A stretch of DNA of 64,000 bases from Thermoanaerobaculia bacterium. GTDB lineage: Bacteria; Acidobacteriota; Thermoanaerobaculia; Multivoradales; JAHEKO01. The stretch is from the NCBI GenBank assembly GCA_046756565.1, contig JBHHWO010000002.1:1141-65140 (forward strand), in the 5' to 3' direction. The notes beneath the pieces were generated by a model. It did no database searches. It had not been told where the DNA came from and was given only the letters and a program-made list of their open reading frames with translations. Made by a program: the position numbers and the translations under genes. How positions within the stretch are numbered: position 1 is the first letter of the stretch; every line of letters starts with the position of its first letter. Shown here in pieces: positions 1-64,000 of this stretch.

Positions 1-284
1 CGGGACTCGTACTCGAGAATGCGCTCGGCGCTGCTGCCACTCGTGCCCGGTCGCTCGAGAACCTCCTGCCAGGTACGGGCCGAGAGCCGGTAGACGTACT
101 CGATGGCCGCCAGGAACATCTCCTTCTTGCCCGGCCAGAGCCGGTAGAGGATCGTCTCCTGCACGCCGCAGGCCTTGGCCAGCTCCGCGGTCGTCGTGCG
201 CCGATACCCCTGCTCGACAAAACACCGCGCGATCACGGGCAGGAACTTGGCTCGCTTCTCCTCGCTCAGGTTGGGTCTCGGCAC
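1..284 (-). CDS. TetR/AcrR-family transcriptional regulator, N-terminal part (gene runs off left edge)
   Basis: Not in ORF track. GTG start at 284, truncated by the window. Own minus-strand translation: VPRPNLSEEKRAKFLPVIARCFVEQGYRRTTTAELAKACGVQETILYRLWPGKKEMFLAAIEYVY, a typical TetR_N helix-turn-helix. Confidence 0.6.
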   Translation of the reverse strand, partial: MPRPNLSEEKRAKFLPVIARCFVEQGYRRTTTAELAKACGVQETILYRLWPGKKEMFLAAIEYVYRLSARTWQEVLERPGTSGSSAERILEYES

Positions 285-398
285 GGCTACCTCCCGGGGG
301 ATCTTCCCCAACGGTTCTGTTAGCCGGAACTTACACCCTCTTGACGTCGCTAGAGACTGCTCGAAGAGGGTCGACCCAGCTCGAAGAGAAGGCGCGCC

Positions 399-1481
399 CT
401 ATCCGGTGACGCGCCGCATCAGACCTTCCAAGGGCCCACGATGGAAGCGCCGGCGCCAAACCAGCGCGAATCCGATTCCAAGCAGCCAGAACAGAACCGA
501 GCAAGCAAGCGAAAACGCTGGCGATTGATTCTCCAGACGACCGAGTGCGTCGAGGGTCGTCATCCCGACGAGAACGTGGGCTACGTACAAAGTCAGCGAA
601 AGCTGACCCGCGGCCACCAGTGCTCGACAGAGGACATGTGCGCGGCAGCGCTCCGTGAGCTCGACGCACAGCACGATCACGGCGACGCCAGTCGCACCCG
701 CCGCTAGCAGGTACTGAGGCATGGGCGGCATTGGTGCCGTTGCCAAAAGCGCTGTGGCGACTTCACTCGGCCCCTCGGGCGACGCCAGCCGGATCGCAGC
801 CTTCGAAAGGAGCTCCGTGCCGATTGCCAGGGGGACGCTGACCGCGAGCGCCCGACGCCGCCATCCTCGGTCGCTCATCGGCCGCCGCCCGAGCCACAAA
901 CCGAACGCCACGAACGAGAACCACGGGACCACGGGATGAAGGCCGTTGAAAAAAATGCGTCGAACCAGACCGCGCGGAGTCCAGGGATCGGCATATTCGA
1001 GTGTCTCCCAGTTCCAGCTCGCCTCGTAGTCGAGTGTCAGGATCAGTACCACGAAGCCCAGAGCAGCCAGACCAGCAATCCACCAGAGATGGCGATCCCG
1101 CGCGGTAAAGACAAAGGCTACCAACGCGAGGTACACGCCATAGAAGTGGAGGATGTCTCCCACATAGATTGGGTAGTAGAGCAGGCCGACGACGAACAGA
1201 AAGAGCGCCCGTTTGAGAATCCGCATGCGAGCCTTCTGGATCGCAGCCGGATCCGCTGACTCGCGCGCGCGGCGGGACAAGAGCGCCAGCCCGACTCCCG
1301 CCAAGATCACGAAGGTCGCCGACGCGCGGCCTTCAAAGAGCCGCGGAAGCATCGACATCAAAGCCGAGCCGGAGTTGCTCGCCACCATCACGATCTTGAA
1401 GTTGACGACGACCATCCCGAAGATGGCCAGAGCCCTGGCGACATCCAGTCCGAGGAGTCGACTGCCACCCGACTTTTTCAT
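399..1481 (-). CDS. Polytopic membrane protein, DUF418/YeiB-like (acyltransferase-3-like fold)
   Basis: 360-aa ORF. N-terminus RLLGLDVARALAIFGMVVVNF and multiple hydrophobic helices resemble the YeiB/DUF1624-DUF418 family. Confidence 0.65.
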   Translation of the reverse strand: MKKSGGSRLLGLDVARALAIFGMVVVNFKIVMVASNSGSALMSMLPRLFEGRASATFVILAGVGLALLSRRARESADPAAIQKARMRILKRALFLFVVGLLYYPIYVGDILHFYGVYLALVAFVFTARDRHLWWIAGLAALGFVVLILTLDYEASWNWETLEYADPWTPRGLVRRIFFNGLHPVVPWFSFVAFGLWLGRRPMSDRGWRRRALAVSVPLAIGTELLSKAAIRLASPEGPSEVATALLATAPMPPMPQYLLAAGATGVAVIVLCVELTERCRAHVLCRALVAAGQLSLTLYVAHVLVGMTTLDALGRLENQSPAFSLACSVLFWLLGIGFALVWRRRFHRGPLEGLMRRVTG

Positions 1482-1592
1482 TCAGGCCGCCCAAGCTATC
1501 GCACGCAGCCGCTACGGTTGGACCATCGGTAGAGGGGGCGGCGGCGGCGATCTGGTCCTGCCACCGGATTTCGTCGGTAAGATAGCCGTTCA

Positions 1593-4480
<2,888 letters not shown>

Positions 4481-4484
<4 letters not shown>

Positions 4485-5350
4485 ATCACCTCGCAACCTG
4501 GTCGAAGGACTCCGGCGGAAGCGCATCCGAATCCGCCTGGACCGGTGGTATCGACCTCGTCTACGCCGAGGGCTCGAGCCTACAGACCAACATCGATCTC
4601 AATCGCACCTACACGACCGATGAGTTCGGCCGGCCGATGGCCTCACCGGTACGGCCGGATCCGACGACCAATGTGTCTCTGACACGACAGTCGATCGGTG
4701 AGTCCGAGTATCAGGCCATCACATTCAAGGTGAACCGGCGTTTCACAGGCAGGTACCAGATGCAGGCCCACTACACCCTCGCCGACGACAAGGACACCGA
4801 CTCCAATGAGAGAAGCGCGACCAGTTCGACAGCTTCCTTCGGCGGCGCCGACCGCTCGCTCTGGAACCCACGCTACGACTGGGGTCACTCCGAGAAGGAC
4901 ATCGAGAACCGTTTGGTCATCAGCGGTGTCTATCTCCTGCCCTGGGACTTCAAGATCTCGGGTATCGTCGAGCATGGTTCCGGTGTTCCGTACAACCCCA
5001 CCGACCGCGGTGTGGATTTTGCGTACTGCGGCTTCACATCGCTCGGCTTCGACTGCGTCGATGCCCGCCCGGTAGACGCCAATGGCAACGTCCTCCAACG
5101 CAACTCGTTTCGCAACGAGTCGGTGCAACGCATGGACCTGAGGCTGTCCAAGTTCTTCGAGTTCGGCAACGACAAGAGCGTCGACGTCTTCCTCGAGGTC
5201 TTCAACCTCTTCGACGACCAGGCTTTCGTGGTCTGCAACAGTTTCAGCTGCGACCGGCGCCGCGATCCCGAGAATGCCCAGTTTGGCTTGGCCTCAGGCC
5301 GCTTGACCCAGCCCCAGATCTACCAGATTGGAGGTCGATTCACCTTCTGA
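4481..5350 (+). pseudogene. C-terminal ~290 aa of a TonB-dependent receptor-like OM barrel, no plug or N-terminal barrel (remnant)
   Basis: Alternating beta-strand pattern ending in YQIGGRFTF (terminal Phe, OM beta-signal). No signal peptide, TonB box or plug. ATG at 4481 overlaps the kinase stop (ATGA). The same frame is closed upstream of 4451. Confidence 0.5.
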
Positions 5351-5550
5351 CCCGGCGCCACGGCCTGGACGACGACGGACCAGGTTCCGGCCGGTACCCC
5401 CAGAAGGTCGGGTCAGCCACCTGCCACCCGGAGCTCGTCCTCCCCCTTGCTCCCACCACCGAGAGGTAGGCACGGCCGTCCGCCCTGCCGGGGCGCGAGC
5501 TATACTCGAGACGGTCGCCAGGTCGTTGCGTCGACCGAGCCGTCCGGATC

Positions 5551-6060
5551 ATGTCCATCGTCTCCAAGCGCGTCCGCTACGCTCTTCACGGTCTCGCCTT
5601 TCTAGCGAGGCACGACGAGTCGGAGGATCCTGTTCCGTTCGAGATGATCCTCGCCTACCTGCGGGCATATTCGCAGCGTTTGACGCTCTCTCCCAGCTAC
5701 ATCGCGAAAGTTTTCCAGGATGTCTCGAGAGCCGGCCTCACCGTTGCCGTTCCGGGACCGCACGGCGGCTACCGGTTGGCCGCACCCGCGGAGAAGCTGT
5801 CCCTGATCAAGGTGGTCGAGGCTCTGGACGGACCTCTGGGGTCGGAATGCTGTCTGCTCTCGGTGGGCAACTGCACCCAGCAAGGACGGTGTGGCGTGCG
5901 CCTCCTCGTTCAGCAGGCGGAGAGCGCCTACTACGATTTCTTCGCCGGAGAAACCGTGGCTTCTCTGTCGAAAAAGATGACATTCCCCGATCTGGATCGG
6001 CCGGTTGGAGAAAACCCTCCGCCGATCCAAATCGGTGAATCAGGCCCTTCAAACAGTTGA
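5551..6060 (+). CDS. Rrf2-family transcriptional regulator with Cys cluster (IscR/NsrR-like)
   Basis: MSIVSKRVRYALHGLAFLARH is a typical Rrf2 wHTH start. Cys motif CCLLSVGNCTQQGRC (C-x6-C-x5-C) sits where Rrf2 Fe-S ligands lie. Confidence 0.85.
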   Translation: MSIVSKRVRYALHGLAFLARHDESEDPVPFEMILAYLRAYSQRLTLSPSYIAKVFQDVSRAGLTVAVPGPHGGYRLAAPAEKLSLIKVVEALDGPLGSECCLLSVGNCTQQGRCGVRLLVQQAESAYYDFFAGETVASLSKKMTFPDLDRPVGENPPPIQIGESGPSNS

Positions 6061-6132
6061 ACTAAGCGGCGCGATCCCAGTCGCGGTCAGGGGCTCTTCG
6101 AGGTCCATCAGGTTCCGGCGACGCCTCGAATC

Positions 6133-6147
6133 TGGCACGAGGATTGC
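6133..6147 (+). promoter_or_regulatory. Sigma-54 (-24/-12) promoter TGGCAC-GAGGA-TTGC
   Basis: Read directly: tcTGGCACgaggaTTGCgg. Exact GG-N10-GC spacing, about 55-70 nt upstream of the first start candidates (6205/6220) of the 8-gene operon. Confidence 0.6.
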
Positions 6148-6204
6148 GGAAAGGCTGTGCGTCTGCTTGATTTACGATATTAACTATCGATAATATCCCC
6201 GTTC

Positions 6205-7950
6205 TTGGAGATCGGTCGGTTGTCGAGACCTGCAAGACAGGAAAGAGGTCGGTTGTTGGATACCCTCGGGTGCCAGGAGCTTTGTTGCGTCCTGGTGCTG
6301 GGAGTGGCGGTGGCCACTCTGGCGGGCTGTGAGCGTCCCGAGAGCGAGAGCGTTGCGGTTGGAGTCCTGGCCCTGGCCAACCTTCCGCCGCTGCCGCCCG
6401 TTGGCAGTGAAGGCGTCTTCGCCGACGTGACCCTGGCTGCCGGGATCACCGCTGAGCATCATCTGCCCGGTGATGACTTCGTCAACATCGTCGACTCGCT
6501 GGGTTCGGGGGCGGCGTTCGCCGATCTCGACGGTGACGACTGGCTCGACCTGATCGTGGTCGGAGGCCCGAGCCTGCCGGGTGAGGCCGACTGGCCGCCA
6601 GATCACAGCGGCGTCCGTGTGTTTCGCAATCTGCGCGACGGCCGGTTCGCGGATGTGACCACCGACTCGGGCATCGCCGCGAATGAGACCGCCATCGCGG
6701 TCGCCGTTGCGGACATCGACGGGGACGGAGATCGCGACGTCTATCTCGTAGACCGTGGTCCGAATCGGCTCTACCGCAACCGCGGAGACGCCACCTTCGA
6801 GATAGCCACCGACGAGGCCGGTCTGGGGCATCCGGGATTCGGAGTCAGTGCGGTTTTCTTCGATATGGACGGCGACTACGATCTCGATCTCTATCTGGGC
6901 AACTACCTGGAGTTTGACGAGAGGCAGAGCGCATTCTTCGCGCCCGACGGATTTCCCGGCCCGCTCAGCTATGAGGCGCAACCCGATGTGCTCTACGAGA
7001 ATCTCGGGAACGGCCGGTTCGTGGACGTATCGGAACCGGCCGGCATAGCGGATCTTCGCGGCCGCACGATGAGCGTAGCGGCCCTCGACTTCGATAACGA
7101 CACCGACACCGATCTGTTCGTTGCCAGCGACGCGACCGAGAACTATCTGCTGCTCAACGACGGTAGTGGCAGATTCGACGAGGCGGGCTTCGAGGCTGGC
7201 GTCGCGATGGGCGAGAACGGGGAGCAAACCGGCGCCATGGCGGTGGCGGTGGGCGACGTGGACGGAGACGGCCAGCTCGATTTGGCCGTCTCGGACACCG
7301 CCTACGGTGCCCTCTATCGCAGAGTCGGAGACGCGCTGTTTGCCGACGACGTGATGCTTTCAGGCTTGGCTCCGCTGTGTGGTCAGTACGTGAGTTGGGG
7401 CCAGAACCTCCTCGACTATGACAATGACGGCGACCTCGACCTATTTGTCGTCAACGGTGATCTGCATCACGTCGTGGGTTGGGAGGACATGCTGCTGCGC
7501 AACGACGGCGGAGCCCGGTTTCGCGATGCTTCTCTGGAGGGCGGCTTCTACTTCGAAGGTCGCGAGGTGGGCCGCAGCTCGATCGTGGGCGACTACGACA
7601 ACGATGGTGATCTCGACCTGTTTGTTACCGCCGTCAACGGTCGCCACTTTCTGCTCAGGAACGACTCGCCGCCTGGGCCCTCGTGGATCAGCGTGGATCT
7701 GTCCGGCGATCGTGTGCGGGACCCGTTCGGTGCTCGAATCGAGATCCAGGCCGGTGATCGAGCCTGGGCTTCCGAATACCGGTTCAATTCGGCCTACCTC
7801 GGCCAGAGCGACTCGAGGGTCCACTTTGGTCTCGGCGAAGGTGTCGATGTCGTCGACCGGCTGAGGGTGATCTGGCCGGACGGTACGGAGGTCGAGCTCA
7901 CCCGTGTCGAGACCGGGCGCACGCATCGCATCGAGCGAGGAGCCGCCTAG
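6205..7950 (+). CDS. CRTAC1-family protein (FG-GAP/VCBS repeats + ASPIC/UnbV C-terminal domain), lipoprotein
   Basis: Lipobox VATLAGC. Repeated DxDxDGDxD FG-GAP/VCBS calcium loops. C-terminal GARIEIQAGDRAWASEYRFNSAYLGQSDSRVHFGLG is UnbV_ASPIC-like. Start uncertain (TTG 6205 or TTG 6220 after GGAGA). Confidence 0.85.
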   Translation: MEIGRLSRPARQERGRLLDTLGCQELCCVLVLGVAVATLAGCERPESESVAVGVLALANLPPLPPVGSEGVFADVTLAAGITAEHHLPGDDFVNIVDSLGSGAAFADLDGDDWLDLIVVGGPSLPGEADWPPDHSGVRVFRNLRDGRFADVTTDSGIAANETAIAVAVADIDGDGDRDVYLVDRGPNRLYRNRGDATFEIATDEAGLGHPGFGVSAVFFDMDGDYDLDLYLGNYLEFDERQSAFFAPDGFPGPLSYEAQPDVLYENLGNGRFVDVSEPAGIADLRGRTMSVAALDFDNDTDTDLFVASDATENYLLLNDGSGRFDEAGFEAGVAMGENGEQTGAMAVAVGDVDGDGQLDLAVSDTAYGALYRRVGDALFADDVMLSGLAPLCGQYVSWGQNLLDYDNDGDLDLFVVNGDLHHVVGWEDMLLRNDGGARFRDASLEGGFYFEGREVGRSSIVGDYDNDGDLDLFVTAVNGRHFLLRNDSPPGPSWISVDLSGDRVRDPFGARIEIQAGDRAWASEYRFNSAYLGQSDSRVHFGLGEGVDVVDRLRVIWPDGTEVELTRVETGRTHRIERGAA

Positions 7951-7952
7951 CC

Positions 7953-9425
7953 GTGCGTGCTCGAACTCGAGAGTTGCTCGTTTCGGGTTGCGCCCTGCTC
8001 GGGCTGCTCACCGTTTTCGGTATTGGCTGCGTCGAGCAACCGGTGTCGGGAGAGCTGCCGGAGGCTCTCGCGGTGGTCGTGACAGAGCTACCGGCCGGCG
8101 CCTCGCCCGAGGCTTTGAACTCGGATCCAGCTCCGGACTCGCGCTACCCTGAAGGAAGCCGGATCGCACTGATAGTCGAAGGACAGCCGGGAACCGGCCG
8201 CATTCTCTCAGGAGGGTTCGTTGCCGCCGGCGCGCCGGACGTTTCCTCCTCGGGCGACGCGGTGCTATTCACGGCGCGGCGCTCGGCGGCGGACCCGTGG
8301 ACGATCTATCGCAGTGATCTCCAGCGCCGCAGCCGCCCTCAAGCGATCACCCAACTGGACACGGATTGCACGGATCCGGCCTTCTTGGCCGGTGGCCGGG
8401 CCGTGTTCAGTTGCCTTGCACCGGTTCCCGGAAGAGAGCAGGAAGGAGACAAGACCTGGGCGCTCCATACGGCTCGGCTGGACGGATCGCACTTCGAGCG
8501 GATCACCTACGGGCTACTTGCCGCCTCCGGGCCCACGCAGCTTCCGGACGGGAGAGTCCTCTTCTCCATGTGGCAAGAAGCTGGAGCGGGCCGCTCGCAA
8601 AGTTCGACCGCGCTATTCACGGTCAATGCGGACGGGACCCTTCTCCAGTCGTTCTCCGGTCATCATGGAGGGCCGGTTCTCAAACAACGCCCGCGCTTGG
8701 CTGACCAGGGCCGCGTCGTGTTTCTCGGCGCAGAACCGCCAGCCTACGAGCCGTTGTTGCTCGGAGTCGAAATGGCGCGCCCCCAGAGTCCGATGGAATC
8801 GTATGACCCTCCTGTGACTCCGCTGAGCGCCGAGCCTCTCGGTGGTGGAGAAATGCTGCTCGTCGGAAGGGACGAGCGTGTTGGGGCGCCCGGGAGCTCA
8901 GGGCTGTACCGATGGCGGCCAGGTGATTCGCCGATTGCGATTCGTGGACACGAGAAGTGGGACGTTGTCGAGGCCGTCCCTCGTCGACCGGCTCCCGAGC
9001 CTAAGGACCGACCGTCGGCGGTGGTCCGCACTCGCCTCACAGGAATCTTGCTCTGCTACGACGCGCAGCGATCCGACGGCGTCGTCGGGCCTTCCGACTC
9101 CAGTTCGCCGGCGCGTCGAGTGGTTCTGGAAACCCTGAATGGCGGGGCCCGTTCGTCGGCGATGGTATTGGGTGTGGACAACCTCGACGATGACGGCTCC
9201 TTTCACCTCGAAGTGCCTGCCGATCGTCCTCTACGAGTGCGCACTCTCGACGAGGCCGGCGCTGAGGTAGCGACCTCGGGTTGGTTCTGGCTGCGCCCGG
9301 GAGAGGTTCGGTCCTGCTTCGGTTGCCATGAAAGCCGCGAGGTGGCTCCGGTCAACCGGCCGATTGCGGCTCTCGCGCACGGCCCCTCACGGCTCGGCGT
9401 TCTCGGGGAGGCCGGCTCGCGATGA
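7953..9425 (+). CDS. Secreted propeller-like protein with C-terminal single CxxCH module (HzsA-middle-domain-like, from memory)
   Basis: GTG 2 nt after the upstream stop. Signal/lipoprotein-like LLGLLTVFGIGC. C-terminus GSFHLEVPADRPLRVRTLDEAGAEVATSGWFWLRPGEVRSCFGCHESREVAPVN. Confidence 0.65.
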   Translation: MRARTRELLVSGCALLGLLTVFGIGCVEQPVSGELPEALAVVVTELPAGASPEALNSDPAPDSRYPEGSRIALIVEGQPGTGRILSGGFVAAGAPDVSSSGDAVLFTARRSAADPWTIYRSDLQRRSRPQAITQLDTDCTDPAFLAGGRAVFSCLAPVPGREQEGDKTWALHTARLDGSHFERITYGLLAASGPTQLPDGRVLFSMWQEAGAGRSQSSTALFTVNADGTLLQSFSGHHGGPVLKQRPRLADQGRVVFLGAEPPAYEPLLLGVEMARPQSPMESYDPPVTPLSAEPLGGGEMLLVGRDERVGAPGSSGLYRWRPGDSPIAIRGHEKWDVVEAVPRRPAPEPKDRPSAVVRTRLTGILLCYDAQRSDGVVGPSDSSSPARRVVLETLNGGARSSAMVLGVDNLDDDGSFHLEVPADRPLRVRTLDEAGAEVATSGWFWLRPGEVRSCFGCHESREVAPVNRPIAALAHGPSRLGVLGEAGSR

Positions 9426-11395
9426 ACCGTCTCGGCGACGCCAGGAGCGCCGTCCGTCTCTACGCGTCGGTCGGGATCTCGCTGGTCGTGCTCGCGTCCT
9501 TCGGTGGACTCGGAATCCTGTCGCTGTATGGCGCTCACTACCGTCAGGTGACGGGAAGAGACGAACGGCCGGAGGTGGGGTGCTTCTACTGTCACCGGCG
9601 GGTCCAAGAGCCGAGTCGCCGTGGCGACCCGGGCGAGCCTGTGAGGTATCCGTCGCCCGCAGGGATCGCCGTTTCGGCCGATGGAGCGACACTCTGGGTC
9701 GCGGCCGAGGGTACCGATCGACTGCTCGAAATAGATCTCGAAAGCCGGACAGTTACTCGCGCCATCGTCATTCCAGGCGGCCCCTTTGGAGTAGCTCGGT
9801 CTGCTGGGGGCGATCGGCTGGCCGTCACGGCTCGCGCCGCTGACCGGGTTGCGATCGTCGATACCACGGAGTTTCGGGTACTCCGGTGGGTGGCGGCTGG
9901 AAGAGAGCCCTTGGGAGTCGAAGTGGCCGCCGGCGGGAGCGAGGTCTTCGTGGCCAACGGCGGTTCCAACGACGTGCTCCTGGCCTCGGTGACGTCTGAG
10001 ACCGAGCGCCACCGTCTGGGAGCGGGAATGGAGCCGTACGCGATCGATCTGGCCGCCGAAACGGGCCTTCTGGCGGTCGCCAACCGGCGCGTACGGCCTC
10101 GGCCCGAGCCGGCTCTGCCGGAGTCGGAGCTGACCGTGATCGATACGGTCTCAGGGCGAGTGCAAGCCCGGCATGCTCTTCGTAGCGCTCATCTCGCCGA
10201 GGGAGTGGCGATCTCGGCCGATGGGTCCTTTGTCCTGGTGCCGGTGGTCAGAGCCCGGAACTACCTACCCACCACTCAGGTGGCGCGGGGAGGACTGATG
10301 AATAGTGCTCTAGCCTTCGTCGAGACCCACTCCGGAGGCCGGGTTGTCCAATTCCCACTCGACGAAGTGAACGCCTACTACGCCGATCCGGCCGGAGTCG
10401 CTTTGAGCTCCGATAACCGACGGGCGTACGTCGCTCACGCAGGAGCCAGTGTGGTGTCGGTGGTCGACCTTTCGGTTTTGAGAAAGATGGTCTCGAGCTT
10501 GGACGCTGCGGCGTTGGACGAGCTCGGCGACGACCTCGGCGCGGCGGCCGGCTATGTGCTGGCGAGGATTCCGACTTCCCACGGTCCGAGCGCGCTTACG
10601 CTGTCGGCCGACGGCCGCAGGCTCTTCGTAGCCGAGCGTCTCGCCGACACGATCGCCGTCATCGATACCGACGAGCTGGAGGTGATCGGGCGCATCGACC
10701 TGGGCGGGCCGGGAGAGCTGACCGCGGTACGGCGTGGCGAGCGAGTGTTTCACGACGCTTCGGCGAGCTTTCAGGGGCAGTTTTCATGCCGCTCCTGCCA
10801 TCCCGACGGGCACACTGACGGCCTCAACTGGGATTTCGAGATCGACGGCGTCGGACGCAATCGGCTGGACACCCGGTCGCTGCGTGGCATTCGCGATACC
10901 GCGCCGTTCAAGTGGAACGGCAAGAATCCCGACCTGGCCACGCAGTGTGGTCCTCGCTTCGCGCGGGTGTTGACGCGTTCCGAGCCCTTCAGCCCGCAGC
11001 GACTCGAGGACCTCGTGACCTATATCGAGTCGCTTCGGCTGTCGGCCAAGGCCGGCCCCGATGCTCGGGCGCCGGCCATTGCCCGCGGTCGGCAGCTCTT
11101 TTTTCGGAGCACCACGATCTCTGGAGAGACGATTCCCGTTCGCCAGCGTTGTGACACCTGTCATCGCCCACCGCTGTTTACCGATCGGTTGATGACCGAC
11201 GTGGGCACCGGCGGGGTGTTCGACACGCCTCACCTGCTCGATATCGGGCTGTCACCGCCCTATCTGCACGATGGTCGCGCACAGACGCTCGAGGAGATCT
11301 GGACCGTCCACAGCCCGGAGGACACGCATGGAGCAACGAACGACATGAGCAAGGCGGAGCTCAACGACCTCGTGGTCTTCTTGAAGAGTCTGTAG
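9422..11395 (+). CDS. YVTN-type beta-propeller fused to di-haem cytochrome c peroxidase (CCP/MauG-like), plus an extra N-terminal CxxCH
   Basis: ATGA overlap with the upstream gene. N-terminal TM helix, then CFYCH. Repeated propeller blades (LWVAAEGTDRLLEIDL, LAVTARAADRVAIVD, LFVAERLADTIAVIDT). CCP block FSCRSCHPDGHTDGLNWDF...RCDTCHRPPLFTD...PPYLHDGRAQTLEE. Confidence 0.85.
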   Translation: MNRLGDARSAVRLYASVGISLVVLASFGGLGILSLYGAHYRQVTGRDERPEVGCFYCHRRVQEPSRRGDPGEPVRYPSPAGIAVSADGATLWVAAEGTDRLLEIDLESRTVTRAIVIPGGPFGVARSAGGDRLAVTARAADRVAIVDTTEFRVLRWVAAGREPLGVEVAAGGSEVFVANGGSNDVLLASVTSETERHRLGAGMEPYAIDLAAETGLLAVANRRVRPRPEPALPESELTVIDTVSGRVQARHALRSAHLAEGVAISADGSFVLVPVVRARNYLPTTQVARGGLMNSALAFVETHSGGRVVQFPLDEVNAYYADPAGVALSSDNRRAYVAHAGASVVSVVDLSVLRKMVSSLDAAALDELGDDLGAAAGYVLARIPTSHGPSALTLSADGRRLFVAERLADTIAVIDTDELEVIGRIDLGGPGELTAVRRGERVFHDASASFQGQFSCRSCHPDGHTDGLNWDFEIDGVGRNRLDTRSLRGIRDTAPFKWNGKNPDLATQCGPRFARVLTRSEPFSPQRLEDLVTYIESLRLSAKAGPDARAPAIARGRQLFFRSTTISGETIPVRQRCDTCHRPPLFTDRLMTDVGTGGVFDTPHLLDIGLSPPYLHDGRAQTLEEIWTVHSPEDTHGATNDMSKAELNDLVVFLKSL

Positions 11396-11397
11396 TC

Positions 11398-12522
11398 ATG
11401 CGCGAATTCCCTCTCAGCTCAACTCTGCTGTTCGTTTCGATGGCGATTGCGATACCGGTTGCTGCCGAAGCAGCCAGCGACCCTTTCTTCAGCCGCTGGG
11501 AGACGTTCGGAGAGGCCGACGGGCTGCCGTCCGAAAAAGTGACCGCCGTGGCAATCGACGGGAATCGGATCTGGGTGGGTACCGATGCCGGACTGGCCCT
11601 GCTGGAGAACGGGCGAATCGAGGTGACCGGCGTCGAAGACGGCCTGCCGTTCCCGGTAGTTTCGGCTCTGGCCGTCGATCGGACGACCGGTGATCTGTGG
11701 ATCGGCACGCAAGGCGGCCTCGCCCGGCTCAGCGCCGGCCGGATAGATCGCTTTACCCAACTCGACAGCGGGCTTGCGAACGACGTCGTCTACGGCGTTG
11801 CTGCCCGGGACGGAGTGGTGTGGGTGGCGACCGCCGCGGGCCTCAACAGCTATTCCGCGGCCACCGACAGCTGGGAGATCTTCGATGTTTCGAACACGCT
11901 CATGCACGAGCCCTGGTGCTATGCGGTGACCTTCGGCGGCGAAGACGTCTACGTAGCGGTCTGGGGCGGCGGAGTCATCGTGCGCGAGCACGACACGGGT
12001 CGATTCCGTGAGCACCGTGATCCGGATGGAGAAATGGAGATCGATCTGTTCCCTGATGACGGACTAGTGCACGACGTGACGTCATCGATTGCCTGGAAAG
12101 ACGGAGTGATGTGGGCCGGAACATACTTCGGCTTGAGCCGATACGAAGGTCGGCGATGGAAATCCTTCAGCCGGCACGACAGCGGCCTCGCGAGTGACTT
12201 CATCAACTTCGTCCAGACCGGCGACGATGAAGTCTGGATCGCGACCGACCGCGGTCTCAGCCGATTCGACTCGATCGACTGGCACACCTGGACACGAAGA
12301 GATGCCGGCGCCTTTGAGCTCGAGGTCACGAAAGCGGACGGGACGGAAGAAACAGTCACAGTGGCGGGAGGTCCCGCGAGTAACTACATCCTCGGTCTGG
12401 CCGTGGATGGCAGGGACATATGGCTGGCCACGGCGGCCGGCTTGACCCATGGGGTCGGGCACCGGGCTGAACGCCGGAGTGCTGCCCCGCAATCTGAACA
12501 CAAGACAGGAGCACCACAATGA
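11398..12522 (+). CDS. Secreted two-component-regulator-propeller (Reg_prop) repeat protein, no kinase domain
   Basis: Signal peptide LLFVSMAIAIPVAAEA. Repeats of the type DGLPSEKVTAVAIDGNRIWVGTDAGLALL and DLWIGTQGGLARL. Confidence 0.7.
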   Translation: MREFPLSSTLLFVSMAIAIPVAAEAASDPFFSRWETFGEADGLPSEKVTAVAIDGNRIWVGTDAGLALLENGRIEVTGVEDGLPFPVVSALAVDRTTGDLWIGTQGGLARLSAGRIDRFTQLDSGLANDVVYGVAARDGVVWVATAAGLNSYSAATDSWEIFDVSNTLMHEPWCYAVTFGGEDVYVAVWGGGVIVREHDTGRFREHRDPDGEMEIDLFPDDGLVHDVTSSIAWKDGVMWAGTYFGLSRYEGRRWKSFSRHDSGLASDFINFVQTGDDEVWIATDRGLSRFDSIDWHTWTRRDAGAFELEVTKADGTEETVTVAGGPASNYILGLAVDGRDIWLATAAGLTHGVGHRAERRSAAPQSEHKTGAPQ

Positions 12523-13124
12523 GTCAACTGACCCTGGAGCGAGAACGGATTGACACCGCGGCCGGCACTTCCCTGAGCATCGATGCCATGGCCGAGCTCG
12601 ATGCGATGGGGCTCGGCCCGTCACACGGTCTCGAGTCGGCGAACAGGGCGGGAATTGATCCGGTGGCGGAGCGCCGGCTCTATCCCAAGAGGGCGATTAC
12701 CTCGCTCGAGGTTCTGAACGAGGCCTACGACTACGCTCTGCCCTCTTCGTTCAGTCGCGGCATGCGCGTGGAGTTGGGTGAGGCTGCGATCCTCTATCTG
12801 TCGGGTACGGCCAGCATCGACGAAGACGGCCGGACGCTCTATAGCGGCGACTTCGAGGCCCAGTGTCTTCGGACGTTTCGCAACCTGACATCGCTATTGG
12901 CCTCCGAGTCCGCGAGCTGGCACGATGTCGTGCGCACGACCTGCTATCTCAGGGATATCGAGCGCGACTACGACACCTTCAATCGAGTGCGCACCCTGTT
13001 CATGACGGCGCTCGGGCTGGATCCTGTGCCGGCGAGCACCGGAATCCAAGCGCGGCTGTGCCGGTCGGATCTGCTGGTCGAGATCGAGGCCATCGCCATC
13101 GTGCCGCGCGACGCAGGCGACTGA
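12519..13124 (+). CDS. RidA/YjgF/L-PSP-fold protein (possibly chorismatase-like)
   Basis: ATGA overlap upstream. LYLSGTASIDEDG...FEAQCLRTFRNLTSLL...VVRTTCYLRDI...PASTGIQARLCRSDLLVEIEAIAIV matches the RidA-family core. An extra ~80-aa N-terminal extension is present. Confidence 0.7.
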   Translation: MSQLTLERERIDTAAGTSLSIDAMAELDAMGLGPSHGLESANRAGIDPVAERRLYPKRAITSLEVLNEAYDYALPSSFSRGMRVELGEAAILYLSGTASIDEDGRTLYSGDFEAQCLRTFRNLTSLLASESASWHDVVRTTCYLRDIERDYDTFNRVRTLFMTALGLDPVPASTGIQARLCRSDLLVEIEAIAIVPRDAGD

Positions 13125-14431
13125 TGAGCGGACGGTCGTATCTGCTCCTGGTTCTGGCGCTGCTGATGGCCTGGCCGCCGGTGCTGGCGGCGGCCGGCGA
13201 GAATGTCTCACCAGAGCCGGCGGCGGACCGGTCGACGCCGGAGAAAGACGCGCCCGGCCGGGCCGGATACGGGAAAACGCCCGAGCGACTGAAGCCGTAC
13301 AGCAGGAGCGCCGAGCCCTACCGCAGCTTCTATCTCGAGCCACTGCGTTTCTTCGGCCCGGGAAGGGACGTTGCGGAACCGGTGGGGTCGGAATCCGTTC
13401 GCATCGGTCTGATCGCCCCGCTCGAAGAGGGAATCGATGCCGGCTTGGGACGCAACCTTCGCGATGGAGTCGCGCTGGCGGTTTCGGAGGCCAACGCCTC
13501 CGGTGGCTATCGTGGCCTCCCCTTCGAGGTCATCGAGCGCAACGATCAGGCGATCTGGGGCAGCTCCAGCAATACTCTCGTCGACCTCGCGTACCTGGAG
13601 CGAGTCTGGGCGGTGATCGGCTCGGTCGATTCCAACAGCACTCACGTGGCCCTGCGTGCGGCGCTCAAGGCCGAAGTCATGATCGTGAATGTCGGCAGCA
13701 CCGATCCGACCGTGACCGAGACCGGAATCCCCTGGCTGGTGCGCTGTACACCGGACGACCGCCAGACCGGGTATCTGCTGGCTTTGCATCTCTTCGAGGA
13801 TCTCGGCTTCTCACGGGTGGCCGTCCTCCGTTCCACGGATCGCTATGGCCGTTTCGGCGTCGCCGAGTTCCGGGACGCGGCGCGACGCCTCGGTCGGCCG
13901 TTGCCGCTGGAGATTCTTTTCGAGTCGGTCCAGCGCGATTTCGCTGCCGAGCTCGAGCGCATCGAGGCGGCGGACATCGACGCCGTCGTCCTTTGGACGA
14001 AGGCGGAGCCGGCGGCTCTGATCGTCCGTCAGATGCGCGCTCGGGGGATGCGCCAGCTGGTCGCGGGCCCTGATCGCTTGGCGTCGCCGGGCTTTCTCGA
14101 GCTGGCGGGAGAGTCGGCGGAAGGCGTGATCGCGACCCGCTGGATCGATCCGGAGCGGCAAGACGCCGCGTGGATCGATTTCGAGCGGCGCTTCTCGGAG
14201 CGCTTCACCCGCCCGCCCGACGCCTTTTCGGCGTATGGCTACGACGCCGCCAACTTGGTGATCGATGCGGTCCGCGCGGCCGGTCTCAACAGGCTCCGTA
14301 TTCGCGATCGACTGATGGGCATCAGGTCCGTGACCGGCGTGGCCGGCACGATCGTCTTCGACGAGACCTCGAATAACATCGTCCAGCCGTACCTGGTCAG
14401 TGTCAAAGGAGGCCGGTTTGCGCCTCTCTAA
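13124..14431 (+). CDS. LivK-like (Peripla_BP_6) periplasmic substrate-binding protein, orphan (no permease/ATPase nearby)
   Basis: The track ORF starts at 12863, but an internal ATG at 13124 overlaps the upstream stop and gives signal peptide MSGRSYLLLVLALLMAWPPVLAAAG. Body VRIGLIAPLEEG...AVSEANASGGYRGLPFEVIERND...WAVIGSVDS is typical of the branched-chain amino-acid/amide binding family. Confidence 0.8.
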   Translation: MSGRSYLLLVLALLMAWPPVLAAAGENVSPEPAADRSTPEKDAPGRAGYGKTPERLKPYSRSAEPYRSFYLEPLRFFGPGRDVAEPVGSESVRIGLIAPLEEGIDAGLGRNLRDGVALAVSEANASGGYRGLPFEVIERNDQAIWGSSSNTLVDLAYLERVWAVIGSVDSNSTHVALRAALKAEVMIVNVGSTDPTVTETGIPWLVRCTPDDRQTGYLLALHLFEDLGFSRVAVLRSTDRYGRFGVAEFRDAARRLGRPLPLEILFESVQRDFAAELERIEAADIDAVVLWTKAEPAALIVRQMRARGMRQLVAGPDRLASPGFLELAGESAEGVIATRWIDPERQDAAWIDFERRFSERFTRPPDAFSAYGYDAANLVIDAVRAAGLNRLRIRDRLMGIRSVTGVAGTIVFDETSNNIVQPYLVSVKGGRFAPL

Positions 14432-15440
14432 ACGGCGGATAGCGGGAGTACTGGTGACCGGAAGCCTGGTCTGGGCTCCGGTGGCTCGTGGGGCGTCGAG
14501 TGCTCTGCGGATCGGACTGTTGAGCCAGTCCAGCGGCTCGGGAGCCGAAGTTCTCGTCGGCGCGGAGCGCGCGATCGCCGAGGCCAACGAGGCCGGGGGC
14601 GTCGGGGGGCGCCCGGTCGAGTTAGTGGTCCTACCGCGGTCACGCCCTTGGCTCGGAGTCGCCGGACCAACGGCCCGCTTGGTCGCCGAGCAGACACCGG
14701 CGGCTTTGATCGGGCCTCTTGACGGCTCGGCTGCGCATGTGGGCGCCCAGATCGCGACCAGGACGCAAACACCCTTGCTCACGCTTGCCTCCGAAAAGAG
14801 CCTGACCGAGGCCTTCAGCCCATGGGTGTTTCAGGGCGTGCCGAATGACGCCCGGCAGGCGCGCAGGCTCCTGCTCGATGCGCTCTCCGAGCCTCGTGGA
14901 AAGCAAGCCGCGATCGTGGTGCCCGCTGGACGGACCGGCACGGAGCGGCGGGCCGCACTCGAAACCGTCTGCCGAGATCTCGGTCTGCGATACGAGACCC
15001 TGACCGGCCGTGACTCCGTGCTTCGTTCATCGACCGACGTCCTGCTTCTGTGGCTCGAGCCCGATGACGCATCCAACTGGGTGGCCCGGCAGGCCAGGGA
15101 ACGGCTGCCGGATCGGATCCTGGTGCCGCACTGGCTGGCCGACGAGGTCTTTCTAGAAGCCCTACCGCCCTGGGTCACCGGATTGTCGGGGCCGCAGCTG
15201 CGACCGGCCGCTGGCGCCAGCACGACCAGCGCGCTGGCCTACGACCTAACGAGTCTGGCGATAGCCGCCCTGCGACGAGCCGGCCCCGACCGGCTGCGAG
15301 TCCCTGAGTTTCTGGCCAACGCCGAGCCATACTCGGGGCTCTCTGGCACCTTCTCTTTCGATCGGCGGGGCGCCCGGGTTGGCACCTACCCGGTGGTTGC
15401 CGTGGAACGGGCGAACACTGCCAGGAGAACACACAGATGA
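14418..15440 (+). CDS. Second LivK-like periplasmic substrate-binding protein, orphan
   Basis: TTG at 14418 lies 5 nt after AAGGAGG (the track gives GTG 14400). Signal peptide. LRIGLLSQSSG...AIAEANEAGGVGGRPVELVVLPR...ALIGPLDGSAAH. Confidence 0.7.
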   Translation: MRLSKRRIAGVLVTGSLVWAPVARGASSALRIGLLSQSSGSGAEVLVGAERAIAEANEAGGVGGRPVELVVLPRSRPWLGVAGPTARLVAEQTPAALIGPLDGSAAHVGAQIATRTQTPLLTLASEKSLTEAFSPWVFQGVPNDARQARRLLLDALSEPRGKQAAIVVPAGRTGTERRAALETVCRDLGLRYETLTGRDSVLRSSTDVLLLWLEPDDASNWVARQARERLPDRILVPHWLADEVFLEALPPWVTGLSGPQLRPAAGASTTSALAYDLTSLAIAALRRAGPDRLRVPEFLANAEPYSGLSGTFSFDRRGARVGTYPVVAVERANTARRTHR

Positions 15441-16300
15441 GCGCTTTCGCCGACAGCCTACCGGAGCTCAGCGTTCTGAGACGCTGCTGGCCCGACTACA
15501 GAGAAACCTCCAAGACTCATCGGTTCATGGTGCACGGCGTCGAGCTCGGACGACCGCGGCCGGTGATCATCGCGGGCCCGTGCGCCGTCGAGAGCTTCGA
15601 GCAGACCCTGGCCACGGGTCAAGCCGTTAGACAAGCGGGTGGAGAGTTGCTGCGCGGCGGAGTCTTCAAGCCGCGCTCGAGTCCCCATTCGTTCCAAGGG
15701 CTGGGCGCCGAAGGGCTCGAGATCCTGGCGGAGGTCCGGCGCCAGACCGGCCTGGGGGTCGTGACCGAGGTCATGGATCCGGGGCTGGTCGAACTGGCAA
15801 GCGAGTTCGCCGACATGATCCAGATCGGTTCGCGATCGATGCAGAGCTTCCCGCTTCTTCGAGAGGTTGGGAAGACGCGAACTCCGGTCCTGCTGAAGCG
15901 CGGCTGGAGCGCCACACTCGAGGAGTGGCTCTGCGCCGCCGAGTACATCGCCTCGGAGGGTAACCGGAACATTGCCCTGTGCGAACGCGGCATCCGGACA
16001 TCGTGCCAGTCCCCCTACGCCCGCAATCTGCTCGATCTGAATGTCATCGAGCCGACACGGGAAGCAACTCCGCTGCCTCTGATCGTCGATCCTTCGCACT
16101 CGACGGGTCGATGGCAATGGGTCGAAGCGATGAGCCGTGGGGCCCTGGCCGTGGGCGCCCATGGTCTGCTGGTCGAGGCACTCGGCCCAGGAATCGATCG
16201 CGAGGGACTGCGCTGCGACGCGGAGCAGGGTGTACCCCCAGAGGTGCTCGCGCGGATCGTCAAGGCCGCGGCCACGTTCGGGGAACCGATGCTCGCGTAG
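15437..16300 (+). CDS. aroF: 3-deoxy-7-phosphoheptulonate (DAHP) synthase, type I-beta
   Basis: PVIIAGPCAVES, LRGGVFKPRSSPHSFQGLG, QIGSRSMQSF, PVLLKRG, CERGIRT, IVDPSHSTG. The metal-ligand Cys/His/Glu/Asp positions appear retained. ATGA overlap upstream. Confidence 0.85.
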   Translation: MSAFADSLPELSVLRRCWPDYRETSKTHRFMVHGVELGRPRPVIIAGPCAVESFEQTLATGQAVRQAGGELLRGGVFKPRSSPHSFQGLGAEGLEILAEVRRQTGLGVVTEVMDPGLVELASEFADMIQIGSRSMQSFPLLREVGKTRTPVLLKRGWSATLEEWLCAAEYIASEGNRNIALCERGIRTSCQSPYARNLLDLNVIEPTREATPLPLIVDPSHSTGRWQWVEAMSRGALAVGAHGLLVEALGPGIDREGLRCDAEQGVPPEVLARIVKAAATFGEPMLA

Positions 16301-16328
16301 GACAAGACGGAGACACCATGTCCTCCGC

Positions 16329-18011
16329 CTAGTCTTCGACAACCGTCAAGACCACGTTGGCGGGCACCTCGAGTACGACCGTCTGTTTGCCGTCCGGCCA
16401 GACGAGCTCGAGGCGATCGATGCGCTCCGCCGCACCGAGGCCGAAATGGAGACGTTGATCGTCGACCGACACATAGGAACCGCCGATCACGCGGTGGCGA
16501 AAGAAGGTCCGCCCGCCGGCTCTGGCCTCTACGCGGATGGCGCGCGGCGCATCGACCAGGAGCCAGTTTCCTATGGGTGTCGACTCGTTCCGCAGAAGCG
16601 AGGGCGGTGCGTCTGTGTTCCAGACCGCCAGATCGACGTCGCCATCCTGGTCGATGTCTCCGGCGGCGACACCACGGCTCGATTCCCGGACGGCGAGACC
16701 CGGTCCAGCTCGCGGGCTCGCGTCGACGAACGAGCCACCGATGTTCTCGAGCAGCAGGTTGGCCTGGCGGAAACTGGCGCCGGCCGTTGCCGCTGCCCGG
16801 TCGGCCTGCGGGTAGATATGGCCGTTGGCCACGAAAAGATCGAGGTCACCATCGTGGTCGAAGTCGATCAGCTCCGGTCCCCACGACAGGAAGTCGTAGG
16901 TTGGCTGCGCGATCCCGAGTTCCACTGATGCGTCCTCGAACAGAAAGTCCCCCAGATTGCGATAGAAGGTCGACTGATCCTTGGCGAAATTGGTGACTAG
17001 CAGATCGACCCGGCCATCGTTGTCGAGGTCGCCGGTCGCCAGCCCCATTCCTGCCTGGGCGTTGCCCTGGGAATCGAGCGCCGCTCCGCTCCAAAGTCCG
17101 ACCTCCTCGAAGTGGCCGGCGTCGTTGCGATAGACGTAGTTTGGGTTCGAGTCGTTGGCGGCATAGAGATCCAGATCCAGGTCGCCGTCGAGATCGAGTG
17201 CCGCGATCGCGAACGTGTAGAAGAAGCCGGCGTCCTCCAGACTCGCCCCGGCCGTGGCCTCTGTGAAAGCGACCGGGTCTCGTCTGGAGCCACCCTGCTC
17301 TCCCACGTTCTCGAAGTACCGGTTCGCCAACCCCTCGAGACCGAACGGGCCGAGCATGACCTTCATTCCCTCCCACTCGAGCTTGGGCACGGCCTCGAGG
17401 ACATCGTCGAGCGTGCAATCGACGTAGCCGCCGACGAAGAGATCGGCGTCGGCGTCTCCGTCGGCGTCAAAGAGTACTGCCGCCGCCGACCAGCCGTCGA
17501 TGCCCGGCGCGTCGTCGACCGCCTCGAATCTGCCGTCACCACGATTGCGGTAGAGAACGTCGATGCCGAAGTTGCTGACGAACAGGTCTGCCCAGCCGTC
17601 GCTGTTTACGTCTCCGACTGCGACCCCGGTGCTCCAGCCGATGTCTCCGACACCGGCCCGCGCGGTCACGTCCTCGAAAACGCCGTCGCCACGATTGCGG
17701 TAGAGGCGATTTGGCCCACGCTCGGCGACCGCGGCGGGACTCGAGCCAGCCAGGCGCCAGCCGTTGCCCACGTAGAGGTCAAGGTCACCGTCGGCATCGT
17801 AGTCAAAGAGCGCGAGCCCGCCGCCGCCGGACTCGAGAAGGTGCGGTTTTCCAATCCCCCCGCACCAGGTCGGTGCTTCGAGGCCGGACTCGGCGCTTGT
17901 GTCAGCGAAGCGCAGGCGCGACGTCTCCTGGCCACCTGAGGCCGCGCTCACGAGGGCTCCGGTTGTCAGCGCGACCAAGGCCAGTAGAAGCCGGCGCGGC
18001 CGTTCGATCAA
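16329..18011 (-). CDS. CRTAC1-family protein (FG-GAP/VCBS + ASPIC/UnbV), paralogue of 6205-7950
   Basis: Signal peptide LLLALVALTTGALVSAAS. Repeated DYDADGDLDLYV/GDVNSDGWADLFV loops. C-terminal RAIRVEARAGGRTFFRHRVIGGSYVSVDDQRLHFGLG. Confidence 0.85.
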   Translation of the reverse strand: MIERPRRLLLALVALTTGALVSAASGGQETSRLRFADTSAESGLEAPTWCGGIGKPHLLESGGGGLALFDYDADGDLDLYVGNGWRLAGSSPAAVAERGPNRLYRNRGDGVFEDVTARAGVGDIGWSTGVAVGDVNSDGWADLFVSNFGIDVLYRNRGDGRFEAVDDAPGIDGWSAAAVLFDADGDADADLFVGGYVDCTLDDVLEAVPKLEWEGMKVMLGPFGLEGLANRYFENVGEQGGSRRDPVAFTEATAGASLEDAGFFYTFAIAALDLDGDLDLDLYAANDSNPNYVYRNDAGHFEEVGLWSGAALDSQGNAQAGMGLATGDLDNDGRVDLLVTNFAKDQSTFYRNLGDFLFEDASVELGIAQPTYDFLSWGPELIDFDHDGDLDLFVANGHIYPQADRAAATAGASFRQANLLLENIGGSFVDASPRAGPGLAVRESSRGVAAGDIDQDGDVDLAVWNTDAPPSLLRNESTPIGNWLLVDAPRAIRVEARAGGRTFFRHRVIGGSYVSVDDQRLHFGLGAAERIDRLELVWPDGKQTVVLEVPANVVLTVVED

Positions 18012-18490
18012 TCCTCGGCCAAGAGCTTCTCAACGGCCGTGTCGAACTCTTCCCAGGCCGCCCGCCGGCCATCTTCGGTGGTCGCTTGACGCATCGACGC
18101 CGAAGCCCCGAGCAACTTCTTCTTGGCCTTGCGGGTCACCACCACGAAGCCGAGTTCGTATTTGCCGGTTTCGCCTTCGTCGGCGTTGTGGTGGTGGCCG
18201 CCCTCGATCAAGCGCTTGCGAATTCCAGCCATCGCGTTGTCGCCTTCGGTGGCGAAGAGCGCCATCTCTGCGGCGCAGCGCTCGAACTCACCTCGGGCCA
18301 TCGAACGCTTGGCGCCACGATAATGGTCGTCGAGAATCGCTCGGACGAACTGGTCCTCGGCTTGGCGTACCGCGAGAATAGAGTCGGCAAGGGCGTCGTA
18401 GGCGCCAACCAAGCTGGTCGGACTCTTCTGGGCGGCGAGCGGCAGTGCAAGCAGTGTCATGCACAGCCCCATCAGGATCTTCTTTGGCAT
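18008..18490 (-). CDS. Small secreted all-helical protein, unknown function
   Basis: Internal ATG at 18490 preceded by AAGGAGA. Signal peptide MPKKILMGLCMTLLALPLAAQ. The stop overlaps the CRTAC1 start (TTGA). HHHN patch. No recognisable family. Confidence 0.5.
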   Translation of the reverse strand: MPKKILMGLCMTLLALPLAAQKSPTSLVGAYDALADSILAVRQAEDQFVRAILDDHYRGAKRSMARGEFERCAAEMALFATEGDNAMAGIRKRLIEGGHHHNADEGETGKYELGFVVVTRKAKKKLLGASASMRQATTEDGRRAAWEEFDTAVEKLLAED

Positions 18491-18674
18491 GTCGGTCTCC
18501 TTTCCGTCTGGGTCTAGCCTGCAAACTAGACCAGGTGCACGACTTTGGCTCCACCCGAAAGGGTGGTCGCAGACTGCTTTGGGCAGCCGGGCCGTCGCGC
18601 ACGGTGGCTGCGGCCGAGCGATTGGCAGCGGTCGACGAGACTTGAAGACAGCGTAGTCACCCGGGCTGAGAGCC

Positions 18675-19067
18675 TCACCCGAGTCCGGCAAGACCTTCGG
18701 CGGCCTCGTGCATTTCTTCCAGCTCGTAGCTGTAAAGCAGAGAGCGAATGGTCAGTCGCGGCGCGAGAGCAACTCCTTCGGCAAACGGCCAAATGTCGAT
18801 CGTTTCCCAAGGGCAGTGGCGCGCACACAACTTGCAGCCGATACAGCGATCCAGATCGACCTCCACTAGTTTCAGGAGGTCGGAAAACTGCGGGCCCGGG
18901 ACAACCTCGATGCAGTCTACCGGACAAAACGCGATACAGACCTCGCAACCACTGCATCCGGTCTGATCCACCACCGCGATCTCGTTGGGGGCCCGAGGCC
19001 GCGGTGGTTTGTCGACCTCGACCCTTTTCTCGTGTGTCTGATGGTCGGTCATGCCGCTGTTCCCCAT
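18675..19067 (-). CDS. 2x[4Fe-4S] ferredoxin-type protein
   Basis: CSGCEVCIAFCP and CIGCKLCARHCP motifs. No signal peptide. Confidence 0.8.
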   Translation of the reverse strand: MGNSGMTDHQTHEKRVEVDKPPRPRAPNEIAVVDQTGCSGCEVCIAFCPVDCIEVVPGPQFSDLLKLVEVDLDRCIGCKLCARHCPWETIDIWPFAEGVALAPRLTIRSLLYSYELEEMHEAAEGLAGLG

Positions 19068-19076
19068 GCCGCCAGG

Positions 19077-21470
19077 CTACGGGATCGTCGGCGAGTCGTC
19101 CCCTGCGGCTGCGGGCCGGTAGGGAAAGCCCTCCATGTCGGCGCCGTGACAGCTCAGATAGCAGCGACGCTGGCGGGTCGACGTGTTGATCCACCATTCA
19201 GGGAGCGCGCGGCCGCCGAAGGGAGTGATGTCCGGCGAGAAGTTGACCAGATGGGTCTTGAAGCCGGCCGGTGGTGAGGTGAAGATCGTGCCGTTGACGT
19301 TGTACTGGGTGTTGTCCGCGGTGCGGTTCGAGTGGACGTTGAAGTGGCAGTTTTTGCACGTCGCCCGCGTGTCGTCGATGCGGTCGACCAGATGGACCTC
19401 GTGGAGGTTGTCGCGGCCATCGATCGTGTCGTAGAAGTTGGTCGACGCCGGTGGGTTGTCGTCGTCCCGACGGGCTTCGACGAGGCGTGCCGGATCATGG
19501 CAGAGGAAGCAGAGCTCGAAGTTGCTCCGGTTCCAGCTCGCTGGGCCTTGTAGATCGGTCCAGTACTCGGCGCGCCGGATGGCGGCGTTCGTCGAACCGT
19601 GAGGACCCTTGGGGGAGGCCGGCGAGTTCGACGCCGGACCGAAAGCGTCGGCAGTGGCCTCGTTGTTGTGACAGTCGGTACAGTCGATGGTGGAGGTCGT
19701 CGACAGCCCGCCCAGTAGCGCGTTGTTCAGGTTGGCCGACTGGTTCTGTCCCTGACCGGCAACAGGATGGAAGGCGCTGTTCGAAGTCTGGAAGTCGAGC
19801 CTCTTGTTGCTGGTTCCCGGCCGCGAGCTGTTGAACGTGTCTCCGTGACACTTGAAGCACAACTCGTACTGGACGAGATCTCGTTCGTTACCCGTGCCGG
19901 GCCCCACGGGATTGCCGGCCAGGTCGATTCCAGTGGCGCCGGCGAGCTTGTTGTCGGGTCGCGCCTTGTGGGGATTGTGGCAGTCGACACACTCGACCGA
20001 GCGTCCGGCGGTCTGCTCGGGGTCCGAGATCGGATGGTGGAAGATATCGGCACCGTTGGTGCCCTTCTGGAACTCGCCACGTATGTCGGTGCCGGCGGGC
20101 GAGCCATCGTGGCAGGTGAAGCACAGGTCCTCTGCATCGGCCGGGTCGCTGCCGTCGGCTGCAATGTCGTAGCGCTCGACCCAGAGCCTGGGGTAGTCCT
20201 GAGCCGGGGTCGCGTCGTCGGGCCAGCCGTGCGGCCAGTGGCAGTTCACGCAGCTACCGCGCTTCTCCGCCGTATGCGCAGGGAAGCTGGAGCCGTACTC
20301 GCCGCCGGGCCACAGCACACCGGTCGCAGCGTCGAAGTGCGAGCCGGCGACACGGTCGGCCAGCGTGTGGCACTCGAAGCAGACTTCGGTGATCGCCGCG
20401 CGCAGAATATAGCCGTCGTCGGTGCCCGAGGTGGCGGGATTGCCGCCCGGGAAGAAATGAGGCGCGTGACAGGTCATACAGCGGACGTTGGCCCCGGCGT
20501 CGAGCGGCAGCTGCAGCGGTGTCTGAAAGGTCGGATCGGCCGGAATGGGTACTCCAACCGGATGCGATCCCTGATCCGACGAGGTCACGTCGCGGACCTC
20601 GTGGCAGGTCGTACACATCTGATTGGTATCGTTTTGGACCCGCTGGTAGTGGCGACCGACACCGGTTCCGGTCCAGCCGGATCCGGCGCCGGTAAAGGGT
20701 GGAGCATTGGGATCGAAGGGCTGCTTGTCCTGCCAGTGCTGGTTGTGGCAGACGGTACACACCACCTTCTCGGCGCTGCGCTGGAAGCGGTTGGCCATGT
20801 CCGCCTCGAAGGCGATGCCGGGGTCCGGTGCCCGGAGGTCGGTGCGCACCCACAGCGTCCAGGTGTCCCCGGGGAGAAAGCTCGGCGACGCCGGCGCGTC
20901 GATGAAATCGAGGGTCAGGCCCGCGTCGAGCGGCACCGCCGCCCCCGAGGTGCCGGAGCCACTGCCGCCTTCCGAATCGGTCCAACTGAATGTCGCGATA
21001 CCCGCGTCACCGCCACCGGGAGGACCGGTGACGGTGATCGTGTAGGTGCGCTCGATGCGGCCGGTGAAAGCTCCGGCCGAGCGAATGAGGCCCGCAGAGA
21101 GGTTGGTGCCGGCGGCCTCGACGTGTCCCGAAGGACCGGAGTCCCACCGATGGGAGGTGCCGCTGAGCCCCGGGAAGGCCTGATCCGTGTCGCTCAGCGG
21201 CCGGTTGGCGGCCTGGCCGGTCACGTTGTGGCACGACTGGCACAGCAGGGGGACCGTCTGCGCCTTGATGATCGAGATGCCGTCGGCGTGGTGCGGCGTG
21301 TGGCAGGCCAGGCATGGCGCGTCGGGGAGCAGCACGTCGGAGTGCGGCGGATCGACGAACTGGGCCAAGGTCTCCGGGGCCGCAGCGGCGAAGAGGATGA
21401 TCGCCAGGACGACGGGCCGAGCACGTCCATTCAGGTTCGCTGTTCTCTTCATCGGTCGCGGTTCGTTCAT
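19077..21470 (-). CDS. Large multihaem cytochrome c (13 CxxCH + 1 CxxxCH)
   Basis: Signal peptide VVLAIILFAAAAPETLAQ. Counted by eye: CLACH, CQSCH, CTVCH, CTTCH, CMTCH, CFECH, CVNCH, CFTCH, CVDCH, CFKCH, CTDCH, CFLCH, CKNCH, plus CYLSCH. Confidence 0.9.
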   Translation of the reverse strand: MNEPRPMKRTANLNGRARPVVLAIILFAAAAPETLAQFVDPPHSDVLLPDAPCLACHTPHHADGISIIKAQTVPLLCQSCHNVTGQAANRPLSDTDQAFPGLSGTSHRWDSGPSGHVEAAGTNLSAGLIRSAGAFTGRIERTYTITVTGPPGGGDAGIATFSWTDSEGGSGSGTSGAAVPLDAGLTLDFIDAPASPSFLPGDTWTLWVRTDLRAPDPGIAFEADMANRFQRSAEKVVCTVCHNQHWQDKQPFDPNAPPFTGAGSGWTGTGVGRHYQRVQNDTNQMCTTCHEVRDVTSSDQGSHPVGVPIPADPTFQTPLQLPLDAGANVRCMTCHAPHFFPGGNPATSGTDDGYILRAAITEVCFECHTLADRVAGSHFDAATGVLWPGGEYGSSFPAHTAEKRGSCVNCHWPHGWPDDATPAQDYPRLWVERYDIAADGSDPADAEDLCFTCHDGSPAGTDIRGEFQKGTNGADIFHHPISDPEQTAGRSVECVDCHNPHKARPDNKLAGATGIDLAGNPVGPGTGNERDLVQYELCFKCHGDTFNSSRPGTSNKRLDFQTSNSAFHPVAGQGQNQSANLNNALLGGLSTTSTIDCTDCHNNEATADAFGPASNSPASPKGPHGSTNAAIRRAEYWTDLQGPASWNRSNFELCFLCHDPARLVEARRDDDNPPASTNFYDTIDGRDNLHEVHLVDRIDDTRATCKNCHFNVHSNRTADNTQYNVNGTIFTSPPAGFKTHLVNFSPDITPFGGRALPEWWINTSTRQRRCYLSCHGADMEGFPYRPAAAGDDSPTIP

Positions 21471-21474
21471 CGGA

Positions 21475-23619
21475 TCAGGGCATCAAGGTGGGGTCGATGA
21501 TCACCGAGAGCTTCGCCCCCTGATGAAAGGAAAGTCCGCCGTCGAGGCGTACCGATACACCGGCCCGCAGAGTCAGATTGCCGGTGCCTTCGACAACAAC
21601 CCCTGGGCCCACCGAGACCAGTTCGCAGGCCGCGAACTCTCGAGCGGTTGCCACGGTCTCGTTGGAGATCTGAAGAACGGCGACGCTCACAAGGCCGTCG
21701 CCATCGTTGCAGTCGTGGGAAAAACAGACACCATCGGCATCGCTGTCAAGCGTGGCGTTGTTGCCCGTACAAGGGTCACAGTCGTCGGGCACGCCGTCGC
21801 CGTCGGCGTCGAAGGTGTCGTTGAATCCAGGACACATGTCGCAGGGGTCGGGCACACCGTCGCCGTCGGCGTCGTTACCCGAGCAGACATCACAGCCGTC
21901 GGGAATGCCGTCACCGTCGATGTCCAACGTATCGTCGAAACCTAGGCAGATGTCGCAGGTGTCGGGTACGCCGTCGCGGTCGGCGTCGAGTGCGTCGTTG
22001 AAACCGGGGCAACGGTCGCAGGCGTCGGGCGCGCCGTCTCCGTCGGCGTCGAAGGCGTCATCGAATCCGGGGCACAGGTCGCAGCCGTCGGGTACGCCAT
22101 CTCCGTCTGTCTCCGCCGTGTCGTTCCATCCGGCGCAGATGTCGCAACCGTCAGGTACGCCATCACCGTCGGTGTCGACCGCGTCGTTCGCTCCGGCGCA
22201 GATGTCGCAGGCATCGGGTAGGCCGTCGGCGTCTGCGTCCAGGGTGTCGTCGAACCCCGGACAGACGTCGACGGCATCCGGCACCCCGTCGTTGTCACCG
22301 TCAGGACTGGGCGCTACGATCACGGCGTCGAAGCCCTCGAGCGCGAAGGCACCCATCAGGCCGGCTATGCGTATGACCCCGCTGCCCGCCGCCGGCAGGG
22401 TGGATGCGAGCTGAGTGCCGTCGAAAGCTACGTGGACGTCGGGTGTCTGGTCGCCATCGGCATCTCCGAGCACCGCGGATCCCGCGATAGGCGCGACACT
22501 ATTGGCGGTGAGGGAGCCGAGGTCGATGAGCGCGAGATCGTAGCCGGGTAGTTCGAGCGTAGCCGACACCTCCGCGTGCACCAGCGGGTCGAAGACCTGC
22601 GGCTCGACCTCGACTTCGAGCTGGACGACGGTCTCCGGGTCGACGTAGCTGTCGAGGCCGTACATCTCGATGCGGGCGGTGGTGTTGGCGGTCGTCACCA
22701 GGCGCCCCGAGGGATCGATCAGAACGTCAGTGGGAGTGGCGAGCTGGCCCGGTCCCACGCCGACGTCGTTCACGTCGCCGATCGTCACTACCGTCGCCCC
22801 CAGGCGGTCGATGACGTGGACCCAACCTTCGAAGGCGTCGGACACGAAGATCCGGCCGAGAGCGTCGGCCCAAATGCCCTGCGGCATGTTGAAGCGGCCG
22901 CTGCCCGAACCTTTTTCCCCCAGGCAGGCGACGAAGGCGCCGGCGCGGTCGAAGATCTGGATCCGGCCGTTCAGCTGGTCGGTGACCAGCACCTCGTCGG
23001 CGACGGTGTCGATGTGGATTCCAGCGGGAAACTGAAACTGCCCGTCGCCCGTGCCGCGCGCGCCGAAACCGAAGCGCTTGACGCCAGCGACGTCGTACAC
23101 CTCGACCCGGTTGGCAATGCTGTCGACCACCCAGACATCGCCGGTCGCCGGGTCGACGGCGGCGTCGCCCGGCAGGCCGAACTCGCCGGCGCCTTGGCCC
23201 AGGTCGAAGAGTGCCTGCCAGTCCGAGGTGTAGGCCGTGACACGGCCGTCGACTCCGTCCCCAACGTAGATTCGGTCGCCGGCGGCCGTTACAGCGACAC
23301 TCACCGGCTGGCCCAGGCCTTCGCCCACGGTCAGGAGCCTGCCGTCGGCGGCGCGCACCGCGACCTTGGCGCCTACTGCATCGGCGATATAGATGCGCCC
23401 GAGAGTGTCGACGGCGAGCCGCGTAGGAGTCTGGAACGAAGCGCGGTAGCCGCGCAACCACTCCACTGTGGGCGCCGGTAGCGCCGAGGTCCCGCCGCTC
23501 GAACAGACCGTCGCCATCGCAACCGTCGCCACCGGTCCGAACATGCCAAGCAGCAAGAGCAGCCAGATCCGTAGCGGCGGCACCGGTCGGCCGACAGCTC
23601 GAGTGTCGCTCTCACTCAT
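21475..23619 (-). CDS. NHL-repeat beta-propeller protein with thrombospondin type-3-like Ca-binding repeats
   Basis: ATG at 23619 (the track gives TTG 23658). Signal/lipobox VAMATVCSS. NHL blades (IYIADAVGAKVAV, VWVVDSIANRVEVYD, VLVTDQLNGRIQIFD, IFVSDAFEGWVHVID). Then 8-9 units of C-x-G-x-D-D-x-x-D-x-DGDGVPDxCD. Confidence 0.85.
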   Translation of the reverse strand: MSESDTRAVGRPVPPLRIWLLLLLGMFGPVATVAMATVCSSGGTSALPAPTVEWLRGYRASFQTPTRLAVDTLGRIYIADAVGAKVAVRAADGRLLTVGEGLGQPVSVAVTAAGDRIYVGDGVDGRVTAYTSDWQALFDLGQGAGEFGLPGDAAVDPATGDVWVVDSIANRVEVYDVAGVKRFGFGARGTGDGQFQFPAGIHIDTVADEVLVTDQLNGRIQIFDRAGAFVACLGEKGSGSGRFNMPQGIWADALGRIFVSDAFEGWVHVIDRLGATVVTIGDVNDVGVGPGQLATPTDVLIDPSGRLVTTANTTARIEMYGLDSYVDPETVVQLEVEVEPQVFDPLVHAEVSATLELPGYDLALIDLGSLTANSVAPIAGSAVLGDADGDQTPDVHVAFDGTQLASTLPAAGSGVIRIAGLMGAFALEGFDAVIVAPSPDGDNDGVPDAVDVCPGFDDTLDADADGLPDACDICAGANDAVDTDGDGVPDGCDICAGWNDTAETDGDGVPDGCDLCPGFDDAFDADGDGAPDACDRCPGFNDALDADRDGVPDTCDICLGFDDTLDIDGDGIPDGCDVCSGNDADGDGVPDPCDMCPGFNDTFDADGDGVPDDCDPCTGNNATLDSDADGVCFSHDCNDGDGLVSVAVLQISNETVATAREFAACELVSVGPGVVVEGTGNLTLRAGVSVRLDGGLSFHQGAKLSVIIDPTLMP
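21694..22305 (-). repeat. In-frame tandem ~63-bp (21-aa) TSP3-like repeats inside the NHL gene
   Basis: Protein residues ~452-655: CPGFDDTLDADADGLPDACDI / CAGANDAVDTDGDGVPDGCDI / CAGWNDTAETDGDGVPDGCDL and so on. The DNA shows the recurring gtcgggcacgccgtc[gc]ccgtcggcgtc. Confidence 0.85.
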
Positions 23620-23654
23620 CTGCAAGCTCCGGAATGAGTGGCAACCGTCACGTA

Positions 23655-26339
23655 TCAAGGCCTCTCAATTCGCTTTTCAAGGCCGAAACGGCACATCCCG
23701 TGCGCGTTCTCTTCGAGAATCTTCCACTCGCTTCCCTCCCGAACGAGCTCGAGCGTCTTGTCGACGGAGTCCGAGCAGAGACTGGAGCGATAGGCCTGGC
23801 AAAACGAGACGCGAACCCGGTCGCGGCTCGATTCGGTGATCGATAACGACTCGATATCGACTTCGATCCAGGCTGGAGCCAACAATCGTTGCCGACGAAG
23901 CCTTTGCCAAGCGTCGCGCTTCGCGCCACTCGCGGGTCGGAACTCGGCCGAATAGGAGGACAGGTAACGGTCGACGTCTCCGGCCGCCCACGCGGCGGCC
24001 CAGCCCTCTACGACCGATCGGATGGCCCTTTCCTCCTGGCTTCGATCCGGTACTGTCGTCTGTTCCCTCTTTCCATCCCGAGGTGCTTCCACTTGCCCGG
24101 AAGTCGACTCGGCAGGTTGCGTTGGCGCCTGCGTCTCCGGCTCGCCTGAACCGGATGGCTCGGCCGGGTTCTGCTCACCCCGGCCCGCTGCGTGCTCGGC
24201 AAGATCGAAAAGACCGGAAGTCTCGGTGATGCCCGGCTCATCCTGCTCCCAGGCGGCTTCCGCTCCGTAGGGATACGGCTCCATGCCGGGCAAGTCCTCC
24301 GGCCAGGGCTCGTACTCTGGAGCTCTCCTGCGGGCGGGTAACGTGCCTGGAAAGAACCGACGTGAAAATCTCAGAGAGCCGGTGACGCCCTCGACCGTTT
24401 GAAAGCCCCGCTCGCGTTGCCAGTGCTCGGCCGATGCGATCAGCTGCACCTTGCCCAGTCTCCATCTGGCGCTGAATCCGAAACGCTCGAATGCCTGGTC
24501 TGCCGCCAGGCTATCGACGACCTCCCGGTGACTGGCATAGGACTCGAGCTTCAGCGATGGCACGGGTTCCCACTGCGCGCTCACTCTGCCCTCCATGACT
24601 TCCGTCTCTCGCACCGGCCTCTTGAATCGAGTATCCATCCAAACGAGATTCGCCCGGATCGTCCACCTGGAACTCGGGATGTAGGTGAGGCCGTCGGCGA
24701 GCCGGAGCGATTCGAATGCGAGGAGACTGGAGTCGCGAGTTCGGAGTTCGTTGAACGAGCTGAGTTTGATCCGTTGTCCGTCCCGGCGGAGTCTGAAGCC
24801 GGCGTACTTGTCCCTACGATCGTCAAGCAGAGAATCCGTTTGGCCGGCCAGAAGGTCGTCGCTGAAGCTCCGGAAGCCGAAGAAGCCCGTAATCCAGGAG
24901 TAGTCGACGGAAACGTCCAACTCGGTGCGGCGCGAGTCGAACCGGCTCTCGTCGGGAACTCGTATTCGATACTCGACCAGAATCGACTGACCGTCGGCGA
25001 TTCTTCCGCCGGGCAGAGGCAAGATCTCGGCGAACTCTCCAACGAAGTGGATCTCGTAGTCGGTTCCCTCCTCGAAGATCGTGCTTCCGAGTTCGTCGGT
25101 TACGACCACCGTTCCGGGAATCACCGCCGGCTGATCGAGCCGCGACGGAACTCCGAATCGAAGCCGCTGTTGCTCTCGGGAGATCAAGAGCTCGCCATCG
25201 CCGTCCAGGCTGTCGCGCCGGTCGTAAGTGCTACCGAGGCGACCGGTGAGCTTGCCCCGTCCGGGCAGCCTCTTTCTGTAGTCGAACTGGAGCCTGGCCT
25301 GGTCTTGACTGCTGCGGCCCGCGTCCGAGGTGAGATCCGATCTGGTGAAGCGAAGGTCGGTGTCGAGGCTCTCCCAGAGGCGGTGGTTAAGCCATGCGCT
25401 GAGCCTCTGAGAGTCGGTGGCTCGACCAGAGAAGGTTTCCTGATTCCTGTATTCGTAGCGCAGGCCGCTTTCGAGGGTGTCCCTGTGGCGCAGGCGGAGG
25501 TCTTCGTCGATCGAGAATGAAGACGAAGTCAGCTCCCCGGACCTGTCGAAGTAGCGTACCGTGGATCGCAGGGTCGCCAGCCGGGGCTCGAGCAGCTCGA
25601 TTGTGTGATTCAGGCTCGCGGTCTGAGTCTGATTGCTGAAGCGGGGTGATAGCTCGTCCTCGACATCCTCGATCTGAAGAAAAAGATAGGCCTCGTTGCG
25701 CCGCCACCGGTTCTCGGCCTGGTAGCTCAACGTCTCCTTTTTCTGGTCGAACGCTCGTATTTGCCGATCGAAATCGGAGATCGACTCGAGAGTGTTGTTC
25801 CGATAGCTCAACCGCGCCGGGAAGAACCTAGGTCCCACCTGAAATGCGAGACCGAGGCTGGAGGTGTCGAGCCTCTGGCTGCCGGCGAATTCGACCGGGG
25901 TTACGGTCTCAGCCTGGTTCGCGAACAGAGTGAATCCGTAGGCCTTGTCGGGCATGAAGGTCGCGTTCAGATCGTAGCCACGAACCTTGCCCTCGCCCGA
26001 TGCTTCCTGGTCGAGTCCGGAGGTGGTACTGCTCCGTAGAAAACCGAGGGTCAGGCCGAAGTTGACGGTCAGGAAGCGGCGGCTGACGAAGATGGCGGTG
26101 TTTCTGAACCCGAATCTCTGCTCGGTCTGGTTGCGCTCCACTAGAGGCCTGCTACCTGCACTCGAGAACAGATTCTGCTCCTGATGGTCGAATCCCAGTT
26201 CCGCGAAGCCCGTCCAGCGCCCAAGCCGGAATCCGCGGACCGTGGCCTGGGCCGGCGCGACGGCGCCAGCCCAGAGCGCGACAGCGAGGACCGCCGCCGT
26301 CACTCTGTGGTCGCCGGCCGCGGATTCAGTTGGCCACAT
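23655..26339 (-). CDS. Large outer-membrane beta-barrel-like protein with C-terminal linker and NTF2/SnoaL-like domain
   Basis: ATG at 26339 gives signal peptide VTAAVLAVALWAGAVAPAQA. About 650 aa of alternating-polarity strands end in GSLRFSRRFF (OM beta-signal-like). Then a ~105-aa P/E/Q-rich linker and ~124 aa ERAIRSVVEGWAAAWAAGDVDRYLSSY...WKILEE (NTF2-like). Confidence 0.65.
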   Translation of the reverse strand: MWPTESAAGDHRVTAAVLAVALWAGAVAPAQATVRGFRLGRWTGFAELGFDHQEQNLFSSAGSRPLVERNQTEQRFGFRNTAIFVSRRFLTVNFGLTLGFLRSSTTSGLDQEASGEGKVRGYDLNATFMPDKAYGFTLFANQAETVTPVEFAGSQRLDTSSLGLAFQVGPRFFPARLSYRNNTLESISDFDRQIRAFDQKKETLSYQAENRWRRNEAYLFLQIEDVEDELSPRFSNQTQTASLNHTIELLEPRLATLRSTVRYFDRSGELTSSSFSIDEDLRLRHRDTLESGLRYEYRNQETFSGRATDSQRLSAWLNHRLWESLDTDLRFTRSDLTSDAGRSSQDQARLQFDYRKRLPGRGKLTGRLGSTYDRRDSLDGDGELLISREQQRLRFGVPSRLDQPAVIPGTVVVTDELGSTIFEEGTDYEIHFVGEFAEILPLPGGRIADGQSILVEYRIRVPDESRFDSRRTELDVSVDYSWITGFFGFRSFSDDLLAGQTDSLLDDRRDKYAGFRLRRDGQRIKLSSFNELRTRDSSLLAFESLRLADGLTYIPSSRWTIRANLVWMDTRFKRPVRETEVMEGRVSAQWEPVPSLKLESYASHREVVDSLAADQAFERFGFSARWRLGKVQLIASAEHWQRERGFQTVEGVTGSLRFSRRFFPGTLPARRRAPEYEPWPEDLPGMEPYPYGAEAAWEQDEPGITETSGLFDLAEHAAGRGEQNPAEPSGSGEPETQAPTQPAESTSGQVEAPRDGKREQTTVPDRSQEERAIRSVVEGWAAAWAAGDVDRYLSSYSAEFRPASGAKRDAWQRLRRQRLLAPAWIEVDIESLSITESSRDRVRVSFCQAYRSSLCSDSVDKTLELVREGSEWKILEENAHGMCRFGLEKRIERP

Positions 26340-28155
26340 GGCAGCGAACACAGGTAGTGAATCCGATTTCCCACGCGATCCGGCCGTTGTGGCAGGTCGC
26401 GCAGAACTCACCCCGCCGCATGGCGGTCATGGTGATCGGGTTGGCTCCGGCTTTCATTTCGAACACACTCGGGTGGCACGAGGCGCACTTGAATCGGATG
26501 CGATGAAACCAGTGAGGAAACGTCGCCGGCGGAGTGTCCTTGCCGGCCAGCAGAAACAGCTCGTCGACCCCCGCTAGCTCGTCAGGACTCAAGCCTTCGA
26601 TGTTGTTCAAGGCAATCTGGGCTTCGGCAGCCAGCTCTGCCTCCGAGAGTTCCCTACGCTCGAAGTGGATGTCACCTTTGACCGCGAACGGTGACGGCTC
26701 CTCCTCGGCGAACGACAGTATGAATGCCGCTAACTGCCAAGCTTGTTCCGGTTGGAGAAACTGACCGAAGCCAGGCATAGGCGTGCCCGGGAAGCCGGTC
26801 ATGACGACTCGGTACATATCCCTGATACCGGAGCCGGACTTCGGCGGCCTCCCAGCCGCGAAGTTGTACGGCAAGATCGGATCGCCCCACTCGTCTTTCA
26901 GCGTTTCAGCCGAGGCGCCATCGGCCCGGCCCGTGTCGCCGTGGCACGCTTGGCAGCCGGCCTGTCTGTAGAAGGCTCGGCCCTGCTCGACCAATTCCGC
27001 CGTGACCTCGGGGGTCTCTGGGATGGTGATCGGTTCGTCCGGCTCTTCATTGGCGAACCGTGGAGAGAAGGACTTGACGAAGTGCGTCAATGCCCAGCGA
27101 TCCTCGGTTGACAGGGCGATCCAGCTGGGCATCGACGAGCCCGGGACACCACGAGTGATCGTCCGAAAGATGTCGTAGTCCGTCGGCAGGGAAGCTCCGA
27201 TTGTCGAGCGGAACTTGTACTTGCCGGCCGTGAAGTCGCGCGGCTTGGGATCCACCCACGGCGCCATCCGGCCCTGGCCGTCACCGGCGTCTCCATGACA
27301 GAGAGCGCAGTAGCGCTGGTATGCCTGCTGGCCCCGTTTGATCAGCTCGTCAGAAGCAACCAGTGGGCTGTCCAAAGCGCGAGCCAGCTCGGCATCGACA
27401 GTCTCGTCGCTCGCCGGCATGAGACTCGAGTGACAACGCGCACAGCTCAACTCCGGATCGTAGGACACTCGCCCGTGGCACTTGCCGCAGCCCTCCCCGG
27501 CGAGAATCCGGTCCATCGGCTTGCGCAGCGTCGCGGCGCCGGGATGGCAGCTCGAGCAAGTCAGCCAGAGCGTATGCGAGGCATGTGGGAAGTCCACCGT
27601 GAAGAACGGATCTGACTCGGGCACCAGCTCGAGGTCGAGATCGAGAACCGGACGATCGGGGAATCCGGCCGCCACCGTGGCAAACGTCTCCAGCCGAAAA
27701 GGCGGCTCGAAGGGAGTGGCCTGTGGTTCGGGAAGGGCTCGCGGTTCGATCAATCCATCTTTGATTGCCTGAACCCAGTCGACACCGCCGGCGTAGTCGG
27801 TGGGAAGCTGGGTCAGAGCCTCCTGCCACGTCGTGACATTCTCGAGCGGCGCCTTGACGGCGAGCTCGAGTCCCTCGATTACGGCCTGATCGAGCGGTAC
27901 GACAGGCGGCGAGTTTCGAGCTCGCCGAGCCCGCGCGGAATCGTCGCCGGTCGCGGGCGTCGGAGGCGGCGGGACGTTGGGACCAGGCTCGAGGAGGGAC
28001 TCTTCGACCCTCTCTTCGGTTGGCTCGGGGAGCCCATCGAAGAAAACCGAAAGCACTTTATGCCTGCTCGTCGTGGAGCAGGCATAGACCGCGGTCAGGC
28101 AAACGAGCGACGCCAAAACCGGTGCAGTTCGGAGTCGCCCTGGTGGTGCTCTCAC
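26326..28155 (-). CDS. Octahaem lipoprotein cytochrome c: c7-type trihaem + two class-I-like monohaem domains + c7-type trihaem
   Basis: Lipobox-like LTAVYAC. CSSCH, CGKCH, CARCH (first c7-like, FPHASHTLWLTCSSCHP). CALCHGD and CQACHGD (class I-like with downstream Met). CASCH, CATCH, CVRCH (second c7-like, FPHWFHRIRFKCASCHP). Confidence 0.85.
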   Translation of the reverse strand: MRAPPGRLRTAPVLASLVCLTAVYACSTTSRHKVLSVFFDGLPEPTEERVEESLLEPGPNVPPPPTPATGDDSARARRARNSPPVVPLDQAVIEGLELAVKAPLENVTTWQEALTQLPTDYAGGVDWVQAIKDGLIEPRALPEPQATPFEPPFRLETFATVAAGFPDRPVLDLDLELVPESDPFFTVDFPHASHTLWLTCSSCHPGAATLRKPMDRILAGEGCGKCHGRVSYDPELSCARCHSSLMPASDETVDAELARALDSPLVASDELIKRGQQAYQRYCALCHGDAGDGQGRMAPWVDPKPRDFTAGKYKFRSTIGASLPTDYDIFRTITRGVPGSSMPSWIALSTEDRWALTHFVKSFSPRFANEEPDEPITIPETPEVTAELVEQGRAFYRQAGCQACHGDTGRADGASAETLKDEWGDPILPYNFAAGRPPKSGSGIRDMYRVVMTGFPGTPMPGFGQFLQPEQAWQLAAFILSFAEEEPSPFAVKGDIHFERRELSEAELAAEAQIALNNIEGLSPDELAGVDELFLLAGKDTPPATFPHWFHRIRFKCASCHPSVFEMKAGANPITMTAMRRGEFCATCHNGRIAWEIGFTTCVRCHVAN

Positions 28156-28191
28156 ATTGCCGCCTTCCGGCCGGAGGTCAGGGTCGGGGCT

Positions 28192-28899
28192 CTATTCTCC
28201 AGTGAACTCGAAGCTGACTTGGGTTTCTCCGCTGTCGGCCACGGTGATCTCCCGCGTCTGCTCACCCAACTTCTCGTGCCAAAGCGAGAGCTGGTGATTC
28301 CCGGCGGGAACATCGGCCAAGGTAAAGCTTCCTGTTTCGTCGGTGACCGCCGTATAGCGACTATCGGTCACCAGAATCCACGCGGTCATCCATCCGTGCA
28401 CGTCGCACTTGACTTTGATCACCTCGGACTCGTCGAAGGTCAACTGCAGAGTCTGCACGAAGCCCGGCTGGGCCAGGTTCATCGGCGGGTTCTCGTCTGA
28501 GTAGGTGTGCACGTTGTGAAGGATGCCGTCGCTGTTGATCACCGCCATCTCCTCGCCGGGACGCGCGATCACCACCCGAGGCTCAAACGTGCAGCCATTC
28601 TGGTCGAGCTTCGGCTGCTCCGAGCTCTCGGTTGCACCCCGGGCGCTCGAGACCTGGACCACCGCCCACTGCAGCCCCTGGTCTTCACTGACGACGAGCT
28701 CGGGATCGACCTGCTCGGTGCCACAGACCGAAGTGTCCTGTGCCACCGCAACAGGTTCTGCGGCGGGCACGGTCCCGTTGAACTTGACCGTGCCTACAAC
28801 GGTACCAGCCGACAGGGTTGTCGACAGCGTGGACGTCAGAATCAGGATGGCCAGGACGGCGAGAGCTGATCTTGTCGAGTGGATGGGTCTTACTTGCAT
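28192..28899 (-). CDS. Secreted cupredoxin-like protein with C-terminal CarboxypepD_reg-like beta-sandwich
   Basis: Signal peptide. Type-1 Cu-like ligand pattern INSDGILHNVH ... KCDVHGWM (H...C-x2-H-x2-M, amicyanin-like spacing). C-terminal TDETGSFTLADVPAGNHQLSLWHEKLG. RBS AAGGAG 8 nt upstream. Confidence 0.7.
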   Translation of the reverse strand: MQVRPIHSTRSALAVLAILILTSTLSTTLSAGTVVGTVKFNGTVPAAEPVAVAQDTSVCGTEQVDPELVVSEDQGLQWAVVQVSSARGATESSEQPKLDQNGCTFEPRVVIARPGEEMAVINSDGILHNVHTYSDENPPMNLAQPGFVQTLQLTFDESEVIKVKCDVHGWMTAWILVTDSRYTAVTDETGSFTLADVPAGNHQLSLWHEKLGEQTREITVADSGETQVSFEFTGE

Positions 28900-29012
28900 G
28901 AGAGTTTTCTCCTTCTTTGAGTTCAGGAAGAGGCAAAACCGGCGCTCCGGTCTTGCCTCCTCTGGGGGTCGATCTGAGTTTCAGTAACGCGGTTGAGGGA
29001 CAGCTGTCCGCC

Positions 29013-29822
29013 CTAGCCGCGGTCGTGGCACTTCTGGCAGATGTACGACGCTCCAGGACCGGTTCCCGAGCCACCGAGGGTTCCGCGCAGCAGCGGCTGG
29101 TCGTGAACCAGGCCACGTTCGTTGTGGACACCGTGGCACGAGGTGCATTCGATTCCTGTGCTGCCCGCCACGGCACCGGCGGAGATGTTGCCGGCGTTGT
29201 CGTTGAAGAGGCGGATACCGAGAGAGGTCGGGTCCGGATTGAAGTCGGCTGTGAACGTATTGGCGCCGGTAGTCACGCCGTTGTAAGTGTTGGTCGTCGT
29301 CTGCTGGAAGGGATAGGGGAACGCGACCGGGTGGTTGCCGCTCATATTGCCGGTGGTCGGATCGGCGATGTTGAAGACGTCGACGTCGTGTGTGGTTGGA
29401 TCCAAGGCCGCGGCCCCTGTCCATGCCTGCTTGTTGAACCAGGCGATGTCACCGATCGCCACCGAACCGTCGTGACAGCTCAGACAGAGCTTGGTCGGGC
29501 CCTTCCAGGTGGTGTCGATAGTGGGGTAGGGAGTGCCGCCGGCCGTCACCGCACCCGCGTCCCAGGAGTAGGTGTTAGACGAAAGTGTGTGGTTCCACAA
29601 GAGGCTCTGCTGCTGAGCCCTGTGGGGTGTATGGCAGAAAGTGCAGCCGCCGGTGGTCGCGGTCGGGTTGCCCGTGTTGCCCGCTGCGATTCCGGAGAAA
29701 TCGTGCGGGCTGTTCGTGAAGCCGGATCCTGGTGTGTAGCTCTGCGCCCAGGCCGCTCCCGAGAAGAGCAGCAGCACGGTGACGAGCGTCGTGAGTGCCA
29801 ACCTGGAGTTTGTTCCTCTCAT
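29013..29822 (-). CDS. Secreted tetrahaem cytochrome c (paired-CxxCH type)
   Basis: Internal ATG at 29822 after GGGAGGA. Signal peptide LALTTLVTVLLLFSGAAWAQ. SPHDFS...CTFCHTPH, CLSCHDG, CTSCHGVH, CQKCHDRG. Confidence 0.85.
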   Translation of the reverse strand: MRGTNSRLALTTLVTVLLLFSGAAWAQSYTPGSGFTNSPHDFSGIAAGNTGNPTATTGGCTFCHTPHRAQQQSLLWNHTLSSNTYSWDAGAVTAGGTPYPTIDTTWKGPTKLCLSCHDGSVAIGDIAWFNKQAWTGAAALDPTTHDVDVFNIADPTTGNMSGNHPVAFPYPFQQTTTNTYNGVTTGANTFTADFNPDPTSLGIRLFNDNAGNISAGAVAGSTGIECTSCHGVHNERGLVHDQPLLRGTLGGSGTGPGASYICQKCHDRG

Positions 29823-29859
29823 TCCTGTCCTCCCATAGAAAGGTTGTAGAGATCGATTG

Positions 29860-31029
29860 CTATCGAGATTGAGACGCTCCCTCGTCGTTCGACGGAGAGT
29901 CCTTCTGGTCCGAAGAGATATAGCTGTCTTCAGCGGTCGTATTGACGAGCTCGTAGCGAGCGACGCGGTAGTTGAGGTAGTCGGCGATGTAGATGCGGTT
30001 CTGCCGGTCGATCGCAATTCCGGTCGGGTTCTTCAGAAGTCCGGGGTGAACTCCGCGCCCCCCGAAGAAAAGCAGCACCTGTCCCTTTTGATTGAAGATC
30101 TGAACGTTTGACCATCCGGAATCGACGACATATACGTTGCCGAAGCCGTCGATAGCGACCCCCTTGGGCTTGTCGAACATGCCGAATGCCGTTCCCCGCT
30201 CACCGAAGTACTTGAGGTAGTTGCCGTCCACGTCGAAGACGTCGACTCGGGACTTCAGGGTGCTGGTGACATAGAGGTTGCCGTCGGAATCTACGGCGAC
30301 GTAAGTCGGGAAGAACAGGCACCCGTCACAAATCCCCTTCTTTCCCACAGTGCGCAGCAGTCGGCCCTCGAGATCGAATACCTTTACCGAGTGATCCTCG
30401 GATGCCTTGGTCGCCGGATCCGCGACGTAGAGGAGGCCGCGCGTGCGATCGAGCTCGATGTCGGCGGGCCGCACTAGCGAAGGGTGCTTGATGATCCGGA
30501 TGGGTTCGTGCTGGCGGTCGAGCACCACGATCCGTCGATTGCCCTGTTCGACGACATAGAGATTCTCTTGCTCGTCCAGGGCCAGTCCAAAAGGACGGCT
30601 GAACGGCCGTGTGTCGCCGATCAAGGAGACCCGCTTGGTATCGAAGTCGAAAAGGAAGACCACGGCTTGACCGAAGTCGGAGACATAGAACCGCTTGCCG
30701 TCGTCAGACACCGCGACATCCATGGGCTGGTAAACGTGGGATTTCGGCGGCGTGGTTCCGGCGAAAAACTCCATGAACAGCTCACGCCGGGTGGGCTTGC
30801 GCCCGAGATGCTTCTCGTCGGCATACGACTGCAGAAACCTGATCCTGGGCTCCTGGGGAGGCTCGGGCCAAACCAGCTCGATCAACTCCGGTTCAACCAC
30901 CTTGGCCTTTCTGTTCTTGTTCCTCTTCTTGCCCTTCGCATCCGCCGTTTCGACACCTGCAATCAAAGTCGCGACGGCAACCAGCAAGACGAGCCAACGC
31001 CGGCCGAGATAGGTAGATTCCTTGATCAT
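29860..31029 (-). CDS. NHL-repeat six-bladed beta-propeller protein, secreted
   Basis: Signal peptide LVLLVAVATLIAGVETADA. Blades FYVSDFGQAVVFLFD, LYVVEQGNRRIVVLD, LYVADPATKASEDHSVKVFD, LYVTSTLKSRVDVFD, VYVVDSGWSNVQIFN, IYIADYLNYRVARYE. Confidence 0.85.
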   Translation of the reverse strand: MIKESTYLGRRWLVLLVAVATLIAGVETADAKGKKRNKNRKAKVVEPELIELVWPEPPQEPRIRFLQSYADEKHLGRKPTRRELFMEFFAGTTPPKSHVYQPMDVAVSDDGKRFYVSDFGQAVVFLFDFDTKRVSLIGDTRPFSRPFGLALDEQENLYVVEQGNRRIVVLDRQHEPIRIIKHPSLVRPADIELDRTRGLLYVADPATKASEDHSVKVFDLEGRLLRTVGKKGICDGCLFFPTYVAVDSDGNLYVTSTLKSRVDVFDVDGNYLKYFGERGTAFGMFDKPKGVAIDGFGNVYVVDSGWSNVQIFNQKGQVLLFFGGRGVHPGLLKNPTGIAIDRQNRIYIADYLNYRVARYELVNTTAEDSYISSDQKDSPSNDEGASQSR

Positions 31030-31079
31030 GCCAAGTGACGCTTCGCGCAGTGACGGTTGTTACGACATCAGCCGGAAGA

Positions 31080-31094
31080 GCAAAGCGAGTGCCA
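31080..31094 (-). promoter_or_regulatory. Sigma-54 (-24/-12) promoter TGGCAC-TCGCT-TTGC(T)
   Basis: Plus strand reads gcaaagcgagtgcca. Reverse complement is TGGCACTCGCTTTGC with exact spacing, about 50 nt upstream of the NHL gene start (31029). Confidence 0.65.
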
Positions 31095-31237
31095 CGAAGA
31101 CCGGTGGCGATCGACTTGCCGAGAAACCCCCCAAAGGGGTGGGGCAGAACCGTCCGACCGAACCGGAAGAAGCGGCCGTCAACCGGGCGACGGGAGTGCT
31201 ATTCGAATCGAGTGCGGGGCCTGGTCACAGAAGGAGC

Positions 31238-32684
<1,447 letters not shown>

Positions 32685-32692
<8 letters not shown>

Positions 32693-34481
32693 CCAAGCGA
32701 TCCTTGTGCTCCGGTAATCGAATCTCGAAACTCGCTCCACCGGAGTCGTTGTTGGTTGCGCGAATCTCTCCACCAAAAGACTCGACAATGCGCTTCGACA
32801 CGGCGAGCCCGAGCCCAGTGCCTCGGCCGATCTCTTTGGTGGTAAAGAACGGCTCGAACAGCCGCTCCGAGTCGCCTTTCGGCAAGCCGGTGCCAGTGTC
32901 TGTGATTCTGAGAATCAGGTCCGCCTCTGTCCCATTGTGCTGGCAAGTCGTCTGAATCTTCAGACTTCCGCCTTTTGGCATGGCATCGATCGCGTTATTG
33001 ATCAGATTCAGGATCAGCTGGAGAGCGTCGTTCGGGTCGCCGACAGAGACGCACGGCCGCGCGTCGAAGTCGGTCTCGAGGTTGACCGAGGCATGCTTCA
33101 TTCTCGGCTGCGTGAGTAGAATGGCCTCGTCGAGAATCAGCTTCAAATCCACCGGCAGCCGGATTCCTTCGGGCTTGCGCGAAAAGCTCAAAAGGCTGCG
33201 CACCGACTGATCGATGCGGCGGCATTGGCGTTCCATCATCTCGAGGTCGTCTCGAAGCTCCCGCGGAACGTCCCGGTCGTTGCTGAATTCCCGTCGGTGA
33301 GTAATCGTCGTCAGCAGGATTCCCACCGGATTGTTGATCTGGTGCGCGATTCCTGCGGCGAGTTGTCCGACGACGGCCATCTTGTCGGCCTGGCGGAGCT
33401 GCTCTTCGACTTCCTTGCTCTCAGTGACATCCAGGATGAGCTGGAGAAAGTGGTCGGCTTCACCGACCGCGTCGTTCGTGCTTTCAGGAGTCGTGATTAT
33501 CTGAAAGGTCCGGCGTTCGCCGTCCAACCCAGTGGCGACGTGTTCGCAATGTACGGGACCGGTAGATTTCCCGGCGCTTGCCTCGAACGGGCAGTCGACG
33601 CAGGTCACGCAGTCGCGGCAGAAACGTTCTGGAGCACTGGCGCCGACAAGACCATCTTCGCCTCCGAACCAGCACTCGGCCATCTCGTTGGCCCAGAGAA
33701 TGCGACCTTGCGAATCGGCCAGGATCAGACCGGCTCCGACCGCGTTTACGATTCGCTCGAGCTTGCTTTTCTCGACAACCAGCTCGTCGGCTGAGCGCCG
33801 CAGCTCGTTCTCTAGCCTGCGCTGGGTTCGGTTGATCCGGCGGACCACGCCGACCATCGCGACGTATAGAAGCGCTCCAAGGCCGAGTGAGGCGCTCCAG
33901 ACGAGCACAGCGGCCTGTCGAATCTGCTTGAAGAGCTTCCTGGGATAGCGATAGATCTCGACGACCCCGACCACTGAACCTTGCTCGAAGATCGGGATGT
34001 ACGACTCCATGATCTTCTCGAACCTGCCTCGCTCGAAGAGGTGCTCCGTGCGTTCCGGAGTCTCGATGACGCTCTCGACCCTCCCTGAAAGAGAACGCGC
34101 GAGATGCATGTTGTCGGGAAAACGAACGCCGAGCAGCTCCGGCTCGTCCGACCAGATGATTCGGCCCTCCAGGTTGTACACCTTGATCCTGAAGACCTCG
34201 TCCAGTGCAAGTGCCTTCAAGAAGCGGTTTCCCAGTCGCGGATCGCGGATCGCGTCCTTCACCTGAAAGAACCCGGTCCCGAACTCGGTGGCGATCACGT
34301 GGCGAACGAACGCGGCGGTCTGCCCTTGATCGTTGCTCTCCACTGCACGATGGATCGTTTTCTCGAGCAGCCAACCGAACAAGACCGCGCAGCCGAGTAC
34401 AGACACGAGAGCCGTAACCGCGAAGCGCTGGGCGTGATCCAATCGCCGATAGCGAGCGATGAGAGAAGGCCGGTCAGTCAA
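32685..34481 (-). CDS. Sensor histidine kinase (2 TM, extracytoplasmic domain, Cys-rich PAS, HisKA, HATPase_c)
   Basis: TM helices near aa 22-40 and 192-212. PAS-like KLERIVNAVGAGLILADSQGRILWAN with FCRDCVTCVDCP...HCEH. H-box AAGIAHQINNP. N/G boxes LINNAIDAM, TDTGTGL, GTGLGL. Confidence 0.9.
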
Positions 34482-34602
34482 GACGAATCCATTCCGTGTG
34501 GAAAGGCACGGCGCGTCGAACGCGCTAGGTCTTGGAAGATCTCGGGCAAGTCGAGACGCCCAGCAAAGAGTAGAACGGACAGACCCGATTACCTGTCTCT
34601 TC

Positions 34603-35376
34603 CTAGCCGTCCGGAGACTGCGGGAGGGCGCGTTCGAACTCTACAGCCGTTTCGGTGTTCGGTAAAACGGTCACCTCCTTCGACGCCTCTCCCAGGGCCT
34701 CGTGCCAGAACTCCAAGATGTACGATCCTGCCGGTACGTCATCGAGGCGGAACGATCCGTCGTGACCCGTTACCGCGTAATAGGGATGTCTCTGAATGAT
34801 GGCGTAGGCTTCCATCCAGCCGTGTATGTCGCAGATGAGCCTCACGGCCTTGGGCTCGGAAATCTGACGGGCGAAATTCTCGACCAGCATCTGTTCGACG
34901 AAACGCGGTTGGCCGACGTTGAAGACCGAGTCCTTAGAGTGCGATCGCACAATGTGGAGAACGCGGTCAGTGTTCGTGATATGAAGATCTTCACCTTCCG
35001 GAATCAAGAGAATATGGGGGTCGAACCGGCAGTCGGCCTGGCGTAGGTGGTACTCCTTTTCGGGCCATGGCCTGCCGCTCGGGATCTCGCGCAGGTTGAT
35101 GACCGCGTTCTGAACGCCGCCGCTCTCGTCGACCAGCAGCGCGCGCGAGAATCGATCTTCGGTACCGCAGGTCTCGGGATCGGTGCCAACCAACAGTTTC
35201 GCGGGCGGACCAAGCGTCCCGACGAAGCGAGCTGTGCCGACAATACTGCCGCCGTCGGCTACCTCCAGTTCCTCGTAGCCGCCAGCCCCGGCAAGTGCCG
35301 CCGGCAAACCGGTCAGAATGACGGCAAGATCGACCATCACACGCGCGAAACACGGCGTTCTTGTCTTACAGCTCAC
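34603..35376 (-). CDS. Cupredoxin-like + CarboxypepD_reg-like protein, paralogue of 28192-28899
   Basis: ITNTDRVLHIVRSH ... ICDIHGWM ... TGHDGSFRLDDVPAGSYILEFWHEALG is collinear with the 28192-28899 product. Start uncertain (35376 or ATG 35337). Confidence 0.7.
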   Translation of the reverse strand: MSCKTRTPCFARVMVDLAVILTGLPAALAGAGGYEELEVADGGSIVGTARFVGTLGPPAKLLVGTDPETCGTEDRFSRALLVDESGGVQNAVINLREIPSGRPWPEKEYHLRQADCRFDPHILLIPEGEDLHITNTDRVLHIVRSHSKDSVFNVGQPRFVEQMLVENFARQISEPKAVRLICDIHGWMEAYAIIQRHPYYAVTGHDGSFRLDDVPAGSYILEFWHEALGEASKEVTVLPNTETAVEFERALPQSPDG

Positions 35377-35414
35377 GCAACCCTTAATCTTAGAAACACA
35401 GTCGGTTCTCGTCT

Positions 35415-35427
35415 GTGACTAAGTCAC
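35415..35427. promoter_or_regulatory. Perfect palindrome GTGAC-TAA-GTCAC in a divergent intergenic region (candidate Crp/Fnr-family operator)
   Basis: Read directly: tcTGTGACTAAGTCACcg. It lies between the cupredoxin-2 gene and the Crp/Fnr gene. The half-site TGTGA resembles CRP-type sites, but the spacer is one nt short. Confidence 0.3.
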
Positions 35428-35491
35428 CGGAGCTAGAATCCGGTCCGACCTCTTGTTCGTGCTACCGAGTGACACTTCGCAGGGAGATGTG

Positions 35492-36169
35492 ATGCAGGCA
35501 AACGAGATCCTGGAGCGGTTCGAATTCTACCGGAATGCGCCGGAGGCTCTTCACCACGAGATTCTCGAGTCGGCCGAGCTAGTGACATTGCCGGTCGGTT
35601 TTCATCCATTTCAGGAAGGAAGCGGGTGTCCTGGCGTTGCTTTCGTCGGCGCCGGTGACGTCCGTGTCTTCAAAGTCAGCAGAGAGGGGCGCGAAATTAC
35701 TCTCTATCATGTCGGTCCGGGGGAGACCTGCCTTCTGACCTTGAACGCCGCCCTGGGCAACAGCTCCTATCCGGCATCCGCGGTCGTCGAGGCCCCCGTA
35801 GAGGCCGTGGCCGTGCCGGCGGACAGCTTTCGCGCCTGGGTCCGACGAGACGATTCGATGCGCGTCTTTGTCTTCGAGCAGATGGCCTACCGGATCTCGA
35901 ACCTCATGGTCCTCATTCATGACGTCGTCTTCCGGCGTATGGATCGACGGGTCGCCGAGTTTCTCCTGTCTCGACAAGCGGAGCAGGAGCCAGATGTCCC
36001 TGTTGAAGTGACCCACAACGCGATCGCTACGGAGATGGGATCCGCTCGAGAGGTCGTCAGTCGGGTGCTCAAAGAGCTCGAGCGCGAGGGGGCTGTAGCG
36101 CTCGGGCGCGGGCACATCGAGATCGTGGATCAGAGTCTTCTTCACCGGTTGGCGAAGCCTCAGGCCTAA
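35492..36169 (+). CDS. Crp/Fnr-family transcriptional regulator
   Basis: ATG at 35492 after GGGAGA. cNMP-binding-like fold (FQEGSGCPGVAFVGAGDVRVFKVSREGREITLYHVGPGE). C-terminal HTH THNAIATEMGSAREVVSRVLKELEREG. No N-terminal FNR Cys cluster. Confidence 0.85.
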   Translation: MQANEILERFEFYRNAPEALHHEILESAELVTLPVGFHPFQEGSGCPGVAFVGAGDVRVFKVSREGREITLYHVGPGETCLLTLNAALGNSSYPASAVVEAPVEAVAVPADSFRAWVRRDDSMRVFVFEQMAYRISNLMVLIHDVVFRRMDRRVAEFLLSRQAEQEPDVPVEVTHNAIATEMGSAREVVSRVLKELEREGAVALGRGHIEIVDQSLLHRLAKPQA

Positions 36170-36216
36170 GAAGAGCTGAAGACGAGGGATACCACCTGCC
36201 CCGGAGGCAAGCCAGG

Positions 36217-37296
36217 TCATTCAAGGCGATAACGTGCAACTCCGTCGCCGTGAAGAGTCCCCAGGTAGAGAAATCCCTCGTGCTCCTCCGCGGACGTCGT
36301 CTGGGAAAGGATCTCGCCCGTCGGGTCTTGGAGTGTGCGCAGGATGACTCCTGTCTCGTCGAGCGCCAGGACCGCGCCGTAGGGCTCGGCTTTGGGCCAC
36401 AGGGCCTGTGGAAGAGTGGACAGGAGCGCCTTGGCCCACGGATAGGGATGAAGGCTGTCCACCAGCGGCTTCCTCGGGGCATACAGAGCGACCCAGAAGA
36501 GTCCTCTTCGGTTCGAGGAAACGCCGTCCGGAAAACCGGGCAGATTCGCGATGAAGACATCGGAAGACCCGGCCCGCGGTCCCTCGAGCCAATGGCGGGT
36601 AATCCGATATCGGAACGTCTCGACGACCAGAACATAGTCCTCGTTAGACGATAGGGCGACTCCGTTGGCGAAATAGAGGCCGTCGAGGATTACGTCGGTG
36701 CGGCCGGTTTCCGGGTCGTGGCGCAGCAGCCGCCCATGAGGCTTCGCTTCCAACAGGTCATGGAGAGTGTTGCCAAGATCGTACTTGAAGCTCGCATCGG
36801 AGAAATAGACCGTGCCGTCGGAGGCGATGTCCACGTCGTCGGCGAGCCCGAACGGGACGCCCTCGGCTTGCGTGGCCAGAGTACTCGCGTGGCCAGTCGA
36901 ATCGATGGAGAGGAGCCCCTTCCAGGCGTCACAGACCAACAGGTTGCCTCGAGCGTCGAAATGCAGTCCGAGCGGACGCCCGCCGGTTTGGGCAAAGGTC
37001 TCGACGTTCTTCTCCCCGCCCGGCAACAGGGTGACCCGCACGATCCGGCCGTCGTCGGTGCCTGCATAGACTCGGCCCTCGGCATCCACGGCCACGTCCT
37101 CGGGCCCGGGAACCTGCCCTGGAGCCAGAACCTCCACGTCGGCCAACTCGGAGCTGACTGCGAGGGCGCGGACGAGACTCCGAACCGGCGGGGGGCGCCA
37201 CGCTGCCGGGCTGATCGGCGCTCCACGAACCCGCAGCGCGAGCAACGACGCAACGGCCAGGAGAATCCCAAGAAGGATCCAGGCGAGTCTTTTCAT
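36217..37296 (-). CDS. Strictosidine-synthase-like / SMP-30 gluconolactonase-LRE-type six-bladed propeller
   Basis: Signal anchor AWILLGILLAVASLLAL. GPEDVAVDAEGRVYAG, GRPLGLHFDARGNLLVCDA, FGLADDVDIASDGTVYFSDAS, LYFANGVALS. Confidence 0.8.
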   Translation of the reverse strand: MKRLAWILLGILLAVASLLALRVRGAPISPAAWRPPPVRSLVRALAVSSELADVEVLAPGQVPGPEDVAVDAEGRVYAGTDDGRIVRVTLLPGGEKNVETFAQTGGRPLGLHFDARGNLLVCDAWKGLLSIDSTGHASTLATQAEGVPFGLADDVDIASDGTVYFSDASFKYDLGNTLHDLLEAKPHGRLLRHDPETGRTDVILDGLYFANGVALSSNEDYVLVVETFRYRITRHWLEGPRAGSSDVFIANLPGFPDGVSSNRRGLFWVALYAPRKPLVDSLHPYPWAKALLSTLPQALWPKAEPYGAVLALDETGVILRTLQDPTGEILSQTTSAEEHEGFLYLGTLHGDGVARYRLE

Positions 37297-39734
37297 CCGG
37301 ACCTCGGCCTGCGGAGTGCCGTCAGGTCCTCCCAGGTGTCTCCCAGCCCCATCGTCTCGAGGATCGACCGGTATTCAGGATAGGAGTGCAGCGCGTCGAG
37401 AAACGGACTCACGATTTGAATGAGGTAGGGATCGCGCTGCTGAACGCTACGCTCCAGCCACCGGAAGGCCCCCTCCGGGTCTTCGAGACCAACGTGCAGC
37501 ACGGCGTAGAGGAAGGGCGCGACGTACGCGCCGGACCGGGCTTGCTCCTCGAGCTCATGGAGCATTCTCGACGCGTCGTCTTTTCTTCCAGCGGCTCCGA
37601 AGTGGTAGCCGAGCAGAGCCACGGCGAAAGGAGAGCGACCGACCAGCTCAATCCCTCGTTCGAGCGAAGCGATGGCGTCATCGTACCTGCCGCCCTGCCG
37701 GTAGGCTCGAGCCAGGTACGCGTAGTACTGTCCGAATCCCGGGTCCTGCGCAACGAGTTTCTCGAACCCCGCGATGGCTGCAGAGGAGTCGCCAGTGAAC
37801 AGCGCATCGGCCGGCACTTGCAGCCTCATGATTCGCGAAAGCGGGTCCAGTTCTTGAGCCCGCTTGGACAACTCCGCCATCTCGTCGTAGCGACCTCTCA
37901 TGCGCAGCGTCTGCTTGTACCACTGATATGCAGTAGCGTAGCTGGGGTTGAGCTCGATCGCCCTTTGAAACTCGGTCTCGGCTTCCTCCCAGTTCCACTC
38001 GAAGTTCTGGTTGATCAAGCCAAGCGTGGCATGTGGCTCCGCCAGCTCCGGGTCCAACCGCAGGGCTTCTCGGGCGGCCTTCCTTGCCAGTGGGTAGGCC
38101 CTGCCGGGTGCGAGGAGATCGTAGCCCGGGTAGCCCATGATCACGTACGCGTCGGCCAGGCCGGCGTGCGCCTCGGCAAGCGAGGGGGCGATCTCGATTG
38201 CCTGCTGGAAGTAATCCACGCTCTGCTCGAGACTTTGGGGATCTCGGCGTTGCCAGAGAGAACGACCCCGGAGATAGAGCTTGTAGGCCTCTCCGTCGAC
38301 CTGCCGAGCTGGCCCCAGGAGCGCCTCGCTCTCGGCGCCAAGCTGGACCTCGATCTCCTCGGCAACGTCCCGCGCCACGTCCCTCTGAAGGACCAGGACG
38401 TCGGTGAGCGCTCGCAGGTAATCCTGGGCCCAGAGCACTCGGTCCTCGACGGAGTCGATGAGCTGGACTCGGATGTCGACGTCACCGTCGGCTTCGAGAA
38501 CCGAGCCCGTCACCAGGTACCTTGCGCCCAACTCGCGCCCGATGCGTTCCGCCCGCTCTTCCGTGCCGTTGTAGATCATTGAGGAGGTCGGTGAAGTGAC
38601 CTTGAGCTCTCTGATTCTGGCCAGGTTGGTGATCAGCGCCACTGTCAGGCCGTTGCTGAAGTAGTCGTGATCCGGATTAGCCGATTGGTTGTTGAGTCGA
38701 AGGACAGCTATTGCGGGCGGCTCCCCGGCGATCGCCGGCGGCTCTGGTGCTCTTGGCTGGCCATTCTGGAAGACACCCCAGTAGAGGAGTCCGACAGCTA
38801 GAGCCGTGGCCGCGGCCAGACCTGCCATCCGGCTCATTCTCGGCCTCGCCGGGGCACCCGGCAACGAAACCGTCTCCGCCGCCTGGTCCTGCGCCTCGGA
38901 TCCGAGGCTTTCGAGCCGCGTATGAAGCTCTCTCGCGGATTGCGGTCTGTGTGCCCGATCTTTGCGAAGACAGTCCCCCACGATTCGGTCCAGGAGAGGG
39001 TGCAAATCTGGCCGAAGCTCTGAAATCGGCTCCGGCGTCGCTCGCAGGATTCGCGCCACGAGCTCAGCCGGCGACTGTCCCTGAAACGGCCGCTTGCCGG
39101 TGGCCATTTCGTACAGGACTGCGCCAGCCGAGAAAAGATCGCTCCGATGATCCACCGACTCTCCCTTCGCCTGCTCCGGGGACATGTACGGGACGGTACC
39201 GAGCACCGTTCCGTGCCTGGTCATTTCGCTCAAAGTCCGAGACACCTGGGTGGGAGTCTCGACCGGTCGCATCTTGGCCAGTCCGAAATCGAGGATCTTG
39301 AGTTGCCCCCTGCGAGTCACCATGAGGTTTGCGGGCTTCAGGTCCCGGTGGGTGATCCCCCTCTCGTGAGCCGTAGCCAGAGCGTCGCAGAGTGGCAGAG
39401 CCAGCTCGAGAAAGCGCCCGAGTGAGAGTCCGCCCTCGCTGATCACCTTGTCCAGGGTTTTTCCTTCCACGTGCTCCATCGTCAGAAAGTTGATCCCATC
39501 ACCCTCCTCGACCGAGTGGATCGTCACGATGTTGGGATGGTTCAGAGCAGCCAACACCTCAGCTTCGCGCCGAAATCTCGCGAGTCGATCACCAGCCTCT
39601 GCAAGCTCGGTCGGCAGCACCTTGAGTGCGACCTGTCGCTTGAGCCTCAGGTCCCTGGCCAGATAGACGCTCCCCATGCCCCCGGCACCGAGCTCGCCGA
39701 GAATCTCGTAGTGGGCGATAGTGCGGCCAATCAT
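37293..39734 (-). CDS. Ser/Thr protein kinase with TM, TolB-N-like periplasmic module and TPR repeats
   Basis: GAGGMGSVYLARD, HRDLKPANLM, DFGLAK, SPEQ. One TM helix. IAVLRLNNQSANPDHDYFSNGLTVALITNL. Multiple TPR units. Confidence 0.9.
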   Translation of the reverse strand: MIGRTIAHYEILGELGAGGMGSVYLARDLRLKRQVALKVLPTELAEAGDRLARFRREAEVLAALNHPNIVTIHSVEEGDGINFLTMEHVEGKTLDKVISEGGLSLGRFLELALPLCDALATAHERGITHRDLKPANLMVTRRGQLKILDFGLAKMRPVETPTQVSRTLSEMTRHGTVLGTVPYMSPEQAKGESVDHRSDLFSAGAVLYEMATGKRPFQGQSPAELVARILRATPEPISELRPDLHPLLDRIVGDCLRKDRAHRPQSARELHTRLESLGSEAQDQAAETVSLPGAPARPRMSRMAGLAAATALAVGLLYWGVFQNGQPRAPEPPAIAGEPPAIAVLRLNNQSANPDHDYFSNGLTVALITNLARIRELKVTSPTSSMIYNGTEERAERIGRELGARYLVTGSVLEADGDVDIRVQLIDSVEDRVLWAQDYLRALTDVLVLQRDVARDVAEEIEVQLGAESEALLGPARQVDGEAYKLYLRGRSLWQRRDPQSLEQSVDYFQQAIEIAPSLAEAHAGLADAYVIMGYPGYDLLAPGRAYPLARKAAREALRLDPELAEPHATLGLINQNFEWNWEEAETEFQRAIELNPSYATAYQWYKQTLRMRGRYDEMAELSKRAQELDPLSRIMRLQVPADALFTGDSSAAIAGFEKLVAQDPGFGQYYAYLARAYRQGGRYDDAIASLERGIELVGRSPFAVALLGYHFGAAGRKDDASRMLHELEEQARSGAYVAPFLYAVLHVGLEDPEGAFRWLERSVQQRDPYLIQIVSPFLDALHSYPEYRSILETMGLGDTWEDLTALRRPRSG

Positions 39735-39919
39735 CGTGGCGTACGCGGACGATTGCCTTCGATTCTAGACTCTCGCGATAGCATCCCGGTAGCCGCATTC
39801 GTACACATGGCCACTCGGCCCATCCGCCTTCCGGCTCGACTCGATGCACGATGATCTTCAGCGACGCGTGCCCGTTCAGACCTCGCTGGCCGGCGACTCG
39901 CCTTGTGGAGCGTTTCTGC

Positions 39920-40174
39920 CTAGAAGCTGTAGATGGCCGATAGCGAGATCGTGTCCACCGTATCGGCGAGGTCGACCCCGACGTCGATCTGGAAGCTTTC
40001 GAAGGCCAGGCCGAATCCAAGCGCGAAGTGCACCTGGTCGTCTCCGGGTTGTTCCAGAGCGCGGATGAAGAGGTCATCGCTGGTGTCATGGACCTGGTGA
40101 TCGGGATCCAGCCACGCCCCGACCCGCACGGCGACAATCGGTGTAGGGCGAACGCCGCCTTCCCCATCCCCCAT
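39920..40174 (-). other. 84-codon ORF resembling the C-terminal strands of a small OM beta-barrel (possible gene remnant)
   Basis: GAGGAGG sits 8 nt before the ATG. Ends ...HFALGFGLAFESFQIDVGVDLADTVDTISLSAIYSF (terminal Phe). No signal peptide in frame. A signal-peptide-like MRFTRLRTYPLGCCGGLPAPTC lies upstream in another frame (40268). Confidence 0.3.
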
Positions 40175-40324
40175 CGAGCCACCTCCTCTCGGGACGCTGC
40201 AAGCATGTGGGCGCTGGCAACCCGCCGCAACACCCGAGGGGGTAGGTCCGCAGCCGAGTGAACCTCATTCGCGCCTATCCAGAGAAGCGCATAACACGGG
40301 GAAACGGGATCAGGAACAGGGAGG

Positions 40325-41101
40325 TCAGTCGCGCTCGAGAAAGTTCCGGATAGCCGGGAATGACTTGATCGCTTCGATTTCGGCCCGCAGCTCCTCGACC
40401 TCGTCCTCCAGCTCCTCGACCTCATCCTCCAGCTCCTCGAGCTCTGAAGCCCTCCCGTCGAGGGTTCCCTCGACCGTAAGGTCGCCTGCGATGTGCACAT
40501 TGCCCGCGCTGTCGATGACCAGACTGTTCTCGGGACCCCCGGCCTCGATGCGGAAGATGATGGCGCCGGGCGGAATGCATTCTCCCGCGTCTACGCAGGT
40601 GCCGCCGGCATCGGAGCAGAAATTGGGATCCGGAGCGCACGGTTGCCCGTCGAATGTGCCTCCGACACAGACGCCGGCGCAATTCGCCCCGGTGCCGTCA
40701 CCGCACACGAGTCCGTGATTGGTACCGCCTTCGCAGAATCCCTGGCCGCTGACGGAGACGACCCCGGCACCGCGGTCCGCGAACCCCAGAAAGCTCGTCC
40801 CCCCGTTGTTTGCGTCATTAGTGATGATCTCCCAGTCATTTTTCGGGAAGGCGGCAGTAAAACTCGTGTCGTTGAAGAAGATCCGCATGTTGTTCTCTTG
40901 CAGCATGAACGTCGTGAAACTGAACGCTTGCTCGTTTTGGCAGTCGAATCCCAAGCAGGCGCTCCCCACGACAATGAGGTCGTCCGCGATCACCTGGTCG
41001 GCCTGGCCGGCAGACGGACCGACGGCGGCCATCACCGCCATCGCCGTGACCACCAAGGCCAGCATCCGAACAGTCGTTCCGAGCTTTCTTTGAAGGGTCA
41101 T
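40325..41101 (-). CDS. Secreted tail-fibre-like protein with Cys/Gly-rich middle and acidic coiled-coil C-terminus
   Basis: RBS AAGGAGG. Signal peptide MLALVVTAMAVMAAVGPSAGQA. DDLIVVGSACLGFDCQNEQAFSFTTFMLQENNMRIFFNDTS...NDWEIITNDANNGG resembles the N-domain of bacterial tail-fibre-domain proteins (from memory). C-terminal ELEELEDEVEELEDEVEELRAEIEAIK. Confidence 0.7.
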   Translation of the reverse strand: MTLQRKLGTTVRMLALVVTAMAVMAAVGPSAGQADQVIADDLIVVGSACLGFDCQNEQAFSFTTFMLQENNMRIFFNDTSFTAAFPKNDWEIITNDANNGGTSFLGFADRGAGVVSVSGQGFCEGGTNHGLVCGDGTGANCAGVCVGGTFDGQPCAPDPNFCSDAGGTCVDAGECIPPGAIIFRIEAGGPENSLVIDSAGNVHIAGDLTVEGTLDGRASELEELEDEVEELEDEVEELRAEIEAIKSFPAIRNFLERD

Positions 41102-41144
41102 GCTTTTTCCTCCTTGGTGAAGGGTCCGATCGCGAAAGAGCGAT

Positions 41145-41190
41145 CTGCCTCTATCTGGGGAAACGCAAAGAGCGGAGAAAAGGGATCAAG
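41145..41190. promoter_or_regulatory. Copy A of a conserved 46-nt bipartite motif (GGAAACGC ... AAAAGGGATCAAG)
   Basis: Ungapped alignment with 43625-43670 gives about 39/46 identities. The mismatches cluster between the two perfectly conserved blocks. Confidence 0.5.
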
Positions 41191-41292
41191 GGTCCGGGAG
41201 GGCGGCCAGGAGCCCTCGATAGCCTTCTGCCGATGGTCTACGATGAGCTTCGGACAATGGCTCATCACAAGCTCAAGGGGAACCGGAGCGAT
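41191..41292 (+). pseudogene. Decayed 5' fragment of an ECF sigma gene (duplicate of 43721-43825)
   Basis: gtccgggagggcggccaggagccctcgatagccttctgccgatggtctacgatgagcttcggacaatggctcatcacaagctcaaggggaaccggagcgat aligns to the real sigma gene. It lacks the ~50 nt containing the start codon, has a 1-nt deletion (frameshift), and ends after ~100 nt. Confidence 0.6.
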
Positions 41293-41375
41293 CCCCCGAG
41301 AGATAAGTGGCTGGTTCCTCCAAGTGGGGCTCAGGGGCGTCCCCAGATCGGGCAACTGCGGACAGCGGCGCTAGT

Positions 41376-43589
41376 CTAAAGGCTATCGATCGAGTCGACC
41401 TGGATCGTGACCCAGCTCCCCACGATGGCCCTCGAGTCGCCGTCCGAGTCAAAAACCGTACACTGGACAGCCACCGATCCCGGTGCGGCCAGAGTCACCG
41501 CACCGATGAGGGTCACGTGGGTTCGGAAGGAGGTCGGCCAACCGAAAGTGCCGGAAAGACCTGGAGGGCCGATTCCTCGAGATTCCAGCACCAGAGCTCC
41601 CGAAGCGAGTCGGCAAAGGACAGCGGAGCTCTGGATGATCGACGAGATCACAATATCGGTCAGCCATAGACCCGTATTGGCGATAACGACGTATTTCCCC
41701 GCGTCGAGGCTCACGCTTGAGACTTCCGTGAAGGTCGGAAACTCTGTGTCGATCGAAACTTGGGCTCCGGTGAATTGCCGGTAGCCCGCCTTCGTCTTGA
41801 GAGCCACGGAATCCAGGCCATCGAGAAGGTCGGCGTTCAGAGTACTCCCCGGGCCGTCTCCGGCCAGTGCGATCGACATGACCTCCGCGTCCCTCGCGAT
41901 CTCATCTGCAATCCGCGCTTCCGCAACGGTGCCAGTACTGATATTGCTCCCGTCGAGGTTGGTGAAGAGCGGCCCTTCGCAAGCTTGGCCGTTGCAGGTC
42001 GTGTGCGGCCCGGCAACTACTCCCAGATTGGTCAGGGCCCCGGCCACATCCGTCGCACCCGTGCCGCCTTGCACCACCGGCACCGGGCCAATCGGCGCCC
42101 CGTCTGTGGTCAGCGCCAGGCTCCACGAGGCGAGACTGCCGTCGTCCGCCCCCTCAAACACATCCTGAACAAAGAGTTGCCATTCTCCGACCGGGTCGAT
42201 CCCGTCGAAATCCGACAGGCTCGTACCGTAGGGACCGGAAGGAGCCGGCGCGGGAAGGTCCTCCGGAATGTTCACCGAGGGCCGGTATGATCCTGCGAGC
42301 GGGTTGGTTGTTAAACCGATCGTCTGGCCGGCCTCATCATCAAAGGTGAGATCGACGTTCGTTACTCCGGGACCCCCGCCACCCACAACGCTCATGAGAA
42401 GAACGGCCTGGCCCGTCGGAGCGACAAGCAAGACCCGCATATCCAGCGGAAAGGTGTGAGTGAGCTCGGTGAGGGTCACGTTCACATCGACCAGAGCTGC
42501 GCCGCCGAAGGACGCAACCGTCAGGGTCGACGGATAGGGTGTGGCCGCCGCGGCCCCGATTGTCACTGCTGCTCCGCCAGGCACCGATGTGGTCTCCGGA
42601 AAGGGAGCCACACACACTGGCGCGCCAGCGTCCACTTGCGCGAGGAATCGCCCCGAGGGGCAGTCGAGCGCCTCGAGGGCCGCCGTCAGTTCGGCGTCGC
42701 GGGCTACGACGGGATCGATTCGCGGCTCAGCCACGGTACCCATGCTCAAGTTGCTGGCGTTGAGATTCGTGAAGTTGGTCGCATCGCAGGTCGCACCGTC
42801 GCAGGTCGTGTCCGTATCTGTCGTGTGCGCTCCTCCGACCACCCCCAGGCTGGTGCGGGCTCCAGCGGCATCCGTCGCTCCCGTCCCGCCGTTGGCCAAC
42901 GCGACGGTCCCGGTCACGTTGGCCGCCGTACCACTGATGTCGATCCCCGCCGTCCCCGCTGAGAGGTTCGCCGGATCGAGATCGGTCAGCCAAGTACCGC
43001 TGCCGGAAAAGGAAGTCGCATCCACGTTGCCATCCACACTCAACTGTGTCCCGGGAGGGGGTGCCAAGGGCGTCGGAGTCTCGGCTGAAGGTCCTTGCTG
43101 CGACTCTCTTTTGCTCTCGACTTCAACGGTCGTTGCATCCCTGCCCTGGACGGCAAGATAACGTTGAACCGCCTCGAACGCCTCCTTGAACTCGAGTTCG
43201 CTCGGGCCCGCCGCCACCTGAAACAGCGCCGCTTCCGACCACATGCCGGGAGCGTCGTCCTCGCCCATCGCCCGCACCGACCAGGCATAGCGCCCGCCGC
43301 GCTCCAGGCAGCGGTCGAGTGGTGGTGTCCAGCCCAGAGCGGCGCCGCGCAGGGCCTGCTGGATCACCGGCCGCGCCTCCTCGCTGCCCTCCTGGACCTC
43401 GACCACGACCAACTCGTAGCTCTCGGCTCCCGGGACCGCGCTCCAACTGAAGGTCGGACAAGGGTCCCCGATCAGGGCGCCCGAGAGGCTGCCCGGGGAC
43501 ACCGCCACCGGGATCTCGGCTCCGGACCAGGCCGCGGCGGCAATGAGTACGCTCCAAGCACTGTGTATCTGTATTCGCTTGTTGCGCAT
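41376..43589 (-). CDS. Large secreted tail-fibre-like protein: FN3-like N-domain, two GGTGATD repeat modules, proprotein-convertase P-domain, C-terminal beta-sandwich
   Basis: ATG at 43589 after AAGGAGA. Signal peptide. CPTFSWSAVPGAESYELVVV. Two ~65-aa repeats GGTGATD-AGA-T-LGVV...FTNL...GTVAE-RI...ARDAE. P-domain-like LTELTHTFPLDMRVLLVAPTGQAVLLM...GEWQLFVQDVFEGADDGSLASWSLALT. Confidence 0.8.
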   Translation of the reverse strand: MRNKRIQIHSAWSVLIAAAAWSGAEIPVAVSPGSLSGALIGDPCPTFSWSAVPGAESYELVVVEVQEGSEEARPVIQQALRGAALGWTPPLDRCLERGGRYAWSVRAMGEDDAPGMWSEAALFQVAAGPSELEFKEAFEAVQRYLAVQGRDATTVEVESKRESQQGPSAETPTPLAPPPGTQLSVDGNVDATSFSGSGTWLTDLDPANLSAGTAGIDISGTAANVTGTVALANGGTGATDAAGARTSLGVVGGAHTTDTDTTCDGATCDATNFTNLNASNLSMGTVAEPRIDPVVARDAELTAALEALDCPSGRFLAQVDAGAPVCVAPFPETTSVPGGAAVTIGAAAATPYPSTLTVASFGGAALVDVNVTLTELTHTFPLDMRVLLVAPTGQAVLLMSVVGGGGPGVTNVDLTFDDEAGQTIGLTTNPLAGSYRPSVNIPEDLPAPAPSGPYGTSLSDFDGIDPVGEWQLFVQDVFEGADDGSLASWSLALTTDGAPIGPVPVVQGGTGATDVAGALTNLGVVAGPHTTCNGQACEGPLFTNLDGSNISTGTVAEARIADEIARDAEVMSIALAGDGPGSTLNADLLDGLDSVALKTKAGYRQFTGAQVSIDTEFPTFTEVSSVSLDAGKYVVIANTGLWLTDIVISSIIQSSAVLCRLASGALVLESRGIGPPGLSGTFGWPTSFRTHVTLIGAVTLAAPGSVAVQCTVFDSDGDSRAIVGSWVTIQVDSIDSL

Positions 43590-43624
43590 CGAGTGTCTCC
43601 TTCCCAAGGGCTGCCGAAGGTCGT

Positions 43625-43670
43625 CTGCCTCTATCTCAGGAAACGCAGAGCGCCGGAAAAAGGGATCAAG
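43625..43670. promoter_or_regulatory. Copy B of the conserved 46-nt bipartite motif, between the tail-fibre-like gene and the ECF sigma gene
   Basis: ctgcctctatctcaGGAAACGCagagcgccggAAAAAGGGATCAAG. Plus-strand reading is GGAAAC-N18-GGATCA. Minus-strand reading is TGATCC-N17-CGTTTC. Confidence 0.5.
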
Positions 43671-43687
43671 CGGTATCCTGTCGGCGG

Positions 43688-44257
43688 ATGGGAGGTGAGA
43701 TTACCCAGCTTCTGGATGTCGTCCGGGAGGGAGACCGGGAGGCTCTCAATCGCCTCTTGCCGCTGGTCTACGGTGAGCTTCGGACTCTGGCTCACCGCCA
43801 GCTCAAGGGGAATCGGGGCGATGCGTCTCTCAACACCACGGCCCTGGTGCACGAGGCCTATCTCAAGCTGGTCGATCAGGGCCGGGCGGACTGGAAGGAC
43901 CGCCGGCATTTTCTGGCGGTGGCGGCGACCGCCATGCGCCATCTCGTGATCGACCACGCCCGGCGCCGGACGGCGCAGAAGCGCGGAGGCGGGACAAGGC
44001 ACACACTCCTGGACGAAGGCCGAATCGGGATCGAGGCCCGGGCGGCTCGGTTGCTCGCCCTGGACGAGGCGTTGGAGAACCTGGCCGGTCTCGACGGGCG
44101 TCTGGCTCGCCTGGTCGAGCTGCGCTTCTTCGGGGGTCTCACCGTTGCGGAGTCGGCCGGCGTCCTCGAGGTCTCCGAGCCCACCGTGAAACGGGACTGG
44201 CGCAAGGCCAAGGCCCTGCTCTACCGGACGTTGAACGAGGACACTGCGCCGGGGTGA
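43688..44257 (+). CDS. ECF-type RNA polymerase sigma factor (Sigma70_ECF / TIGR02999-like, kinase-associated type)
   Basis: ITQLLDVVREGDREALNRLLPLVYGELRTLAHRQL...ALVHEAYLKL (region 2) and LVELRFFGGLTVAESAGVLEVSEPTVKRDWRKAKALL (region 4). Directly followed by a Hanks kinase. Confidence 0.9.
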   Translation: MGGEITQLLDVVREGDREALNRLLPLVYGELRTLAHRQLKGNRGDASLNTTALVHEAYLKLVDQGRADWKDRRHFLAVAATAMRHLVIDHARRRTAQKRGGGTRHTLLDEGRIGIEARAARLLALDEALENLAGLDGRLARLVELRFFGGLTVAESAGVLEVSEPTVKRDWRKAKALLYRTLNEDTAPG

Positions 44258-44349
44258 GCGGTCTCGCGGCAGGGCCTGCCTGGGGGCGAGCGCCGGTGGG
44301 CCTGCCAAGCGCGGTAAGATTCTCAACACCTAAACCGGGTGCCAGCATC

Positions 44350-47369
<3,020 letters not shown>

Positions 47370-47373
<4 letters not shown>

Positions 47374-48308
47374 GAGCGGTTCAGAGCCATGAGCTCCGAC
47401 TTCGTTCCGGCCCTTAGAACATGGCTGGGCAGGCTCCGGCCGAGGAAGCCTGCGATCCGCTCCGACGCCTCTCGGACGCGATCCAGGTCCACGCCGGTCT
47501 CGATGCCCATCTCCGAGCACATATAGACGAAGTCCTCGGTGGCGATGTTCCCGCTAGCACCCTTCATGATCGGTGTTCCCCCGAGGCCGCCGAAGGCGGT
47601 GTCGAAGGAATCGACTCCCTCTTCGAGCGCCGCCAGCGCGTTGGCCAGCGCCATGCCACGAGTGTTGTGCAGGTGGAGCCAGAGCCGACGGCCGGCCAGG
47701 ACCTCCTGCACCTCTCGTACCGAGGAGCGAACCTGGCGGGGATTGGCCAGACCGTAGGAATCGGCCACGCCGATCGCCGCGGCTCCGAGTCCGATGAAAC
47801 GCTCGGTCAGCTCGATCACTCGCTCGATCGGCACATCGCCCTCGATCGGGCAGCCCAGGGCGACGCCGAATACCACGGACGCATCGATCCCCCGCTCTTG
47901 GGCACTCTCCGCGATGCGCGCAAAGCGCTCGGCCGATTCACTGATCGATAGGCCGACGTTGGTCTGGTTGTAGCTCTCAGTCGCACAGACCACCACGCGT
48001 ATCTCGTCGATTCCTCCGACCTCGAGGGCACGTTGAGCACCCTCGAGATTCGGCACGAGTGCGCTGAGGCGGACATTCCACCGATCTTTGACAGCCGCCA
48101 GGACCTCGGCGGCATCCGCCATCTGCGGTATGACCCGCGGATGAGCGAACGCGGTCACCTCGATCTCGCCCAGCCCGGCACTGGCCAACCCTTCGACCGT
48201 TGCTACCTTCAGATCGGTCGGAACGAACCGGTCCTCCATCTGGAAGCCGTCGCGCGGGCCGACCTCGATCAGGCGGACGCGCTCGGGCAGATTGTCACTC
48301 GGCGTCAT
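47370..48308 (-). CDS. Hydroxymethylglutaryl-CoA lyase-like (HMGL-like/DRE-TIM) enzyme
   Basis: Internal ATG at 48308; the track extension to 48671 overlaps the better VOC ORF. VRLIEVGPRDGFQ, EIEVTAFAHPRVIPQM, LHLHNTRGMALANALAALEEG. Confidence 0.85.
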
Positions 48309-48699
48309 CTTGAACCAGCTGCAGGTAGACGCCGAAGGTCTCATCCATTTCCAGATCGACCAGCAGCCAACCCTCGACCCCCCGACGCGGGACTCGATTG
48401 ACGAGTCGTATCCCCTCGCCCTCGATGCGCTCAGCCTCCGCTGTGACGTCGTCAACTTGAAAGCCGGCATGGAAGAAGCCCTCTCCGTGCTCCTCGAGGA
48501 AACTCGAGACCGGCCCGTCCCCCACAGGTTGCACAAGCACCAGCCAGACGTTGTCGAGCTCGAAGCGCACCAGCTCGACGCCACGGTCGTCGAGCCGTTC
48601 TCTGCCCAGCGGCTCGATGCCGAAGATCCGCGAGTATCTTTCTGCCGCCGCGTCCAGATCGCGAACCACAAAGTCGATGTGATGCACGCGTCTCAGCAC
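48295..48699 (-). CDS. VOC/glyoxalase-family protein (methylmalonyl-CoA-epimerase-like)
   Basis: VHHIDFVVRDLDAAAERY...GFFHAGFQVDDV. 134 aa. Confidence 0.75.
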   Translation of the reverse strand: MLRRVHHIDFVVRDLDAAAERYSRIFGIEPLGRERLDDRGVELVRFELDNVWLVLVQPVGDGPVSSFLEEHGEGFFHAGFQVDDVTAEAERIEGEGIRLVNRVPRRGVEGWLLVDLEMDETFGVYLQLVQDDAE

Positions 48700-48700
48700 A

Positions 48701-49363
48701 TCAGCCGCCGCCTACCGAGAGGCCCTGGATGTAGGTCAAAACTGCGTCAAGCTCGGTCACGTCGCCGTACTTGCCCTGAATGTCCAGCAGATTGGCTCGG
48801 TGCGCTTCCGGCGAGCGGTCGCCGACACACTCCTCCGGCACGATCGGGCGGAACCCGTGCTGCAGCGCATCAACAGCAGTCGCGCGAATACAACCGCTGG
48901 TGGTCGCGCCCGAGACGATGAGTGTGTCGACAGACCGCGCAGTCAGTTCCGAGGCCAACCCAGTGCCGAAGAAGGCTGACGCGTATTGCTTCTCAATCAG
49001 CACTTCCTGTGGACGACGCTCCAGGCGTGGATCCAGCTCGACCTCCTCGCTACCCCGTATTAGAACCGCCAGCGAGGGCACCTTGCGCACAAACACCCCG
49101 GCATCGCTGAGGTCAGGGCTGTAGGCTGTCGTCGTGAAATAGACTGGCACCTCTATGGACCGCGCGCTATCCAGCAAGCGGCGAGTTGCTCCCACTACGG
49201 CATCCAGATCGGAACCCAGCGGAGAGGAGACTCTGGTGAAGCCTAGAATGAGATCGACGACCAACACGGCTGGCCGGCGGCCAAAGCCCATCTCGCCGGC
49301 AAGGCCCTTCGCCGCATACTCGGCCAGCACGTTCTCAGCGGAACGATCCGGTTCATCCGCCAT
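48701..49363 (-). CDS. Isochorismatase-family cysteine hydrolase
   Basis: ATG at 49363. PAVLVVDLILGF (Asp), YASAFFGT, LIVSGATTSGCIRATAVDA (nucleophile Cys). Confidence 0.8.
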   Translation of the reverse strand: MADEPDRSAENVLAEYAAKGLAGEMGFGRRPAVLVVDLILGFTRVSSPLGSDLDAVVGATRRLLDSARSIEVPVYFTTTAYSPDLSDAGVFVRKVPSLAVLIRGSEEVELDPRLERRPQEVLIEKQYASAFFGTGLASELTARSVDTLIVSGATTSGCIRATAVDALQHGFRPIVPEECVGDRSPEAHRANLLDIQGKYGDVTELDAVLTYIQGLSVGGG

Positions 49364-49386
49364 TGCAACCTCGTTGGTGGCTCCGG

Positions 49387-50592
49387 TTAGATGACACCCT
49401 TCTCCTCGAGGGACTCGATCTCTTGCTCCGAGAGCCCGAGAACACCTCCCAGAATCTCGTGGTTGTGAGCGCCCACCGGCGGCCCCGCCCATTCGGTAGA
49501 GCCTGGGGTTGCCGATAGCTTCGGCAGAATCGCCGGTACCTGGAGGGACTTGCCGCCGGCCTCGACCTCTTCGAACAGGCCTCTCGCCTGGAAGTGTGGG
49601 TCCTTGACCATCTCTTCCACGCTGTAGATCGGCCCTGCCGGAACGCCCGCTTCCTCGAGTTTCGCGAGCACCCCTTCAACCGTCAGATGCGACGTCCATT
49701 CAGCGATCGCGCCATCGACCTCCTGCTGGTGCTCCACGCGGCCCGGGTTGTCGGCGAACCGCTCGTCCTCCGCCATCTCCGGCCTGCCCGCGGCCCGCAT
49801 CAACCGTCTGAAGATGGAGTCGCCATTGCCGCCGATAATGACCCAGCGCCCGTTCTTGCACGGATACGTGTTCGTCGGCACGATCCCGGTGATCGTCGAG
49901 CCCGATGGCTGCCGAACCACTCCGCAGCGATCGTATTCAGGAACCACCGCCTCCATCATGTTGAATACCGATTCGTAAATAGCGGTATCGACGAGCTGGC
50001 CTGCCGTGCCAGCGCGCTGCCCGCGATCTCGATGATAGAGCGCCATGACAATTCCGAATGTGGCGTGGAGCGCGGCCAGCGAGTCGCCTAGGCTCAGGTT
50101 GGGCCGCACCGGCGGCTGGCCTGGAAGTCCGTTGACATAGCGAAAGCCGCCGACACCCTCGCACACGGATGCGTAGCCGGGCAGACTCGCGTAGGGACCG
50201 TCCTGACCGTATCCGGAGATTCTGCAGTAGATCAGTCCCGGATTCGTGGCTTCGATCTCATCCGGACCCAGACCCCACTTCTCCATGGTTCCGGGCCGGA
50301 AGTTTTCGATCAGAACGTCCACCTGGTCGGCGAGACGTCGCGCCAGCCGTCGTCCCTCTTCTTCCCGCAGATTGAGCGTAATGCACTTTTTGTTGCGGCC
50401 CAGCGTGTACCACCAAACAGCAGTACCACTGTCGTCGAGAACTCTCCAGCCGCGGACCGCATCGCCCTTGCCCGGTGGCTCGATCTTGATGACCTCGGCT
50501 CCAAAATAGCCGAGCAACGTGCCCGCGAAGGGACCCGCCATGAGCTGGCCCATCTCGAGAACTTTCACGCCAGCGAGTGGCTTTTTCCCCAA
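49387..50592 (-). CDS. Family III CoA-transferase (CaiB/BaiF)
   Basis: PLAGVKVLEMGQLMAGPFAGTLLGYFGAEVIKIEPP is the canonical family III N-terminus. 401 aa. Confidence 0.9.
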   Translation of the reverse strand: MGKKPLAGVKVLEMGQLMAGPFAGTLLGYFGAEVIKIEPPGKGDAVRGWRVLDDSGTAVWWYTLGRNKKCITLNLREEEGRRLARRLADQVDVLIENFRPGTMEKWGLGPDEIEATNPGLIYCRISGYGQDGPYASLPGYASVCEGVGGFRYVNGLPGQPPVRPNLSLGDSLAALHATFGIVMALYHRDRGQRAGTAGQLVDTAIYESVFNMMEAVVPEYDRCGVVRQPSGSTITGIVPTNTYPCKNGRWVIIGGNGDSIFRRLMRAAGRPEMAEDERFADNPGRVEHQQEVDGAIAEWTSHLTVEGVLAKLEEAGVPAGPIYSVEEMVKDPHFQARGLFEEVEAGGKSLQVPAILPKLSATPGSTEWAGPPVGAHNHEILGGVLGLSEQEIESLEEKGVI

Positions 50593-50618
50593 GCCGATTC
50601 TCCCGCTGCGAGAGTTGG

Positions 50619-53156
50619 CTAGAACCGGACGCCCAGCTCGATACCCGCCCGTCGCAGAGATCCCGGGTGAATGAAGGAACCGCCGAACTCGGGCGCAGTG
50701 ATCACTTCCTCTAGATAGTCCTCGTCAGTGACGTTGTCCGCGAATAGCGTGACCGACCAACGCTCTTCCTGCAACCCGACGCGGAAGTCGATCTTCTCGT
50801 AGGCGTCCCGGCGCGTGAGGGAGTAGTCACCGATGCCCAGGGTTGGGAAAAAGACGTTGAACAGCGTTACCCGCTCGTTGTTCTGGACCGTGTGAAACCA
50901 GGTGTCCCCGACCATGGTCAGATAGGCGCTGGCGTTGAATACCCACCGATCGGTAACCGGCTTGCTGAAGTCGAGAGCCAGGTTGGCGGTCATGTCCGGT
51001 GTGTATGGAGACTCATTGCCGACAGTCGCGGGCCGCGACGAGTTCGCGTCGATCTCACTGTCGGTCACGTTGACGCCGGCCGAGACATTGAGATGGTTGC
51101 CGGCTCTCCAGCCGAAGCCCAACTCGTAGCCCTGGATCGACACCTCATCGATATTCGACACGACTCTCAACAAGCCGAACGGGCCCACCAAGAACTCGAA
51201 AAATTGCATGTCGTCGACAGAGACATCGTAGAAAGCCCCTTCGAGATAGAAGTCGTCGGTGACATCGGATTTGAAGCCCAGCTCGAAGGCACTGGAAGTC
51301 TCCTTTTCGAACCGATCTTCGATCAGGAGATCCGCGCCCAGCAGCGTGTTGATGAACAGGTTCACGGTCGCGTTAGAGCCCTGGTTATTGAAGCCACCGC
51401 TCTTGAAGCCGACGCCCCAGCTCCCGAAAAGGGTCGTCGAGTCGCCGGTGTCCCAAGTCAGACTCACCTTGGGCTGAAACTCCTCGAAAGTCTCGCTCTG
51501 GGGAACAATGCCACCCGGGTTCAGGAACGGATCGAGCCCCGGATTCAGTGGCGCGTCGCCCGTGAACATCCCGTCCAGGCTAAAGTCCACGTGCTGAGTG
51601 CGCGCGTCGGTTGGGACGAGATTCCGGACCGCGCGATCTTCCTGGTCGAAGCGAAGGGCCACTGAGAGCTCGACGTCCTCGCTGACGTCGTAGCGAACGG
51701 CGCCGAAGAGCGCGGTGACCTCGGTCTGGAAGTTGTCGTGTACGAGTTGCTCGGTGGGATTGGCGCCGCTTTGCGGCACGAACAGGCTCTCGACGACGCC
51801 CTGGCCCTGATCGATGCCCAGGTTGACGCCGACTTCGCGATCGATGTCCAGGTAGTAGACACCGGCCTGCCAGCGCAGTCGGTCGTTGGCCTCGCCCGAG
51901 AGCCGCGCTTCGAAGCTCAGATCCTCCTGATTGCGGACCTGGAACTGGGTTCCGTCGCAGCTCGTCGGAGTGTACGGCCCGAAGATCGAGGCCTCGGGAA
52001 CCGGAGCCAGGATCTGAGGTAGAGGTAACGTCACTCCCTGAGCGGAGAGCGCAGCTGTCGTGTCACGGCACGTGGGCTCGAACCAGAAGAAACCGAACGC
52101 TCCGCTGGTACCGTCGGCGAAAAACTGGTTCTGGATGTCGCTGTAGAGAACCCATGCCGTCAGGTCGCCCCAGTCGAACTCCCGATCCAGCTTGGCCGAG
52201 AGCTCGAGCGCCTCTTGATCGTTCTTCGGGTCGATGTTGGGTTGAAATACGAACTCGTGAGCATTGACGTCCTCGTGCAACGGCGGCAGTCCAAAGGCGC
52301 CGGCAAGTCCCGGCAGCGCGAAAGCGGCATTGAATGTGATCGAGGCCGCTTCGACCTCTCCGTAGCGAGCCTTGAGATCCCAGCTAGTGCGGTCGTCGGG
52401 CTCCAGAACCAGGCGACCACCGAAGTTGAACGCCTCGAAGTCATCGACGATATCGCCGCCCTGAAAGGTGTTGGTGTAGAAGCCATCGCTCGACCGCCAG
52501 TCCGCGTTGAGTTGGTACTTGGCGCCACTGCCCCCCGCCGGTCCTCCGAAGGTCACCGACCCCAGTGTCGTCGAGTCCTCCGCGAAACCAAGCCTGAGCT
52601 CGCCCGAGAACTCGTCGCCGGGCTGCTGGGTCGTGACAATCATGGCTCCGGCGGCGGCATTGCGCCCGTAGAGCGCGCCCTGGGGTCCCTTGAGGACCTC
52701 GATCTGCCTCAGGTTCCCGTACTCCCGGTTGAACGCCGCCGGGTTGGTCATCAGGATCCCGTCGACAATGAAAGCGAAGCTGTTTTCGGCATCGCGCGAG
52801 CCGTTGATGCCGCGAATGTTCACCTGTGTGTCCGCAACCTCGGCCGCATTGACCATGGATACTCCCGGCACGAGCTTGATGAAGTCCTCGGCCCGTTTGA
52901 CTCCAACGGCTTCGATCTGGGCATCGGTCAGAACCGAGACCGTGGCGGGCACGTCTTGCAGCACCTCCTCGGTTTGCCGGGCCGTCACCGTGATGACCTC
53001 CTTGACTTCCTCCTGCGGGGCCTGCCCTTCGTCATCGGCCGAACCGGTGTCGTCCCGAGCCATCTGAGCCAAAGCCGGAGCCGTCGCGGGTCCCGAGATC
53101 AGGATCGCCAGGCCGATCAGAACGATCAGGAGAATTCTCGTGTTCCAGATTCGCAT
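50619..53156 (-). CDS. TonB-dependent receptor
   Basis: ATG at 53156. Signal peptide. Plug EVITVTARQTEEVLQDVPATVSVL...KGPQGALYGRNAAAGA. Long barrel ending GIELGVRF. Confidence 0.9.
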   Translation of the reverse strand: MRIWNTRILLIVLIGLAILISGPATAPALAQMARDDTGSADDEGQAPQEEVKEVITVTARQTEEVLQDVPATVSVLTDAQIEAVGVKRAEDFIKLVPGVSMVNAAEVADTQVNIRGINGSRDAENSFAFIVDGILMTNPAAFNREYGNLRQIEVLKGPQGALYGRNAAAGAMIVTTQQPGDEFSGELRLGFAEDSTTLGSVTFGGPAGGSGAKYQLNADWRSSDGFYTNTFQGGDIVDDFEAFNFGGRLVLEPDDRTSWDLKARYGEVEAASITFNAAFALPGLAGAFGLPPLHEDVNAHEFVFQPNIDPKNDQEALELSAKLDREFDWGDLTAWVLYSDIQNQFFADGTSGAFGFFWFEPTCRDTTAALSAQGVTLPLPQILAPVPEASIFGPYTPTSCDGTQFQVRNQEDLSFEARLSGEANDRLRWQAGVYYLDIDREVGVNLGIDQGQGVVESLFVPQSGANPTEQLVHDNFQTEVTALFGAVRYDVSEDVELSVALRFDQEDRAVRNLVPTDARTQHVDFSLDGMFTGDAPLNPGLDPFLNPGGIVPQSETFEEFQPKVSLTWDTGDSTTLFGSWGVGFKSGGFNNQGSNATVNLFINTLLGADLLIEDRFEKETSSAFELGFKSDVTDDFYLEGAFYDVSVDDMQFFEFLVGPFGLLRVVSNIDEVSIQGYELGFGWRAGNHLNVSAGVNVTDSEIDANSSRPATVGNESPYTPDMTANLALDFSKPVTDRWVFNASAYLTMVGDTWFHTVQNNERVTLFNVFFPTLGIGDYSLTRRDAYEKIDFRVGLQEERWSVTLFADNVTDEDYLEEVITAPEFGGSFIHPGSLRRAGIELGVRF

Positions 53157-53447
53157 GCGGGTGCCTCCTTTTCTACCGCCGACGCCTCGAATCAAACGCC
53201 TATCGAACGAGCCACGCTCTCACCCTTGCCGGAATCGCTGGATCCAAGCCATAGCCTAGACTCCCGTGCCGGCGTAGGCGCTTGTCTCGAGTGCCCTGTT
53301 GTTATACGGTCTAGTTGTCTAGATGTCAAGATAGATCGGTCGTTTGTTCGGAGCATTGCTTGGCTCGAACACGGTCGATCAGGCAGTTCTTTAACCCACG
53401 CCGCGGCCTCCATGGCCGCTCACAACTAGCCTGAGAGGGAGCAATTC

Positions 53448-55502
<2,055 letters not shown>

Positions 55503-55562
55503 TGGACTGCAACGCCCAACCGCTCGGACGTTACAGTCCGGAAGACGAAAGGTCATAAGAAC

Positions 55563-57467
55563 ATGCAAGGTGTAAAGGTCGCTCAGATTCCGGACATCGA
55601 AGTCGATCCGGTCACACTCGACATCATCGAGGGTGCGCTCAAGAACGCTCGGCACGAAATGGACGCGGTGCTCTTTCGCACCGCCATGAGTCCGGTCATC
55701 CGAGAGCAGCACGACGAGTTTCCGATGATCACCGACCCAAAGGGCCGTATGGTCGTCGGCCAGTTCGGCTCCTACATCTCGGAGATGATGGAGACTTACC
55801 CCGAGCCCGTCGAGCCCGGCGACGTCATCCTGACCAATGACCCCTACAAATGTGGTGGCGCCATCTCGCATGTCAATGACTGGTTGGTGCTGGTACCGAT
55901 CTTCTTCGAGGACGAGTTGATCGGCTGGTCTTCGATGTTCGGCCACATGATGGACATGGGCGGACCGCTCCCGGGCTCGTTACCGACCGGCGCCAAGACG
56001 GTCTACGGCGAAGCCATGATGATCCCGCCGGTCAAGATCTTTCGCCAGGGAGATCCGGTCGACGACGTCATCAACATGATCCTGAACAACGTCCGAATGC
56101 CCGACATGAATCGCGCCGACCTGATGGGCATCGTCGCCGGCTGCCGGACGGCCGAGAAGCGCGTCCACGAGATCTGCAGACGTTTCGGAAAGACCACCTA
56201 CCTCGCCGCCTGCAAGGCGCTTCTCGATCGCACCTACAATGCGATGGCTCAGCTCATCCTGCAGAACATCCCCGAGGAGCCGCAGTCCTTCGAGGACTGG
56301 GTCGATGACGACGGCCGCGGCCACGGACCTTACAAGATGAAGCTCACCATCTGGCGCGAAGGTGACCAGGCGTTCTTCGACTGGTCCGGAACCGACCCGC
56401 AGGCCATGGGGCCGATCAACTTTTATCTCAACGAAGGCATGTTCAAGATGTTCATCGGGGTCTACCTGATCATGGTCTTCGACCCGCAGATCCTGTTCAA
56501 CGACGGCTTCTACCCGCTCTTGCACGTGGTCATCCCGGACGGCAGCCTCCTCCATCCCAAGTTCCCGGCGGCGCTCGGCTGCCGCACCCATGCTCTTACC
56601 CGACTCTTTGATGTCCTGGGTGGCGCGTTGGCGCGCAAGAGTCCCGAGCACACGACCGCCGCAGGCTACGGCACCTCGCCCTACATGCTCTATTCGGGCT
56701 GGGACGGCAACGGGGACTTCTACTACCTGATGGAAATCTCCTACGGTGGAATTCCGGGGCGGCCGATCGGCGATGGCATGGACGGACACTCGTGGTGGCC
56801 ACTTTTCGAGAACATTCCGACCGAGTATCTCGAGTCCTACTATCCGGTGCGCATCGACGGCTACACGACCATCCAGGACTCGGGAGGTGCGGGCCTTCAT
56901 CGTGGCGGCAACGGCATCGAAAAACGCTACGTCTACCTGGAGCCCGGCGAGGTTTCAATCCACGACGATCGTTGGCTCACCTACCCCTGGGGCATCCTCG
57001 GCGGCCTTCCGGGCAAGCGCTCGGAGAAAGTCCTACAGCGAGCCGACGGATCCGAGGAACGCTTGCCCTCCAAGTGCGACGAGGTCCGGGTACAGGCCGG
57101 CGATGTACTCGTCTATAGAACCGCGGGTGGCGGCGGCTGGAAGGACCCGCTCGACCGGCCGGCGGAGCGAGTCGAAGCCGACGTGGCGAAGGGACTCGTA
57201 TCCCAGGCCAAGGCGGAGTCCGACTACGGCGTTCTCATCGCCGATCCCTCCGGTACCGAGAGGCTGCGCGAGACGATGCGCGCCGAACGCGGCGACGTCA
57301 AGGATTTCGACCTGGGTCCGCCGCTCGACGAAATCCTCGCCGCGTGCGAAGAGGAGACCGGACTACAGCCGCCGGCAGCTCAGGAGCCTCTGTCGTGGGC
57401 AAAGATGGAGACCGGCGAAGAGGCGATGAAGCGGGTACGCGAACAGGACAAGCGGGACGCGAGCTAG
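55563..57467 (+). CDS. hyuB: Hydantoinase B/oxoprolinase family, B (alpha) subunit
   Basis: DPVTLDIIEGALKNARHEMDAVLFRTAMSPVIREQHDEF, NDPYKCGGAISHVNDW. 634 aa. Confidence 0.9.
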   Translation: MQGVKVAQIPDIEVDPVTLDIIEGALKNARHEMDAVLFRTAMSPVIREQHDEFPMITDPKGRMVVGQFGSYISEMMETYPEPVEPGDVILTNDPYKCGGAISHVNDWLVLVPIFFEDELIGWSSMFGHMMDMGGPLPGSLPTGAKTVYGEAMMIPPVKIFRQGDPVDDVINMILNNVRMPDMNRADLMGIVAGCRTAEKRVHEICRRFGKTTYLAACKALLDRTYNAMAQLILQNIPEEPQSFEDWVDDDGRGHGPYKMKLTIWREGDQAFFDWSGTDPQAMGPINFYLNEGMFKMFIGVYLIMVFDPQILFNDGFYPLLHVVIPDGSLLHPKFPAALGCRTHALTRLFDVLGGALARKSPEHTTAAGYGTSPYMLYSGWDGNGDFYYLMEISYGGIPGRPIGDGMDGHSWWPLFENIPTEYLESYYPVRIDGYTTIQDSGGAGLHRGGNGIEKRYVYLEPGEVSIHDDRWLTYPWGILGGLPGKRSEKVLQRADGSEERLPSKCDEVRVQAGDVLVYRTAGGGGWKDPLDRPAERVEADVAKGLVSQAKAESDYGVLIADPSGTERLRETMRAERGDVKDFDLGPPLDEILAACEEETGLQPPAAQEPLSWAKMETGEEAMKRVREQDKRDAS

Positions 57468-57472
57468 ATTTC

Positions 57473-58333
57473 GTGACCGAACCATCGGACCGGGCGGAGT
57501 CCAAGCGCCGCCGAGGCGGCGAGAGAGGAAGCCCGGAGCAGAGCGCCCACCGCTTCGCGAGTTCCGGTGTCCCGCTCTACTATCAACTAGCTACCATCCT
57601 GCGAGAGAAGATCGTCAGCCGGGAGTATCGTCCCGGAGACCAGATCCCGCCGGAATCCGAGCTCGTCCGCAGCTACGGAGTCAGCCGCATGACCGTACGG
57701 CAGGCGGTCGCCGGACTCGAGGAAGAGGGCCTCATCCGCAAGGAGCCCGGTCGAGGGACCTTCGTCAGGGAAGACGCGGTCGCCTTCAGTGGAGATCTCG
57801 AGCTCGAGCGGTCGATCGACGACCTGATCTCCATGGGCCAAGCGACCTCGGTCGAGTTGCTCGACCTCAGCGAAACCGACGCTACCCCGAGAGAGACACG
57901 CGATCTCAAGATCGCCGAGGGCTCTCCCGTCATCCGGTGCAAGCGGCTCCGGCTGCTCGACAACGAGCCGTATTGCTACATTGTGAATCACATGCCGACC
58001 GAAATCGGTCGCCGTATCCCAAAACACAACTGGCACACCGGCTCGGTTCTCCAGTTCATTGAAGACGAGTTGGGCATACCGCTGCGGATCGTCAAACAAC
58101 GCGTGCGGGCCACCCTTGCCGAGGCCAACCTTGCGCAGTCGCTCAGGGTGCGGATCGGCGCCCCCCTGCTTCTGGTCGATTACCACATTCGCACTGACGA
58201 CGACCGACCCGTCGAGATGGCCGAGCTTTACTACCGGAGCGACCTCTACTCCTTCACTCTGCACCTCACACGTTCTGACGACGATGATCCGAAGGGTCCG
58301 TGGTCATTGGAAGGCCATCGACTGGAACAGTGA
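57473..58333 (+). CDS. GntR-family (HutC/UTRA subfamily) transcriptional regulator
   Basis: In-frame GTG at 57473 after the hyuB stop (the track start 57344 overlaps hyuB). PLYYQLATILREKIVSREYRPGDQIPPESELVRSYGVSRMTVRQAVAGLEEEGLIRKEPGRGTFV, then a UTRA-like C-terminus. Confidence 0.8.
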   Translation: MTEPSDRAESKRRRGGERGSPEQSAHRFASSGVPLYYQLATILREKIVSREYRPGDQIPPESELVRSYGVSRMTVRQAVAGLEEEGLIRKEPGRGTFVREDAVAFSGDLELERSIDDLISMGQATSVELLDLSETDATPRETRDLKIAEGSPVIRCKRLRLLDNEPYCYIVNHMPTEIGRRIPKHNWHTGSVLQFIEDELGIPLRIVKQRVRATLAEANLAQSLRVRIGAPLLLVDYHIRTDDDRPVEMAELYYRSDLYSFTLHLTRSDDDDPKGPWSLEGHRLEQ

Positions 58334-58351
58334 CAGAGCGAAATCTAAGGA

Positions 58352-59452
58352 TTAGGGCGGGAACAGCACTCGACTCTTGATCTCGAGGGCCAGTATCCGA
58401 TTGAAGTGCTCCGTGGGGTGGAGAGTCTCGGGATCAATATAGAGAGCAGAGCTTGCAGAGTCGAGATTTCGATCCGCTGCCGCAACGTCCTTGGACCAGA
58501 TGTGTGGCACGTGATTCTCTTCGAGCCACTGGCGAAGAAACTCCTCTCGCCAGTCGGTGCCGCCAGACAGCGGGTTGTCCGTGGGACGATCTCCGTGGAA
58601 GACAAGAAAGACGAATCCAAGGTCAGGTCTCCTCAACTCGGCGAGGGCCGCAGAGAGAATCTTCTCGTTGACTTCGAGCTTTTGCTTCCGATAGTGGCTC
58701 TCTCTTCGAAGCCTCAGAGAGAGCCACGACGGCAGCAGATCGCCGAAGACAGCTCGTCTGTACAGGTAGGAAACCACTCGAGGTGGGTGGCTGGCAAAGA
58801 ACGCTTCTGCTTTCTCGTTGATGAGCGTCGCTTCCAGCTCGAGAGCGCCATCCACAACCTGGAAGCGGGGCTTCTGGCCTAGCCGGACCGAGAGAATGCT
58901 GCGGTCAAGGTCGTAAGTGAGCAGACTGAAGACTACGAATGGATCGGAAAAGAGATCTACGGATTTCTGCAAAAGGAGAAAAGACTGGTCCAGGCCGTAG
59001 CCGCCAACTCCGTAGTTGAGCAAGTAGTTCTCGCTGTTGAACTGTGAATCAGCATTGAGCAAGTCTTCGAAGCAGGGAACGCTGTCGGTACAAGCGGCAA
59101 ATGAGTCGCCGTAGAGGAGGACAGGCCGCCGTCGGCCGAGTTGAGGCGAGTCGCGATGACGAAAAGTCGTGCGAGAGAAGTTCCCCACCCAGCCTAGAGC
59201 CGGGTGCGCTCGCCGAGGCGGTTTGAACACGCCATCGAAGATGAAATACAGCTTCCAGTAGAGATCCTCAGAGAGGTAGTCCGCGTAGAGAGCGGGGTCT
59301 CTGAGGCTCTCAAAGCGATCGCCTTCACTGAACAGGACGGTTCGATACCCAAGCTCTACAAAGATGAGAGAAAGGACCAGGGACGCCGCGAGCAAGCAGA
59401 ACGATTGCTGCCGTCGCGTCAGGGCTCGAATGCTCTCAGAACAGGTCACCAC
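58352..59452 (-). CDS. Membrane-anchored hypothetical protein, possibly SGNH/GDSL-like hydrolase fold
   Basis: N-terminal TM helix FCLLAASLVLSLIFVELGY. PVLLYGDSFAACTD resembles SGNH block I. Noticeably lower GC than its neighbours by eye. Confidence 0.45.
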   Translation of the reverse strand: MVTCSESIRALTRRQQSFCLLAASLVLSLIFVELGYRTVLFSEGDRFESLRDPALYADYLSEDLYWKLYFIFDGVFKPPRRAHPALGWVGNFSRTTFRHRDSPQLGRRRPVLLYGDSFAACTDSVPCFEDLLNADSQFNSENYLLNYGVGGYGLDQSFLLLQKSVDLFSDPFVVFSLLTYDLDRSILSVRLGQKPRFQVVDGALELEATLINEKAEAFFASHPPRVVSYLYRRAVFGDLLPSWLSLRLRRESHYRKQKLEVNEKILSAALAELRRPDLGFVFLVFHGDRPTDNPLSGGTDWREEFLRQWLEENHVPHIWSKDVAAADRNLDSASSALYIDPETLHPTEHFNRILALEIKSRVLFPP

Positions 59453-59664
59453 TCGCCGCTGTTGGCCAGATTTGCTTCAGCACGCCCGCTCGGAGTCAGG
59501 CTGCCGGGAGGTTCATCCGGCGCAGGAGCTCGTCGAAGCGGGAATCATGCCGAAGCGGTTGAAACCAGTCCCAGACAACGGATCCAAGGAATCCAGGCGT
59601 GCGGAGACTCGTAGTTGAGCCAGTGGAAGGCCTCATCGCGCAGGCTTGCTCCGGTCGACTGGCC

Positions 59665-60543
59665 CTACATGGTCTCGGCCAGGATCTCGCTGAAGATTTC
59701 GAGGTCGAGTCCGATTGGCTGATCGACCAGCGGTCCCCGCTGTAGAACCGGCTCGCTGTCGTCGTAGATCGGACGCTCGTCCTGATACAGCAGCCCGATC
59801 GGGATCTGCTCTCCGAACTCGAGCGACTTCTCCATCGCGGCCATGAAGTCGTTGGTGTCGTGCCCCTGTTCCTCGAGCTTGTAGAGGCGCTCCTTGAACC
59901 AGCCGTAGGTGTTGAGCTTGTTGAAGGTGACACAGGGGCTGAAAACGTCAATAAGCGAGAAGCCCCGGTGGTCGATCGCCGCCGAGACGAGCTGTGACAT
60001 GTGCTTGGGCTCTCCCGAGAAAGCACGCGCCACGTAGGTGGCTCCCGTGGCTAGAGCAAGAGCGAGCGGCTGGATGGGCTTCTCGACGTTTCCACGCGGT
60101 GTGCTCTTGGTCTTGTGTCCTTCGAGAGTGGTCGGCGACGCCTGGCCGGTGGTCAGGCCGTAGATCTCGTTGTCCATGACGATGTAGGTCAGGTTCAGGT
60201 TGCGCCGCATGGCGTGGATGAAGTGCGCCATACCGATGCCGTAGCCGTCGCCGTCGCCACCCACCGCGATGACGTGGAGATCGTGGTTGGCGAGCGCGGC
60301 GCCGGTAGCCACCGGCAGGGCGCGGCCGTGGAGGCTGTGGACGCCATAGGTGCGAATGAACCCCGGCAGGTTGGACGAGCAGCCGATTCCCGACACGACC
60401 AGAACATCGTGCGGCTGGATGCCGAGCTCCAATATGGCTTCCTTGAGCGACTTGAGGACGCCGAAGTCCCCGCATCCGGGGCACCAGTCGGGGTGGACCT
60501 GGCCTTCGAGGTCTTTGATGGATTGGACTTCCAGAATTGCCAT
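59665..60543 (-). CDS. korB: 2-oxoacid:ferredoxin oxidoreductase, beta (TPP-binding) subunit
   Basis: ATG at 60543. WCPGCGDFGVL, VVSGIGCSS, GGDGDGYGIGMAHFIHAMRRNLNLTYIVMDNEIYGLTTGQ. Confidence 0.9.
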   Translation of the reverse strand: MAILEVQSIKDLEGQVHPDWCPGCGDFGVLKSLKEAILELGIQPHDVLVVSGIGCSSNLPGFIRTYGVHSLHGRALPVATGAALANHDLHVIAVGGDGDGYGIGMAHFIHAMRRNLNLTYIVMDNEIYGLTTGQASPTTLEGHKTKSTPRGNVEKPIQPLALALATGATYVARAFSGEPKHMSQLVSAAIDHRGFSLIDVFSPCVTFNKLNTYGWFKERLYKLEEQGHDTNDFMAAMEKSLEFGEQIPIGLLYQDERPIYDDSEPVLQRGPLVDQPIGLDLEIFSEILAETM

Positions 60544-60583
60544 TGGGTTTACCCTTTCCGTTGTGCGCGACCGACAAGAAGAC

Positions 60584-62572
60584 TCACAGCTCCTGCCACC
60601 CGTGGATCGAGCCCGTTTCCATGCCAATGGTGAGCTTGCCCTGGGGCTCGAGGTCGGCACGCCCGACGATCTCGACCTCCCAGACCGGCTCGCCGCGGCC
60701 GTTCTCATCGAGACGCTCCATCCGATTCGGCCGCGACTTGTCGGCCAGGTGGACCCGGATGTAGTGGTACGCGATCTCGCGCGCCTCGTCTTCCTGAACG
60801 CTCAGGTCTTCCGGCCGACCGTCCAGAATCGCCTGGACGCGCTCGACGATACCGCCCGGCTCGAAGGGCTCGCCGTCGTACCTGGTGATCAAATGATCGG
60901 CCGTGAAGCCGGTTTCGGCACGCAGGTGACGGCGGAACTGGCCGGTGAAGTTTCCTTCGACCACGATCGTTCGCCGGCAAGTCTCGAGAATCGCCATAGT
61001 CTCGTTCCCGTGAAAGGGGTGCAGGTACTTGAAGTGCAGCTGATTGGCCGCGATACCCGCCTCGTTCAGACGAGCGACGGCTTCGGCGATGACGCCCCAG
61101 CTGGACCCCCAGCCGATCAGGGTCACGTCGGCCTCGGTCGCTCCCTCGAGCACCGGCGGAGCGAGCGCGGCCAGCACTCCATCCATCTTGCGCATGCGCT
61201 TCTCATGCATCTTGCGTCGTATGGCGGCGTTGGTGTGCTCGTCGCTGATCAGAACACCCTGCTCGTCGTGGTCGTCGGTGGGCGCGACATGAACGGCGCC
61301 CGGGGTGCCCGGCCTCGCCCGGGGCGAGATGCCGGAGGGTGTCAGGCGGTAGCGCTTGTAACCGTCGTTGGCCGACGTGGAGTCGCCGACGTCGGTCACC
61401 CACTCTCCGCGCTCGATCGGCACGTCATGGGTGAGCAGCTCGGGGTCGATGGTGGAGCGGTGCTCCGCCAGTAGCAGGTCGGTCATGATCAGGACCGGTA
61501 GCTGGAACCTCTCGGCCAGGTTGAACGCCTCGACCGCCGTGTAGTAACAGTCACGGGCGTCGCAGGGCGCGATGATCACGCGCGGATAGTCCCCTTGCGA
61601 GGCGCCGTAGATCTGGTTCAAGTCGCCCTGTTCGGTTTTGGTCGGCAAGCCGGTCGAAGGGCCGCCTCGGGTTACATTGACGATCACGACCGGGGTCTCG
61701 ATCATGCCGGCCATGCCAATAGCCTCGGTCATGAGGGCGAAGCCCCCGCCCGACGTCGCGCACATGGCTCGTACTCCCGCCTGCCCGGCTCCAATCGCCA
61801 GATTCACGACCGCGAGCTCGTCTTCCGCTTGTTTGACCACCACGCCTACCTTTTCGCTGTGGGCGGCCAACCAGTGCAGGATGAAAGAGGCCGGGCTCAT
61901 CGGGTAGGCCGAGTAGAATTTGCAGCCTCCGGCTACGGCTCCCAGAGCAGTCGTGAGGTTCCCGGTGACCACCGGGCGGCGTTTACGAGTGAAGTTCCAC
62001 TCGTACCCGAGCGTGTCGGTTTCGCGTACAGCGTGATCGTAGCCCGCTCTCAAGGCCTGCGCGTTCTGGTCGATCACCTCGGCGGGCTTGTGTTTGAAGG
62101 TCTCGGCGATGAGCTCGCGCGTGACCTCGATCTCGAAGCCGGCCAGATGAAGAAGCGCTCCGAGCAGCACGGTGTTCTGCATCACCGGCAGAAGTCGGCC
62201 CATGTCGCGGGTGAGATCCTTTACCGGCACCGCCATGACCTGGACACCGGCTGGGACCAGGCCCGGTTCCCAGCTCACCCGCGACGAATTGAGCAAGATC
62301 GCGCCGCCCGGATCGACCTCACGAGCGTGCCGCTCGAAGCTGTCCTCCCCGAGAACCATCAGCAGATCGAGACGGTCGCCGTGGCTGTGGACCTTGTCCT
62401 CCGAAAACCGCAGCTTGAGCCAGGTGTGGCCGCCTCGGATGAGAGACTGATAGCTGTTGTAGGCGAAAAGATGAAGACCCAGCCGCGCCCCTGATCGCGC
62501 GAGCGTGTCGCCGGTCTTATCGAGGCCGTCGCCTGCAGCGCCGGCGATGCCTACAGTCAGTTCTGTAGCCAT
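60584..62572 (-). CDS. korA: 2-oxoacid:ferredoxin oxidoreductase, alpha subunit (fused gamma-alpha)
   Basis: IAGAAGDGLDKTGDTLAR (gamma-like N-terminus). GNLTTALGAVAGGCKFYSAYPMSPAS, ATSGGGFALMTEAIGMAGMIETPVVIV. Confidence 0.9.
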   Translation of the reverse strand: MATELTVGIAGAAGDGLDKTGDTLARSGARLGLHLFAYNSYQSLIRGGHTWLKLRFSEDKVHSHGDRLDLLMVLGEDSFERHAREVDPGGAILLNSSRVSWEPGLVPAGVQVMAVPVKDLTRDMGRLLPVMQNTVLLGALLHLAGFEIEVTRELIAETFKHKPAEVIDQNAQALRAGYDHAVRETDTLGYEWNFTRKRRPVVTGNLTTALGAVAGGCKFYSAYPMSPASFILHWLAAHSEKVGVVVKQAEDELAVVNLAIGAGQAGVRAMCATSGGGFALMTEAIGMAGMIETPVVIVNVTRGGPSTGLPTKTEQGDLNQIYGASQGDYPRVIIAPCDARDCYYTAVEAFNLAERFQLPVLIMTDLLLAEHRSTIDPELLTHDVPIERGEWVTDVGDSTSANDGYKRYRLTPSGISPRARPGTPGAVHVAPTDDHDEQGVLISDEHTNAAIRRKMHEKRMRKMDGVLAALAPPVLEGATEADVTLIGWGSSWGVIAEAVARLNEAGIAANQLHFKYLHPFHGNETMAILETCRRTIVVEGNFTGQFRRHLRAETGFTADHLITRYDGEPFEPGGIVERVQAILDGRPEDLSVQEDEAREIAYHYIRVHLADKSRPNRMERLDENGRGEPVWEVEIVGRADLEPQGKLTIGMETGSIHGWQEL

Positions 62573-62919
62573 GTCAATTCCGAGATCCGTGACGTAGCTC
62601 TATGTCCGACCGTGAGCTTCAGTGGGTTCTGCTCCCTCTGTCAGGTTGCCTAACACATTATCTTAGCATTACTCAGCGAAGCTCGGGGCGAGGATCGTGG
62701 TACGTCACCCGCACCGAATAACGGTTTTGAAGGCTGGCGAGAGCCAACTGACCACAACAGTCGACAACTCATGCAAATCCCGGTTGAGCGCTGGTTCCCG
62801 GCGAATTGGCCGCTACGTGCGGCCTGATCGCACTTCTCACTCGACGGTCTTCGCTGGCCGAGTCGCGCCGACTGCGGGTGCACAACAAGGCCGGGACGCG
62901 CGGCTGCGCCCGGCCACGC

Positions 62920-64000
62920 TCAGGCGTAGTCGAAGAGCGGCGGGAAGAGGAGGACCACCAGCCAGGCCCACACCAAATAGACCGGGATGTAGACGGTCTG
63001 CCATCGCTCCAGCGCCGTGAAGGTGCCGCGGCCGCGCACGAACCTCCAATAGAGCCAGGACGACCAGCCGAGGTTGGCCAGCAGGATGATGTTCTCTCCC
63101 AGCGCCGCCACCTTGTTGGCACTGAAGCCGAACTCGGAGATCCGCGCTGCGATCGCCAGGAGTGCGAGCGCGTCGACGACCAGGGCGGCGACCACCAGCA
63201 CCAGCTGCAGGACGTCGAAGCCACCAGCCGGAGCCCTGGGATCGCGGGCGGAAAGCGCGTAGAGCAGCAAGCCGAGGACCAGCACCAGCAGCAGATCGAA
63301 GCCGATGAGAAGTTCCCGCTCGACGTCGAGGCCACTGCCGGTCACCGCCATGGTCCCCAGGAAGCCCAACAGCAGCACAGCGAACAGCGGCGTGAACAGC
63401 CGTGTCAGCACCGGCGCCATGTTCTCGACCACGCTCTGCTTGGCCTCGACCAGCCATCCGGCGATGATCACCGCGCCCATCGCACCGCAGGGGACCACCC
63501 AGTTCTCCAGCAACCGCTCGGCGTCAAGGCCGATAGCGCTAAAGAGCAGCATCGTAAACAGCATGAAGACCCCGCCGCCCAGCGCGATGAGCACGTAGTA
63601 GATGAACCACTCGCCCGAGAAGCGCACGAAGTCCATACGTCGGGAGTGATTGCGCCAATCACCGCCGGCGTAGGCAAAGCCAACCGCCAGCCAGAGAGCG
63701 ATCGGCAGATGCAGGGCCGTCAGCACCTGTGTGGCGCCGCCGTCGATCACAAACGGGAAAACGTTAGCGAAGACGGCTCCGACGACGAAGGGCAGGGGCA
63801 GCCAGCGCCACAGAGCCGCGCTGAGTCGCCGCTTCCAGGCGAAGTAGCCGGCGAGGAAGGGTAAGGCGAAGAGGCTCAGATTGCGGCCATAGAACGAGGC
63901 GCTCGCGTCGCCGTCGAACCCGATGCCGAACAGCGCTGGTACCTTGATCGCCAGCGCCGCGGCGATCGCCAGGCCGACTGCCACCAGGAACTCTCTACGT
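62920..64000 (-). CDS. Polytopic membrane protein (DUF4153-like), N-terminus beyond right edge
   Basis: Open to the window edge. About 10 hydrophobic helices. The family call is from memory only. Confidence 0.55.
   Translation of the reverse strand, partial: RREFLVAVGLAIAAALAIKVPALFGIGFDGDASASFYGRNLSLFALPFLAGYFAWKRRLSAALWRWLPLPFVVGAVFANVFPFVIDGGATQVLTALHLPIALWLAVGFAYAGGDWRNHSRRMDFVRFSGEWFIYYVLIALGGGVFMLFTMLLFSAIGLDAERLLENWVVPCGAMGAVIIAGWLVEAKQSVVENMAPVLTRLFTPLFAVLLLGFLGTMAVTGSGLDVERELLIGFDLLLVLVLGLLLYALSARDPRAPAGGFDVLQLVLVVAALVVDALALLAIAARISEFGFSANKVAALGENIILLANLGWSSWLYWRFVRGRGTFTALERWQTVYIPVYLVWAWLVVLLFPPLFDYA

Follow-up and report, generated by a model that had tools for sequence, protein, structure and literature searches.

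Seven consecutive minus-strand genes (31029–19077) on a contig of a metagenome-assembled genome (MAG) from a Thermoanaerobaculia bacterium form a conserved unit encoding, in order, an NHL propeller, a tetrahaem cytochrome, a cupredoxin, an octahaem lipoprotein, a large barrel, a second NHL propeller and a 14-haem cytochrome. Judged by its parts list, the unit closely parallels the already described Uet cluster, and we consider it probable that it encodes a Uet-type porin–cytochrome electron conduit that spans the outer membrane and is controlled by sigma-54. The window, meaning the whole stretch of DNA analysed, is 64,000 nt long.

Organisation of the locus

The initial annotation described two gene trains with haem motifs, propellers, cupredoxins, a barrel and sigma-54 elements, and as observations on the sequence these were confirmed. 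Eight ORFs (6205–16300) make up the tightly coupled plus train, joined by 2-nt gaps, ATGA or TGATG overlaps and one overlap of 14 or 32 nt depending on the start chosen, and this train converges to within 28 nt on a minus train of ten ORFs (31029 down to 16329). Minus-train junctions had been given as mostly overlaps or gaps under 40 nt, which holds for most of them (overlaps of 14 and 4 nt; gaps of 4, 9, 36 and 37 nt) but not for two larger gaps of 113 nt (28900–29012) and up to 181 nt (18494–18674). No terminator-like sites were found within the junction gaps of the trains, and no polytopic membrane protein is among the products of either; the window also lacks an inner-membrane quinol oxidoreductase, as first reported. 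Export signals are present at the N-terminus of every minus-train product except the ferredoxin R, and each of the core products K–Q has a signal peptide or lipobox. The haem total of 30 stands, although it is composed of 29 CxxCH motifs (1 + 3 + 13 + 8 + 4) and one CxxxCH in the 14-haem protein. Pfam supports two FG-GAP/UnbV_ASPIC, two NHL, one YncE and one Reg_prop protein, and the 2x[4Fe-4S] ferredoxin. The seven core genes and a second cupredoxin gene are as follows.

29860–31029, minus strand: K, exported NHL six-bladed beta-propeller, 389 aa (Pfam NHL, E 9.8e-24; signal peptide)
29013–29822, minus strand: L, tetrahaem Paired_CXXCH cytochrome, 269 aa (four CxxCH; Paired_CXXCH_1, TIGR01905)
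28192–28899, minus strand: M, type-1-copper cupredoxin with a CarboxypepD_reg-like beta-sandwich (CarboxypepD_reg, E 1.3e-7)
26326–28155, minus strand: N, octahaem lipoprotein (eight CxxCH; two TIGR04257 nanowire_3heme and two Cytochrome_CBB3 domains)
23655–26339, minus strand: O, predicted outer-membrane beta-barrel of about 30 strands (AlphaFold2)
21475–23658, minus strand: P, exported NHL propeller (Pfam NHL, DUF5128)
19077–21470, minus strand: Q, 14-haem Paired_CXXCH cytochrome (13 CxxCH and one CxxxCH)
34603–35376, minus strand: U, second cupredoxin–CarboxypepD_reg paralogue (copper ligands as in M)

The tetrahaem gene L most likely starts at 29822, an internal start, rather than at 30017.

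Conservation of the core and its sub-modules

The seven-gene set is syntenic in Acidobacteriota, a Polyangiaceae MAG and metagenome contigs. The full K-L-M-N-O-P-Q order recurs at 43–81% identity in loci L004–L006 and L010 (the last being the Polyangiaceae MAG), with L homologues at 80–81% identity in L004 and L010, while N-O-P-Q is found in the short contig L008, and L009, L014 (Gemmatimonadota) and L035 have the set in a different arrangement. A related module of barrel, NHL and 12-haem genes occurs in Verrucomicrobiota, Gammaproteobacteria and the metagenome contigs L166–L168. Lack of synteny, and a product of 23655–26339 that is not a barrel, had been named beforehand as observations that would refute the proposal; neither applies, because the set is syntenic in other phyla and the barrel is supported (see below).

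Sub-modules are spread much more widely than the seven-gene unit. An NHL gene followed by a tetrahaem gene is recurrent in Geothrix, Verrucomicrobiota and Gammaproteobacteria loci. Q has at least 766 homologues with a nearly invariant number of haem motifs, and at least 259 species genomes, those of cultured Geothrix among them, have the pair of NHL and 14-haem genes. The two genes adjoin in 49 of 64 loci; in most of the others the contig ends, the two are fused or, in Verrucomicrobiota, the NHL gene lies a few kb farther downstream, and NHL–cytochrome fusions of ~1,300 aa are represented by P0043, P0045 and P0047. A barrel gene of the O type lies within 10 kb of Q in only 12 of the 64 loci, most Q-carrying genomes having the NHL–Q pair without such a barrel in that range, hence Q does not strictly need O.

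That most Q carriers have no barrel nearby also favours another reading, in which the module is an enzyme system of the periplasm or outer membrane and not a conduit to partners that are solid or outside the cell. It would handle a soluble substrate, for example N-oxides or hydroxylamine, sulfur species, or agents of peroxide/oxygen stress; the barrel would let substrate or product pass, and the multihaem proteins would carry out catalysis or store electrons. The Arenicellales NHL–Q pair among nirS, Crp/Fnr regulator, hemerythrin and peroxiredoxin genes, a Crp-family regulator flanking the locus in the window, and neighbouring CCP and hzs-like genes point the same way. We nevertheless regard this as unlikely: Pfam and NCBIfam give no enzyme family above threshold for Q, N or L, only generic electron-transfer cytochrome families, and their c7, c3-like, MtrC/MtrF-like and DmsE-like domains are electron-transfer modules (the similarity of Q to DmsE/MtrA and MtrC/MtrF domains being sub-threshold). 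Moreover, a barrel of about 30 strands far exceeds substrate porins, its best matches being sheaths of MtrB/LptD size.

The octahaem lipoprotein N consists of a c7 trihaem domain, two class-I monohaem domains and a further c7 trihaem domain; its lipobox cysteine is kept among homologues, and the 14-nt overlap of its gene with the barrel gene recurs in L004.

The C-terminal part of P contains some ten thrombospondin-type-3-like repeats rich in Asp and Cys, and weakly matches the cell-cohesion protein MtsC. These repeats, the CRTAC1 proteins flanking the region and the discussion of NHL proteins as adhesion or scaffold factors (10.1101/2022.05.06.490989) are consistent with a cluster that mainly builds surface or matrix structure for adhesion or cell–cell contact, in which NHL, thrombospondin-like and FG-GAP/CRTAC1 parts would be structural and the cytochromes would be secreted as parts of a matrix or of nanowire-like assemblies. 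Both the repeat tail and the CRTAC1 genes are, however, lineage-specific and outside the conserved core, whose conserved parts are redox proteins and the barrel, and this reading appears highly improbable.

Barrel and cupredoxins

The proposal that 23655–26339 encodes a membrane barrel is supported by the AlphaFold2 model, in which residues 43–662 of O form a barrel of ~30 strands (pLDDT ~90). Besides the barrel, O has a small insert, a linker that is disordered and, at the C-terminus, an NTF2-like domain (Cds6_C, E 1.3e-15). The best PDB match by Foldseek is MtrB (6r2q_B, E 1e-10), with low TM-scores (0.35/0.46) which therefore indicate a generic large barrel and not membership of the Mtr family; O has no MtrB_PioB Pfam match. 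The family profile covers 2,904 clusters at 50% identity, and the barrel region has no Pfam domain in the listed members with precomputed Pfam annotation. With its export signals and a large barrel whose best PDB match is MtrB, the minus train has a porin–cytochrome composition, and the resemblance to porin–cytochrome conduits noted at the outset is supported.

Both cupredoxin paralogues, M and U (36% identical), were borne out by the invariant ligands H128, C165, H168 and M171 and by a family profile that matches amicyanin, pseudoazurin and a cupredoxin domain of NirK (E 1.6e-7 to 1e-4), and also a blue copper protein. CxxHxxM is present in 79 of 81 M homologues; the predicted structure of M is of low confidence (pLDDT 35). 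A U-like copy lies near the core in L004 and L009. In the soil locus L126, an M-family cupredoxin sits beside a Rieske/cytochrome b/octahaem set, whose octahaem protein shows only a weak resemblance to N, at 22% identity (E 1e-3); a gene for an octahaem protein (~900 aa) followed by a cupredoxin gene is a recurring pair in many metagenome loci, and in the distant relative L002 Rieske/cytochrome b genes adjoin the cluster. In these other loci such neighbours would connect the cluster or its cupredoxin family to the quinone pool.

Sigma-54 elements and regulators

Perfect TGGCAC-N5-TTGC elements were claimed for the head of each train, and both are present.

31080–31094, minus strand: sigma-54-type -24/-12 element TGGCACTCGCTTTGC, ~50 nt upstream of the first core gene
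6133–6147, plus strand: second exact sigma-54-type element, at the head of the plus train, outside the conserved module
31238–34481, minus strand: two-component pair of sigma-54 activator and PAS histidine kinase (Pfam)

The window has no further exact match; chance alone predicts 0.12, and 2 of 100 shuffles gave as many as two. Each element sits in the leader of its train, correctly oriented. Upstream of the first module gene the element recurs in four other lineages, exactly in L010 and L013 and with one mismatch in L004/L005 and L014, which supports sigma-54 control of the module. The activator (receiver–AAA+–HTH_8; 31238–32788) is, as annotated, the only GAFTGA/Sigma54_activat protein in the window, and the adjacent kinase does carry the reported Cys-rich PAS region (C-x2-C-x2-C-x2-C), a motif absent from the other kinases compared. 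The core is also preceded by a sigma-54 activator in L010 and by a kinase and activator in L014.

Neighbouring genes

The plus train and the R-S-T tail of the minus train are neighbours of the module and lie outside the conduit.

18675–19067, minus strand: R, 2x[4Fe-4S] ferredoxin without export signal (Pfam Fer4_7/Fer4)
16329–18493, minus strand: S, exported 161-aa protein of no family, and T, CRTAC1/ASPIC-UnbV FG-GAP protein (Pfam)
6205–12522, plus strand: A–D, CRTAC1-like lipoprotein, hydrazine synthase (HZS)-alpha-like, HZS-beta/gamma-like and Reg_prop propeller proteins (Pfam, PDB matches)
12519–16300, plus strand: E–H, RidA/L-PSP, two Peripla_BP_6 solute-binding proteins and DAHP synthase (Pfam)

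The ferredoxin, described at first as cytoplasmic, has no export signal and follows Q only in the close relative L008; S and T are absent from all related loci. Two plus-train genes that the initial annotation had overlooked as HZS-like require reassignment, and while the count of seven propeller/FG-GAP proteins holds, the 'TolB-like propeller' B (7953–9425) is instead a monohaem, HZS-alpha-like protein and the 'YVTN' protein C (9422–11395) a trihaem fusion of HZS-beta- and gamma-like parts (PDB matches 5c2v_A, E 2e-7; 5c2v_B, E 1.1e-35; 5c2v_C, E 2.3e-23). The alignments of C to HZS-beta and HZS-gamma (PDB 5c2v) are full-length, and C has an additional N-terminal anchor and haem; B, with 490 aa and one haem motif, lacks the C-terminal haem domain of HZS-alpha and scores 48 bits against an NCBIfam cut-off of 800. 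The arrangement at 7953–11395, an alpha-like gene directly upstream of a fused beta-propeller/di-haem gamma-like gene, resembles HZS and the hzsA-like and fused hzsBC-like genes of Phycisphaerae UBA1845 (PMC10732223), here in an Acidobacteriota host; the window has no hydrazine dehydrogenase or hao. The YncE propeller and di-haem CCP of L126 are unfused counterparts of C. Judged from these sequences, the plus train forms a sigma-54 unit of its own, with a putative HZS-like enzyme at its head.

It had been suggested that the two convergent sigma-54 operons form one integrated, undescribed extracytoplasmic redox system, the propeller and haem proteins of the plus train cooperating with those of the minus train. 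The exact element at both trains, their 28-nt convergence, the CRTAC1 paralogues that, as first noted, open one train and close the other (A and T, 35% identity), and the M/U-family cupredoxin beside a YncE propeller and di-haem CCP in L126 all favour this. Against it, no homologues of A–C, E–H, S or T were found within 10 kb of Q in 77 genome loci, where Reg_prop (D-like) proteins were confined to four gammaproteobacterial loci, and the plus-train genes are missing even beside Q of the closest relatives (78–86% Q identity). No upstream activator site or other sequence common to both trains was found beyond the promoter, half of the plus train (E–H, without redox domains) is non-redox metabolism, and the minus-core parts list is matched by Uet. 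One system of two operons appears quite improbable.

Comparison with described systems

The statement that the parts list matches no known system does not stand: Uet is a near part-for-part match, with further echoes in Desulfovibrio ferrophilus. The undecahaem electron transfer cluster (uetABCDEFGHIJ) was described in 'Ca. Tenderia electrophaga' and related orders (bioRxiv 10.1101/2022.05.06.490989) and is also reported from some Gallionella and Leptothrix (PMC10734462; PMC13386937); its products comprise a tetrahaem protein, a barrel with 28 strands, trihaem units of the c7 type, a cupredoxin of large size, a pair of NHL propellers and a multihaem protein with doubled CXXCH motifs (10.1101/2022.05.06.490989). 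Compared by description, the correspondence is near one-to-one: tetrahaem UetA and L, the very large predicted barrels UetC (28 strands) and O (~30), the trihaem units UetD, E and G and the two c7 domains of N, the unusually large cupredoxins UetF and M, NHL propellers UetH, I and K, P, and the 'doubled CXXCH' rods UetJ and Q. Gene order differs, however; Q has 14 haem motifs where the Uet rod has 11–12, a single lipoprotein here unites the c7 units and two class-I haem domains, and O has an additional NTF2-like domain. The Acidobacteriota cluster also lacks a peptidyl-prolyl isomerase and downstream ccsAB/nrfG/batABD, and is predicted to be under sigma-54 two-component regulation. Both clusters are known only from genomics, to which transcriptomics adds for Uet.

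In D. ferrophilus IS5 (DFE_0448–0451, DFE_0461–0465; PMC5815863; PMC9769857; PMC8322314; FeGenie, PMC7005843), the 14-haem cytochrome DFE_0461 and other multihaem cytochromes cluster with NHL six-bladed propellers (PMC5815863), proposed stabilisers of an outer-membrane cytochrome complex. By description these share the 14-haem cytochrome and NHL pairing with the minus core, but no porin is evident and no cupredoxin reported, both being present here; deletion of the cluster cytochromes caused no Fe(III)-reduction defect (PMC9769857), which, like the lack of an inner-membrane quinol oxidoreductase in the window, weighs against the conduit reading. MtrCAB/MtoAB/PioAB and Geobacter Pcc/Ext follow the same logic of a large barrel gene beside periplasmic and outer multihaem cytochromes, but their cytochrome families are unlike those here, they lack NHL propellers and a cupredoxin, and O has ~30 strands rather than 26. 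The porin–scaffold–cytochrome cluster 'EET1' and related clusters of peat Acidobacteriota and Verrucomicrobiota (bioRxiv 10.64898/2026.05.27.727921), likened by description, are conserved yet sequence-divergent porin and multihaem clusters in the same phyla, one of them described as having a scaffold protein, from Terriglobales and Bryobacterales rather than Thermoanaerobaculia.

Proposed conduit

We infer that the seven products assemble physically, with cytochrome inside the barrel. O would form a sheath across the outer membrane, and N (eight haems), L (four) and Q (14) a haem chain through and beyond it. Each of the two Paired_CXXCH cytochromes would have a dedicated NHL propeller that assembles it or keeps it in place, K for L and P for Q. 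Expression would depend on sigma-54 and the adjacent kinase/activator pair. The blue-copper protein M, probably together with its paralogue U, would act as a periplasmic electron shuttle that delivers to or draws from respiratory complexes of the inner membrane, whose genes lie elsewhere. The presence of a cupredoxin and of class-I haem domains, together with the precedent of Uet, inclines us towards electron uptake from an external donor, or reversible flow, as the direction in which such a conduit would operate.

Gene organisation and sigma-54 elements

ORF listing and translation reproduced the plus train as eight ORFs (6205-16300), separated by 2-nt gaps or short overlaps. The minus train contains ten ORFs running from 31029 to 16329; most of its junctions are small gaps or overlaps, as first described, and two gaps are larger, at 113 nt and up to 181 nt. 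The trains converge within 28 nt, and neither the convergent gap nor the larger gaps between genes contained a terminator-like site. The 30 haem motifs comprise 29 CxxCH and one CxxxCH. Pfam assigned the propeller and FG-GAP families (FG-GAP/UnbV_ASPIC, n = 2; NHL, n = 2; one YncE-type propeller; Reg_prop) and supported the 2x[4Fe-4S] ferredoxin, the sigma-54 activator and the PAS kinase. Neither train encodes a polytopic membrane protein and, as first proposed, an inner-membrane quinol oxidoreductase is absent, with no Rieske/cytochrome b or other quinol oxidoreductase elsewhere in the window.

The TGGCAC-N5-TTGC element occurs exactly twice in the window (31080-31094 and 6133-6147; 0.12 expected), both times in a leader region and in the correct orientation, and the single GAFTGA protein of the window is the sigma-54 activator adjoining the 31080-31094 element. 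By sequence, the features of a sigma-54-dependent operon are present, namely a -24 GG/-12 GC element with correct spacing and a putative cognate enhancer-binding protein. As the gene map, haem count, protein families and sigma-54 elements were all reproduced, the sequence-level observation of the initial annotation is confirmed. A shared activator site was not detected upstream of the two promoters, where no common 14-nt word with ≤2 mismatches occurs. The PAS region of the kinase, at 33550-33640 (-), carries a C-x2-C-x2-C-x2-C motif (FCRDCVTCVDCPF) which suggests a possible iron-sulfur or metal sensor; this motif was rejected as a conserved sensor feature, as it was not found in the kinases at related loci.

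The window also encodes three Ser/Thr protein kinases, at 1593-4484 (+), 37293-39734 (-) and 44254-47373 (+). Two of them are fused to TPR arrays and the other to a domain of the FGE-sulfatase type (formylglycine-generating-enzyme-like). Just outside the region, beyond a Crp-family regulator (35453-36169), is a gene for a six-bladed propeller of the strictosidine-synthase-like/SGL kind (36217-37296, -).

A conserved seven-gene unit

All window proteins were compared by tblastn and jackhmmer against contigs with barrel homologues and 77 genome loci found with a 14-haem alignment. Seven minus-train genes (31029-19077) recur in the order K (NHL), L (4-haem), M (cupredoxin), N (8-haem), O (barrel), P (NHL) and Q (14-haem), with 43-81% identity, on metagenome contigs L004-L006 and in a Polyangiaceae MAG (L010), in which a sigma-54 activator lies directly upstream of the module. 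On L008, a second contig from Thermoanaerobaculia, the order can be seen in part, and the set is rearranged in L009, L035 and a Gemmatimonadota MAG (L014), the last with a kinase and activator. Sigma-54-type elements precede the first module gene at several loci, exactly in L010 and L013 and with one mismatch in L004/L005 and L014, and activators or kinase-activator pairs recur at related loci.

The rest of the region did not follow the core. No plus-train gene was found at the compared loci except Reg_prop, in four gammaproteobacterial loci; the tail genes S (a family-less exported protein) and T (CRTAC1) were found at none, and the tail ferredoxin (R) in L008 alone. Seven genes, and not two trains, thus make up the conserved unit, and the proposal of one system spanning both trains is not supported.

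The predicted outer-membrane barrel

The O protein is identical to a protein from an NCBI MAG. The barrel assignment of O was supported by an AlphaFold2 model built from an alignment of 27 homologues, which predicts ~30 antiparallel strands with pLDDT ~90 across residues 43-662 and a small beta domain inserted at approximately residues 395-450. The C-terminus (23655-24200, -) carries an NTF2-like Cds6_C domain after a Pro/Glu/Ser-rich disordered linker of ~100 residues; this domain, the only Pfam match in O, is limited to the nearest relatives (P0001-P0004, P0006). Foldseek placed MtrB of the Mtr complex as the top PDB match (E 1e-10), above LptD and TonB-dependent receptors, with low TM-scores (0.35/0.46) that point to a barrel of very large size and not to membership of the Mtr type. 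An exhaustive profile search recovered 2,904 clusters at 50% identity, 1,446 of them at E ≤ 1e-30 and mainly 650-700 aa long, and among the members listed with precomputed domains none had a Pfam model over the barrel.

Cytochromes, NHL propellers and cupredoxins

Two of the core cytochromes belong to the Paired_CXXCH type: L, a tetrahaem protein (4 CxxCH), and Q, which Pfam assigns to Paired_CXXCH_1 and which has 13 CxxCH and one CxxxCH, a motif count unchanged in nearly all relatives. Similarity of Q to DmsE/MtrA and MtrC/MtrF domains was sub-threshold (TIGR03508, 64 bits against a cut-off of 192). Twelve-haem relatives were found in L002, L047 and L085 and none in the window. The octahaem protein N contains two c7-type trihaem domains (TIGR04257) flanking a pair of class-I monohaem domains, and is probably a lipoprotein, since the lipobox cysteine is kept among its homologues. 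K and P are NHL propellers by Pfam, and no core protein received an NCBIfam name above cut-off.

M and its paralogue U share an invariant His and a Cys-x2-His-x2-Met ligand set, with CxxHxxM kept in 79 of 81 homologues. The structure model of M was uninformative (pLDDT 35, alignment from window sequences only), so a profile of 18 M/U sequences was compared with PDB sequences instead. Its matches, over their whole length, were a NirK cupredoxin domain (E 1.6e-7), amicyanin, pseudoazurin and a blue copper protein. In its C-terminal half, M forms a beta-sandwich of the CarboxypepD_reg type.

Comparison with known conduits

Gram-negative bacteria use porin-cytochrome conduits to pass electrons to and from minerals, electrodes and partner cells, and, to our knowledge, only the Mtr and Pcc types have been studied experimentally. 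The window lacks the pairing that defines MtrCAB, MtoAB and PioAB, an MtrB/PioB-family barrel with a DmsE/MtrA-family decahaem: O has no MtrB_PioB match and Q falls below the DmsE cut-off, in line with the original observation that no MtrB-type barrel adjoins a decahaem. The suggested resemblance to the Cyc2-rusticyanin chain extends to the idea of a cupredoxin but not to a fused monohaem cytochrome-porin, as O contains no CxxCH.

The claim that no known system matches the parts list did not hold, as parts of the minus core are shared with the undecahaem electron transfer (Uet) cluster of Ca. Tenderia electrophaga, whose proteins include ALP54622-ALP54629 and ALP54908; the two are likened here by description and not by sequence. 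Uet was proposed as an electron-uptake conduit and comprises a tetrahaem protein (UetA), a prolyl isomerase (UetB), a 28-strand barrel (UetC), c7 trihaem proteins (UetD/E/G), a large cupredoxin (UetF), NHL proteins (UetH/UetI) and an undecahaem 'doubled CXXCH' cytochrome, UetJ (bioRxiv 10.1101/2022.05.06.490989); further reports place it in Gallionella (PMC10734462) and Leptothrix (PMC13386937). The counterparts in the window are L for UetA, M for UetF, K and P for UetH/UetI and the predicted ~30-strand barrel O for UetC. Q matches Paired_CXXCH_1, but its 13 CxxCH and one CxxxCH set it apart from UetJ, a doubled-CXXCH protein with 11-12 CXXCH, and where Uet has three separate c7 proteins (UetD, E and G), N contains two c7 domains fused to two class-I domains. 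No peptidyl-prolyl isomerase (UetB) or ccsAB-nrfG-batABD domains were found in any window ORF scanned, and further differences are the gene order, sigma-54 control, the host phylum and the additional domain on the barrel.

We consider it fairly probable that the minus core encodes a sigma-54-regulated, Uet-type outer-membrane porin-cytochrome conduit, in which the NHL proteins would be dedicated partners of the Paired_CXXCH cytochromes and a blue copper protein would provide the periplasmic link; we infer the assembly of this conduit, its topology and the direction of electron flow. The Uet-type design is a known one, itself predicted from genes, and the window cluster is a new version of it. 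By description, clusters of D. ferrophilus (DFE_0448-0451 and DFE_0461-0465) are also similar, as multihaem cytochromes including a 14-haem protein are found together with NHL propellers (PMC5815863); cytochrome deletions in this organism gave no Fe(III) phenotype (PMC9769857). Porin-scaffold-cytochrome clusters have been described in peat Acidobacteriota and Verrucomicrobiota in a 2026 preprint (10.64898/2026.05.27.727921).

Distribution of sub-modules

The minus core is assembled from units which are far more widespread than the whole. The NHL and 14-haem pair occurs in at least 259 species-level genomes, including those of Gammaproteobacteria, Arenicellales, Burkholderiales, Myxococcota, Gemmatimonadota, Verrucomicrobiota and Acidobacteriota; the cultured species Geothrix fermentans, G. 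paludis, G. terrae and G. alkalitolerans also carry it. The 80 top genomes in the scan with the 14-haem alignment were of taxa other than Tenderia and D. ferrophilus. The two genes are adjacent in 49 of 64 loci; most of the others are fusions, lie at a contig edge, or are from Verrucomicrobiota in which the NHL gene is located a few kb downstream. Natural NHL-cytochrome fusions of ~1,300 aa (P0043, P0045, P0047; also in L013 and L026) provide a Rosetta-stone argument for a joint function of the two proteins. No homologue of Q was found in the plasmid collection.

In Arenicellales and another gammaproteobacterial MAG (L015:15535-22000, L016, L012), the NHL-14-haem pair was also observed close to Reg_prop propellers, which are paired and alternate with small c-type cytochromes, and the Arenicellales locus (L007/L015) additionally has nirS and Crp/Fnr regulators nearby.

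A second unit, consisting of barrel, NHL and 12-haem genes and often led by an NHL gene, a tetrahaem gene and one or two c7 genes, was detected in Verrucomicrobiota and Gammaproteobacteria, and also on metagenome contigs L166-L168, detected in many samples. Separate c7 genes are present in the related loci L047 and L085. A search from a gammaproteobacterial member returned barrel homologues named from Thiodiazotropha and tubeworm symbionts. As a separate observation, a marine bacterium (L166-L168, L085, L047) carries a module of tetrahaem, c7, barrel, NHL and 12-haem genes, and its barrel protein was indexed in 128 contig blocks (24 contigs read).

The third unit involves the M/U cupredoxin family, found at no fewer than 511 metagenome loci, where the cupredoxin-CarboxypepD_reg gene usually follows a gene for a ~900-aa octahaem cytochrome (the pair is present in many of the contigs L088-L137). 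At L126:4806-10624 the genes immediately before this pair encode Rieske, cytochrome b and cytochrome b C-terminal proteins, an arrangement which suggests that soil bacteria have a bc-type complex served by a blue-copper partner of its own. We can safely infer that this type of cupredoxin works with cytochrome bc-type complexes elsewhere. N was rejected as an orthologue of the soil octahaem (22% identity, E 1e-3, generic cytochrome c domains only), and given this weak similarity the link to Rieske/cytochrome b stands for the cupredoxin only. Elsewhere on the same contig (L126:13485-20272), a second cupredoxin of this family was observed beside a YncE propeller, two di-haem CCP/MauG genes, a fused SoxY-SoxZ and a metallophosphoesterase; the YncE propeller and CCP are unfused counterparts of gene C of the window's plus train.

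Hydrazine-synthase-like genes in the plus train

Two adjacent plus-train genes resemble subunits of hydrazine synthase (HZS):

7953-9425 (+), gene B, HZS-alpha-like (Pfam HZS_alpha, E 1.5e-16)
9422-11395 (+), gene C, HZS-beta/gamma-like (alignments to PDB 5c2v_B and 5c2v_C)

C aligns with residues 12-349 of 352 of HZS-beta (5c2v_B, E 1.1e-35) and residues 37-314 of 314 of HZS-gamma (5c2v_C, E 2.3e-23) with the haem gamma-I motif aligned; it thus has both the beta-propeller and the CCP-like di-haem gamma features, and carries an extra N-terminal anchor and haem. For C, the plasmid collection gave only generic YncE/CCP matches. B (490 aa, 1 CxxCH) has HZS alpha as its sole PDB match (phmmer, 5c2v_A, E 2e-7, in three short pieces) and scored 48 bits on NCBIfam hydrazine_alpha against a cut-off of 800, hence it is not a full-length two-haem HZS alpha at the equivalog level. 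No hao/hdh-like octahaem gene is present in the window. The other plus-train genes encode a CRTAC1-like lipoprotein, a Reg_prop propeller, RidA, two solute-binding proteins and a DAHP synthase.

In Phycisphaerae MAGs, an hzsA-like gene was reported to lie immediately upstream of a fused hzsBC-like gene, and the pair was proposed as a sign of a wider enzyme family (PMC10732223). B and C show this arrangement in a MAG of the Acidobacteriota, downstream of an exact sigma-54 element. We treat the plus train as a separate sigma-54 unit encoding a putative HZS-like enzyme. A bolder reading, which we regard as very unlikely, would make K-Q a distinct, phylum-spanning conduit class in which each Paired_CXXCH cytochrome needs its own NHL protein and the blue copper protein couples to Rieske/cytochrome b; co-regulated in this Thermoanaerobaculia genome through sigma-54 with the HZS-like enzyme, it would allow extracellular electrons to drive, or be accepted from, N-N or N-oxide chemistry outside anammox bacteria.

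Implications

On the preferred reading of the minus core as a Uet-type conduit, the combination of a large barrel, NHL propellers, doubled-CXXCH cytochromes and a blue copper protein is not limited to a few Gammaproteobacteria. Among the carriers of its sub-modules are Acidobacteriota, Verrucomicrobiota, Gemmatimonadota, Myxococcota, marine symbionts and Geothrix, an iron reducer that can be cultivated, and the barrel belongs to a family of ~2,900 sequence clusters without a curated model. With the HZS-like pair, the range reported for this enzyme family extends past Planctomycetota. The conduit offers a candidate that can be tested for how abundant uncultured lineages exchange electrons, with Geothrix as a tractable organism for the NHL-cytochrome pairs, and the value of the locus lies in the wide distribution of its modules and in the pointer it gives to cultivable carriers.

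What the first reader, a model, noticed from the sequence alone, without database searches (positions are those of the whole stretch)
6133..6147. Perfect -24/-12 sigma-54 element in front of the beta-propeller/haem/DAHP-synthase operon
- tcTGGCACgaggaTTGCgg matches the sigma-54 consensus core TGGCAC-N5-TTGC exactly.
- It lies 55-70 nt upstream of the first start candidates.
- The leader between it and the start is the most AT-rich stretch nearby (tttacgatattaactatcgataatatcc) and contains the palindrome TATCGATA.
- No enhancer-binding protein is encoded next to this operon. The nearest is 25 kb away, heading the convergent cytochrome train. This suggests one regulon.
Basis: seen in the sequence. 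Interest (0 to 1): 0.6.

Follow-up and report, generated by a model that had tools for sequence, protein, structure and literature searches.

The report
Genuine sigma-54 promoter, activator encoded elsewhere

Summary
TGGCACgaggaTTGC is at 6133-6147(+), intergenic, and points at the ASPIC/HZS-alpha-like/haem operon. The genome has one rpoN and about 17 activator (EBP) genes.

**New support for a real promoter:**
- Two palindromes, TCCAAATCGGTGAA (6026-6039) and TTCAAACAGTTGAA (6048-6061), lie 72-107 nt upstream.
- Only one other such tandem exists in the 4.8-Mb genome. It sits 82 nt upstream of another exact sigma-54 consensus.
- The combined module gives 12 hits in 9 of 45 family genomes, against 1 for a reversed-pattern control.
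- The orthologous operon of another genus keeps both parts.

**The AT-rich leader** holds GATATTA-N8-TAATATC (6176-6197). This palindrome is unique in the genome. It recurs in orthologous operons next to the same Rrf2 gene, so it is a probable Rrf2 operator.

**Limits and corrections:**
- Eight more distant orthologous loci have no sigma-54 motif at the operon promoter; five show sigma-70-like hexamers there.
- The window's TTGC aligns with their -35 hexamer.
- The "one regulon" idea is not supported. The promoter beside the activator at 31238-32788 lacks these sites. That activator has an ortholog in only 1 of the other 44 family genomes, while the module occurs in 7 genomes without it.
- A core kinase-activator operon on another contig is a better candidate.
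- No transcript data could be obtained.

The parts
5551..6060 (+). Rrf2-family regulator gene with a Cys triad (CC-x6-C-x5-C), the likely local repressor
   Evidence: Pfam Rrf2, E 4.7e-23. NCBIfam places it in the rrf2 superfamily only. Orthologs at 51-60% identity sit upstream of the same operon in G008, L036, L039 and L040.
6026..6039 (.). Distal upstream activator site, TCCAAATCGGTGAA (TTCA-N6-TGAA with 1 mismatch)
   Evidence: Part of a 14+8+14 tandem with the same layout as in G008.
6048..6061 (.). Proximal upstream activator site, TTCAAACAGTTGAA (perfect TTCA-N6-TGAA). It overlaps the Rrf2 stop codon and its centre is 80 bp from the -24 GG.
   Evidence: It is one of only 2 of the genome's 46 perfect sites that are followed 72-82 nt later by an exact sigma-54 consensus. 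The family-wide module scan gave 12 hits against 1 control hit.
6133..6147 (+). Sigma-54 -24/-12 element, TGGCACgaggaTTGC
   Evidence: The G008 ortholog has TGGTATgaggtTTGC at the colinear place.
6157..6161 (+). Predicted transcription start, about 12 nt after the GC (inferred, not observed)
   Evidence: Inference from the known geometry of sigma-54 promoters.
6167..6194 (+). Sigma-70-like hexamers, TTGATT-N16-GATAAT, overlapping the palindrome. TTGATT occupies the slot of the TATATT -10 of orthologous promoters.
   Evidence: Consensus scan, 9 of 12. Alignment A2.
6176..6197 (.). Inverted repeat GATATTA-N8-TAATATC, a probable Rrf2 operator at about +17 to +38 of the predicted transcript
   Evidence: It is the only perfect GATATT-N10-AATATC in the genome. 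The motif is conserved in G008, L036 and L040, with a looser AT-rich version in L039, all next to Rrf2. The leader RNA folds no better than shuffles, z = +1.33. No Rfam match.
6253..7950 (+). First gene of the operon: FG-GAP/ASPIC-UnbV (CRTAC1-like) lipoprotein
   Evidence: Pfam. Database gene call of 565 aa.
7953..16300 (+). Rest of the operon: HZS_alpha-like haem protein, propeller fused to a CCP/MauG di-haem domain, Reg_prop propeller, RidA, two Peripla_BP_6 binding proteins, and a type I-beta DAHP synthase
   Evidence: Pfam and NCBIfam. The first four genes (ASPIC, HZS_alpha-like, propeller-CCP, Reg_prop) recur in that order, as far as each contig extends, in many metagenome-assembled genomes.
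31080..31094 (-). Second exact sigma-54 element, TGGCACtcgctTTGC, 51 nt before the NHL-propeller/cytochrome operon. It is not part of the same module.
   Evidence: Conserved after the orthologous activator in G008. No TTCA-N6-TGAA lies upstream.
31238..34481 (-). Histidine kinase (32685-34481) and NtrC-family response-regulator activator (31238-32788), the probable regulators of the second promoter only
   Evidence: Pfam. An ortholog exists only in G008 among the other 44 family genomes.

Best explanation
6133-6147 is a functional sigma-54 (RpoN) promoter for the operon that starts at about 6253.

Proposed mechanism:
- RNA polymerase with sigma-54 binds the GG/GC elements as a closed complex.
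- An NtrC-family activator binds as a dimer pair to the two TTCA-N6-TGAA palindromes at 6026-6061, whose centres lie about 105 and 127 bp before the predicted start near 6159.
- The activator loops to the polymerase and uses ATP to open the promoter.
- The transcript has a leader of about 95 nt. Its DNA carries the palindrome GATATTA-N8-TAATATC (6176-6197).
- This palindrome is most likely the operator of the Rrf2 (Fe-S type) regulator encoded just upstream. Bound there, at +17 to +38, Rrf2 would block transcription.
- The operon would therefore need both a signal through a distant activator and release of the local repressor.

Which activator:
- It is encoded elsewhere in the genome.
- It is probably not the one at 31238-32788.
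- The best candidate is the core kinase-activator pair on contig C20 (kinase 6268-9057, activator 9054-10436). Its own sigma-54 promoter carries similar sites.

What is shown and what is inferred:
- Shown: the motifs, their genome-wide rarity, their co-occurrence and their conservation.
- Inferred: binding, the transcription start, repression by Rrf2 and the identity of the activator.

Approximate sub-confidences:
- Functional sigma-54 promoter with these upstream sites: 0.8.
- Palindrome is the Rrf2 operator: 0.6.
- C20 activator is the cognate one: 0.4.
- Window activator is not the cognate one: 0.85.
For: Sigma-54 machinery and the consensus:
- The genome has one rpoN above the curated cut-off and about 17 Sigma54_activat genes.
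- Of 17 exact TGGCAC-N5-TTGC sites in 4.8 Mb, at least 7 are intergenic against an 11% background, and 6 of those lie 25-58 nt before an ORF. The reversed motif has 0 of 10 intergenic.
- In a position-weight-matrix scan, 26 of the top 45 sites are intergenic, and this site ranks 26th.

Upstream activator sites:
- The tandem of two TTCA-N6-TGAA-type palindromes (at most 1 mismatch in total) occurs only twice in the genome.
- One is here. The other is at C58:9568-9604, 82 nt before the exact consensus TGGCACagtgcTTGC, ahead of a TonB-receptor-like gene.
- My rough mononucleotide estimate, not a tool result, is about 0.02-0.2 such tandems by chance.
- The pattern TTCA-N6-TGAA-N60-90-TGGYAY-N5-TTGC gives 12 forward hits in 9 of 45 family genomes, against 1 for the backwards control.

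Conservation in another genus:
- G008 has the same Rrf2-then-operon order.
- It has two perfect palindromes in the same 14+8+14 layout, followed by TGGTATgaggtTTGC.
- It has the same 28-nt distance from TTGC to GATATT.
- The core is 12 of 15 identical, while the next 19 nt are 3 of 19 identical.

The operator:
- Evidence is listed under the part at 6176-6197.
- The half-sites are conserved as sequence without compensatory changes. This fits a protein-binding site rather than an RNA hairpin.

The activator:
- No activator gene lies near any of the module copies.
- The C20 activator has orthologs at 67-93% identity in about 40 of 45 genomes.
- Its operon has a conserved sigma-54 promoter with TTCA-N6-TGAA-like sites upstream in G000, G008 (a perfect TTCAAATCTTTGAA), G058 and G022.
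Against: - No transcript evidence exists.
- Eight more distant orthologous loci (L033-L041, two of them near-duplicate pairs) show no sigma-54 element at the operon promoter. Five of them (L036-L040) carry sigma-70-like hexamers there; L033/L041 and L034/L035 show no clear promoter of either type. The operon does not intrinsically need sigma-54.
- The window's TTGC is colinear with the -35 hexamer (TTGCGG) of such a promoter in L040. Four of the ten consensus bases may therefore be inherited for another reason.
- A sigma-70-like TTGATT-N16-GATAAT lies 20 nt downstream and could drive the operon alone.
- The -12 element is followed by GG rather than the preferred T or A.
- The window's upstream sites lie in the last codons of Rrf2, although in G008 they are fully intergenic.
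- E. coli mapping shows many sigma-54 binding sites that lie inside genes (PMC4591121, abstract only, seen). A consensus match alone is therefore not proof of a productive promoter.
- The candidate C20 activator is a core gene, so its presence in all module-bearing genomes does not discriminate.
Confidence: 0.78

Rival explanations
1. The operon is transcribed only from a sigma-70 promoter in the AT-rich leader (TTGATT-N16-GATAAT, 6167-6194), repressed by Rrf2 as in the orthologous operons. On this view the sigma-54 match is non-productive or a remnant.
For: - The sigma-70-like site was found in the scan.
- Five orthologous operons have TTGnnn-N16/17-TATATT, or a TATAAT-like -10, followed by the palindrome and have no sigma-54 motif.
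- TTGC aligns with their -35 hexamer.
Against: - The ancestral -10 slot reads TTGATT in the window, so the key A at position 2 is lost.
- TGGCAC sits at exactly the right spacing. My estimate for that by chance at a fixed position is about 3e-4.
- The tandem TTCA-N6-TGAA sites, seen elsewhere only ahead of sigma-54 consensus sites, have no role under this reading.
- G008 keeps the sigma-54 core while neighbouring bases have diverged.
- The two promoters could also coexist, which would not contradict the main explanation.
Confidence: 0.12
2. One reading: the activator at 31238-32692 drives both this promoter and the one at 31080-31094, forming one regulon.
For: - It is the only activator in the window, and both promoters are exact consensus matches.
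- Among 45 family genomes, only G000 and G008 have an ortholog of this activator.
- Among the 41 genomes searched for the HZS_alpha-like gene, only G000 and G008 have a close ortholog (46% identity) preceded by this promoter. The two therefore co-occur.
Against: - No shared motif was found upstream of the two promoters.
- The second promoter has its own inverted repeat, conserved in G008, and no TTCA-N6-TGAA.
- The TTCA-N6-TGAA/sigma-54 module is present in G003, G019, G022, G023, G057, G058 and G059, which lack that activator at E<=1e-120.
- The genome has about 16 other activators.
Confidence: 0.08
3. The match is a chance occurrence, and the operon is read through from the Rrf2 gene's own promoter.
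For: - No terminator-like site lies between the Rrf2 gene and the operon.
- 10 of the 17 exact genome matches fall inside my ORF calls, so the motif does occur without promoter context.
Against: - The motif is intergenic, correctly oriented, conserved in G008 and preceded by the recurring upstream module.
- Orthologous operons without an upstream Rrf2 gene (L034, L037, L038) still carry their own promoter regions.
Confidence: 0.03

Closest known systems
NtrC-type sigma-54 promoters such as enterobacterial glnAp2 (my own knowledge: two strong activator sites about 110 and 140 bp upstream, overlapping the sigma-70 promoter glnAp1)
   Same: - A GG-N10-GC core.
- Two dimer-sized palindromes about two helical turns apart, 100-130 bp before the start.
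- An activator of the response-regulator class.
- A sigma-70-type promoter in the same region.
   Different: - The site sequence is TTCA-N6-TGAA, not TGCACC-N5-GGTGCA.
- The activator is not identified, and none of the genome's activators tested reaches the NtrC equivalog cut-off.
- The target genes are secreted propeller and haem proteins rather than glutamine synthetase.
Rrf2-family repressors with their operators (IscR, NsrR, RsrR, RirA; my own knowledge)
   Same: - A small winged-helix regulator with three clustered cysteines, encoded beside its target.
- An AT-rich inverted repeat of about 22 bp close to the promoter.
   Different: - The protein reaches only the superfamily model, not the IscR, RirA or SUF-regulator equivalogs.
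- The operator sequence GATATT-N10-AATATC is not one of the described boxes as far as I recall.
- Here the operator lies downstream of a sigma-54 start. A full-text search for Rrf2 together with sigma-54 and enhancer-binding protein found no paper.
Sigma-L (sigma-54) promoters of Bacillus subtilis that are also repressed from nearby sites, for example CcpA at the levanase and rocG promoters (my own knowledge, not checked here)
   Same: An activator-dependent sigma-54 promoter combined with a separate repressor site close to or downstream of the core promoter.
   Different: The repressor family is different, the phylum is different, and repression here is not demonstrated.
The comparative view of sigma-54 as a controller of the cell exterior (PMC3162934, abstract seen)
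   Same: The targets of this module are envelope or secreted proteins: a lipoprotein/haem operon, TonB-receptor-like outer-membrane proteins and a subtilase.
   Different: That survey does not describe this module. I did not read beyond its abstract.

Membership tests
sigma-54-dependent promoter | GG and GC doublets exactly 10 bp apart within TGGCAC-N5-TTGC | tested here: met
   Exact match at 6133-6147.
sigma-54-dependent promoter | The organism encodes sigma-54 and AAA+ enhancer-binding activators | tested here: met
   One rpoN at 431.6 bits, above the 277 cut-off. About 17 Sigma54_activat genes.
sigma-54-dependent promoter | Intergenic, oriented toward a gene, and part of a motif population enriched in such places | tested here: met
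   At least 7 of 17 exact sites are intergenic against an 11% background, and 6 are correctly placed. The reversed control has 0 of 10. 26 of the top 45 matrix hits are intergenic.
sigma-54-dependent promoter | Upstream activator sequences about 70-200 bp upstream | tested here: met
   Tandem TTCA-N6-TGAA sites at 6026-6061. The same tandem precedes a second exact promoter on C58. The module recurs in 9 of 45 family genomes, with 12 hits against 1 control hit. Binding itself is inferred.
sigma-54-dependent promoter | Conservation at orthologous loci | tested here: inconclusive
   Kept in G008, a different genus of the same family. Absent from eight more distant orthologous loci, L033-L041.
sigma-54-dependent promoter | Transcript starts about 12 nt after the GC, and expression needs RpoN and an activator | not testable with these tools
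Rrf2 repressor/operator pair | Rrf2 gene adjacent to the regulated operon, conserved across genomes | tested here: met
   Rrf2 lies directly upstream in the window, G008, L036, L039 and L040, with 51-60% identity and a conserved Cys triad. It is divergent in G023 and G059.
Rrf2 repressor/operator pair | Conserved inverted repeat at the promoter that tracks the regulator | tested here: met
   GATATT...TC..AAT is conserved and colinear in four loci, with a looser AT-rich version in L039. The perfect form is unique in the genome. There is no RNA-structure signal.
Rrf2 repressor/operator pair | The protein binds the site and represses | not testable with these tools
   This needs a gel-shift or footprint assay and a deletion of the Rrf2 gene.
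Regulon of the window's activator (31238-32788) | The same activator-binding motif upstream of both promoters | tested here: not met
   No shared motif beyond weak 10-mers. No TTCA-N6-TGAA (at most 1 mismatch) within 260 nt of the second promoter. That promoter has a different conserved repeat.
Regulon of the window's activator (31238-32788) | The activator is present wherever the module is present | tested here: not met
   An ortholog exists only in G008, while the module is found in 9 genomes.

The most novel reading that the evidence does not exclude
The promoter records a switch of promoter class. In the ancestor, the operon had a sigma-70 promoter (TTGnnn-N17-TATATT) with an Rrf2 operator just after it. 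In this family the -35 hexamer TTGC was re-used as the sigma-54 -12 element. A TGGCAC and two activator sites were added, and in this genome the old -10 then decayed. The operon thereby joined a family-wide nutrient-scavenging regulon (TonB-type receptors, a subtilase, and one copy beside a glutamine-synthetase-like gene) run by a core autoregulated kinase-activator pair. It stayed under a local Fe-S Rrf2 repressor that blocks a sigma-54 promoter from downstream.
Probability: 0.3. Interest if true: 0.5.

Novelty: new member of a known kind. Interest (0 to 1): 0.33.

Why it matters
- It gives a concrete, testable regulatory map for an uncharacterised but widespread operon of Acidobacteriota-type genomes (FG-GAP lipoprotein, hydrazine-synthase-alpha-like haem protein, propeller-peroxidase fusion).
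- The map has two inputs: a distant activator acting through TTCA-N6-TGAA sites, and a local Fe-S-type Rrf2 regulator.
- It defines a previously unlisted activator-site motif and a small regulon in this family.
- It corrects the tempting but unsupported idea that the operon shares a regulator with the neighbouring cytochrome cluster.
- As a promoter, it is an ordinary feature.

Tried and rejected
- **Shared upstream motif between the two window promoters:** only weak 10-mers with one mismatch were found. Rejected.
- **Known RNA element in the leader:** no Rfam match at E<=1, and the leader folds no better than shuffles. Rejected.
- **An activator encoded next to any copy of the module:** none in the eight relatives checked, and in G000 the nearest activator genes lie 14 kb (C58) and 25 kb (C2) from the two copies.
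- **More orthologs through contig scans:**
  - Genome contigs gave only distant relatives at 28-47% identity.
  - Metagenome contigs gave two loci without usable upstream DNA.
  - The protein search plus contig look-ups worked instead.
- **A second Rrf2-type palindrome at C55:14073 (1 mismatch):** it lies 160 nt from a sigma-54 promoter before a MoxR-like operon. I judged this coincidental.
- **Weak sigma-54-like 2-mismatch hits in L039 (2233-2247, 2263-2277):** these are at chance level, 6 found against 4.9 expected.
- **Naming the activators:** neither the window activator nor the C20 activator reaches any NCBIfam equivalog cut-off.
- **Literature:** no paper combines Rrf2, sigma-54 and enhancer-binding protein.

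Full report
**Observation.** The string tcTGGCACgaggaTTGCgg is at 6133-6147 on the + strand. It lies in the 144-nt gap between an Rrf2 regulator gene (5551-6060) and the first ORF of a long + strand operon. TGGCAC-N5-TTGC occurs twice in the window, where shuffles give 0.12. The second copy, at 31080-31094(-), is 51 nt ahead of an NHL-propeller gene and directly follows a histidine-kinase/activator pair. The leader stretch 6167-6196 is the most AT-rich 30-mer of the entire 64-kb window, at 80% AT. The likelier start codon is TTG 6253. It matches the database gene call of 565 aa, has an AAGAGG ribosome-binding site, and opens a lipoprotein signal. The leader is therefore about 95 nt long, not 55-70 nt.

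**Is the motif more than chance?**
- The window is contig C2:1141-65140 of a 4.8-Mb, 65% G+C genome. Close homologs are labelled Acidobacteriota.
- The genome has one rpoN above the curated cut-off and about 17 sigma-54 activator genes.
- I built a rough ORF map from codon-position G+C, which puts 89% of the genome as coding. On that map, 17 exact consensus sites exist.
- At least 7 of them are intergenic, and 6 of those lie 25-58 nt ahead of an ORF on the same strand.
- The motif read backwards gives 10 sites, none intergenic.
- A matrix built from well-placed sites ranks this one 26th, and 26 of the top 45 hits are intergenic.

**Upstream activator sites.**
- In the orthologous locus of G008 (same family, another genus), the operon is again preceded by Rrf2.
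- Its intergenic region holds two perfect palindromes, TTCAGATTTTTGAA and TTCATTTTCTTGAA, 8 nt apart. TGGTATgaggtTTGC follows 83 nt later.
- The window has the same 14+8+14 arrangement: TCCAAATCGGTGAA (6026-6039) and TTCAAACAGTTGAA (6048-6061), 71 nt before TGGCAC.
- Genome-wide there are only two such tandems with at most one mismatch. One is this. The other is at C58:9568-9604, 82 nt upstream of another exact consensus (TGGCACagtgcTTGC) in front of a TonB-receptor-like gene.
- Of 46 perfect single TTCA-N6-TGAA sites, only these two are followed by an exact sigma-54 consensus.
- Across 45 genomes of the family, TTCA-N6-TGAA-N60-90-TGGYAY-N5-TTGC gives 12 hits in 9 genomes, against 1 for the backwards control.
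- The genes behind the module, where a family could be assigned, are:
  - TonB-receptor-like outer-membrane proteins (G022 twice; G058, there divergent from a glutamine-synthetase-like gene; and G000 C58).
  - A subtilase (G003).
  - An Rrf2 gene divergent from an HZS_alpha/ASPIC pair (G059; the same layout in G023, read from sequence).
  - This operon (G000, G008).
  - In G019 the ORFs behind the module matched no Pfam family, and G057 was not examined.
- This geometry and recurrence are what activator sites of an NtrC-family protein look like. That the sites are bound is an inference.

**The leader palindrome and the older promoter.**
- The operon (ASPIC, HZS_alpha-like, propeller-CCP, Reg_prop and so on) is widespread. 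About 60 proteins share 55-65% identity with the first gene, and the gene order is the same on all contigs fetched.
- In L036, L039 and L040 an orthologous Rrf2 (51-60% identity, conserved Cys triad) is again directly upstream.
- The promoter region there reads TTGnnn-N16/17-TATATT, followed within a few bases by an AT-rich inverted repeat. This is GATATT...AATATC-like in L036 and L040 and looser in L039.
- None of these loci has a sigma-54 motif at that place.
- MAFFT aligns window, G008 and L040 colinearly: TTGCGG/TTGCTT/TTGCGG, then N17, then TTGATT/TATATT/TATATT, then 3 nt, then GATATT.
- So the window's -12 TTGC corresponds to the -35 hexamer of a sigma-70 promoter. The -10 slot has lost its consensus in the window. 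TGGCAC/TGGTAT is present only in window and G008, where L040 has CCGAAA.
- Between window and G008 the 15-bp sigma-54 core is 12 of 15 identical, while the following 19 nt are 3 of 19 identical.
- The perfect palindrome is unique in the genome, as expected for a dedicated local regulator.
- Its half-sites are conserved as sequence rather than by compensatory change. The leader RNA shows no folding signal and no Rfam match. It is therefore best read as the operator of the neighbouring Rrf2 protein.
- A sigma-70-like TTGATT-N16-GATAAT overlapping it remains a possible second promoter.

**Which activator?**
- None is encoded near any copy of the module. The eight relatives checked have none nearby, and in G000 the nearest activator genes lie 14 kb (C58) and 25 kb (C2) away.
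- The window's activator (31238-32788) has an ortholog only in G008 (58% identity) among the other 44 family genomes.
- In G008 it is again followed by an exact sigma-54 promoter.
- Upstream of that promoter, a different inverted repeat (GGTGAGA-N4/5-GTCTCA) is conserved in both genomes. No TTCA-N6-TGAA is found.
- Because the TTCA-N6-TGAA module is present in seven genomes without that activator, it is very unlikely to be the cognate protein.
- A better candidate emerged from the scan of the genome's sigma-54 sites. The promoter at C20:6234 (TGGCACggttcCTGC) heads an operon of a 929-aa kinase, a 460-aa NtrC-family activator and an M14-type peptidase. It has similar sites upstream: CTCAAAAACCTGAA and TCCAATATTTTGGA.
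- That activator is a core gene of the family, with 67-93% identity in about 40 of 45 genomes.
- Its promoter and TTCA-N6-TGAA-like sites are kept in G008 (including a perfect TTCAAATCTTTGAA), G058 and G022. They are weaker in G004.
- This suggests an autoregulated global activator. It is only a candidate, because a core gene cannot be discriminated by presence or absence.

**Verdict.**
- The single-regulon interpretation is not supported.
- The feature is a new member of a well-known kind.
- The mildly unusual aspects are the overlay on an older sigma-70/Rrf2-operator promoter, and a probable Rrf2 operator downstream of a sigma-54 start. I found no description of such a combination.

Noticed in passing
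G000 contig C58:9568-9700 (outside the window): A second copy of the tandem TTCA-N6-TGAA sites plus an exact TGGCACagtgcTTGC, ahead of a roughly 1020-aa TonB-receptor-like outer-membrane protein (ATG near 9747, with an AGGAGG ribosome-binding site).
   Followed up: partly
G000 contig C20:6100-13098 (outside the window): A sigma-54 promoter (TGGCACggttcCTGC at 6234) heads a kinase (929 aa), an NtrC-family activator (460 aa) and an M14-like peptidase. TTCA-N6-TGAA-like sites lie upstream. The activator is a core gene of the family and is probably autoregulated.
   Followed up: partly
window 31245-31290 and L055 3100-3130: An inverted repeat, GGTGAGAacagGTCTCACC, lies inside the last codons of the window's activator gene. 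It is conserved as GGTGAGAttgtGTCTCAT 235 nt upstream of the orthologous promoter in G008. It is a candidate binding site for that activator.
   Followed up: partly
L024 3385-3809 (G023) and L056 5153-5979 (G059): In two other genera the Rrf2 gene is divergent from an HZS_alpha-like/ASPIC pair. Rrf2 itself is preceded by TTCAGAAATCTGAA plus TGGCACcgttcTTGC, so the sigma-54 module drives the regulator there.
   Followed up: partly
L058 (G058:C3:611000-619000) 748-5791: The module lies between a divergent glutamine-synthetase-like gene and a TonB-receptor-like gene. This hints that the regulon may respond to nitrogen supply.
   Followed up: no
window 6253-12522 and loci L022, L033-L041: The four-gene core (ASPIC/UnbV lipoprotein, HZS_alpha-like haem protein, propeller-CCP/MauG fusion, Reg_prop propeller) keeps this order, as far as each contig extends, on metagenome contigs. 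Some of these homologs are labelled Acidobacteriota, and first-gene homologs labelled Elusimicrobia, Verrucomicrobia and Phycisphaerae also appear in the protein search. The flanking genes vary.
   Followed up: partly
window 6061-6132: No terminator-like structure lies between the Rrf2 stop and the sigma-54 element, so read-through from the Rrf2 gene into the operon is possible.
   Followed up: no
G000 contig C55:14234-14248: A high-scoring sigma-54 site (TGGCACtgcgcTTGC) lies 34 nt before a MoxR-like ATPase operon with BatA-like downstream genes.
   Followed up: no
window 16329-18011 (-): A second ASPIC/UnbV FG-GAP paralog ends the convergent cytochrome operon. Both operons of the window therefore contain this protein type. 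Both operons and the window's activator have close counterparts only in G008 within the family.
   Followed up: no

What the first reader, a model, noticed from the sequence alone, without database searches (positions are those of the whole stretch)
19077..21470. 797-aa cytochrome with 13 CxxCH plus one CxxxCH and a ~130-aa haem-free insertion
- Haem motifs are spread along the whole length except residues ~95-235. That stretch (RIERTYTITVTGPPGGGDAGIATFSWTDSEGGSGSG...TWTLWVRTD) looks like a beta-sandwich inserted between haems 2 and 3.
- The last motif is CYLSCH (4-residue... strictly C-x3-CH), a rarer haem attachment variant.
- Its start lies 4 nt after the NHL/TSP3 gene stop, and its stop lies 9 nt before the ferredoxin gene start.
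- Its size and haem count fit an extracellular or OM-associated terminal reductase/oxidase rather than a periplasmic shuttle.
Basis: seen in the sequence. Interest (0 to 1): 0.6.

Follow-up and report, generated by a model that had tools for sequence, protein, structure and literature searches.

The report
Fourteen-haem cytochrome with propeller partner
This gene encodes a secreted protein that carries a chain of 14 iron-containing haem groups and is always encoded next to a propeller-shaped partner; it belongs to a large, uncharacterised family found in gene clusters that bacteria use to pass electrons between the cell and outside minerals, so it is an enlarged variant of a known kind of part, not a new kind of system.

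Summary
ORF 21470..19077 encodes 797 aa with 13 CxxCH plus a C-terminal CYLSCH. All 28 Cys lie in these motifs, and there is a 157-residue haem-free stretch between haems 2 and 3.

None of this is peculiar to this gene. The 13+1 pattern, the CxxxCH and the haem-free domain are conserved across a large, mostly metagenomic family spanning at least eight phyla. AlphaFold models the domain as a confident beta-sandwich with no solved relative.

- **Partner:** the most constant neighbour is an NHL propeller gene, which is sometimes fused to the cytochrome.
- **Cluster:** in this window the pair sits in an OmcE/Uet-type cluster: OmcE homologue, second NHL protein, cupredoxin-like protein, octahaem lipoprotein and large outer-membrane barrel.
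- **Shared module:** the C-terminal ~400 residues, including the CxxxCH, are homologous to the tail of OmcE-headed "undecahaem" (UetJ-like) cytochromes. They are also homologous to a 370-aa cytochrome of the Geobacter omcE locus.

Best reading (about 0.55): a Sec-exported bis-His electron wire that works with its propeller in outer-envelope electron transfer. Localisation and direction of electron flow are not shown. The adjacent ferredoxin is lineage-specific. It is a new variant of a known kind, of moderate interest.

The parts
19077..21470 (-). Gene for the 797-aa (791 aa if Met7 is the start) 14-haem c-type cytochrome
   Evidence: ORF and translation; motif count; Pfam Paired_CXXCH_1, MtrC/MtrF II-IV haem domain, c3_2 and c7.
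21363..21470 (-). Sec-type signal peptide (residues 1-36; predicted cleavage TLA|QF)
   Evidence: Read from the sequence: basic n-region, 13-residue hydrophobic core, A-x-A-like site. It is the only hydrophobic segment in the protein. No lipobox Cys. No signal-peptide predictor was available.
21342..21350 (-). Conserved N-terminal P-P-H motif (Pro41, Pro42 invariant; His43 at least 90% conserved), about 7 residues from the predicted mature N-terminus
   Evidence: Alignment A1. OmcE-like tetrahaems have an invariant His at a similar place (A3; Geobacter OmcE 'NTKHDLS').
21228..21314 (-). Haem sites 1 and 2 (CLACH, CQSCH; 24-residue spacing)
   Evidence: The spacing is conserved down to distant relatives.
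20847..21125 (-). Haem-free beta-sandwich domain (residues about 116-208)
   Evidence: AlphaFold2 full model (pLDDT about 90-94 here) and domain-only model (pLDDT 83, 8 strands). Conserved in all 63 family members. No significant Foldseek match in the PDB.
19344..20759 (-). Haem sites 3-13 (11 CxxCH at 33-59-residue spacing), built of repeated di-haem units CxxCHxxH...CxxCH...H
   Evidence: Internal repeats shown by hhalign tail versus tail.
19107..20294 (-). C-terminal module (residues about 393-788), shared with UetJ-like undecahaems and a Geobacter omcE-locus cytochrome
   Evidence: hhalign A1 versus L045 undecahaem: probability 100%, E 3e-44, residues 302-788. A1 versus the Geobacter 370-aa cytochrome: probability 99.5%, E 1.8e-22, residues 393-777.
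19146..19163 (-). Haem site 14, CYLSCH (CxxxCH), in a beta-hairpin of the model
   Evidence: CxxxCH is present at this column in 63 of 63 family members, in 120 of 120 UetJ-like proteins and as CVVGCH in the Geobacter protein.
21475..23658 (-). Cognate NHL six-bladed propeller with a TSP3-like C-terminal repeat region; translationally close (4 nt)
   Evidence: Pfam NHL and DUF5128. An NHL gene is adjacent to the cytochrome in 54 of 64 loci with enough flank. Fused in P0019 and P0242.
23655..26411 (-). 918-aa putative outer-membrane barrel with a C-terminal NTF2-like (Cds6_C) domain
   Evidence: Pfam Cds6_C only. Homologues in related loci end in a canonical ...RRF/...KRVF beta-signal. No detectable homology to the Geobacter omcE-locus 752-aa protein.
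26326..28155 (-). Octahaem lipoprotein-like cytochrome (c7-type modules plus two class I domains)
28192..28899 (-).
Evidence: Pfam.
29013..29822 (-). OmcE-homologous tetrahaem cytochrome
   Evidence: phmmer versus PDB: 7TFS_A, E 1.5e-14, nearly full length. BLASTP to Geobacter OmcE, E 6e-20.
29860..31029 (-). Second NHL propeller, counterpart of the Geobacter omcE-locus NHL lipoprotein
   Evidence: Pfam. BLASTP E 1.5e-45 to the Geobacter NHL protein.
31238..34481 (-). Sigma-54-type response regulator and sensor histidine kinase upstream of the cluster
   Evidence: Translations. Homologues lie near the cytochrome in 10-12 of 77 loci.
18675..19067 (-). 2x[4Fe-4S] ferredoxin-like protein without an export signal, 9 nt downstream; lineage-specific neighbour
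   Evidence: Pfam; sequence; conserved only in L001.

Best explanation
The gene encodes a Sec-exported c-type cytochrome of about 90 kDa that carries 14 covalently bound haems, probably all bis-His. The haems are arranged as seven di-haem repeat units and so form one continuous electron-conducting chain.

The protein works as a pair with the NHL beta-propeller encoded immediately upstream. In this genome the pair is part of an OmcE/Uet-type outer-envelope electron-transfer cluster: an OmcE-like tetrahaem, a second NHL propeller, a cupredoxin-like protein, an octahaem lipoprotein and a large outer-membrane barrel, with a sigma-54 two-component regulator upstream.

In this cluster it takes the place of the long "UetJ-type" cytochrome. 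It would be the multi-nanometre wire that links periplasmic carriers to the cell surface or exterior, either through or beside the barrel. The conserved C-terminal CxxxCH module and the beta-sandwich would serve as docking surfaces.

- **Shown here:** the gene, its motifs, their family-wide conservation, the propeller pairing and fusions, the homology of the tail to UetJ-like and Geobacter omcE-locus cytochromes, and the OmcE homologue in the cluster.
- **Inferred:** haem occupancy of all 14 sites, bis-His ligation, physical contact with the propeller or barrel, extracellular or outer-membrane location, and the direction of electron flow.
For: - **Motifs and conservation:** 13 CxxCH plus CxxxCH, far above chance. 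All 14 sites are kept in 61 of 63 family members, and the CxxxCH in 63 of 63.
- **Haem ligands:** 18 conserved non-motif His for 14 haems, in a regular CxxCHxxH...CxxCH...H pattern.
- **Export:** the signal peptide is the only hydrophobic segment.
- **Propeller pairing:** an NHL gene is adjacent on the same strand in 49 of 64 loci, and directly downstream in 5 more. NHL-cytochrome fusions exist, one also with PKD and MopE-like surface-protein modules.
- **Cluster identity:** the window tetrahaem matches the OmcE filament subunit 7TFS, and NHL389 matches the Geobacter omcE-locus NHL protein at E 1.5e-45. Barrel homologues end in an outer-membrane-protein beta-signal.
- **Published cluster make-up:** minimal omcE clusters hold two multihaem cytochromes, two propeller lipoproteins, OmcE and a large barrel (PMC13712944). 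The uet cluster holds a tetrahaem, barrel, c7 cytochromes, cupredoxin, two NHL proteins and a long cytochrome (10.1101/2022.05.06.490989).
- **Tail homology:** probability 100% to the UetJ-like undecahaem and 99.5% to the Geobacter 370-aa cytochrome, both including the terminal CxxxCH.
- **Host genome:** it is cytochrome-rich, with 29 ORFs carrying at least 3 CxxCH, and has a second such cluster.
Against: - No localisation evidence exists. There is no lipobox and no known surface-export signal.
- Within 10 kb, only 15 of 77 loci hold a barrel homologue and 29 of 77 an OmcE/UetJ-like gene. Some complete loci hold only the NHL-cytochrome pair. So the pair may act without a dedicated barrel.
- The window barrel shows no homology to the Geobacter omcE-locus barrel.
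- The AlphaFold models lack haems, and the region of haems 1-2 is poorly modelled (pLDDT below 50).
- In Desulfovibrio ferrophilus, deleting NHL-associated outer-surface cytochrome clusters caused no defect in Fe(III) oxide reduction (PMC9769857). Homology of those cytochromes to this family was not tested here, but the result shows that such clusters need not be essential.
- The published UetJ sequence could not be fetched for direct comparison.
Confidence: 0.55

Rival explanations
1. Periplasmic wire or electron store. The protein stays in the periplasm, like the Geobacter dodecahaem GSU1996-type "nanowire" cytochromes. There it bridges or buffers electrons between inner-membrane quinol oxidoreductases and outer-membrane components, with the NHL propeller acting as a periplasmic scaffold.
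For: - The only targeting signal is a plain Sec signal peptide.
- Pfam c7 and c3 haem-domain hits.
- Many loci carry only the NHL-cytochrome pair, with no barrel within 10 kb.
Against: - Fusion partners in relatives are typical cell-surface modules (PKD, MopE/TSP3-like, cellulose-binding C-terminal domain).
- The cognate propeller here carries a Cys-rich, Ca-binding TSP3-like tail.
- The tail is homologous to UetJ-like proteins, which their describers predicted to be extracellular (10.1101/2022.05.06.490989).
Confidence: 0.2
2. End-piece or anchor of an OmcE-type cytochrome filament. The conserved His near the mature N-terminus would supply the axial ligand that each OmcE subunit normally takes from its neighbour. 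The 14-haem chain would then join the filament to the barrel or the periplasm.
For: - An OmcE homologue lies in the same cluster.
- In OmcE filaments a haem is ligated by a His from the adjacent subunit (PMC9473688), and no anchor or tip protein has been identified (PMC13712944).
- The P-P-H motif lies about 7 residues from the predicted mature N-terminus, as does the conserved His of OmcE-like proteins.
- There is a surplus of conserved His: 18 non-motif His for 14 haems.
- The head aligns colinearly with OmcE-like tetrahaems (probability 95.5%).
Against: - The OmcE-like profile matches several tail segments as well or better (97.8% and 96.2%), so the head match is not specific.
- An OmcE/UetJ-like gene is found near only 29 of 77 family loci.
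- The N-terminal arm is poorly modelled.
Confidence: 0.12
3. Two-subunit extracytoplasmic redox enzyme. The NHL propeller holds a catalytic or substrate-binding site, as other six-bladed NHL/SGL-type propellers do. The 14-haem chain feeds or drains electrons, by analogy with propeller-plus-cytochrome enzymes.
For: - The propeller-cytochrome pairing is tight and near-universal, and fusions exist.
- The pair occurs on its own in many genomes.
Against: - No candidate open-coordination haem: there is no CxxCK and there are enough His for bis-His ligation of every haem.
- No catalytic-family hit was found for the propeller beyond generic NHL/DUF5128.
- Fourteen haems are far more than any known enzyme needs for delivering electrons.
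Confidence: 0.08

Closest known systems
UetJ, the long "undecahaem" cytochrome of the uetABCDEFGHIJ cluster (Candidatus Tenderia electrophaga / Tenderiales; also some Gallionella)
   Same: - It is the long multihaem cytochrome encoded after NHL propeller genes in a cluster that also holds a tetrahaem (UetA/OmcE-like), a barrel, c7-type cytochromes and a cupredoxin.
- It has a signal peptide and no other recognisable domain (10.1101/2022.05.06.490989; PMC10734462).
- The tail of OmcE-headed undecahaems found in related loci is homologous to residues 302-788 of this protein, including the terminal CxxxCH.
   Different: - This protein has 13+1 haem sites rather than 11 (+1).
- It has a conserved beta-sandwich between haems 2 and 3, and its N-terminal part is not a clear OmcE copy.
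- In several loci (L028, L045, L049, L050) a UetJ-like protein and a member of this family are encoded side by side, so they are separate families.
- The gene order differs from uetA-J.
- The Tenderia UetJ sequence itself could not be compared.
370-aa multihaem cytochrome of the Geobacter sulfurreducens omcE locus (three genes upstream of omcE: 370-aa cytochrome, 330-aa cytochrome, NHL lipoprotein gene, omcE)
   Same: - Homologous C-terminal module (hhalign probability 99.5%, E 1.8e-22), ending in CxxxCH (CVVGCH).
- Same cluster company: an NHL lipoprotein, OmcE and a large barrel-sized protein.
   Different: - It is less than half the size, with 9 CxxCH plus 2 CxxxCH.
- It has no beta-sandwich.
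- It is not immediately preceded by its own propeller gene.
- To my knowledge its function is also uncharacterised.
MtrC/OmcA outer-membrane decahaem cytochromes (Shewanella)
   Same: - They are the working analogy: a surface multihaem wire in which haem domains alternate with beta-rich domains, and which partners with a barrel-embedded conduit.
- The Pfam MtrC/MtrF II-IV haem-domain model matches (64.6 bits against a cut-off of 30).
   Different: - This protein has no lipoprotein signal.
- It has 14 rather than 10 haems, and no four-domain I-IV architecture.
- There is no sequence or fold match to solved MtrC/OmcA structures.
OmhA, multihaem cytochrome of Carboxydothermus ferrireducens (PDB 6QVM)
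   Same: It is the best solved-structure match by profile (E 6e-6; profile positions 220-435 against chain residues 380-602), and it is a surface multihaem cytochrome.
   Different: The similarity is weak, partial and haem-motif-driven. OmhA comes from a Gram-positive organism and has a different architecture.
OmcE tetrahaem nanowire subunit (PDB 7TFS)
   Same: - This protein is built from the same kind of di- and tetra-haem repeat: the OmcE-like profile matches the head and several tail segments at 92-98%.
- Both have a conserved His near the mature N-terminus.
- A true OmcE homologue lies in the same cluster.
   Different: - OmcE has 4 haems in about 230 aa and polymerises.
- This protein has 14 haems in one chain.
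- A direct phmmer search of the PDB with this protein gives no hit.

Membership tests
UetJ (uet cluster undecahaem) | Eleven CXXCH motifs | tested here: not met
   This protein has 13 CxxCH plus 1 CxxxCH, conserved family-wide.
UetJ (uet cluster undecahaem) | Encoded after NHL propeller gene(s) in a cluster with a tetrahaem, barrel, c7-type cytochromes and cupredoxin | tested here: met
   All component types are present at 21475-31029, and the gene directly follows an NHL gene. The gene order differs from uetA-J, and no PPIase or ccsAB was seen next to it.
UetJ (uet cluster undecahaem) | Sequence orthology to Tenderia electrophaga UetJ | not testable with these tools
   The Tenderia sequence could not be fetched. 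The proxy, OmcE-headed undecahaems from related loci, shares only the tail and co-occurs with this family as a separate gene.
UetJ (uet cluster undecahaem) | Signal peptide, no transmembrane helix, no other known domain | tested here: met
OmcE-type nanowire subunit | About 230 aa, 4 CxxCH plus 4 further conserved His, significant similarity to 7TFS | tested here: not met
   797 aa, 14 sites, and no phmmer hit to the PDB. Only module-level profile similarity, repeated along the chain. The neighbouring gene at 29013-29822 does meet this test.
MtrC/OmcA family decahaem | Lipoprotein signal, 10 haems, domains I-IV (two beta-barrels plus two pentahaem domains) | tested here: not met
   No Cys in the signal peptide and 14 sites. 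Only the haem-domain Pfam model matches. No fold match.
MtrA/DmsE family periplasmic decahaem (TIGR03508) | Score above the NCBIfam cut-off (192.2 bits) | tested here: not met
   64 bits.
GSU2203 family decahaem (NF041028) | Score above the cut-off (325 bits) | tested here: not met
   29.3 bits.
NrfA / HAO / ONR-type multihaem enzymes | Family HMM hit; catalytic haem with CxxCK or another open-coordination signature | tested here: not met
   No such Pfam or NCBIfam hit and no CxxCK. PDB profile hits to NrfA are only E 0.4-3.
CxxxCH-terminated cytochrome module (unnamed; defined here) | C-terminal module of about 150-400 residues with the pattern ...LCFxCH...NLHxxH...CxxCH...NF.P.....CxxxCH | tested here: met
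   Shared by this family (63 of 63), UetJ-like proteins (120 of 120), the Geobacter omcE-locus cytochrome and a 390-aa cytochrome in the second cluster of this genome.

The most novel reading that the evidence does not exclude
The propeller-paired 13+1-haem proteins may be the missing base or tip adaptors of OmcE-type cytochrome filaments.

- A conserved His about 7 residues from the mature N-terminus would complete the open haem of the terminal OmcE-like subunit.
- The 14-haem chain, held by its NHL propeller and docked through the shared CxxxCH module, would carry electrons through the outer-membrane barrel.

If so, the CxxxCH-terminated module would mark a phylum-spanning family of filament-to-envelope connectors.
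Probability: 0.12. Interest if true: 0.7.

Novelty: new variant of a known kind. Interest (0 to 1): 0.4.

Why it matters
Clusters of the OmcE/Uet type are emerging as a widespread way for bacteria to exchange electrons with minerals, electrodes and partner cells. However, only the small filament subunit has a solved structure, and the large accessory cytochromes and propellers are unassigned.

This analysis defines one such accessory family and gives three concrete handles for experiments on how electrons get from the periplasm to the filament or surface:
- an invariant layout of 13 CxxCH plus a terminal CxxxCH;
- a private beta-sandwich with no solved relative;
- an obligatory NHL partner, sometimes fused to the cytochrome.

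The analysis also shows that one C-terminal module ending in CxxxCH is shared by this family, by the very abundant "undecahaem" UetJ-like proteins (which therefore probably bind 12 haems) and by a cytochrome of the Geobacter omcE locus. That links model-organism genetics to uncultured lineages.

For this genome it marks a patchily distributed, probably transferred, electron-transfer island in a non-RuBisCO, oxidase-bearing Acidobacteriota-like organism.

Tried and rejected
**Searches that found nothing useful**
- A direct phmmer search of the PDB with the protein gave no hit. The profile search gave only weak, haem-motif-level hits: OmhA at 6e-6 and MtrA at 8e-4.
- Earlier-findings look-up by sequence returned no look-alikes.

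**Ideas tested and rejected**
- "The N-terminal quarter is an OmcE copy, as noted for UetJ." The head aligns colinearly with OmcE-like tetrahaems (95.5%). The control showed equal or better matches to tail segments, so this was rejected as a head-specific claim.
- "The protein is UetJ itself." Rejected, because OmcE-headed undecahaems are separate genes next to family members in four loci.
- Equivalence of the window barrel with the Geobacter omcE-locus 752-aa protein. No homology was found (probability 3%).
- A functional link to the ferredoxin. It is conserved in only 1 of 77 loci and has no export signal.

**Things that could not be done**
- Two further homologue searches gave only generic names ("cytochrome c3 family"). 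No Tenderia, Gallionella or Leptothrix names appeared, so published UetJ could not be tied to my proxy.
- The OmcE paper PMC9357133 is not held.
- The search for "Osc/Occ" companion-cluster papers found nothing usable.
Full report
**1. Observation**

The ORF lies at the stated coordinates but on the minus strand. The plus-strand translation is full of stops. The reverse complement of 19077-21470 is one open frame of 797 aa.

A regex count gives 13 CxxCH and one CxxxCH (CYLSCH at residue 770). There is no CxxCK, and all 28 cysteines lie in these 14 motifs. Shuffling the same residues 2000 times gave a mean of 0.037 CxxCH and never more than 2.

Haems 2 and 3 are separated by 157 residues. The database copy of the protein begins at Met7, which is conserved, so the start may be 21452.

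The N-terminus reads as a Sec signal peptide (basic stretch, 13 hydrophobic residues, TLA|QF) and is the only hydrophobic segment. The mature protein is 761 aa, about 81 kDa without haem, pI 5.2.

**2. Family**

The word-indexed search found 1860 relatives. The exhaustive search found 904 clusters at 50% identity with E <= 1e-3, of which 121 have E <= 1e-30. Source names are only generic ("cytochrome c3 family protein", "CXXCH cytochrome").

In an alignment of 63 members down to 47% identity, 61 keep all 14 sites. All 63 keep a CxxxCH at the last site, and all have a haem-free stretch of 148-179 residues between haems 2 and 3. So the "insertion" and the "rare motif" are family hallmarks.

Thirteen non-motif His are invariant and five more are at least 90% conserved. 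They follow a regular pattern (CxxCHxxH ... CxxCH ... H) that gives seven di-haem units, enough for bis-His ligation of all 14 haems with four to spare (ligation is inferred). Profile self-comparison confirms internal repeats.

A genome scan found 259 loci. The best 77 come from Acidobacteriota, Gamma- and Betaproteobacteria, Myxococcota, Gemmatimonadota, Verrucomicrobiota, Hydrogenedentes and Nitrospirae. The Acidobacteriota include a Thermoanaerobaculia MAG at 86% identity with the same local gene order, and cultured Geothrix species at about 33%.

Distant members keep the layout "haem 1, 24 residues, haem 2, about 160 residues, haem 3 ..." and usually 13 CxxCH. Some have a doubled haem-free domain, some have large inserts, and some lack the CxxxCH. 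Many database proteins match only the N-terminal or only the C-terminal half, including giants of 2000-3300 aa, so the halves recombine as modules.

**3. Structure**

AlphaFold2 with the family alignment gave mean pLDDT 79.5 and pTM 0.74. Residues about 116-208 form a beta-sandwich with pLDDT above 90. The C-terminal 80 residues, including the CxxxCH, are also beta-rich. The region of haems 1-2 is poorly modelled. The domain modelled alone gave pLDDT 83 and eight strands.

Foldseek against the PDB found nothing significant for either model. By sequence, the PDB holds no relative. The family profile reaches only OmhA (6QVM, E 6e-6, partial) and MtrA (E 8e-4, motif-level).

Pfam finds only generic multihaem models. 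The NCBIfam decahaem families score far below their cut-offs.

**4. Neighbourhood**

On the minus strand the window reads, in transcription order:
- histidine kinase and sigma-54-type regulator;
- NHL propeller (389 aa);
- tetrahaem cytochrome;
- 235-aa secreted beta-sandwich protein;
- octahaem lipoprotein-like cytochrome (c7-type plus class I domains);
- 918-aa protein with a C-terminal NTF2-like domain;
- NHL propeller with TSP3-like repeats;
- the 14-haem cytochrome;
- 2x[4Fe-4S] ferredoxin without an export signal;
- small secreted protein;
- FG-GAP/ASPIC protein.

The tetrahaem is a homologue of the OmcE filament subunit (7TFS, E 1.5e-14, nearly full length). Homologues of the 918-aa protein in other loci end in a typical outer-membrane-protein beta-signal (...SRRF...KRVF...TRKF).

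This matches two published cluster descriptions. Minimal omcE clusters always hold two multihaem cytochromes, two beta-propeller lipoproteins, OmcE and a large beta-barrel (PMC13712944). The uetA-J cluster of Tenderiales holds a tetrahaem, PPIase, barrel, three c7 cytochromes, a cupredoxin, two NHL proteins and an undecahaem (10.1101/2022.05.06.490989; also found in some Gallionella, PMC10734462). I treated that as a lead and tested it as follows.

**5. What is conserved with the cytochrome**

Hits to the window's cluster proteins within at most 10 kb, across 77 loci:

| Neighbour | Loci with a hit (of 77) |
|---|---|
| NHL propeller | 65 |
| OmcE- or UetJ-like cytochrome | 29 |
| Barrel | 15 |
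| Octahaem cytochrome | 9 |
| Cupredoxin-like protein | 3 |
| Ferredoxin | 1 |

Of 64 loci with more than 2 kb of upstream flank, 49 have the propeller ending less than 1.5 kb upstream on the same strand. Five more have it directly downstream.

Fusions occur. P0019 is propeller plus cytochrome. P0242 is propeller, PKD domains, cytochrome and MopE-like motifs. L019 and L022 are single ORFs of more than 2000 aa. In some complete loci the pair stands alone.

The core unit is therefore propeller plus cytochrome. The OmcE/Uet-type cluster is a frequent but not obligatory setting, and the ferredoxin is a lineage-specific neighbour.

**6. Relation to UetJ, OmcE and Geobacter**

In four loci (L028, L045, L049, L050) the hit to the OmcE-like query lies in a protein of about 600 aa with 11 CxxCH. 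Its first 225 residues match OmcE strongly (7TFS, E 2e-30). That protein sits next to a member of the present family, so the two are different families.

Their tails, however, are homologous. The family profile aligns residues 302-788 with residues 157-585 of the L045 protein at probability 100% and E 3e-44, including the final CxxxCH. All 120 best relatives of such an OmcE-headed protein have exactly 11 CxxCH plus a C-terminal CxxxCH.

I recovered the OmcE sequence from a tool alignment, found the Geobacter sulfurreducens protein and fetched its locus. The gene order there is: ppcA, resB, ccsB, a 370-aa cytochrome, a 330-aa cytochrome, an NHL lipoprotein, omcE, a 752-aa protein, then glycosyltransferases.
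- The 370-aa cytochrome (9 CxxCH, CATRCH, and a C-terminal CVVGCH) aligns with residues 393-777 at probability 99.5%, E 1.8e-22.
- The 330-aa cytochrome aligns at 96.8%.
- The window's first NHL protein matches the Geobacter NHL protein at E 1.5e-45.
- The barrels show no homology.

A colinear four-haem alignment of the head (residues 38-293) with OmcE-like tetrahaems scores 95.5%. The same profile matches tail segments at 97.8% and 96.2%. So the protein as a whole is built of OmcE-like repeats, and a specifically OmcE-like head is not shown.

The published Tenderia UetJ sequence could not be fetched. "UetJ-like" here rests on matching the published description and on earlier notes.

**7. Genome setting**

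The assembly is 4.8 Mb and 99.7% complete. It has 29 ORFs with at least 3 CxxCH, including 21- and 18-haem proteins.

A second cluster lies on contig C113: NHL, OmcE-like tetrahaem, a 390-aa cytochrome ending in CYVSCH, a trihaem, NHL, a 47%-identical 13+1-haem paralogue, and 9- and 18-haem proteins.

There is no RuBisCO large subunit, and there are three haem-copper oxidase subunit I genes. Only 2 of 31 related genomes carry the gene, and none of four genomes of the same genus do. The cluster is therefore accessory and probably transferred. The direction of electron flow (mineral reduction or oxidation) cannot be told from these data.

**8. Verdict**

The best-supported mechanism is a long bis-His haem wire that works with its propeller within, or alongside, an OmcE/Uet-type conduit (confidence about 0.55). 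The rivals are a periplasmic wire or electron store (0.2), a filament end-piece (0.12) and a propeller-cytochrome enzyme (0.08).

It is a new variant of a known kind. What may be new is the definition of the propeller-paired 13+1-haem family, and of a CxxxCH-terminated module shared with UetJ-like and Geobacter omcE-locus cytochromes.

Noticed in passing
L028:9185-11002, L045:9440-11230, L049:3254-5005, L050:3461-5251, and proteins P0388-P0507: The abundant OmcE-headed "undecahaem" (UetJ-like) cytochromes all carry a conserved C-terminal CxxxCH in addition to 11 CxxCH: 120 of 120 top hits. More than 6000 relatives have E <= 1e-10. They probably bind 12 haems, so "undecahaem" may be an undercount.
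   Followed up: partly
L081:6163-7275 (Geobacter sulfurreducens omcE locus): The 370-aa cytochrome three genes upstream of omcE has 9 CxxCH plus two CxxxCH (CATRCH, CVVGCH). It shares its C-terminal module with the window protein. The locus also encodes an NHL lipoprotein directly before omcE.
   Followed up: partly
window 29013-29822 (-): The tetrahaem cytochrome is a clear homologue of the OmcE nanowire subunit (7TFS, E 1.5e-14). It is preceded by its own NHL propeller gene (29860-31029), mirroring the NHL-cytochrome pair at 19077-23658.
   Followed up: partly
own genome, contig C113:524-13470 (outside the window): There is a second cytochrome cluster holding NHL, an OmcE-like tetrahaem, a 390-aa cytochrome ending in CYVSCH, a trihaem, NHL, a 47%-identical 13+1-haem paralogue, and then 9- and 18-haem proteins.
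   Followed up: partly
window 18675-19067 (-): The 2x[4Fe-4S] ferredoxin-like gene lies 9 nt downstream and has no Sec or Tat signal. It accompanies the cytochrome only in the closest relative (L001). A cytoplasmic iron-sulfur protein inside an operon of exported proteins is unexplained.
   Followed up: partly
own genome and 30 relatives: The gene is present in only 2 of 31 related genomes and in none of four same-genus genomes, while close copies occur in other phyla. This patchy distribution suggests horizontal transfer of the cluster.
   Followed up: partly
L007:14707-17199 and L028:6123-8543: The barrel homologues in these two loci contain one in-frame stop codon each. This could be a pseudogene, a sequencing error or read-through.
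   Followed up: no
L032, L035, L068, L072: Some gammaproteobacterial family members have a gap of about 325 residues between haems 2 and 3, which suggests a tandem duplication of the beta-sandwich domain.
   Followed up: no
window 6205-11395 (+) and 16329-18011 (-): Two FG-GAP/ASPIC (CRTAC1-like) proteins, a protein with a hydrazine-synthase-alpha middle domain and a propeller fused to a CCP/MauG-like di-haem domain flank the cluster. Three Ser/Thr kinases with TPR or FGE-sulfatase domains also lie in the window.
   Followed up: no
own genome (contigs C85, C74, C23): The genome has three haem-copper oxidase subunit I genes and no RuBisCO large subunit. The host looks like an oxygen-respiring organism without Calvin-cycle autotrophy.
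   Followed up: partly

What the first reader, a model, noticed from the sequence alone, without database searches (positions are those of the whole stretch)
23655..26339. Giant OM barrel whose beta-signal (..SLRFSRRFF) is internal, followed by an acidic linker and an NTF2/SnoaL-like domain
- After a signal peptide, about 650 aa show the alternating hydrophobic pattern and frequent aromatic girdle residues of a large (over 20-strand) barrel.
- The barrel ends in an OM-insertion-signal-like RFSRRFF at about residue 687.
- Then come ~105 aa rich in P/E/Q/G and ~124 aa (ERAIRSVVEGWAAAWAAGDVDRYLSSY...EWKILEE) of NTF2-like character.
- With an even strand number this tail would be periplasmic, as in OmpA topology.
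- The gene overlaps the octahaem gene by 14 nt and is followed by the NHL/TSP3 gene and the 14-haem gene, the classic position of a porin in porin-cytochrome modules. I cannot assign it to MtrB/PioB or any other family by eye.
Basis: partly seen in the sequence, partly recalled or inferred. Interest (0 to 1): 0.7.

Follow-up and report, generated by a model that had tools for sequence, protein, structure and literature searches.

The report
Cytochrome-conduit barrel with wall-binding-type tail
This gene encodes a very large outer-membrane barrel that sits in a conserved gene cluster for moving electrons across the cell envelope, and in this lineage it has gained a flexible tail ending in a domain of a type known elsewhere to bind the cell wall.

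Summary
The gene lies on the minus strand (23655-26339, 894 aa).

- **Layout:** signal peptide, then a roughly 30-strand beta-barrel (AlphaFold pLDDT 88; best PDB fold match MtrB). The barrel ends in ...SLRFSRRFF at aa 655-663. A conserved Pro/Trp motif follows, then an 82-aa acidic variable linker, then a Pfam Cds6_C NTF2-like domain (E 1e-15).
- **Internal end signal:** the barrel family has about 2,750 clusters at 50% identity, and no Pfam or NCBIfam model covers it. In 112 of 145 full-length representatives the protein stops at that ...RRF, so the extension is specific to this lineage. Only four distinct proteins seen carry the NTF2 tail.
- **Gene context:** all 24 related loci fetched, plus one gene table without DNA, carry multihaem cytochrome genes beside the barrel. 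Those with both flanks show NHL, tetrahaem, c7 cytochrome(s), barrel, NHL, 11-14-haem cytochrome. This is the parts list of the Uet cluster of Tenderiales.
- **Not MtrB/PioB by sequence:** 0 of 53 members hit the HMM, and hhalign gives 0.17% probability.
- **Tail:** it matches the NTF2 domains of Bd1075 and Csd6. The related Pgp2 domain binds peptidoglycan.

Best reading: a Uet-type electron-conduit barrel with a periplasmic tether that probably binds the cell wall. I rate it a new variant of a known kind.

The parts
26244..26339 (-). Signal peptide, aa 1-32 (MWPTESAAGDHRVTAAVLAVALWAGAVAPAQA|T)
   Evidence: Read from the sequence. The N-terminus aligns with the MRxxE... starts of homologues. 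AlphaFold predicts a helix at aa 9-27.
24351..26243 (-). Outer-membrane beta-barrel, aa 33-663, about 30 strands
   Evidence: AlphaFold pLDDT 88. Foldseek top hit is MtrB 6r2q_B, E 1e-10. The family has 2,756 representatives at E<=1e-3. No Pfam or NCBIfam family covers it.
24990..25157 (-). Conserved small beta-domain inserted between barrel strands 18 and 19, about aa 395-450 (...VVVTDE...DYE...AEILPLPGGRI...)
   Evidence: It is the most conserved stretch of the family consensus. It forms short strands in the models. 20 of 53 members give a weak hit here to NCBIfam NF052337, a phage tail tube protein.
24351..24401 (-). Last barrel strand with the beta-signal-like end ...SLRFSRRFF, aa 647-663. 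R660 and R661 are invariant in A1, the 14-sequence alignment of the close relatives.
   Evidence: 112 of 145 full-length family members terminate here with an aromatic residue.
24282..24350 (-). Conserved post-barrel motif, aa 664-686 (PGTLPARRRAPEYEPWPEDLPGM)
   Evidence: It is 70-78% identical to P0002-4, more than the barrel itself at 60-64%. It is also present in relatives that lack the NTF2 domain.
24036..24281 (-). Acidic, Pro/Gly/Gln-rich linker predicted to be disordered, aa 687-768
   Evidence: pLDDT below 50. pI 4.1, and only 24-33% identity among the tail-bearing homologues.
23700..24035 (-). Cds6_C NTF2-like domain, aa 769-880, including Tyr850
   Evidence: Pfam PF24125, E 1.2e-15. 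Sequence matches to PDB 7O21 (Bd1075 NTF2, E 4e-5) and 4XZZ (Csd6). Tyr850 aligns with the residue I take to be the Bd1075 pocket residue Y274; that mapping assumes a +5 offset between chain index and residue number, which I inferred and did not verify. 43-52% identity among the tail-bearing homologues.
26326..28155 (-). Upstream cytochrome with 8 CXXCH: two c7 trihaem domains plus two class-I (cbb3-type) monohaem domains. Overlaps the barrel gene by 14 nt.
   Evidence: Conserved upstream of the barrel in the related loci.
28192..28899 (-). 235-aa secreted CarboxypepD_reg protein with a weak cupredoxin-like match
   Evidence: Copper-bind E 1e-3. Conserved in L001-L004 and L024.
29013..29822 (-). 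Tetrahaem cytochrome (4 CXXCH, doubled-CXXCH type)
   Evidence: Found in the related loci whose upstream flank is held.
29860..31029 (-). First NHL beta-propeller protein, 389 aa
   Evidence: 45-70% identical copies occupy the same position in the related loci.
21475..23658 (-). Second NHL beta-propeller protein, here enlarged to 727 aa, with a weak match to MtsC (NCBIfam tag 'throspo3'). Its ORF overlaps the barrel stop codon by 4 nt.
   Evidence: An NHL gene follows the barrel in nearly every locus whose downstream flank is held; in L010 the match is only partial.
19077..21470 (-). Cytochrome with 13 CXXCH plus 1 CX4CH, doubled-CXXCH motifs and MtrC domain II/IV similarity
   Evidence: The counterpart in most other loci is about 565 aa with 11 CXXCH plus 1 variant motif.
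31080..31094 (-). Perfect sigma-54 promoter consensus TGGCACTCGCTTTGC, ending 51 nt upstream of the first cluster gene
   Evidence: Only 2 perfect matches occur in the whole window.
31238..34481 (-). Sigma-54-dependent response regulator and histidine kinase, directly upstream of the cluster
   Evidence: The same gene pair lies upstream of the cluster in L004.

Best explanation
The gene encodes the outer-membrane beta-barrel subunit of a Uet-type porin-multihaem-cytochrome module.

The barrel has about 30 strands and is wider than the 26-strand MtrB. I infer that it sheathes or docks haem proteins so that electrons can cross the outer membrane. On the periplasmic side are the c7/class-I cytochrome and the tetrahaem cytochrome. 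On the outer side are the 14-haem cytochrome and its NHL propeller partner.

In the wider family the protein ends at a conserved ...RRF, which is the last barrel strand and resembles the signal that the barrel-assembly machinery recognises. In a small Thermoanaerobaculia/Acidobacteriota lineage, three pieces were added after that strand:
- a conserved Pro/Trp motif;
- an acidic linker of about 80 aa, predicted to be disordered;
- in four distinct proteins seen, an NTF2-like domain of the Cds6_C family, related to the Csd6 and Bd1075 domains.

With an even number of strands the tail stays in the periplasm. There the NTF2 pocket most likely binds peptidoglycan and tethers the conduit to the cell wall. 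This would be functionally like the OmpA C-terminal domain but built from an unrelated fold.

The cluster is probably switched on by the adjacent sigma-54 two-component system.

What is shown and what is inferred:
- Shown here: the domain layout, the fold, the family, the gene order, the domain assignments and the promoter motif.
- Inferred: electron transfer, its direction, the side of the membrane the tail is on, and peptidoglycan binding.
For: **Barrel.** AlphaFold pLDDT 88 with 29-30 strands. The best PDB fold match is MtrB in both models.

**Family and its C-terminus.** 2,756 representatives. 112 of 145 full-length members end in an aromatic residue, mostly RRF.

**Gene order.** The order is conserved across Acidobacteriota, Nitrospinota, Methylomirabilis, Rokubacteria, Binatia, Omnitrophota and gamma-, beta- and delta-proteobacterial MAGs.
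- The downstream cytochrome has 11 CXXCH plus 1 variant motif in 14 of the 18 loci analysed.
- c7 genes occur in multiples of three haems.
- Two NHL genes and a tetrahaem gene are present.
- This is the Uet parts list (bioRxiv 10.1101/2022.05.06.490989; PMC9900912).
- ResB or NrfG-type TPR genes follow in L020 and L015, as ccsAB and nrfG follow uetJ.

**Tail domain.**
- Pfam Cds6_C, E 1e-15.
- Sequence hits to the Bd1075 and Csd6 NTF2 domains.
- The Pgp2 NTF2 domain binds peptidoglycan (PMC8038945). The Bd1075 NTF2 domain targets that periplasmic enzyme to one face of the cell (PMC8938487).
- The eight closest NTF2 relatives in metagenomes were checked. Each full-length one is a secreted TPR protein with a low-complexity linker and a C-terminal NTF2 domain; one locus is cut at its 5' end. 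This is the same linker-plus-C-terminal-module design in exported proteins.

**The fusion is real and under selection.**
- Three independent homologues at 55-57% identity carry it in the same gene context.
- Conservation is 70-78% in the post-barrel motif, 43-52% in the NTF2 domain and 24-33% in the linker.

**Regulation.** A sigma-54 promoter and its activator lie adjacent.
Against: - No experiment exists for any member of this barrel family. The Uet cluster itself is a bioinformatic proposal.
- Direct sequence comparison with Tenderia UetC could not be run. The gene order differs from uetA-J, and no PPIase (UetB) was found.
- DSSP gives 29 clear strands. The even count of 30 depends on treating the short strand at aa 451-460 as part of the wall, so the periplasmic placement of the tail rests partly on the general rule that such barrels have an even number of strands.
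- Peptidoglycan binding is shown only for Pgp2. There the NTF2 domain accompanies a catalytic domain that is absent here.
- The NTF2 domain here is acidic (pI 5.5).
- One tail-bearing homologue (P0004) lacks the pocket Tyr at the aligned position.
- Most family members work without any tail, so the tail is an accessory.
Confidence: 0.55

Rival explanations
1. The barrel is as described and the tail is periplasmic. However, the NTF2 domain does not bind peptidoglycan. It binds a protein partner, such as a periplasmic cytochrome or an assembly factor, or a small hydrophobic or redox-active ligand. It would then act as a docking or sensing module on a flexible leash.
For: NTF2-like and SnoaL-like pockets bind very diverse ligands, and the Bd1075 paper stresses that function cannot be predicted from the fold. 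The domain also gives weak SgcJ/EcaC and DUF4440-type matches. It is acidic, pI 5.5. The conserved motif directly after the barrel suggests that a protein-protein contact is the older function of the extension.
Against: The specific Pfam family and the only solved relatives are accessory domains of peptidoglycan-trimming enzymes. Tyr850 aligns with the Bd1075 residue I take to be pocket residue Y274 (numbering offset inferred). No candidate partner gene co-varies with the presence of the tail. The neighbouring genes are the same with and without it.
Confidence: 0.25
2. The barrel is not an electron conduit. It is an export or assembly pore, or a generic large porin, that places the NHL protein and the large cytochrome on the cell surface. 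The tail serves that secretion role.
For: The barrel protein carries no haem motif in any of 252 family members. An NHL propeller gene follows it in nearly every locus whose downstream flank is held. The second- and third-ranked fold matches include LptD, ushers and TonB-dependent transporters, all of which move cargo. The conserved internal domain could act as a plug or gate.
Against: The top fold match in both models is MtrB, the sheath of an electron conduit. The strict pairing with periplasmic c7 cytochromes on one side and a large doubled-CXXCH cytochrome on the other is the porin-cytochrome pattern. No secretion ATPase or chaperone genes are conserved in the cluster. MtrB-type barrels are also needed to place their outer cytochrome, so the two roles do not exclude each other.
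Confidence: 0.1
3. The C-terminal extension passes back through the barrel lumen and displays the NTF2 domain on the cell surface, as the passenger of intimin/invasin-type inverse autotransporters does.
For: The order of parts is the same: an N-terminal barrel, then a linker, then a folded C-terminal domain. A barrel of about 30 strands has room. The odd DSSP count of 29 leaves topology open.
Against: Solved relatives of the tail domain are periplasmic, and its nearest metagenome relatives carry signal peptides with no barrel. The lumen is expected to hold cytochrome. Inverse autotransporters have 12-strand barrels and Ig-like or lectin passengers, which are not present here. Family members without a tail show that the barrel needs no passenger.
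Confidence: 0.07
4. The barrel-NTF2 fusion is an assembly or frameshift artefact that joins two separate genes.
For: The window comes from a metagenome-assembled genome. Most relatives lack the tail.
Against: The frame is open and continuous for 894 codons. Three further proteins from different data sets (Logan, ENA, NCBI), 55-57% identical, have the same fusion with Pfam PF24125. Their gene context matches. There is no start codon plus signal peptide in front of the NTF2 part.
Confidence: 0.02

Closest known systems
Uet (undecahaem electron transfer) cluster of Candidatus Tenderia electrophaga / Tenderiales, also reported in some Gallionella. UetC is its predicted 28-strand barrel.
   Same: The parts list matches. 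It comprises a very large barrel without haem, a tetrahaem cytochrome (UetA-like), c7-type trihaem units (UetD/E/G-like; fused here into one 8-haem protein, separate genes in other loci), two NHL propeller proteins (UetH/I-like), and a doubled-CXXCH cytochrome with 11-12 haems in most related loci (UetJ-like). The window clade also has a small protein with a weak cupredoxin-like match (UetF-like). ResB or NrfG-type genes lie downstream in some loci.
   Different: The gene order differs. Here the barrel lies between the c7 genes and the NHL gene, not before the c7 genes. No PPIase (UetB) was found. The window's large cytochrome has 14 haem motifs and the NHL protein is doubled in size. The barrel carries a C-terminal motif, linker and NTF2 domain, which the Uet text I read does not mention for UetC. 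Direct sequence homology to ALP54624.1 could not be tested here.
MtrB of the MtrCAB complex (PDB 6R2Q) and the MtrB/PioB family (PF11854, TIGR03509)
   Same: It is the best structural match in the PDB for both models (E 5e-10 and 1e-10). It has the same genomic logic of a barrel flanked by multihaem cytochromes. The downstream cytochrome has similarity to MtrC domains II/IV.
   Different: There is no sequence relationship. 0 of 53 family members hit the HMMs at E<=1. The family profile finds nothing in PDB sequences. hhalign against a genuine MtrB/PioB protein (L007, PF11854 E 2e-126) gives 0.17% probability. TM-scores are below 0.5. The barrel has about 30 strands against 26, carries a conserved internal domain, and is partnered by c7 and NHL proteins rather than an MtrA decahaem.
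OmpA-type architecture: an N-terminal barrel whose last strand is internal, followed by a linker and a periplasmic peptidoglycan-binding domain
   Same: The order of parts is the same, and so is the consequence: the barrel's end signal is not at the protein's C-terminus. The proposed role of tethering the outer membrane to the cell wall is also the same.
   Different: The barrel has about 30 strands rather than 8. The linker is about 100 aa and acidic. The C-terminal domain is an NTF2-like fold (PF24125), not the OmpA_C fold; no OmpA-family hit appeared in the Pfam scan. Peptidoglycan binding is untested.
NTF2-like accessory domains of the LD-carboxypeptidases Csd6 (H. pylori, 4XZZ), Pgp2 (C. 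jejuni, 6XJ6) and Bd1075 (Bdellovibrio, 7O21), and the Pfam family Cds6_C
   Same: Pfam match above the gathering score. Direct sequence similarity to the Bd1075 and Csd6 NTF2 domains. A conserved Tyr at the position I take to be the pocket-base residue (offset inferred). C-terminal position in an exported protein.
   Different: It is attached to an outer-membrane barrel rather than to a YkuD-type catalytic domain or a TPR domain. A long disordered linker precedes it.

Membership tests
MtrB/PioB outer-membrane porin family (PF11854 / TIGR03509) | Match to the family HMM | tested here: not met
   The window protein gives no hit at E<=0.01. 0 of 53 diverse family members hit at E<=1. Positive control: the L007 protein hits PF11854 at E 1.7e-126.
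MtrB/PioB outer-membrane porin family (PF11854 / TIGR03509) | Profile-level homology to a genuine member | tested here: not met
   hhalign of the 96-sequence family profile against the L007 MtrB/PioB protein gives probability 0.17%, E 0.35. The family profile against all PDB sequences, which include MtrB 6R2Q, finds nothing relevant.
MtrB/PioB outer-membrane porin family (PF11854 / TIGR03509) | 26-strand barrel fold sheathing a decahaem MtrA-type cytochrome | tested here: inconclusive
   MtrB is the top Foldseek hit, but TM is 0.46/0.47. The model has 29-30 strands. No MtrA/DmsE-type decahaem is adjacent; the periplasmic partner is a c7/class-I protein.
Uet cluster (UetC barrel) of Tenderiales | Very large haem-free barrel (28 strands predicted for UetC) | tested here: met
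   29-30 strands. No CXXCH motif in 252 family proteins.
Uet cluster (UetC barrel) of Tenderiales | Co-located tetrahaem (UetA), c7 trihaem units (UetD/E/G), two NHL proteins (UetH/I) and an undecahaem doubled-CXXCH cytochrome (UetJ) | tested here: met
   Window: with 8-haem and 14-haem variants. Related loci have 4-haem, 3/6/9-haem and 11+1-haem genes plus two NHL genes.
Uet cluster (UetC barrel) of Tenderiales | PPIase UetB and cupredoxin UetF in the cluster; gene order uetA-J | tested here: not met
   No PPIase was found in the gaps and ORFs examined. The 235-aa protein gives only a weak Copper-bind match, E 1e-3. The gene order differs.
Uet cluster (UetC barrel) of Tenderiales | Sequence homology to Tenderia UetC (ALP54624.1) | not testable with these tools
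   The sequence could not be retrieved. The genome scan, which was limited by its search patterns, returned no Tenderia locus. A search with a gammaproteobacterial family member returned 99 proteins that are either unnamed or called 'hypothetical protein'.
Pfam Cds6_C (PF24125), related to the Csd6/Pgp2/Bd1075 NTF2 accessory domains | HMM match above the gathering score | tested here: met
   E 1.2e-15, 58.2 bits against a cut-off of 27, aa 773-878 covering profile positions 2-111 of 111.
Pfam Cds6_C (PF24125), related to the Csd6/Pgp2/Bd1075 NTF2 accessory domains | Similarity to solved members, and the pocket-base tyrosine | tested here: met
   7O21, E 4.4e-5 over 104 aa, and 4XZZ, E 8e-3. 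Tyr850 aligns with the Bd1075 residue I take to be Y274. That mapping assumes a +5 offset between chain index and residue number, which I inferred and did not verify.
Pfam Cds6_C (PF24125), related to the Csd6/Pgp2/Bd1075 NTF2 accessory domains | Binds peptidoglycan | not testable with these tools
   Shown experimentally only for Pgp2 (PMC8038945).
OmpA family | C-terminal OmpA-like (PF00691) peptidoglycan-binding domain | tested here: not met
   The Pfam scan of the whole protein found only Cds6_C.
Cyc2-type fused cytochrome-porin | Haem-binding CXXCH motif in the same polypeptide as the barrel | tested here: not met
   No CXXCH motif in the window protein or in any of 252 family proteins.
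Inverse autotransporter (intimin/invasin) | 12-strand N-terminal barrel with a C-terminal Ig-like or lectin passenger | tested here: not met
   The barrel has about 30 strands. The C-terminal domain is NTF2-like.

The most novel reading that the evidence does not exclude
Two linked readings remain open.

1. This roughly 30-strand barrel family defines a major class of outer-membrane electron conduit. It has about 2,750 clusters at 50% identity, spans at least ten bacterial lineages, every named member seen is from an uncultured genome, and no Pfam or NCBIfam model covers it. It is evolutionarily separate from MtrB/PioB and has its own conserved internal domain.

2. The Thermoanaerobaculia variant would be the first electron conduit physically tethered to peptidoglycan. 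It would do so through an NTF2-type wall-binding domain rather than an OmpA-type one, which would mean wall anchoring of an outer-membrane barrel was invented independently.
Probability: 0.35. Interest if true: 0.7.

Novelty: new variant of a known kind. Interest (0 to 1): 0.55.

Why it matters
[quoted passage not shown] Only the Mtr complex has a solved structure. Most other types, Uet included, are known only from gene clusters.

This analysis shows that the barrel in the window belongs to a very large, unannotated family. The family is distinct from MtrB by sequence and is always embedded in the same cytochrome and NHL gene kit. It occurs in lineages important for nitrogen, methane, iron and sulfur cycling, including Nitrospinota, Methylomirabilis, Rokubacteria, Binatia, Acidiferrobacterales and Acidobacteriota. 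That gives a concrete marker gene and a profile for finding such conduits.

**The tailed variant.** It offers a natural handle on two questions. The first is which side of the membrane the barrel termini face. The second is whether large electron-transfer complexes need to be fixed to the cell wall. It would also extend the known roles of the Cds6_C / Csd6-Pgp2-type NTF2 domain beyond enzymes that shape the cell.

Tried and rejected
- **Plus-strand reading.** Translating the plus strand of the given coordinates gives a frame full of stops. The gene is on the minus strand.
- **Profile search of the word-indexed protein collection.** A search with the 145-sequence alignment A2 returned only the same 15 close relatives, so it added nothing.
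- **Genome scan with broad alignments.** Only the narrower A5 worked, and its patterns limited which organisms could be found. No Tenderia, Gallionella or Leptothrix locus came back, so direct UetC homology stayed untested.
- **Search from a gammaproteobacterial member.** This gave 99 hits that are either unnamed or called 'hypothetical protein', with no Pfam domain.
- **Family profile against PDB sequences.** Nothing relevant.
- **Internal-domain profile against PDB sequences.** Only spurious short matches to flavin monooxygenases.
- **PPIase (UetB) near the barrel in related loci.** Not found.
- **Cytochrome-porin fusion (Cyc2-like).** Rejected; no haem motif in any family member.
- **MtrB/PioB membership.** Rejected.
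- **Assembly artefact for the fusion.** Rejected on the independent homologues.
- **Upstream GTG at 26411 as the start.** Rejected. It would add 24 residues that do not resemble a signal peptide and would overlap the upstream gene by 86 nt. Homologues align with the ATG.
- **Literature.** The searches for 'Cds6' and for Thermoanaerobaculia together with multihaem and porin gave nothing useful.

Full report
**1. What is in the sequence**

The coordinates hold a single continuous ORF on the minus strand, 23655..26339, with an ATG at 26339, encoding 894 aa. The plus strand is closed by stops. The frame stays open up to a GTG at 26411. From the ATG, the SLRFSRRFF end of the barrel is aa 655-663.

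The public record is a Thermoanaerobaculia MAG protein annotated 'hypothetical protein'.

**2. Anatomy**

Pfam and NCBIfam recognise nothing in aa 1-770. They recognise the Cds6_C NTF2-like domain (PF24125) at aa 773-878, with E 1.2e-15 and 58 bits against a cut-off of 27.

A first AlphaFold model of the whole protein, made with 14 sequences, showed:
- a confident all-beta region at aa 40-662;
- a disordered stretch at aa 665-764 (pLDDT below 50);
- a helix-plus-sheet C-terminal domain.

A second model of aa 30-697, made with 96 sequences, reached pLDDT 88 and pTM 0.78. It has 29 long strands of 12-23 residues joined by short turns, plus a shorter strand at aa 451-460. If that strand is part of the wall, the barrel has 30 strands. 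I could not inspect coordinates, so the count of 29-30 and its parity stay open.

Between strands 18 and 19 lies a small beta-domain of about 55-70 aa (about aa 395-450). It is the most conserved segment of the whole family.

Foldseek against the PDB puts MtrB of the Mtr complex (6r2q_B) first for both models, at E 5e-10 and 1e-10 with TM 0.46/0.47. Cir, LptD, other TonB-dependent receptors and SlpA follow. So the protein is an outer-membrane barrel of the largest size class, and it is not a soluble fold.

**3. The internal end signal**

A profile search of 1.84 billion representatives found 2,756 family members at E<=1e-3 and 1,392 at E<=1e-30. Most are 640-690 aa long and match the profile up to position about 661.
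- Of 145 full-length representatives, 112 end in F/W/Y, typically ...RVIRRF, and 120 end in F/W/Y/L/I.
- Most of the rest run on for only 1-10 residues.
- More than 25 residues after the RRF occur only in the window's own clade: P0002-P0010, P0016, P0018 and some fragments.

That clade shares a motif directly after the barrel, FPGxLxxxRRxxxxEPWPxDLPG. It is 70-78% identical between the window and P0002-4, which is more than the barrel at 60-64%.

Only four distinct proteins go on to carry the linker and NTF2 domain: the window protein (the same as P0001) and P0002, P0003 and P0004. Among these the linker is 24-33% identical and the NTF2 domain 43-52%.

It came about by stepwise C-terminal addition.

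**4. Gene context**

In the window, all on the minus strand, the order is:
1. an NHL propeller (389 aa);
2. a tetrahaem cytochrome;
3. a 235-aa CarboxypepD_reg protein with a weak cupredoxin-like match;
4. an 8-CXXCH cytochrome made of two c7 trihaem domains and two class-I monohaem domains, overlapping the barrel gene by 14 nt;
5. the barrel;
6. an enlarged NHL protein (727 aa), with a weak match to MtsC (NCBIfam tag 'throspo3');
7. a cytochrome with 13 CXXCH plus 1 CX4CH, with doubled-CXXCH and MtrC domain II/IV matches.

Upstream lie a histidine kinase and a sigma-54 activator. A perfect sigma-54 promoter (TGGCACTCGCTTTGC) ends 51 nt before the first gene.

The same arrangement was found for close relatives (L001-L004, L023, L024), for distant ones (P0011, P0012) and for 17 loci from species-representative genomes. 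Those genomes are labelled Nitrospinota, Methylomirabilis, Rokubacteria, Binatia, Omnitrophota, Acidiferrobacterales and Ectothiorhodospiraceae, with other gamma-, beta- and delta-proteobacterial MAGs.

In 14 of the 18 loci analysed, the downstream cytochrome has 11 CXXCH plus one variant motif. It is about 565 aa where the first-start ORF call does not over-extend it. The upstream c7 genes carry 3, 6 or 9 haems. No family member contains a haem motif itself.

**5. Comparison with known systems**

*MtrB/PioB.*
- 0 of 53 diverse members hit PF11854 or TIGR03509 at E<=1.
- A genuine MtrB/PioB gene happens to lie in locus L007 and hits the model at E 2e-126, which serves as a positive control.
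- hhalign of the family profile against that protein gives 0.17% probability.
- The family profile finds nothing relevant among PDB sequences.

So the protein works like, and folds like, MtrB, but it is not a member of that family.

*Uet cluster.* The parts list matches the Uet cluster described bioinformatically for Candidatus Tenderia electrophaga, and later reported in some Gallionella. Its components are UetA (tetrahaem), UetC (barrel, 28 strands predicted), UetD/E/G (c7 trihaem), UetF (cupredoxin), UetH/I (NHL) and UetJ (undecahaem with doubled CXXCH), with ccsAB and nrfG downstream.
- In agreement, a ResB-like gene follows the undecahaem gene in L020, and an NrfG/CcmH-type TPR gene follows it in L015.
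- Against it, the gene order differs and I found no PPIase.
- I could not obtain the Tenderia UetC sequence, so direct homology is untested.

**6. The tail**

The NTF2 domain matches the NTF2 domains of Bd1075 (7O21, E 4e-5 over 104 residues) and Csd6 (4XZZ). Both are periplasmic LD-carboxypeptidases.
- In the related enzyme Pgp2, the NTF2 pocket binds peptidoglycan (PMC8038945).
- In Bd1075, the NTF2 domain targets the enzyme within the periplasm, and Y274 forms the base of the pocket (PMC8938487).
- In the alignment, the tyrosine I take to be Bd1075 Y274 aligns with Tyr850 of the window protein. This assumes a +5 offset between chain index and residue number, which I inferred and did not verify.

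A metagenome scan with the tail found eight relatives at 36-42% identity. Each full-length one is a secreted protein built as TPR, then a low-complexity linker, then Cds6_C; one locus is cut at its 5' end. Pfam confirmed that architecture for the two proteins scanned. This is the same linker-plus-C-terminal-module design in exported proteins.

Taken with the rule that bacterial outer-membrane barrels have an even strand number with both termini in the periplasm (established knowledge), the most likely reading is a periplasmic tail that binds the cell wall. That would be OmpA-like in logic but built from a different fold. Location and ligand are both inferences.

**7. Mechanism and direction**

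I propose the following. The barrel sheathes or docks haem proteins. The c7/class-I cytochrome and the tetrahaem cytochrome feed it from the periplasm. The 14-haem cytochrome and the NHL protein form the outer part. The conserved internal domain and the post-barrel motif are contact sites for partners. The NTF2 tail fixes the complex to the wall.

Two observations hint at electron uptake (oxidation of external donors), as proposed for Uet. The periplasmic cytochrome contains class-I monohaem domains. The family also occurs in aerobic or nitrate-dependent lithotrophs. This is weak inference only.

**8. Verdict**

The barrel is a member of a large, unannotated, Uet-like family. The tail is a new domain combination limited to a small clade. 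I rate it a new variant of a known kind, of moderate to good interest.

Noticed in passing
window 31080-31094 (-), with 31238-34481 (-): A perfect sigma-54 promoter consensus ends 51 nt upstream of the first gene of the cytochrome cluster. It sits next to a sigma-54 activator and a histidine kinase. The same regulator pair lies upstream of the cluster in L004. This suggests the whole module is inducible through sigma-54.
   Followed up: partly
window 24990-25157 (-); family-wide: A small beta-domain inserted between barrel strands 18 and 19 is the most conserved part of the family. In 20 of 53 members it gives weak hits (best E 6.5e-8) to NCBIfam NF052337, 'phage tail tube protein 6XGR'. One subfamily has two conserved cysteines in it. 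Its function and the side of the membrane it faces are unknown.
   Followed up: partly
L007 1293-3572 (+) and 9896-11962 (+): One uncultured bacterium carries a genuine MtrB/PioB porin gene (PF11854, E 2e-126) only about 6 kb upstream of its Uet-like barrel. The two barrel types therefore coexist in one locus and do not replace each other.
   Followed up: partly
window 6133-6147 (+), 6205-7950 (+), 7953-9425 (+), 9422-11395 (+): The window's second perfect sigma-54 promoter match precedes a run of three genes: an FG-GAP/ASPIC protein, a protein with a hydrazine-synthase-alpha middle domain, and a beta-propeller fused to a di-haem peroxidase/MauG-like domain. This may be a second redox module under sigma-54 control.
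   Followed up: no
L014 14702-16498 (+) and 16502-18358 (+): In a Binatia MAG, the undecahaem gene is followed by an ORF with an NAD-dependent DNA-ligase adenylation domain and a cytochrome b561 domain. A 618-aa protein with 23 CXXCH motifs comes next. The ORF boundaries were not checked.
   Followed up: no
L025-L032 (for example L027 5185-6345): The closest relatives of the tail domain in metagenomes are secreted proteins of about 360-400 aa built as TPR, then an Ala/Pro/Lys-rich linker, then Cds6_C. The domain therefore recurs as a C-terminal module on a long flexible linker.
   Followed up: partly
window 21475-23658 (-) and 19077-21470 (-): In the window's clade the downstream NHL protein is about twice the usual size (476-727 aa against about 350). 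The large cytochrome has 13+1 haem motifs rather than 11+1. These changes go together with the C-terminal extension of the barrel.
   Followed up: partly
window 26304-26339 (-): The public annotation of this protein (882 aa) starts 12 codons downstream of the ATG, which removes the charged start of the signal peptide. Homologue alignment supports the ATG at 26339.
   Followed up: yes
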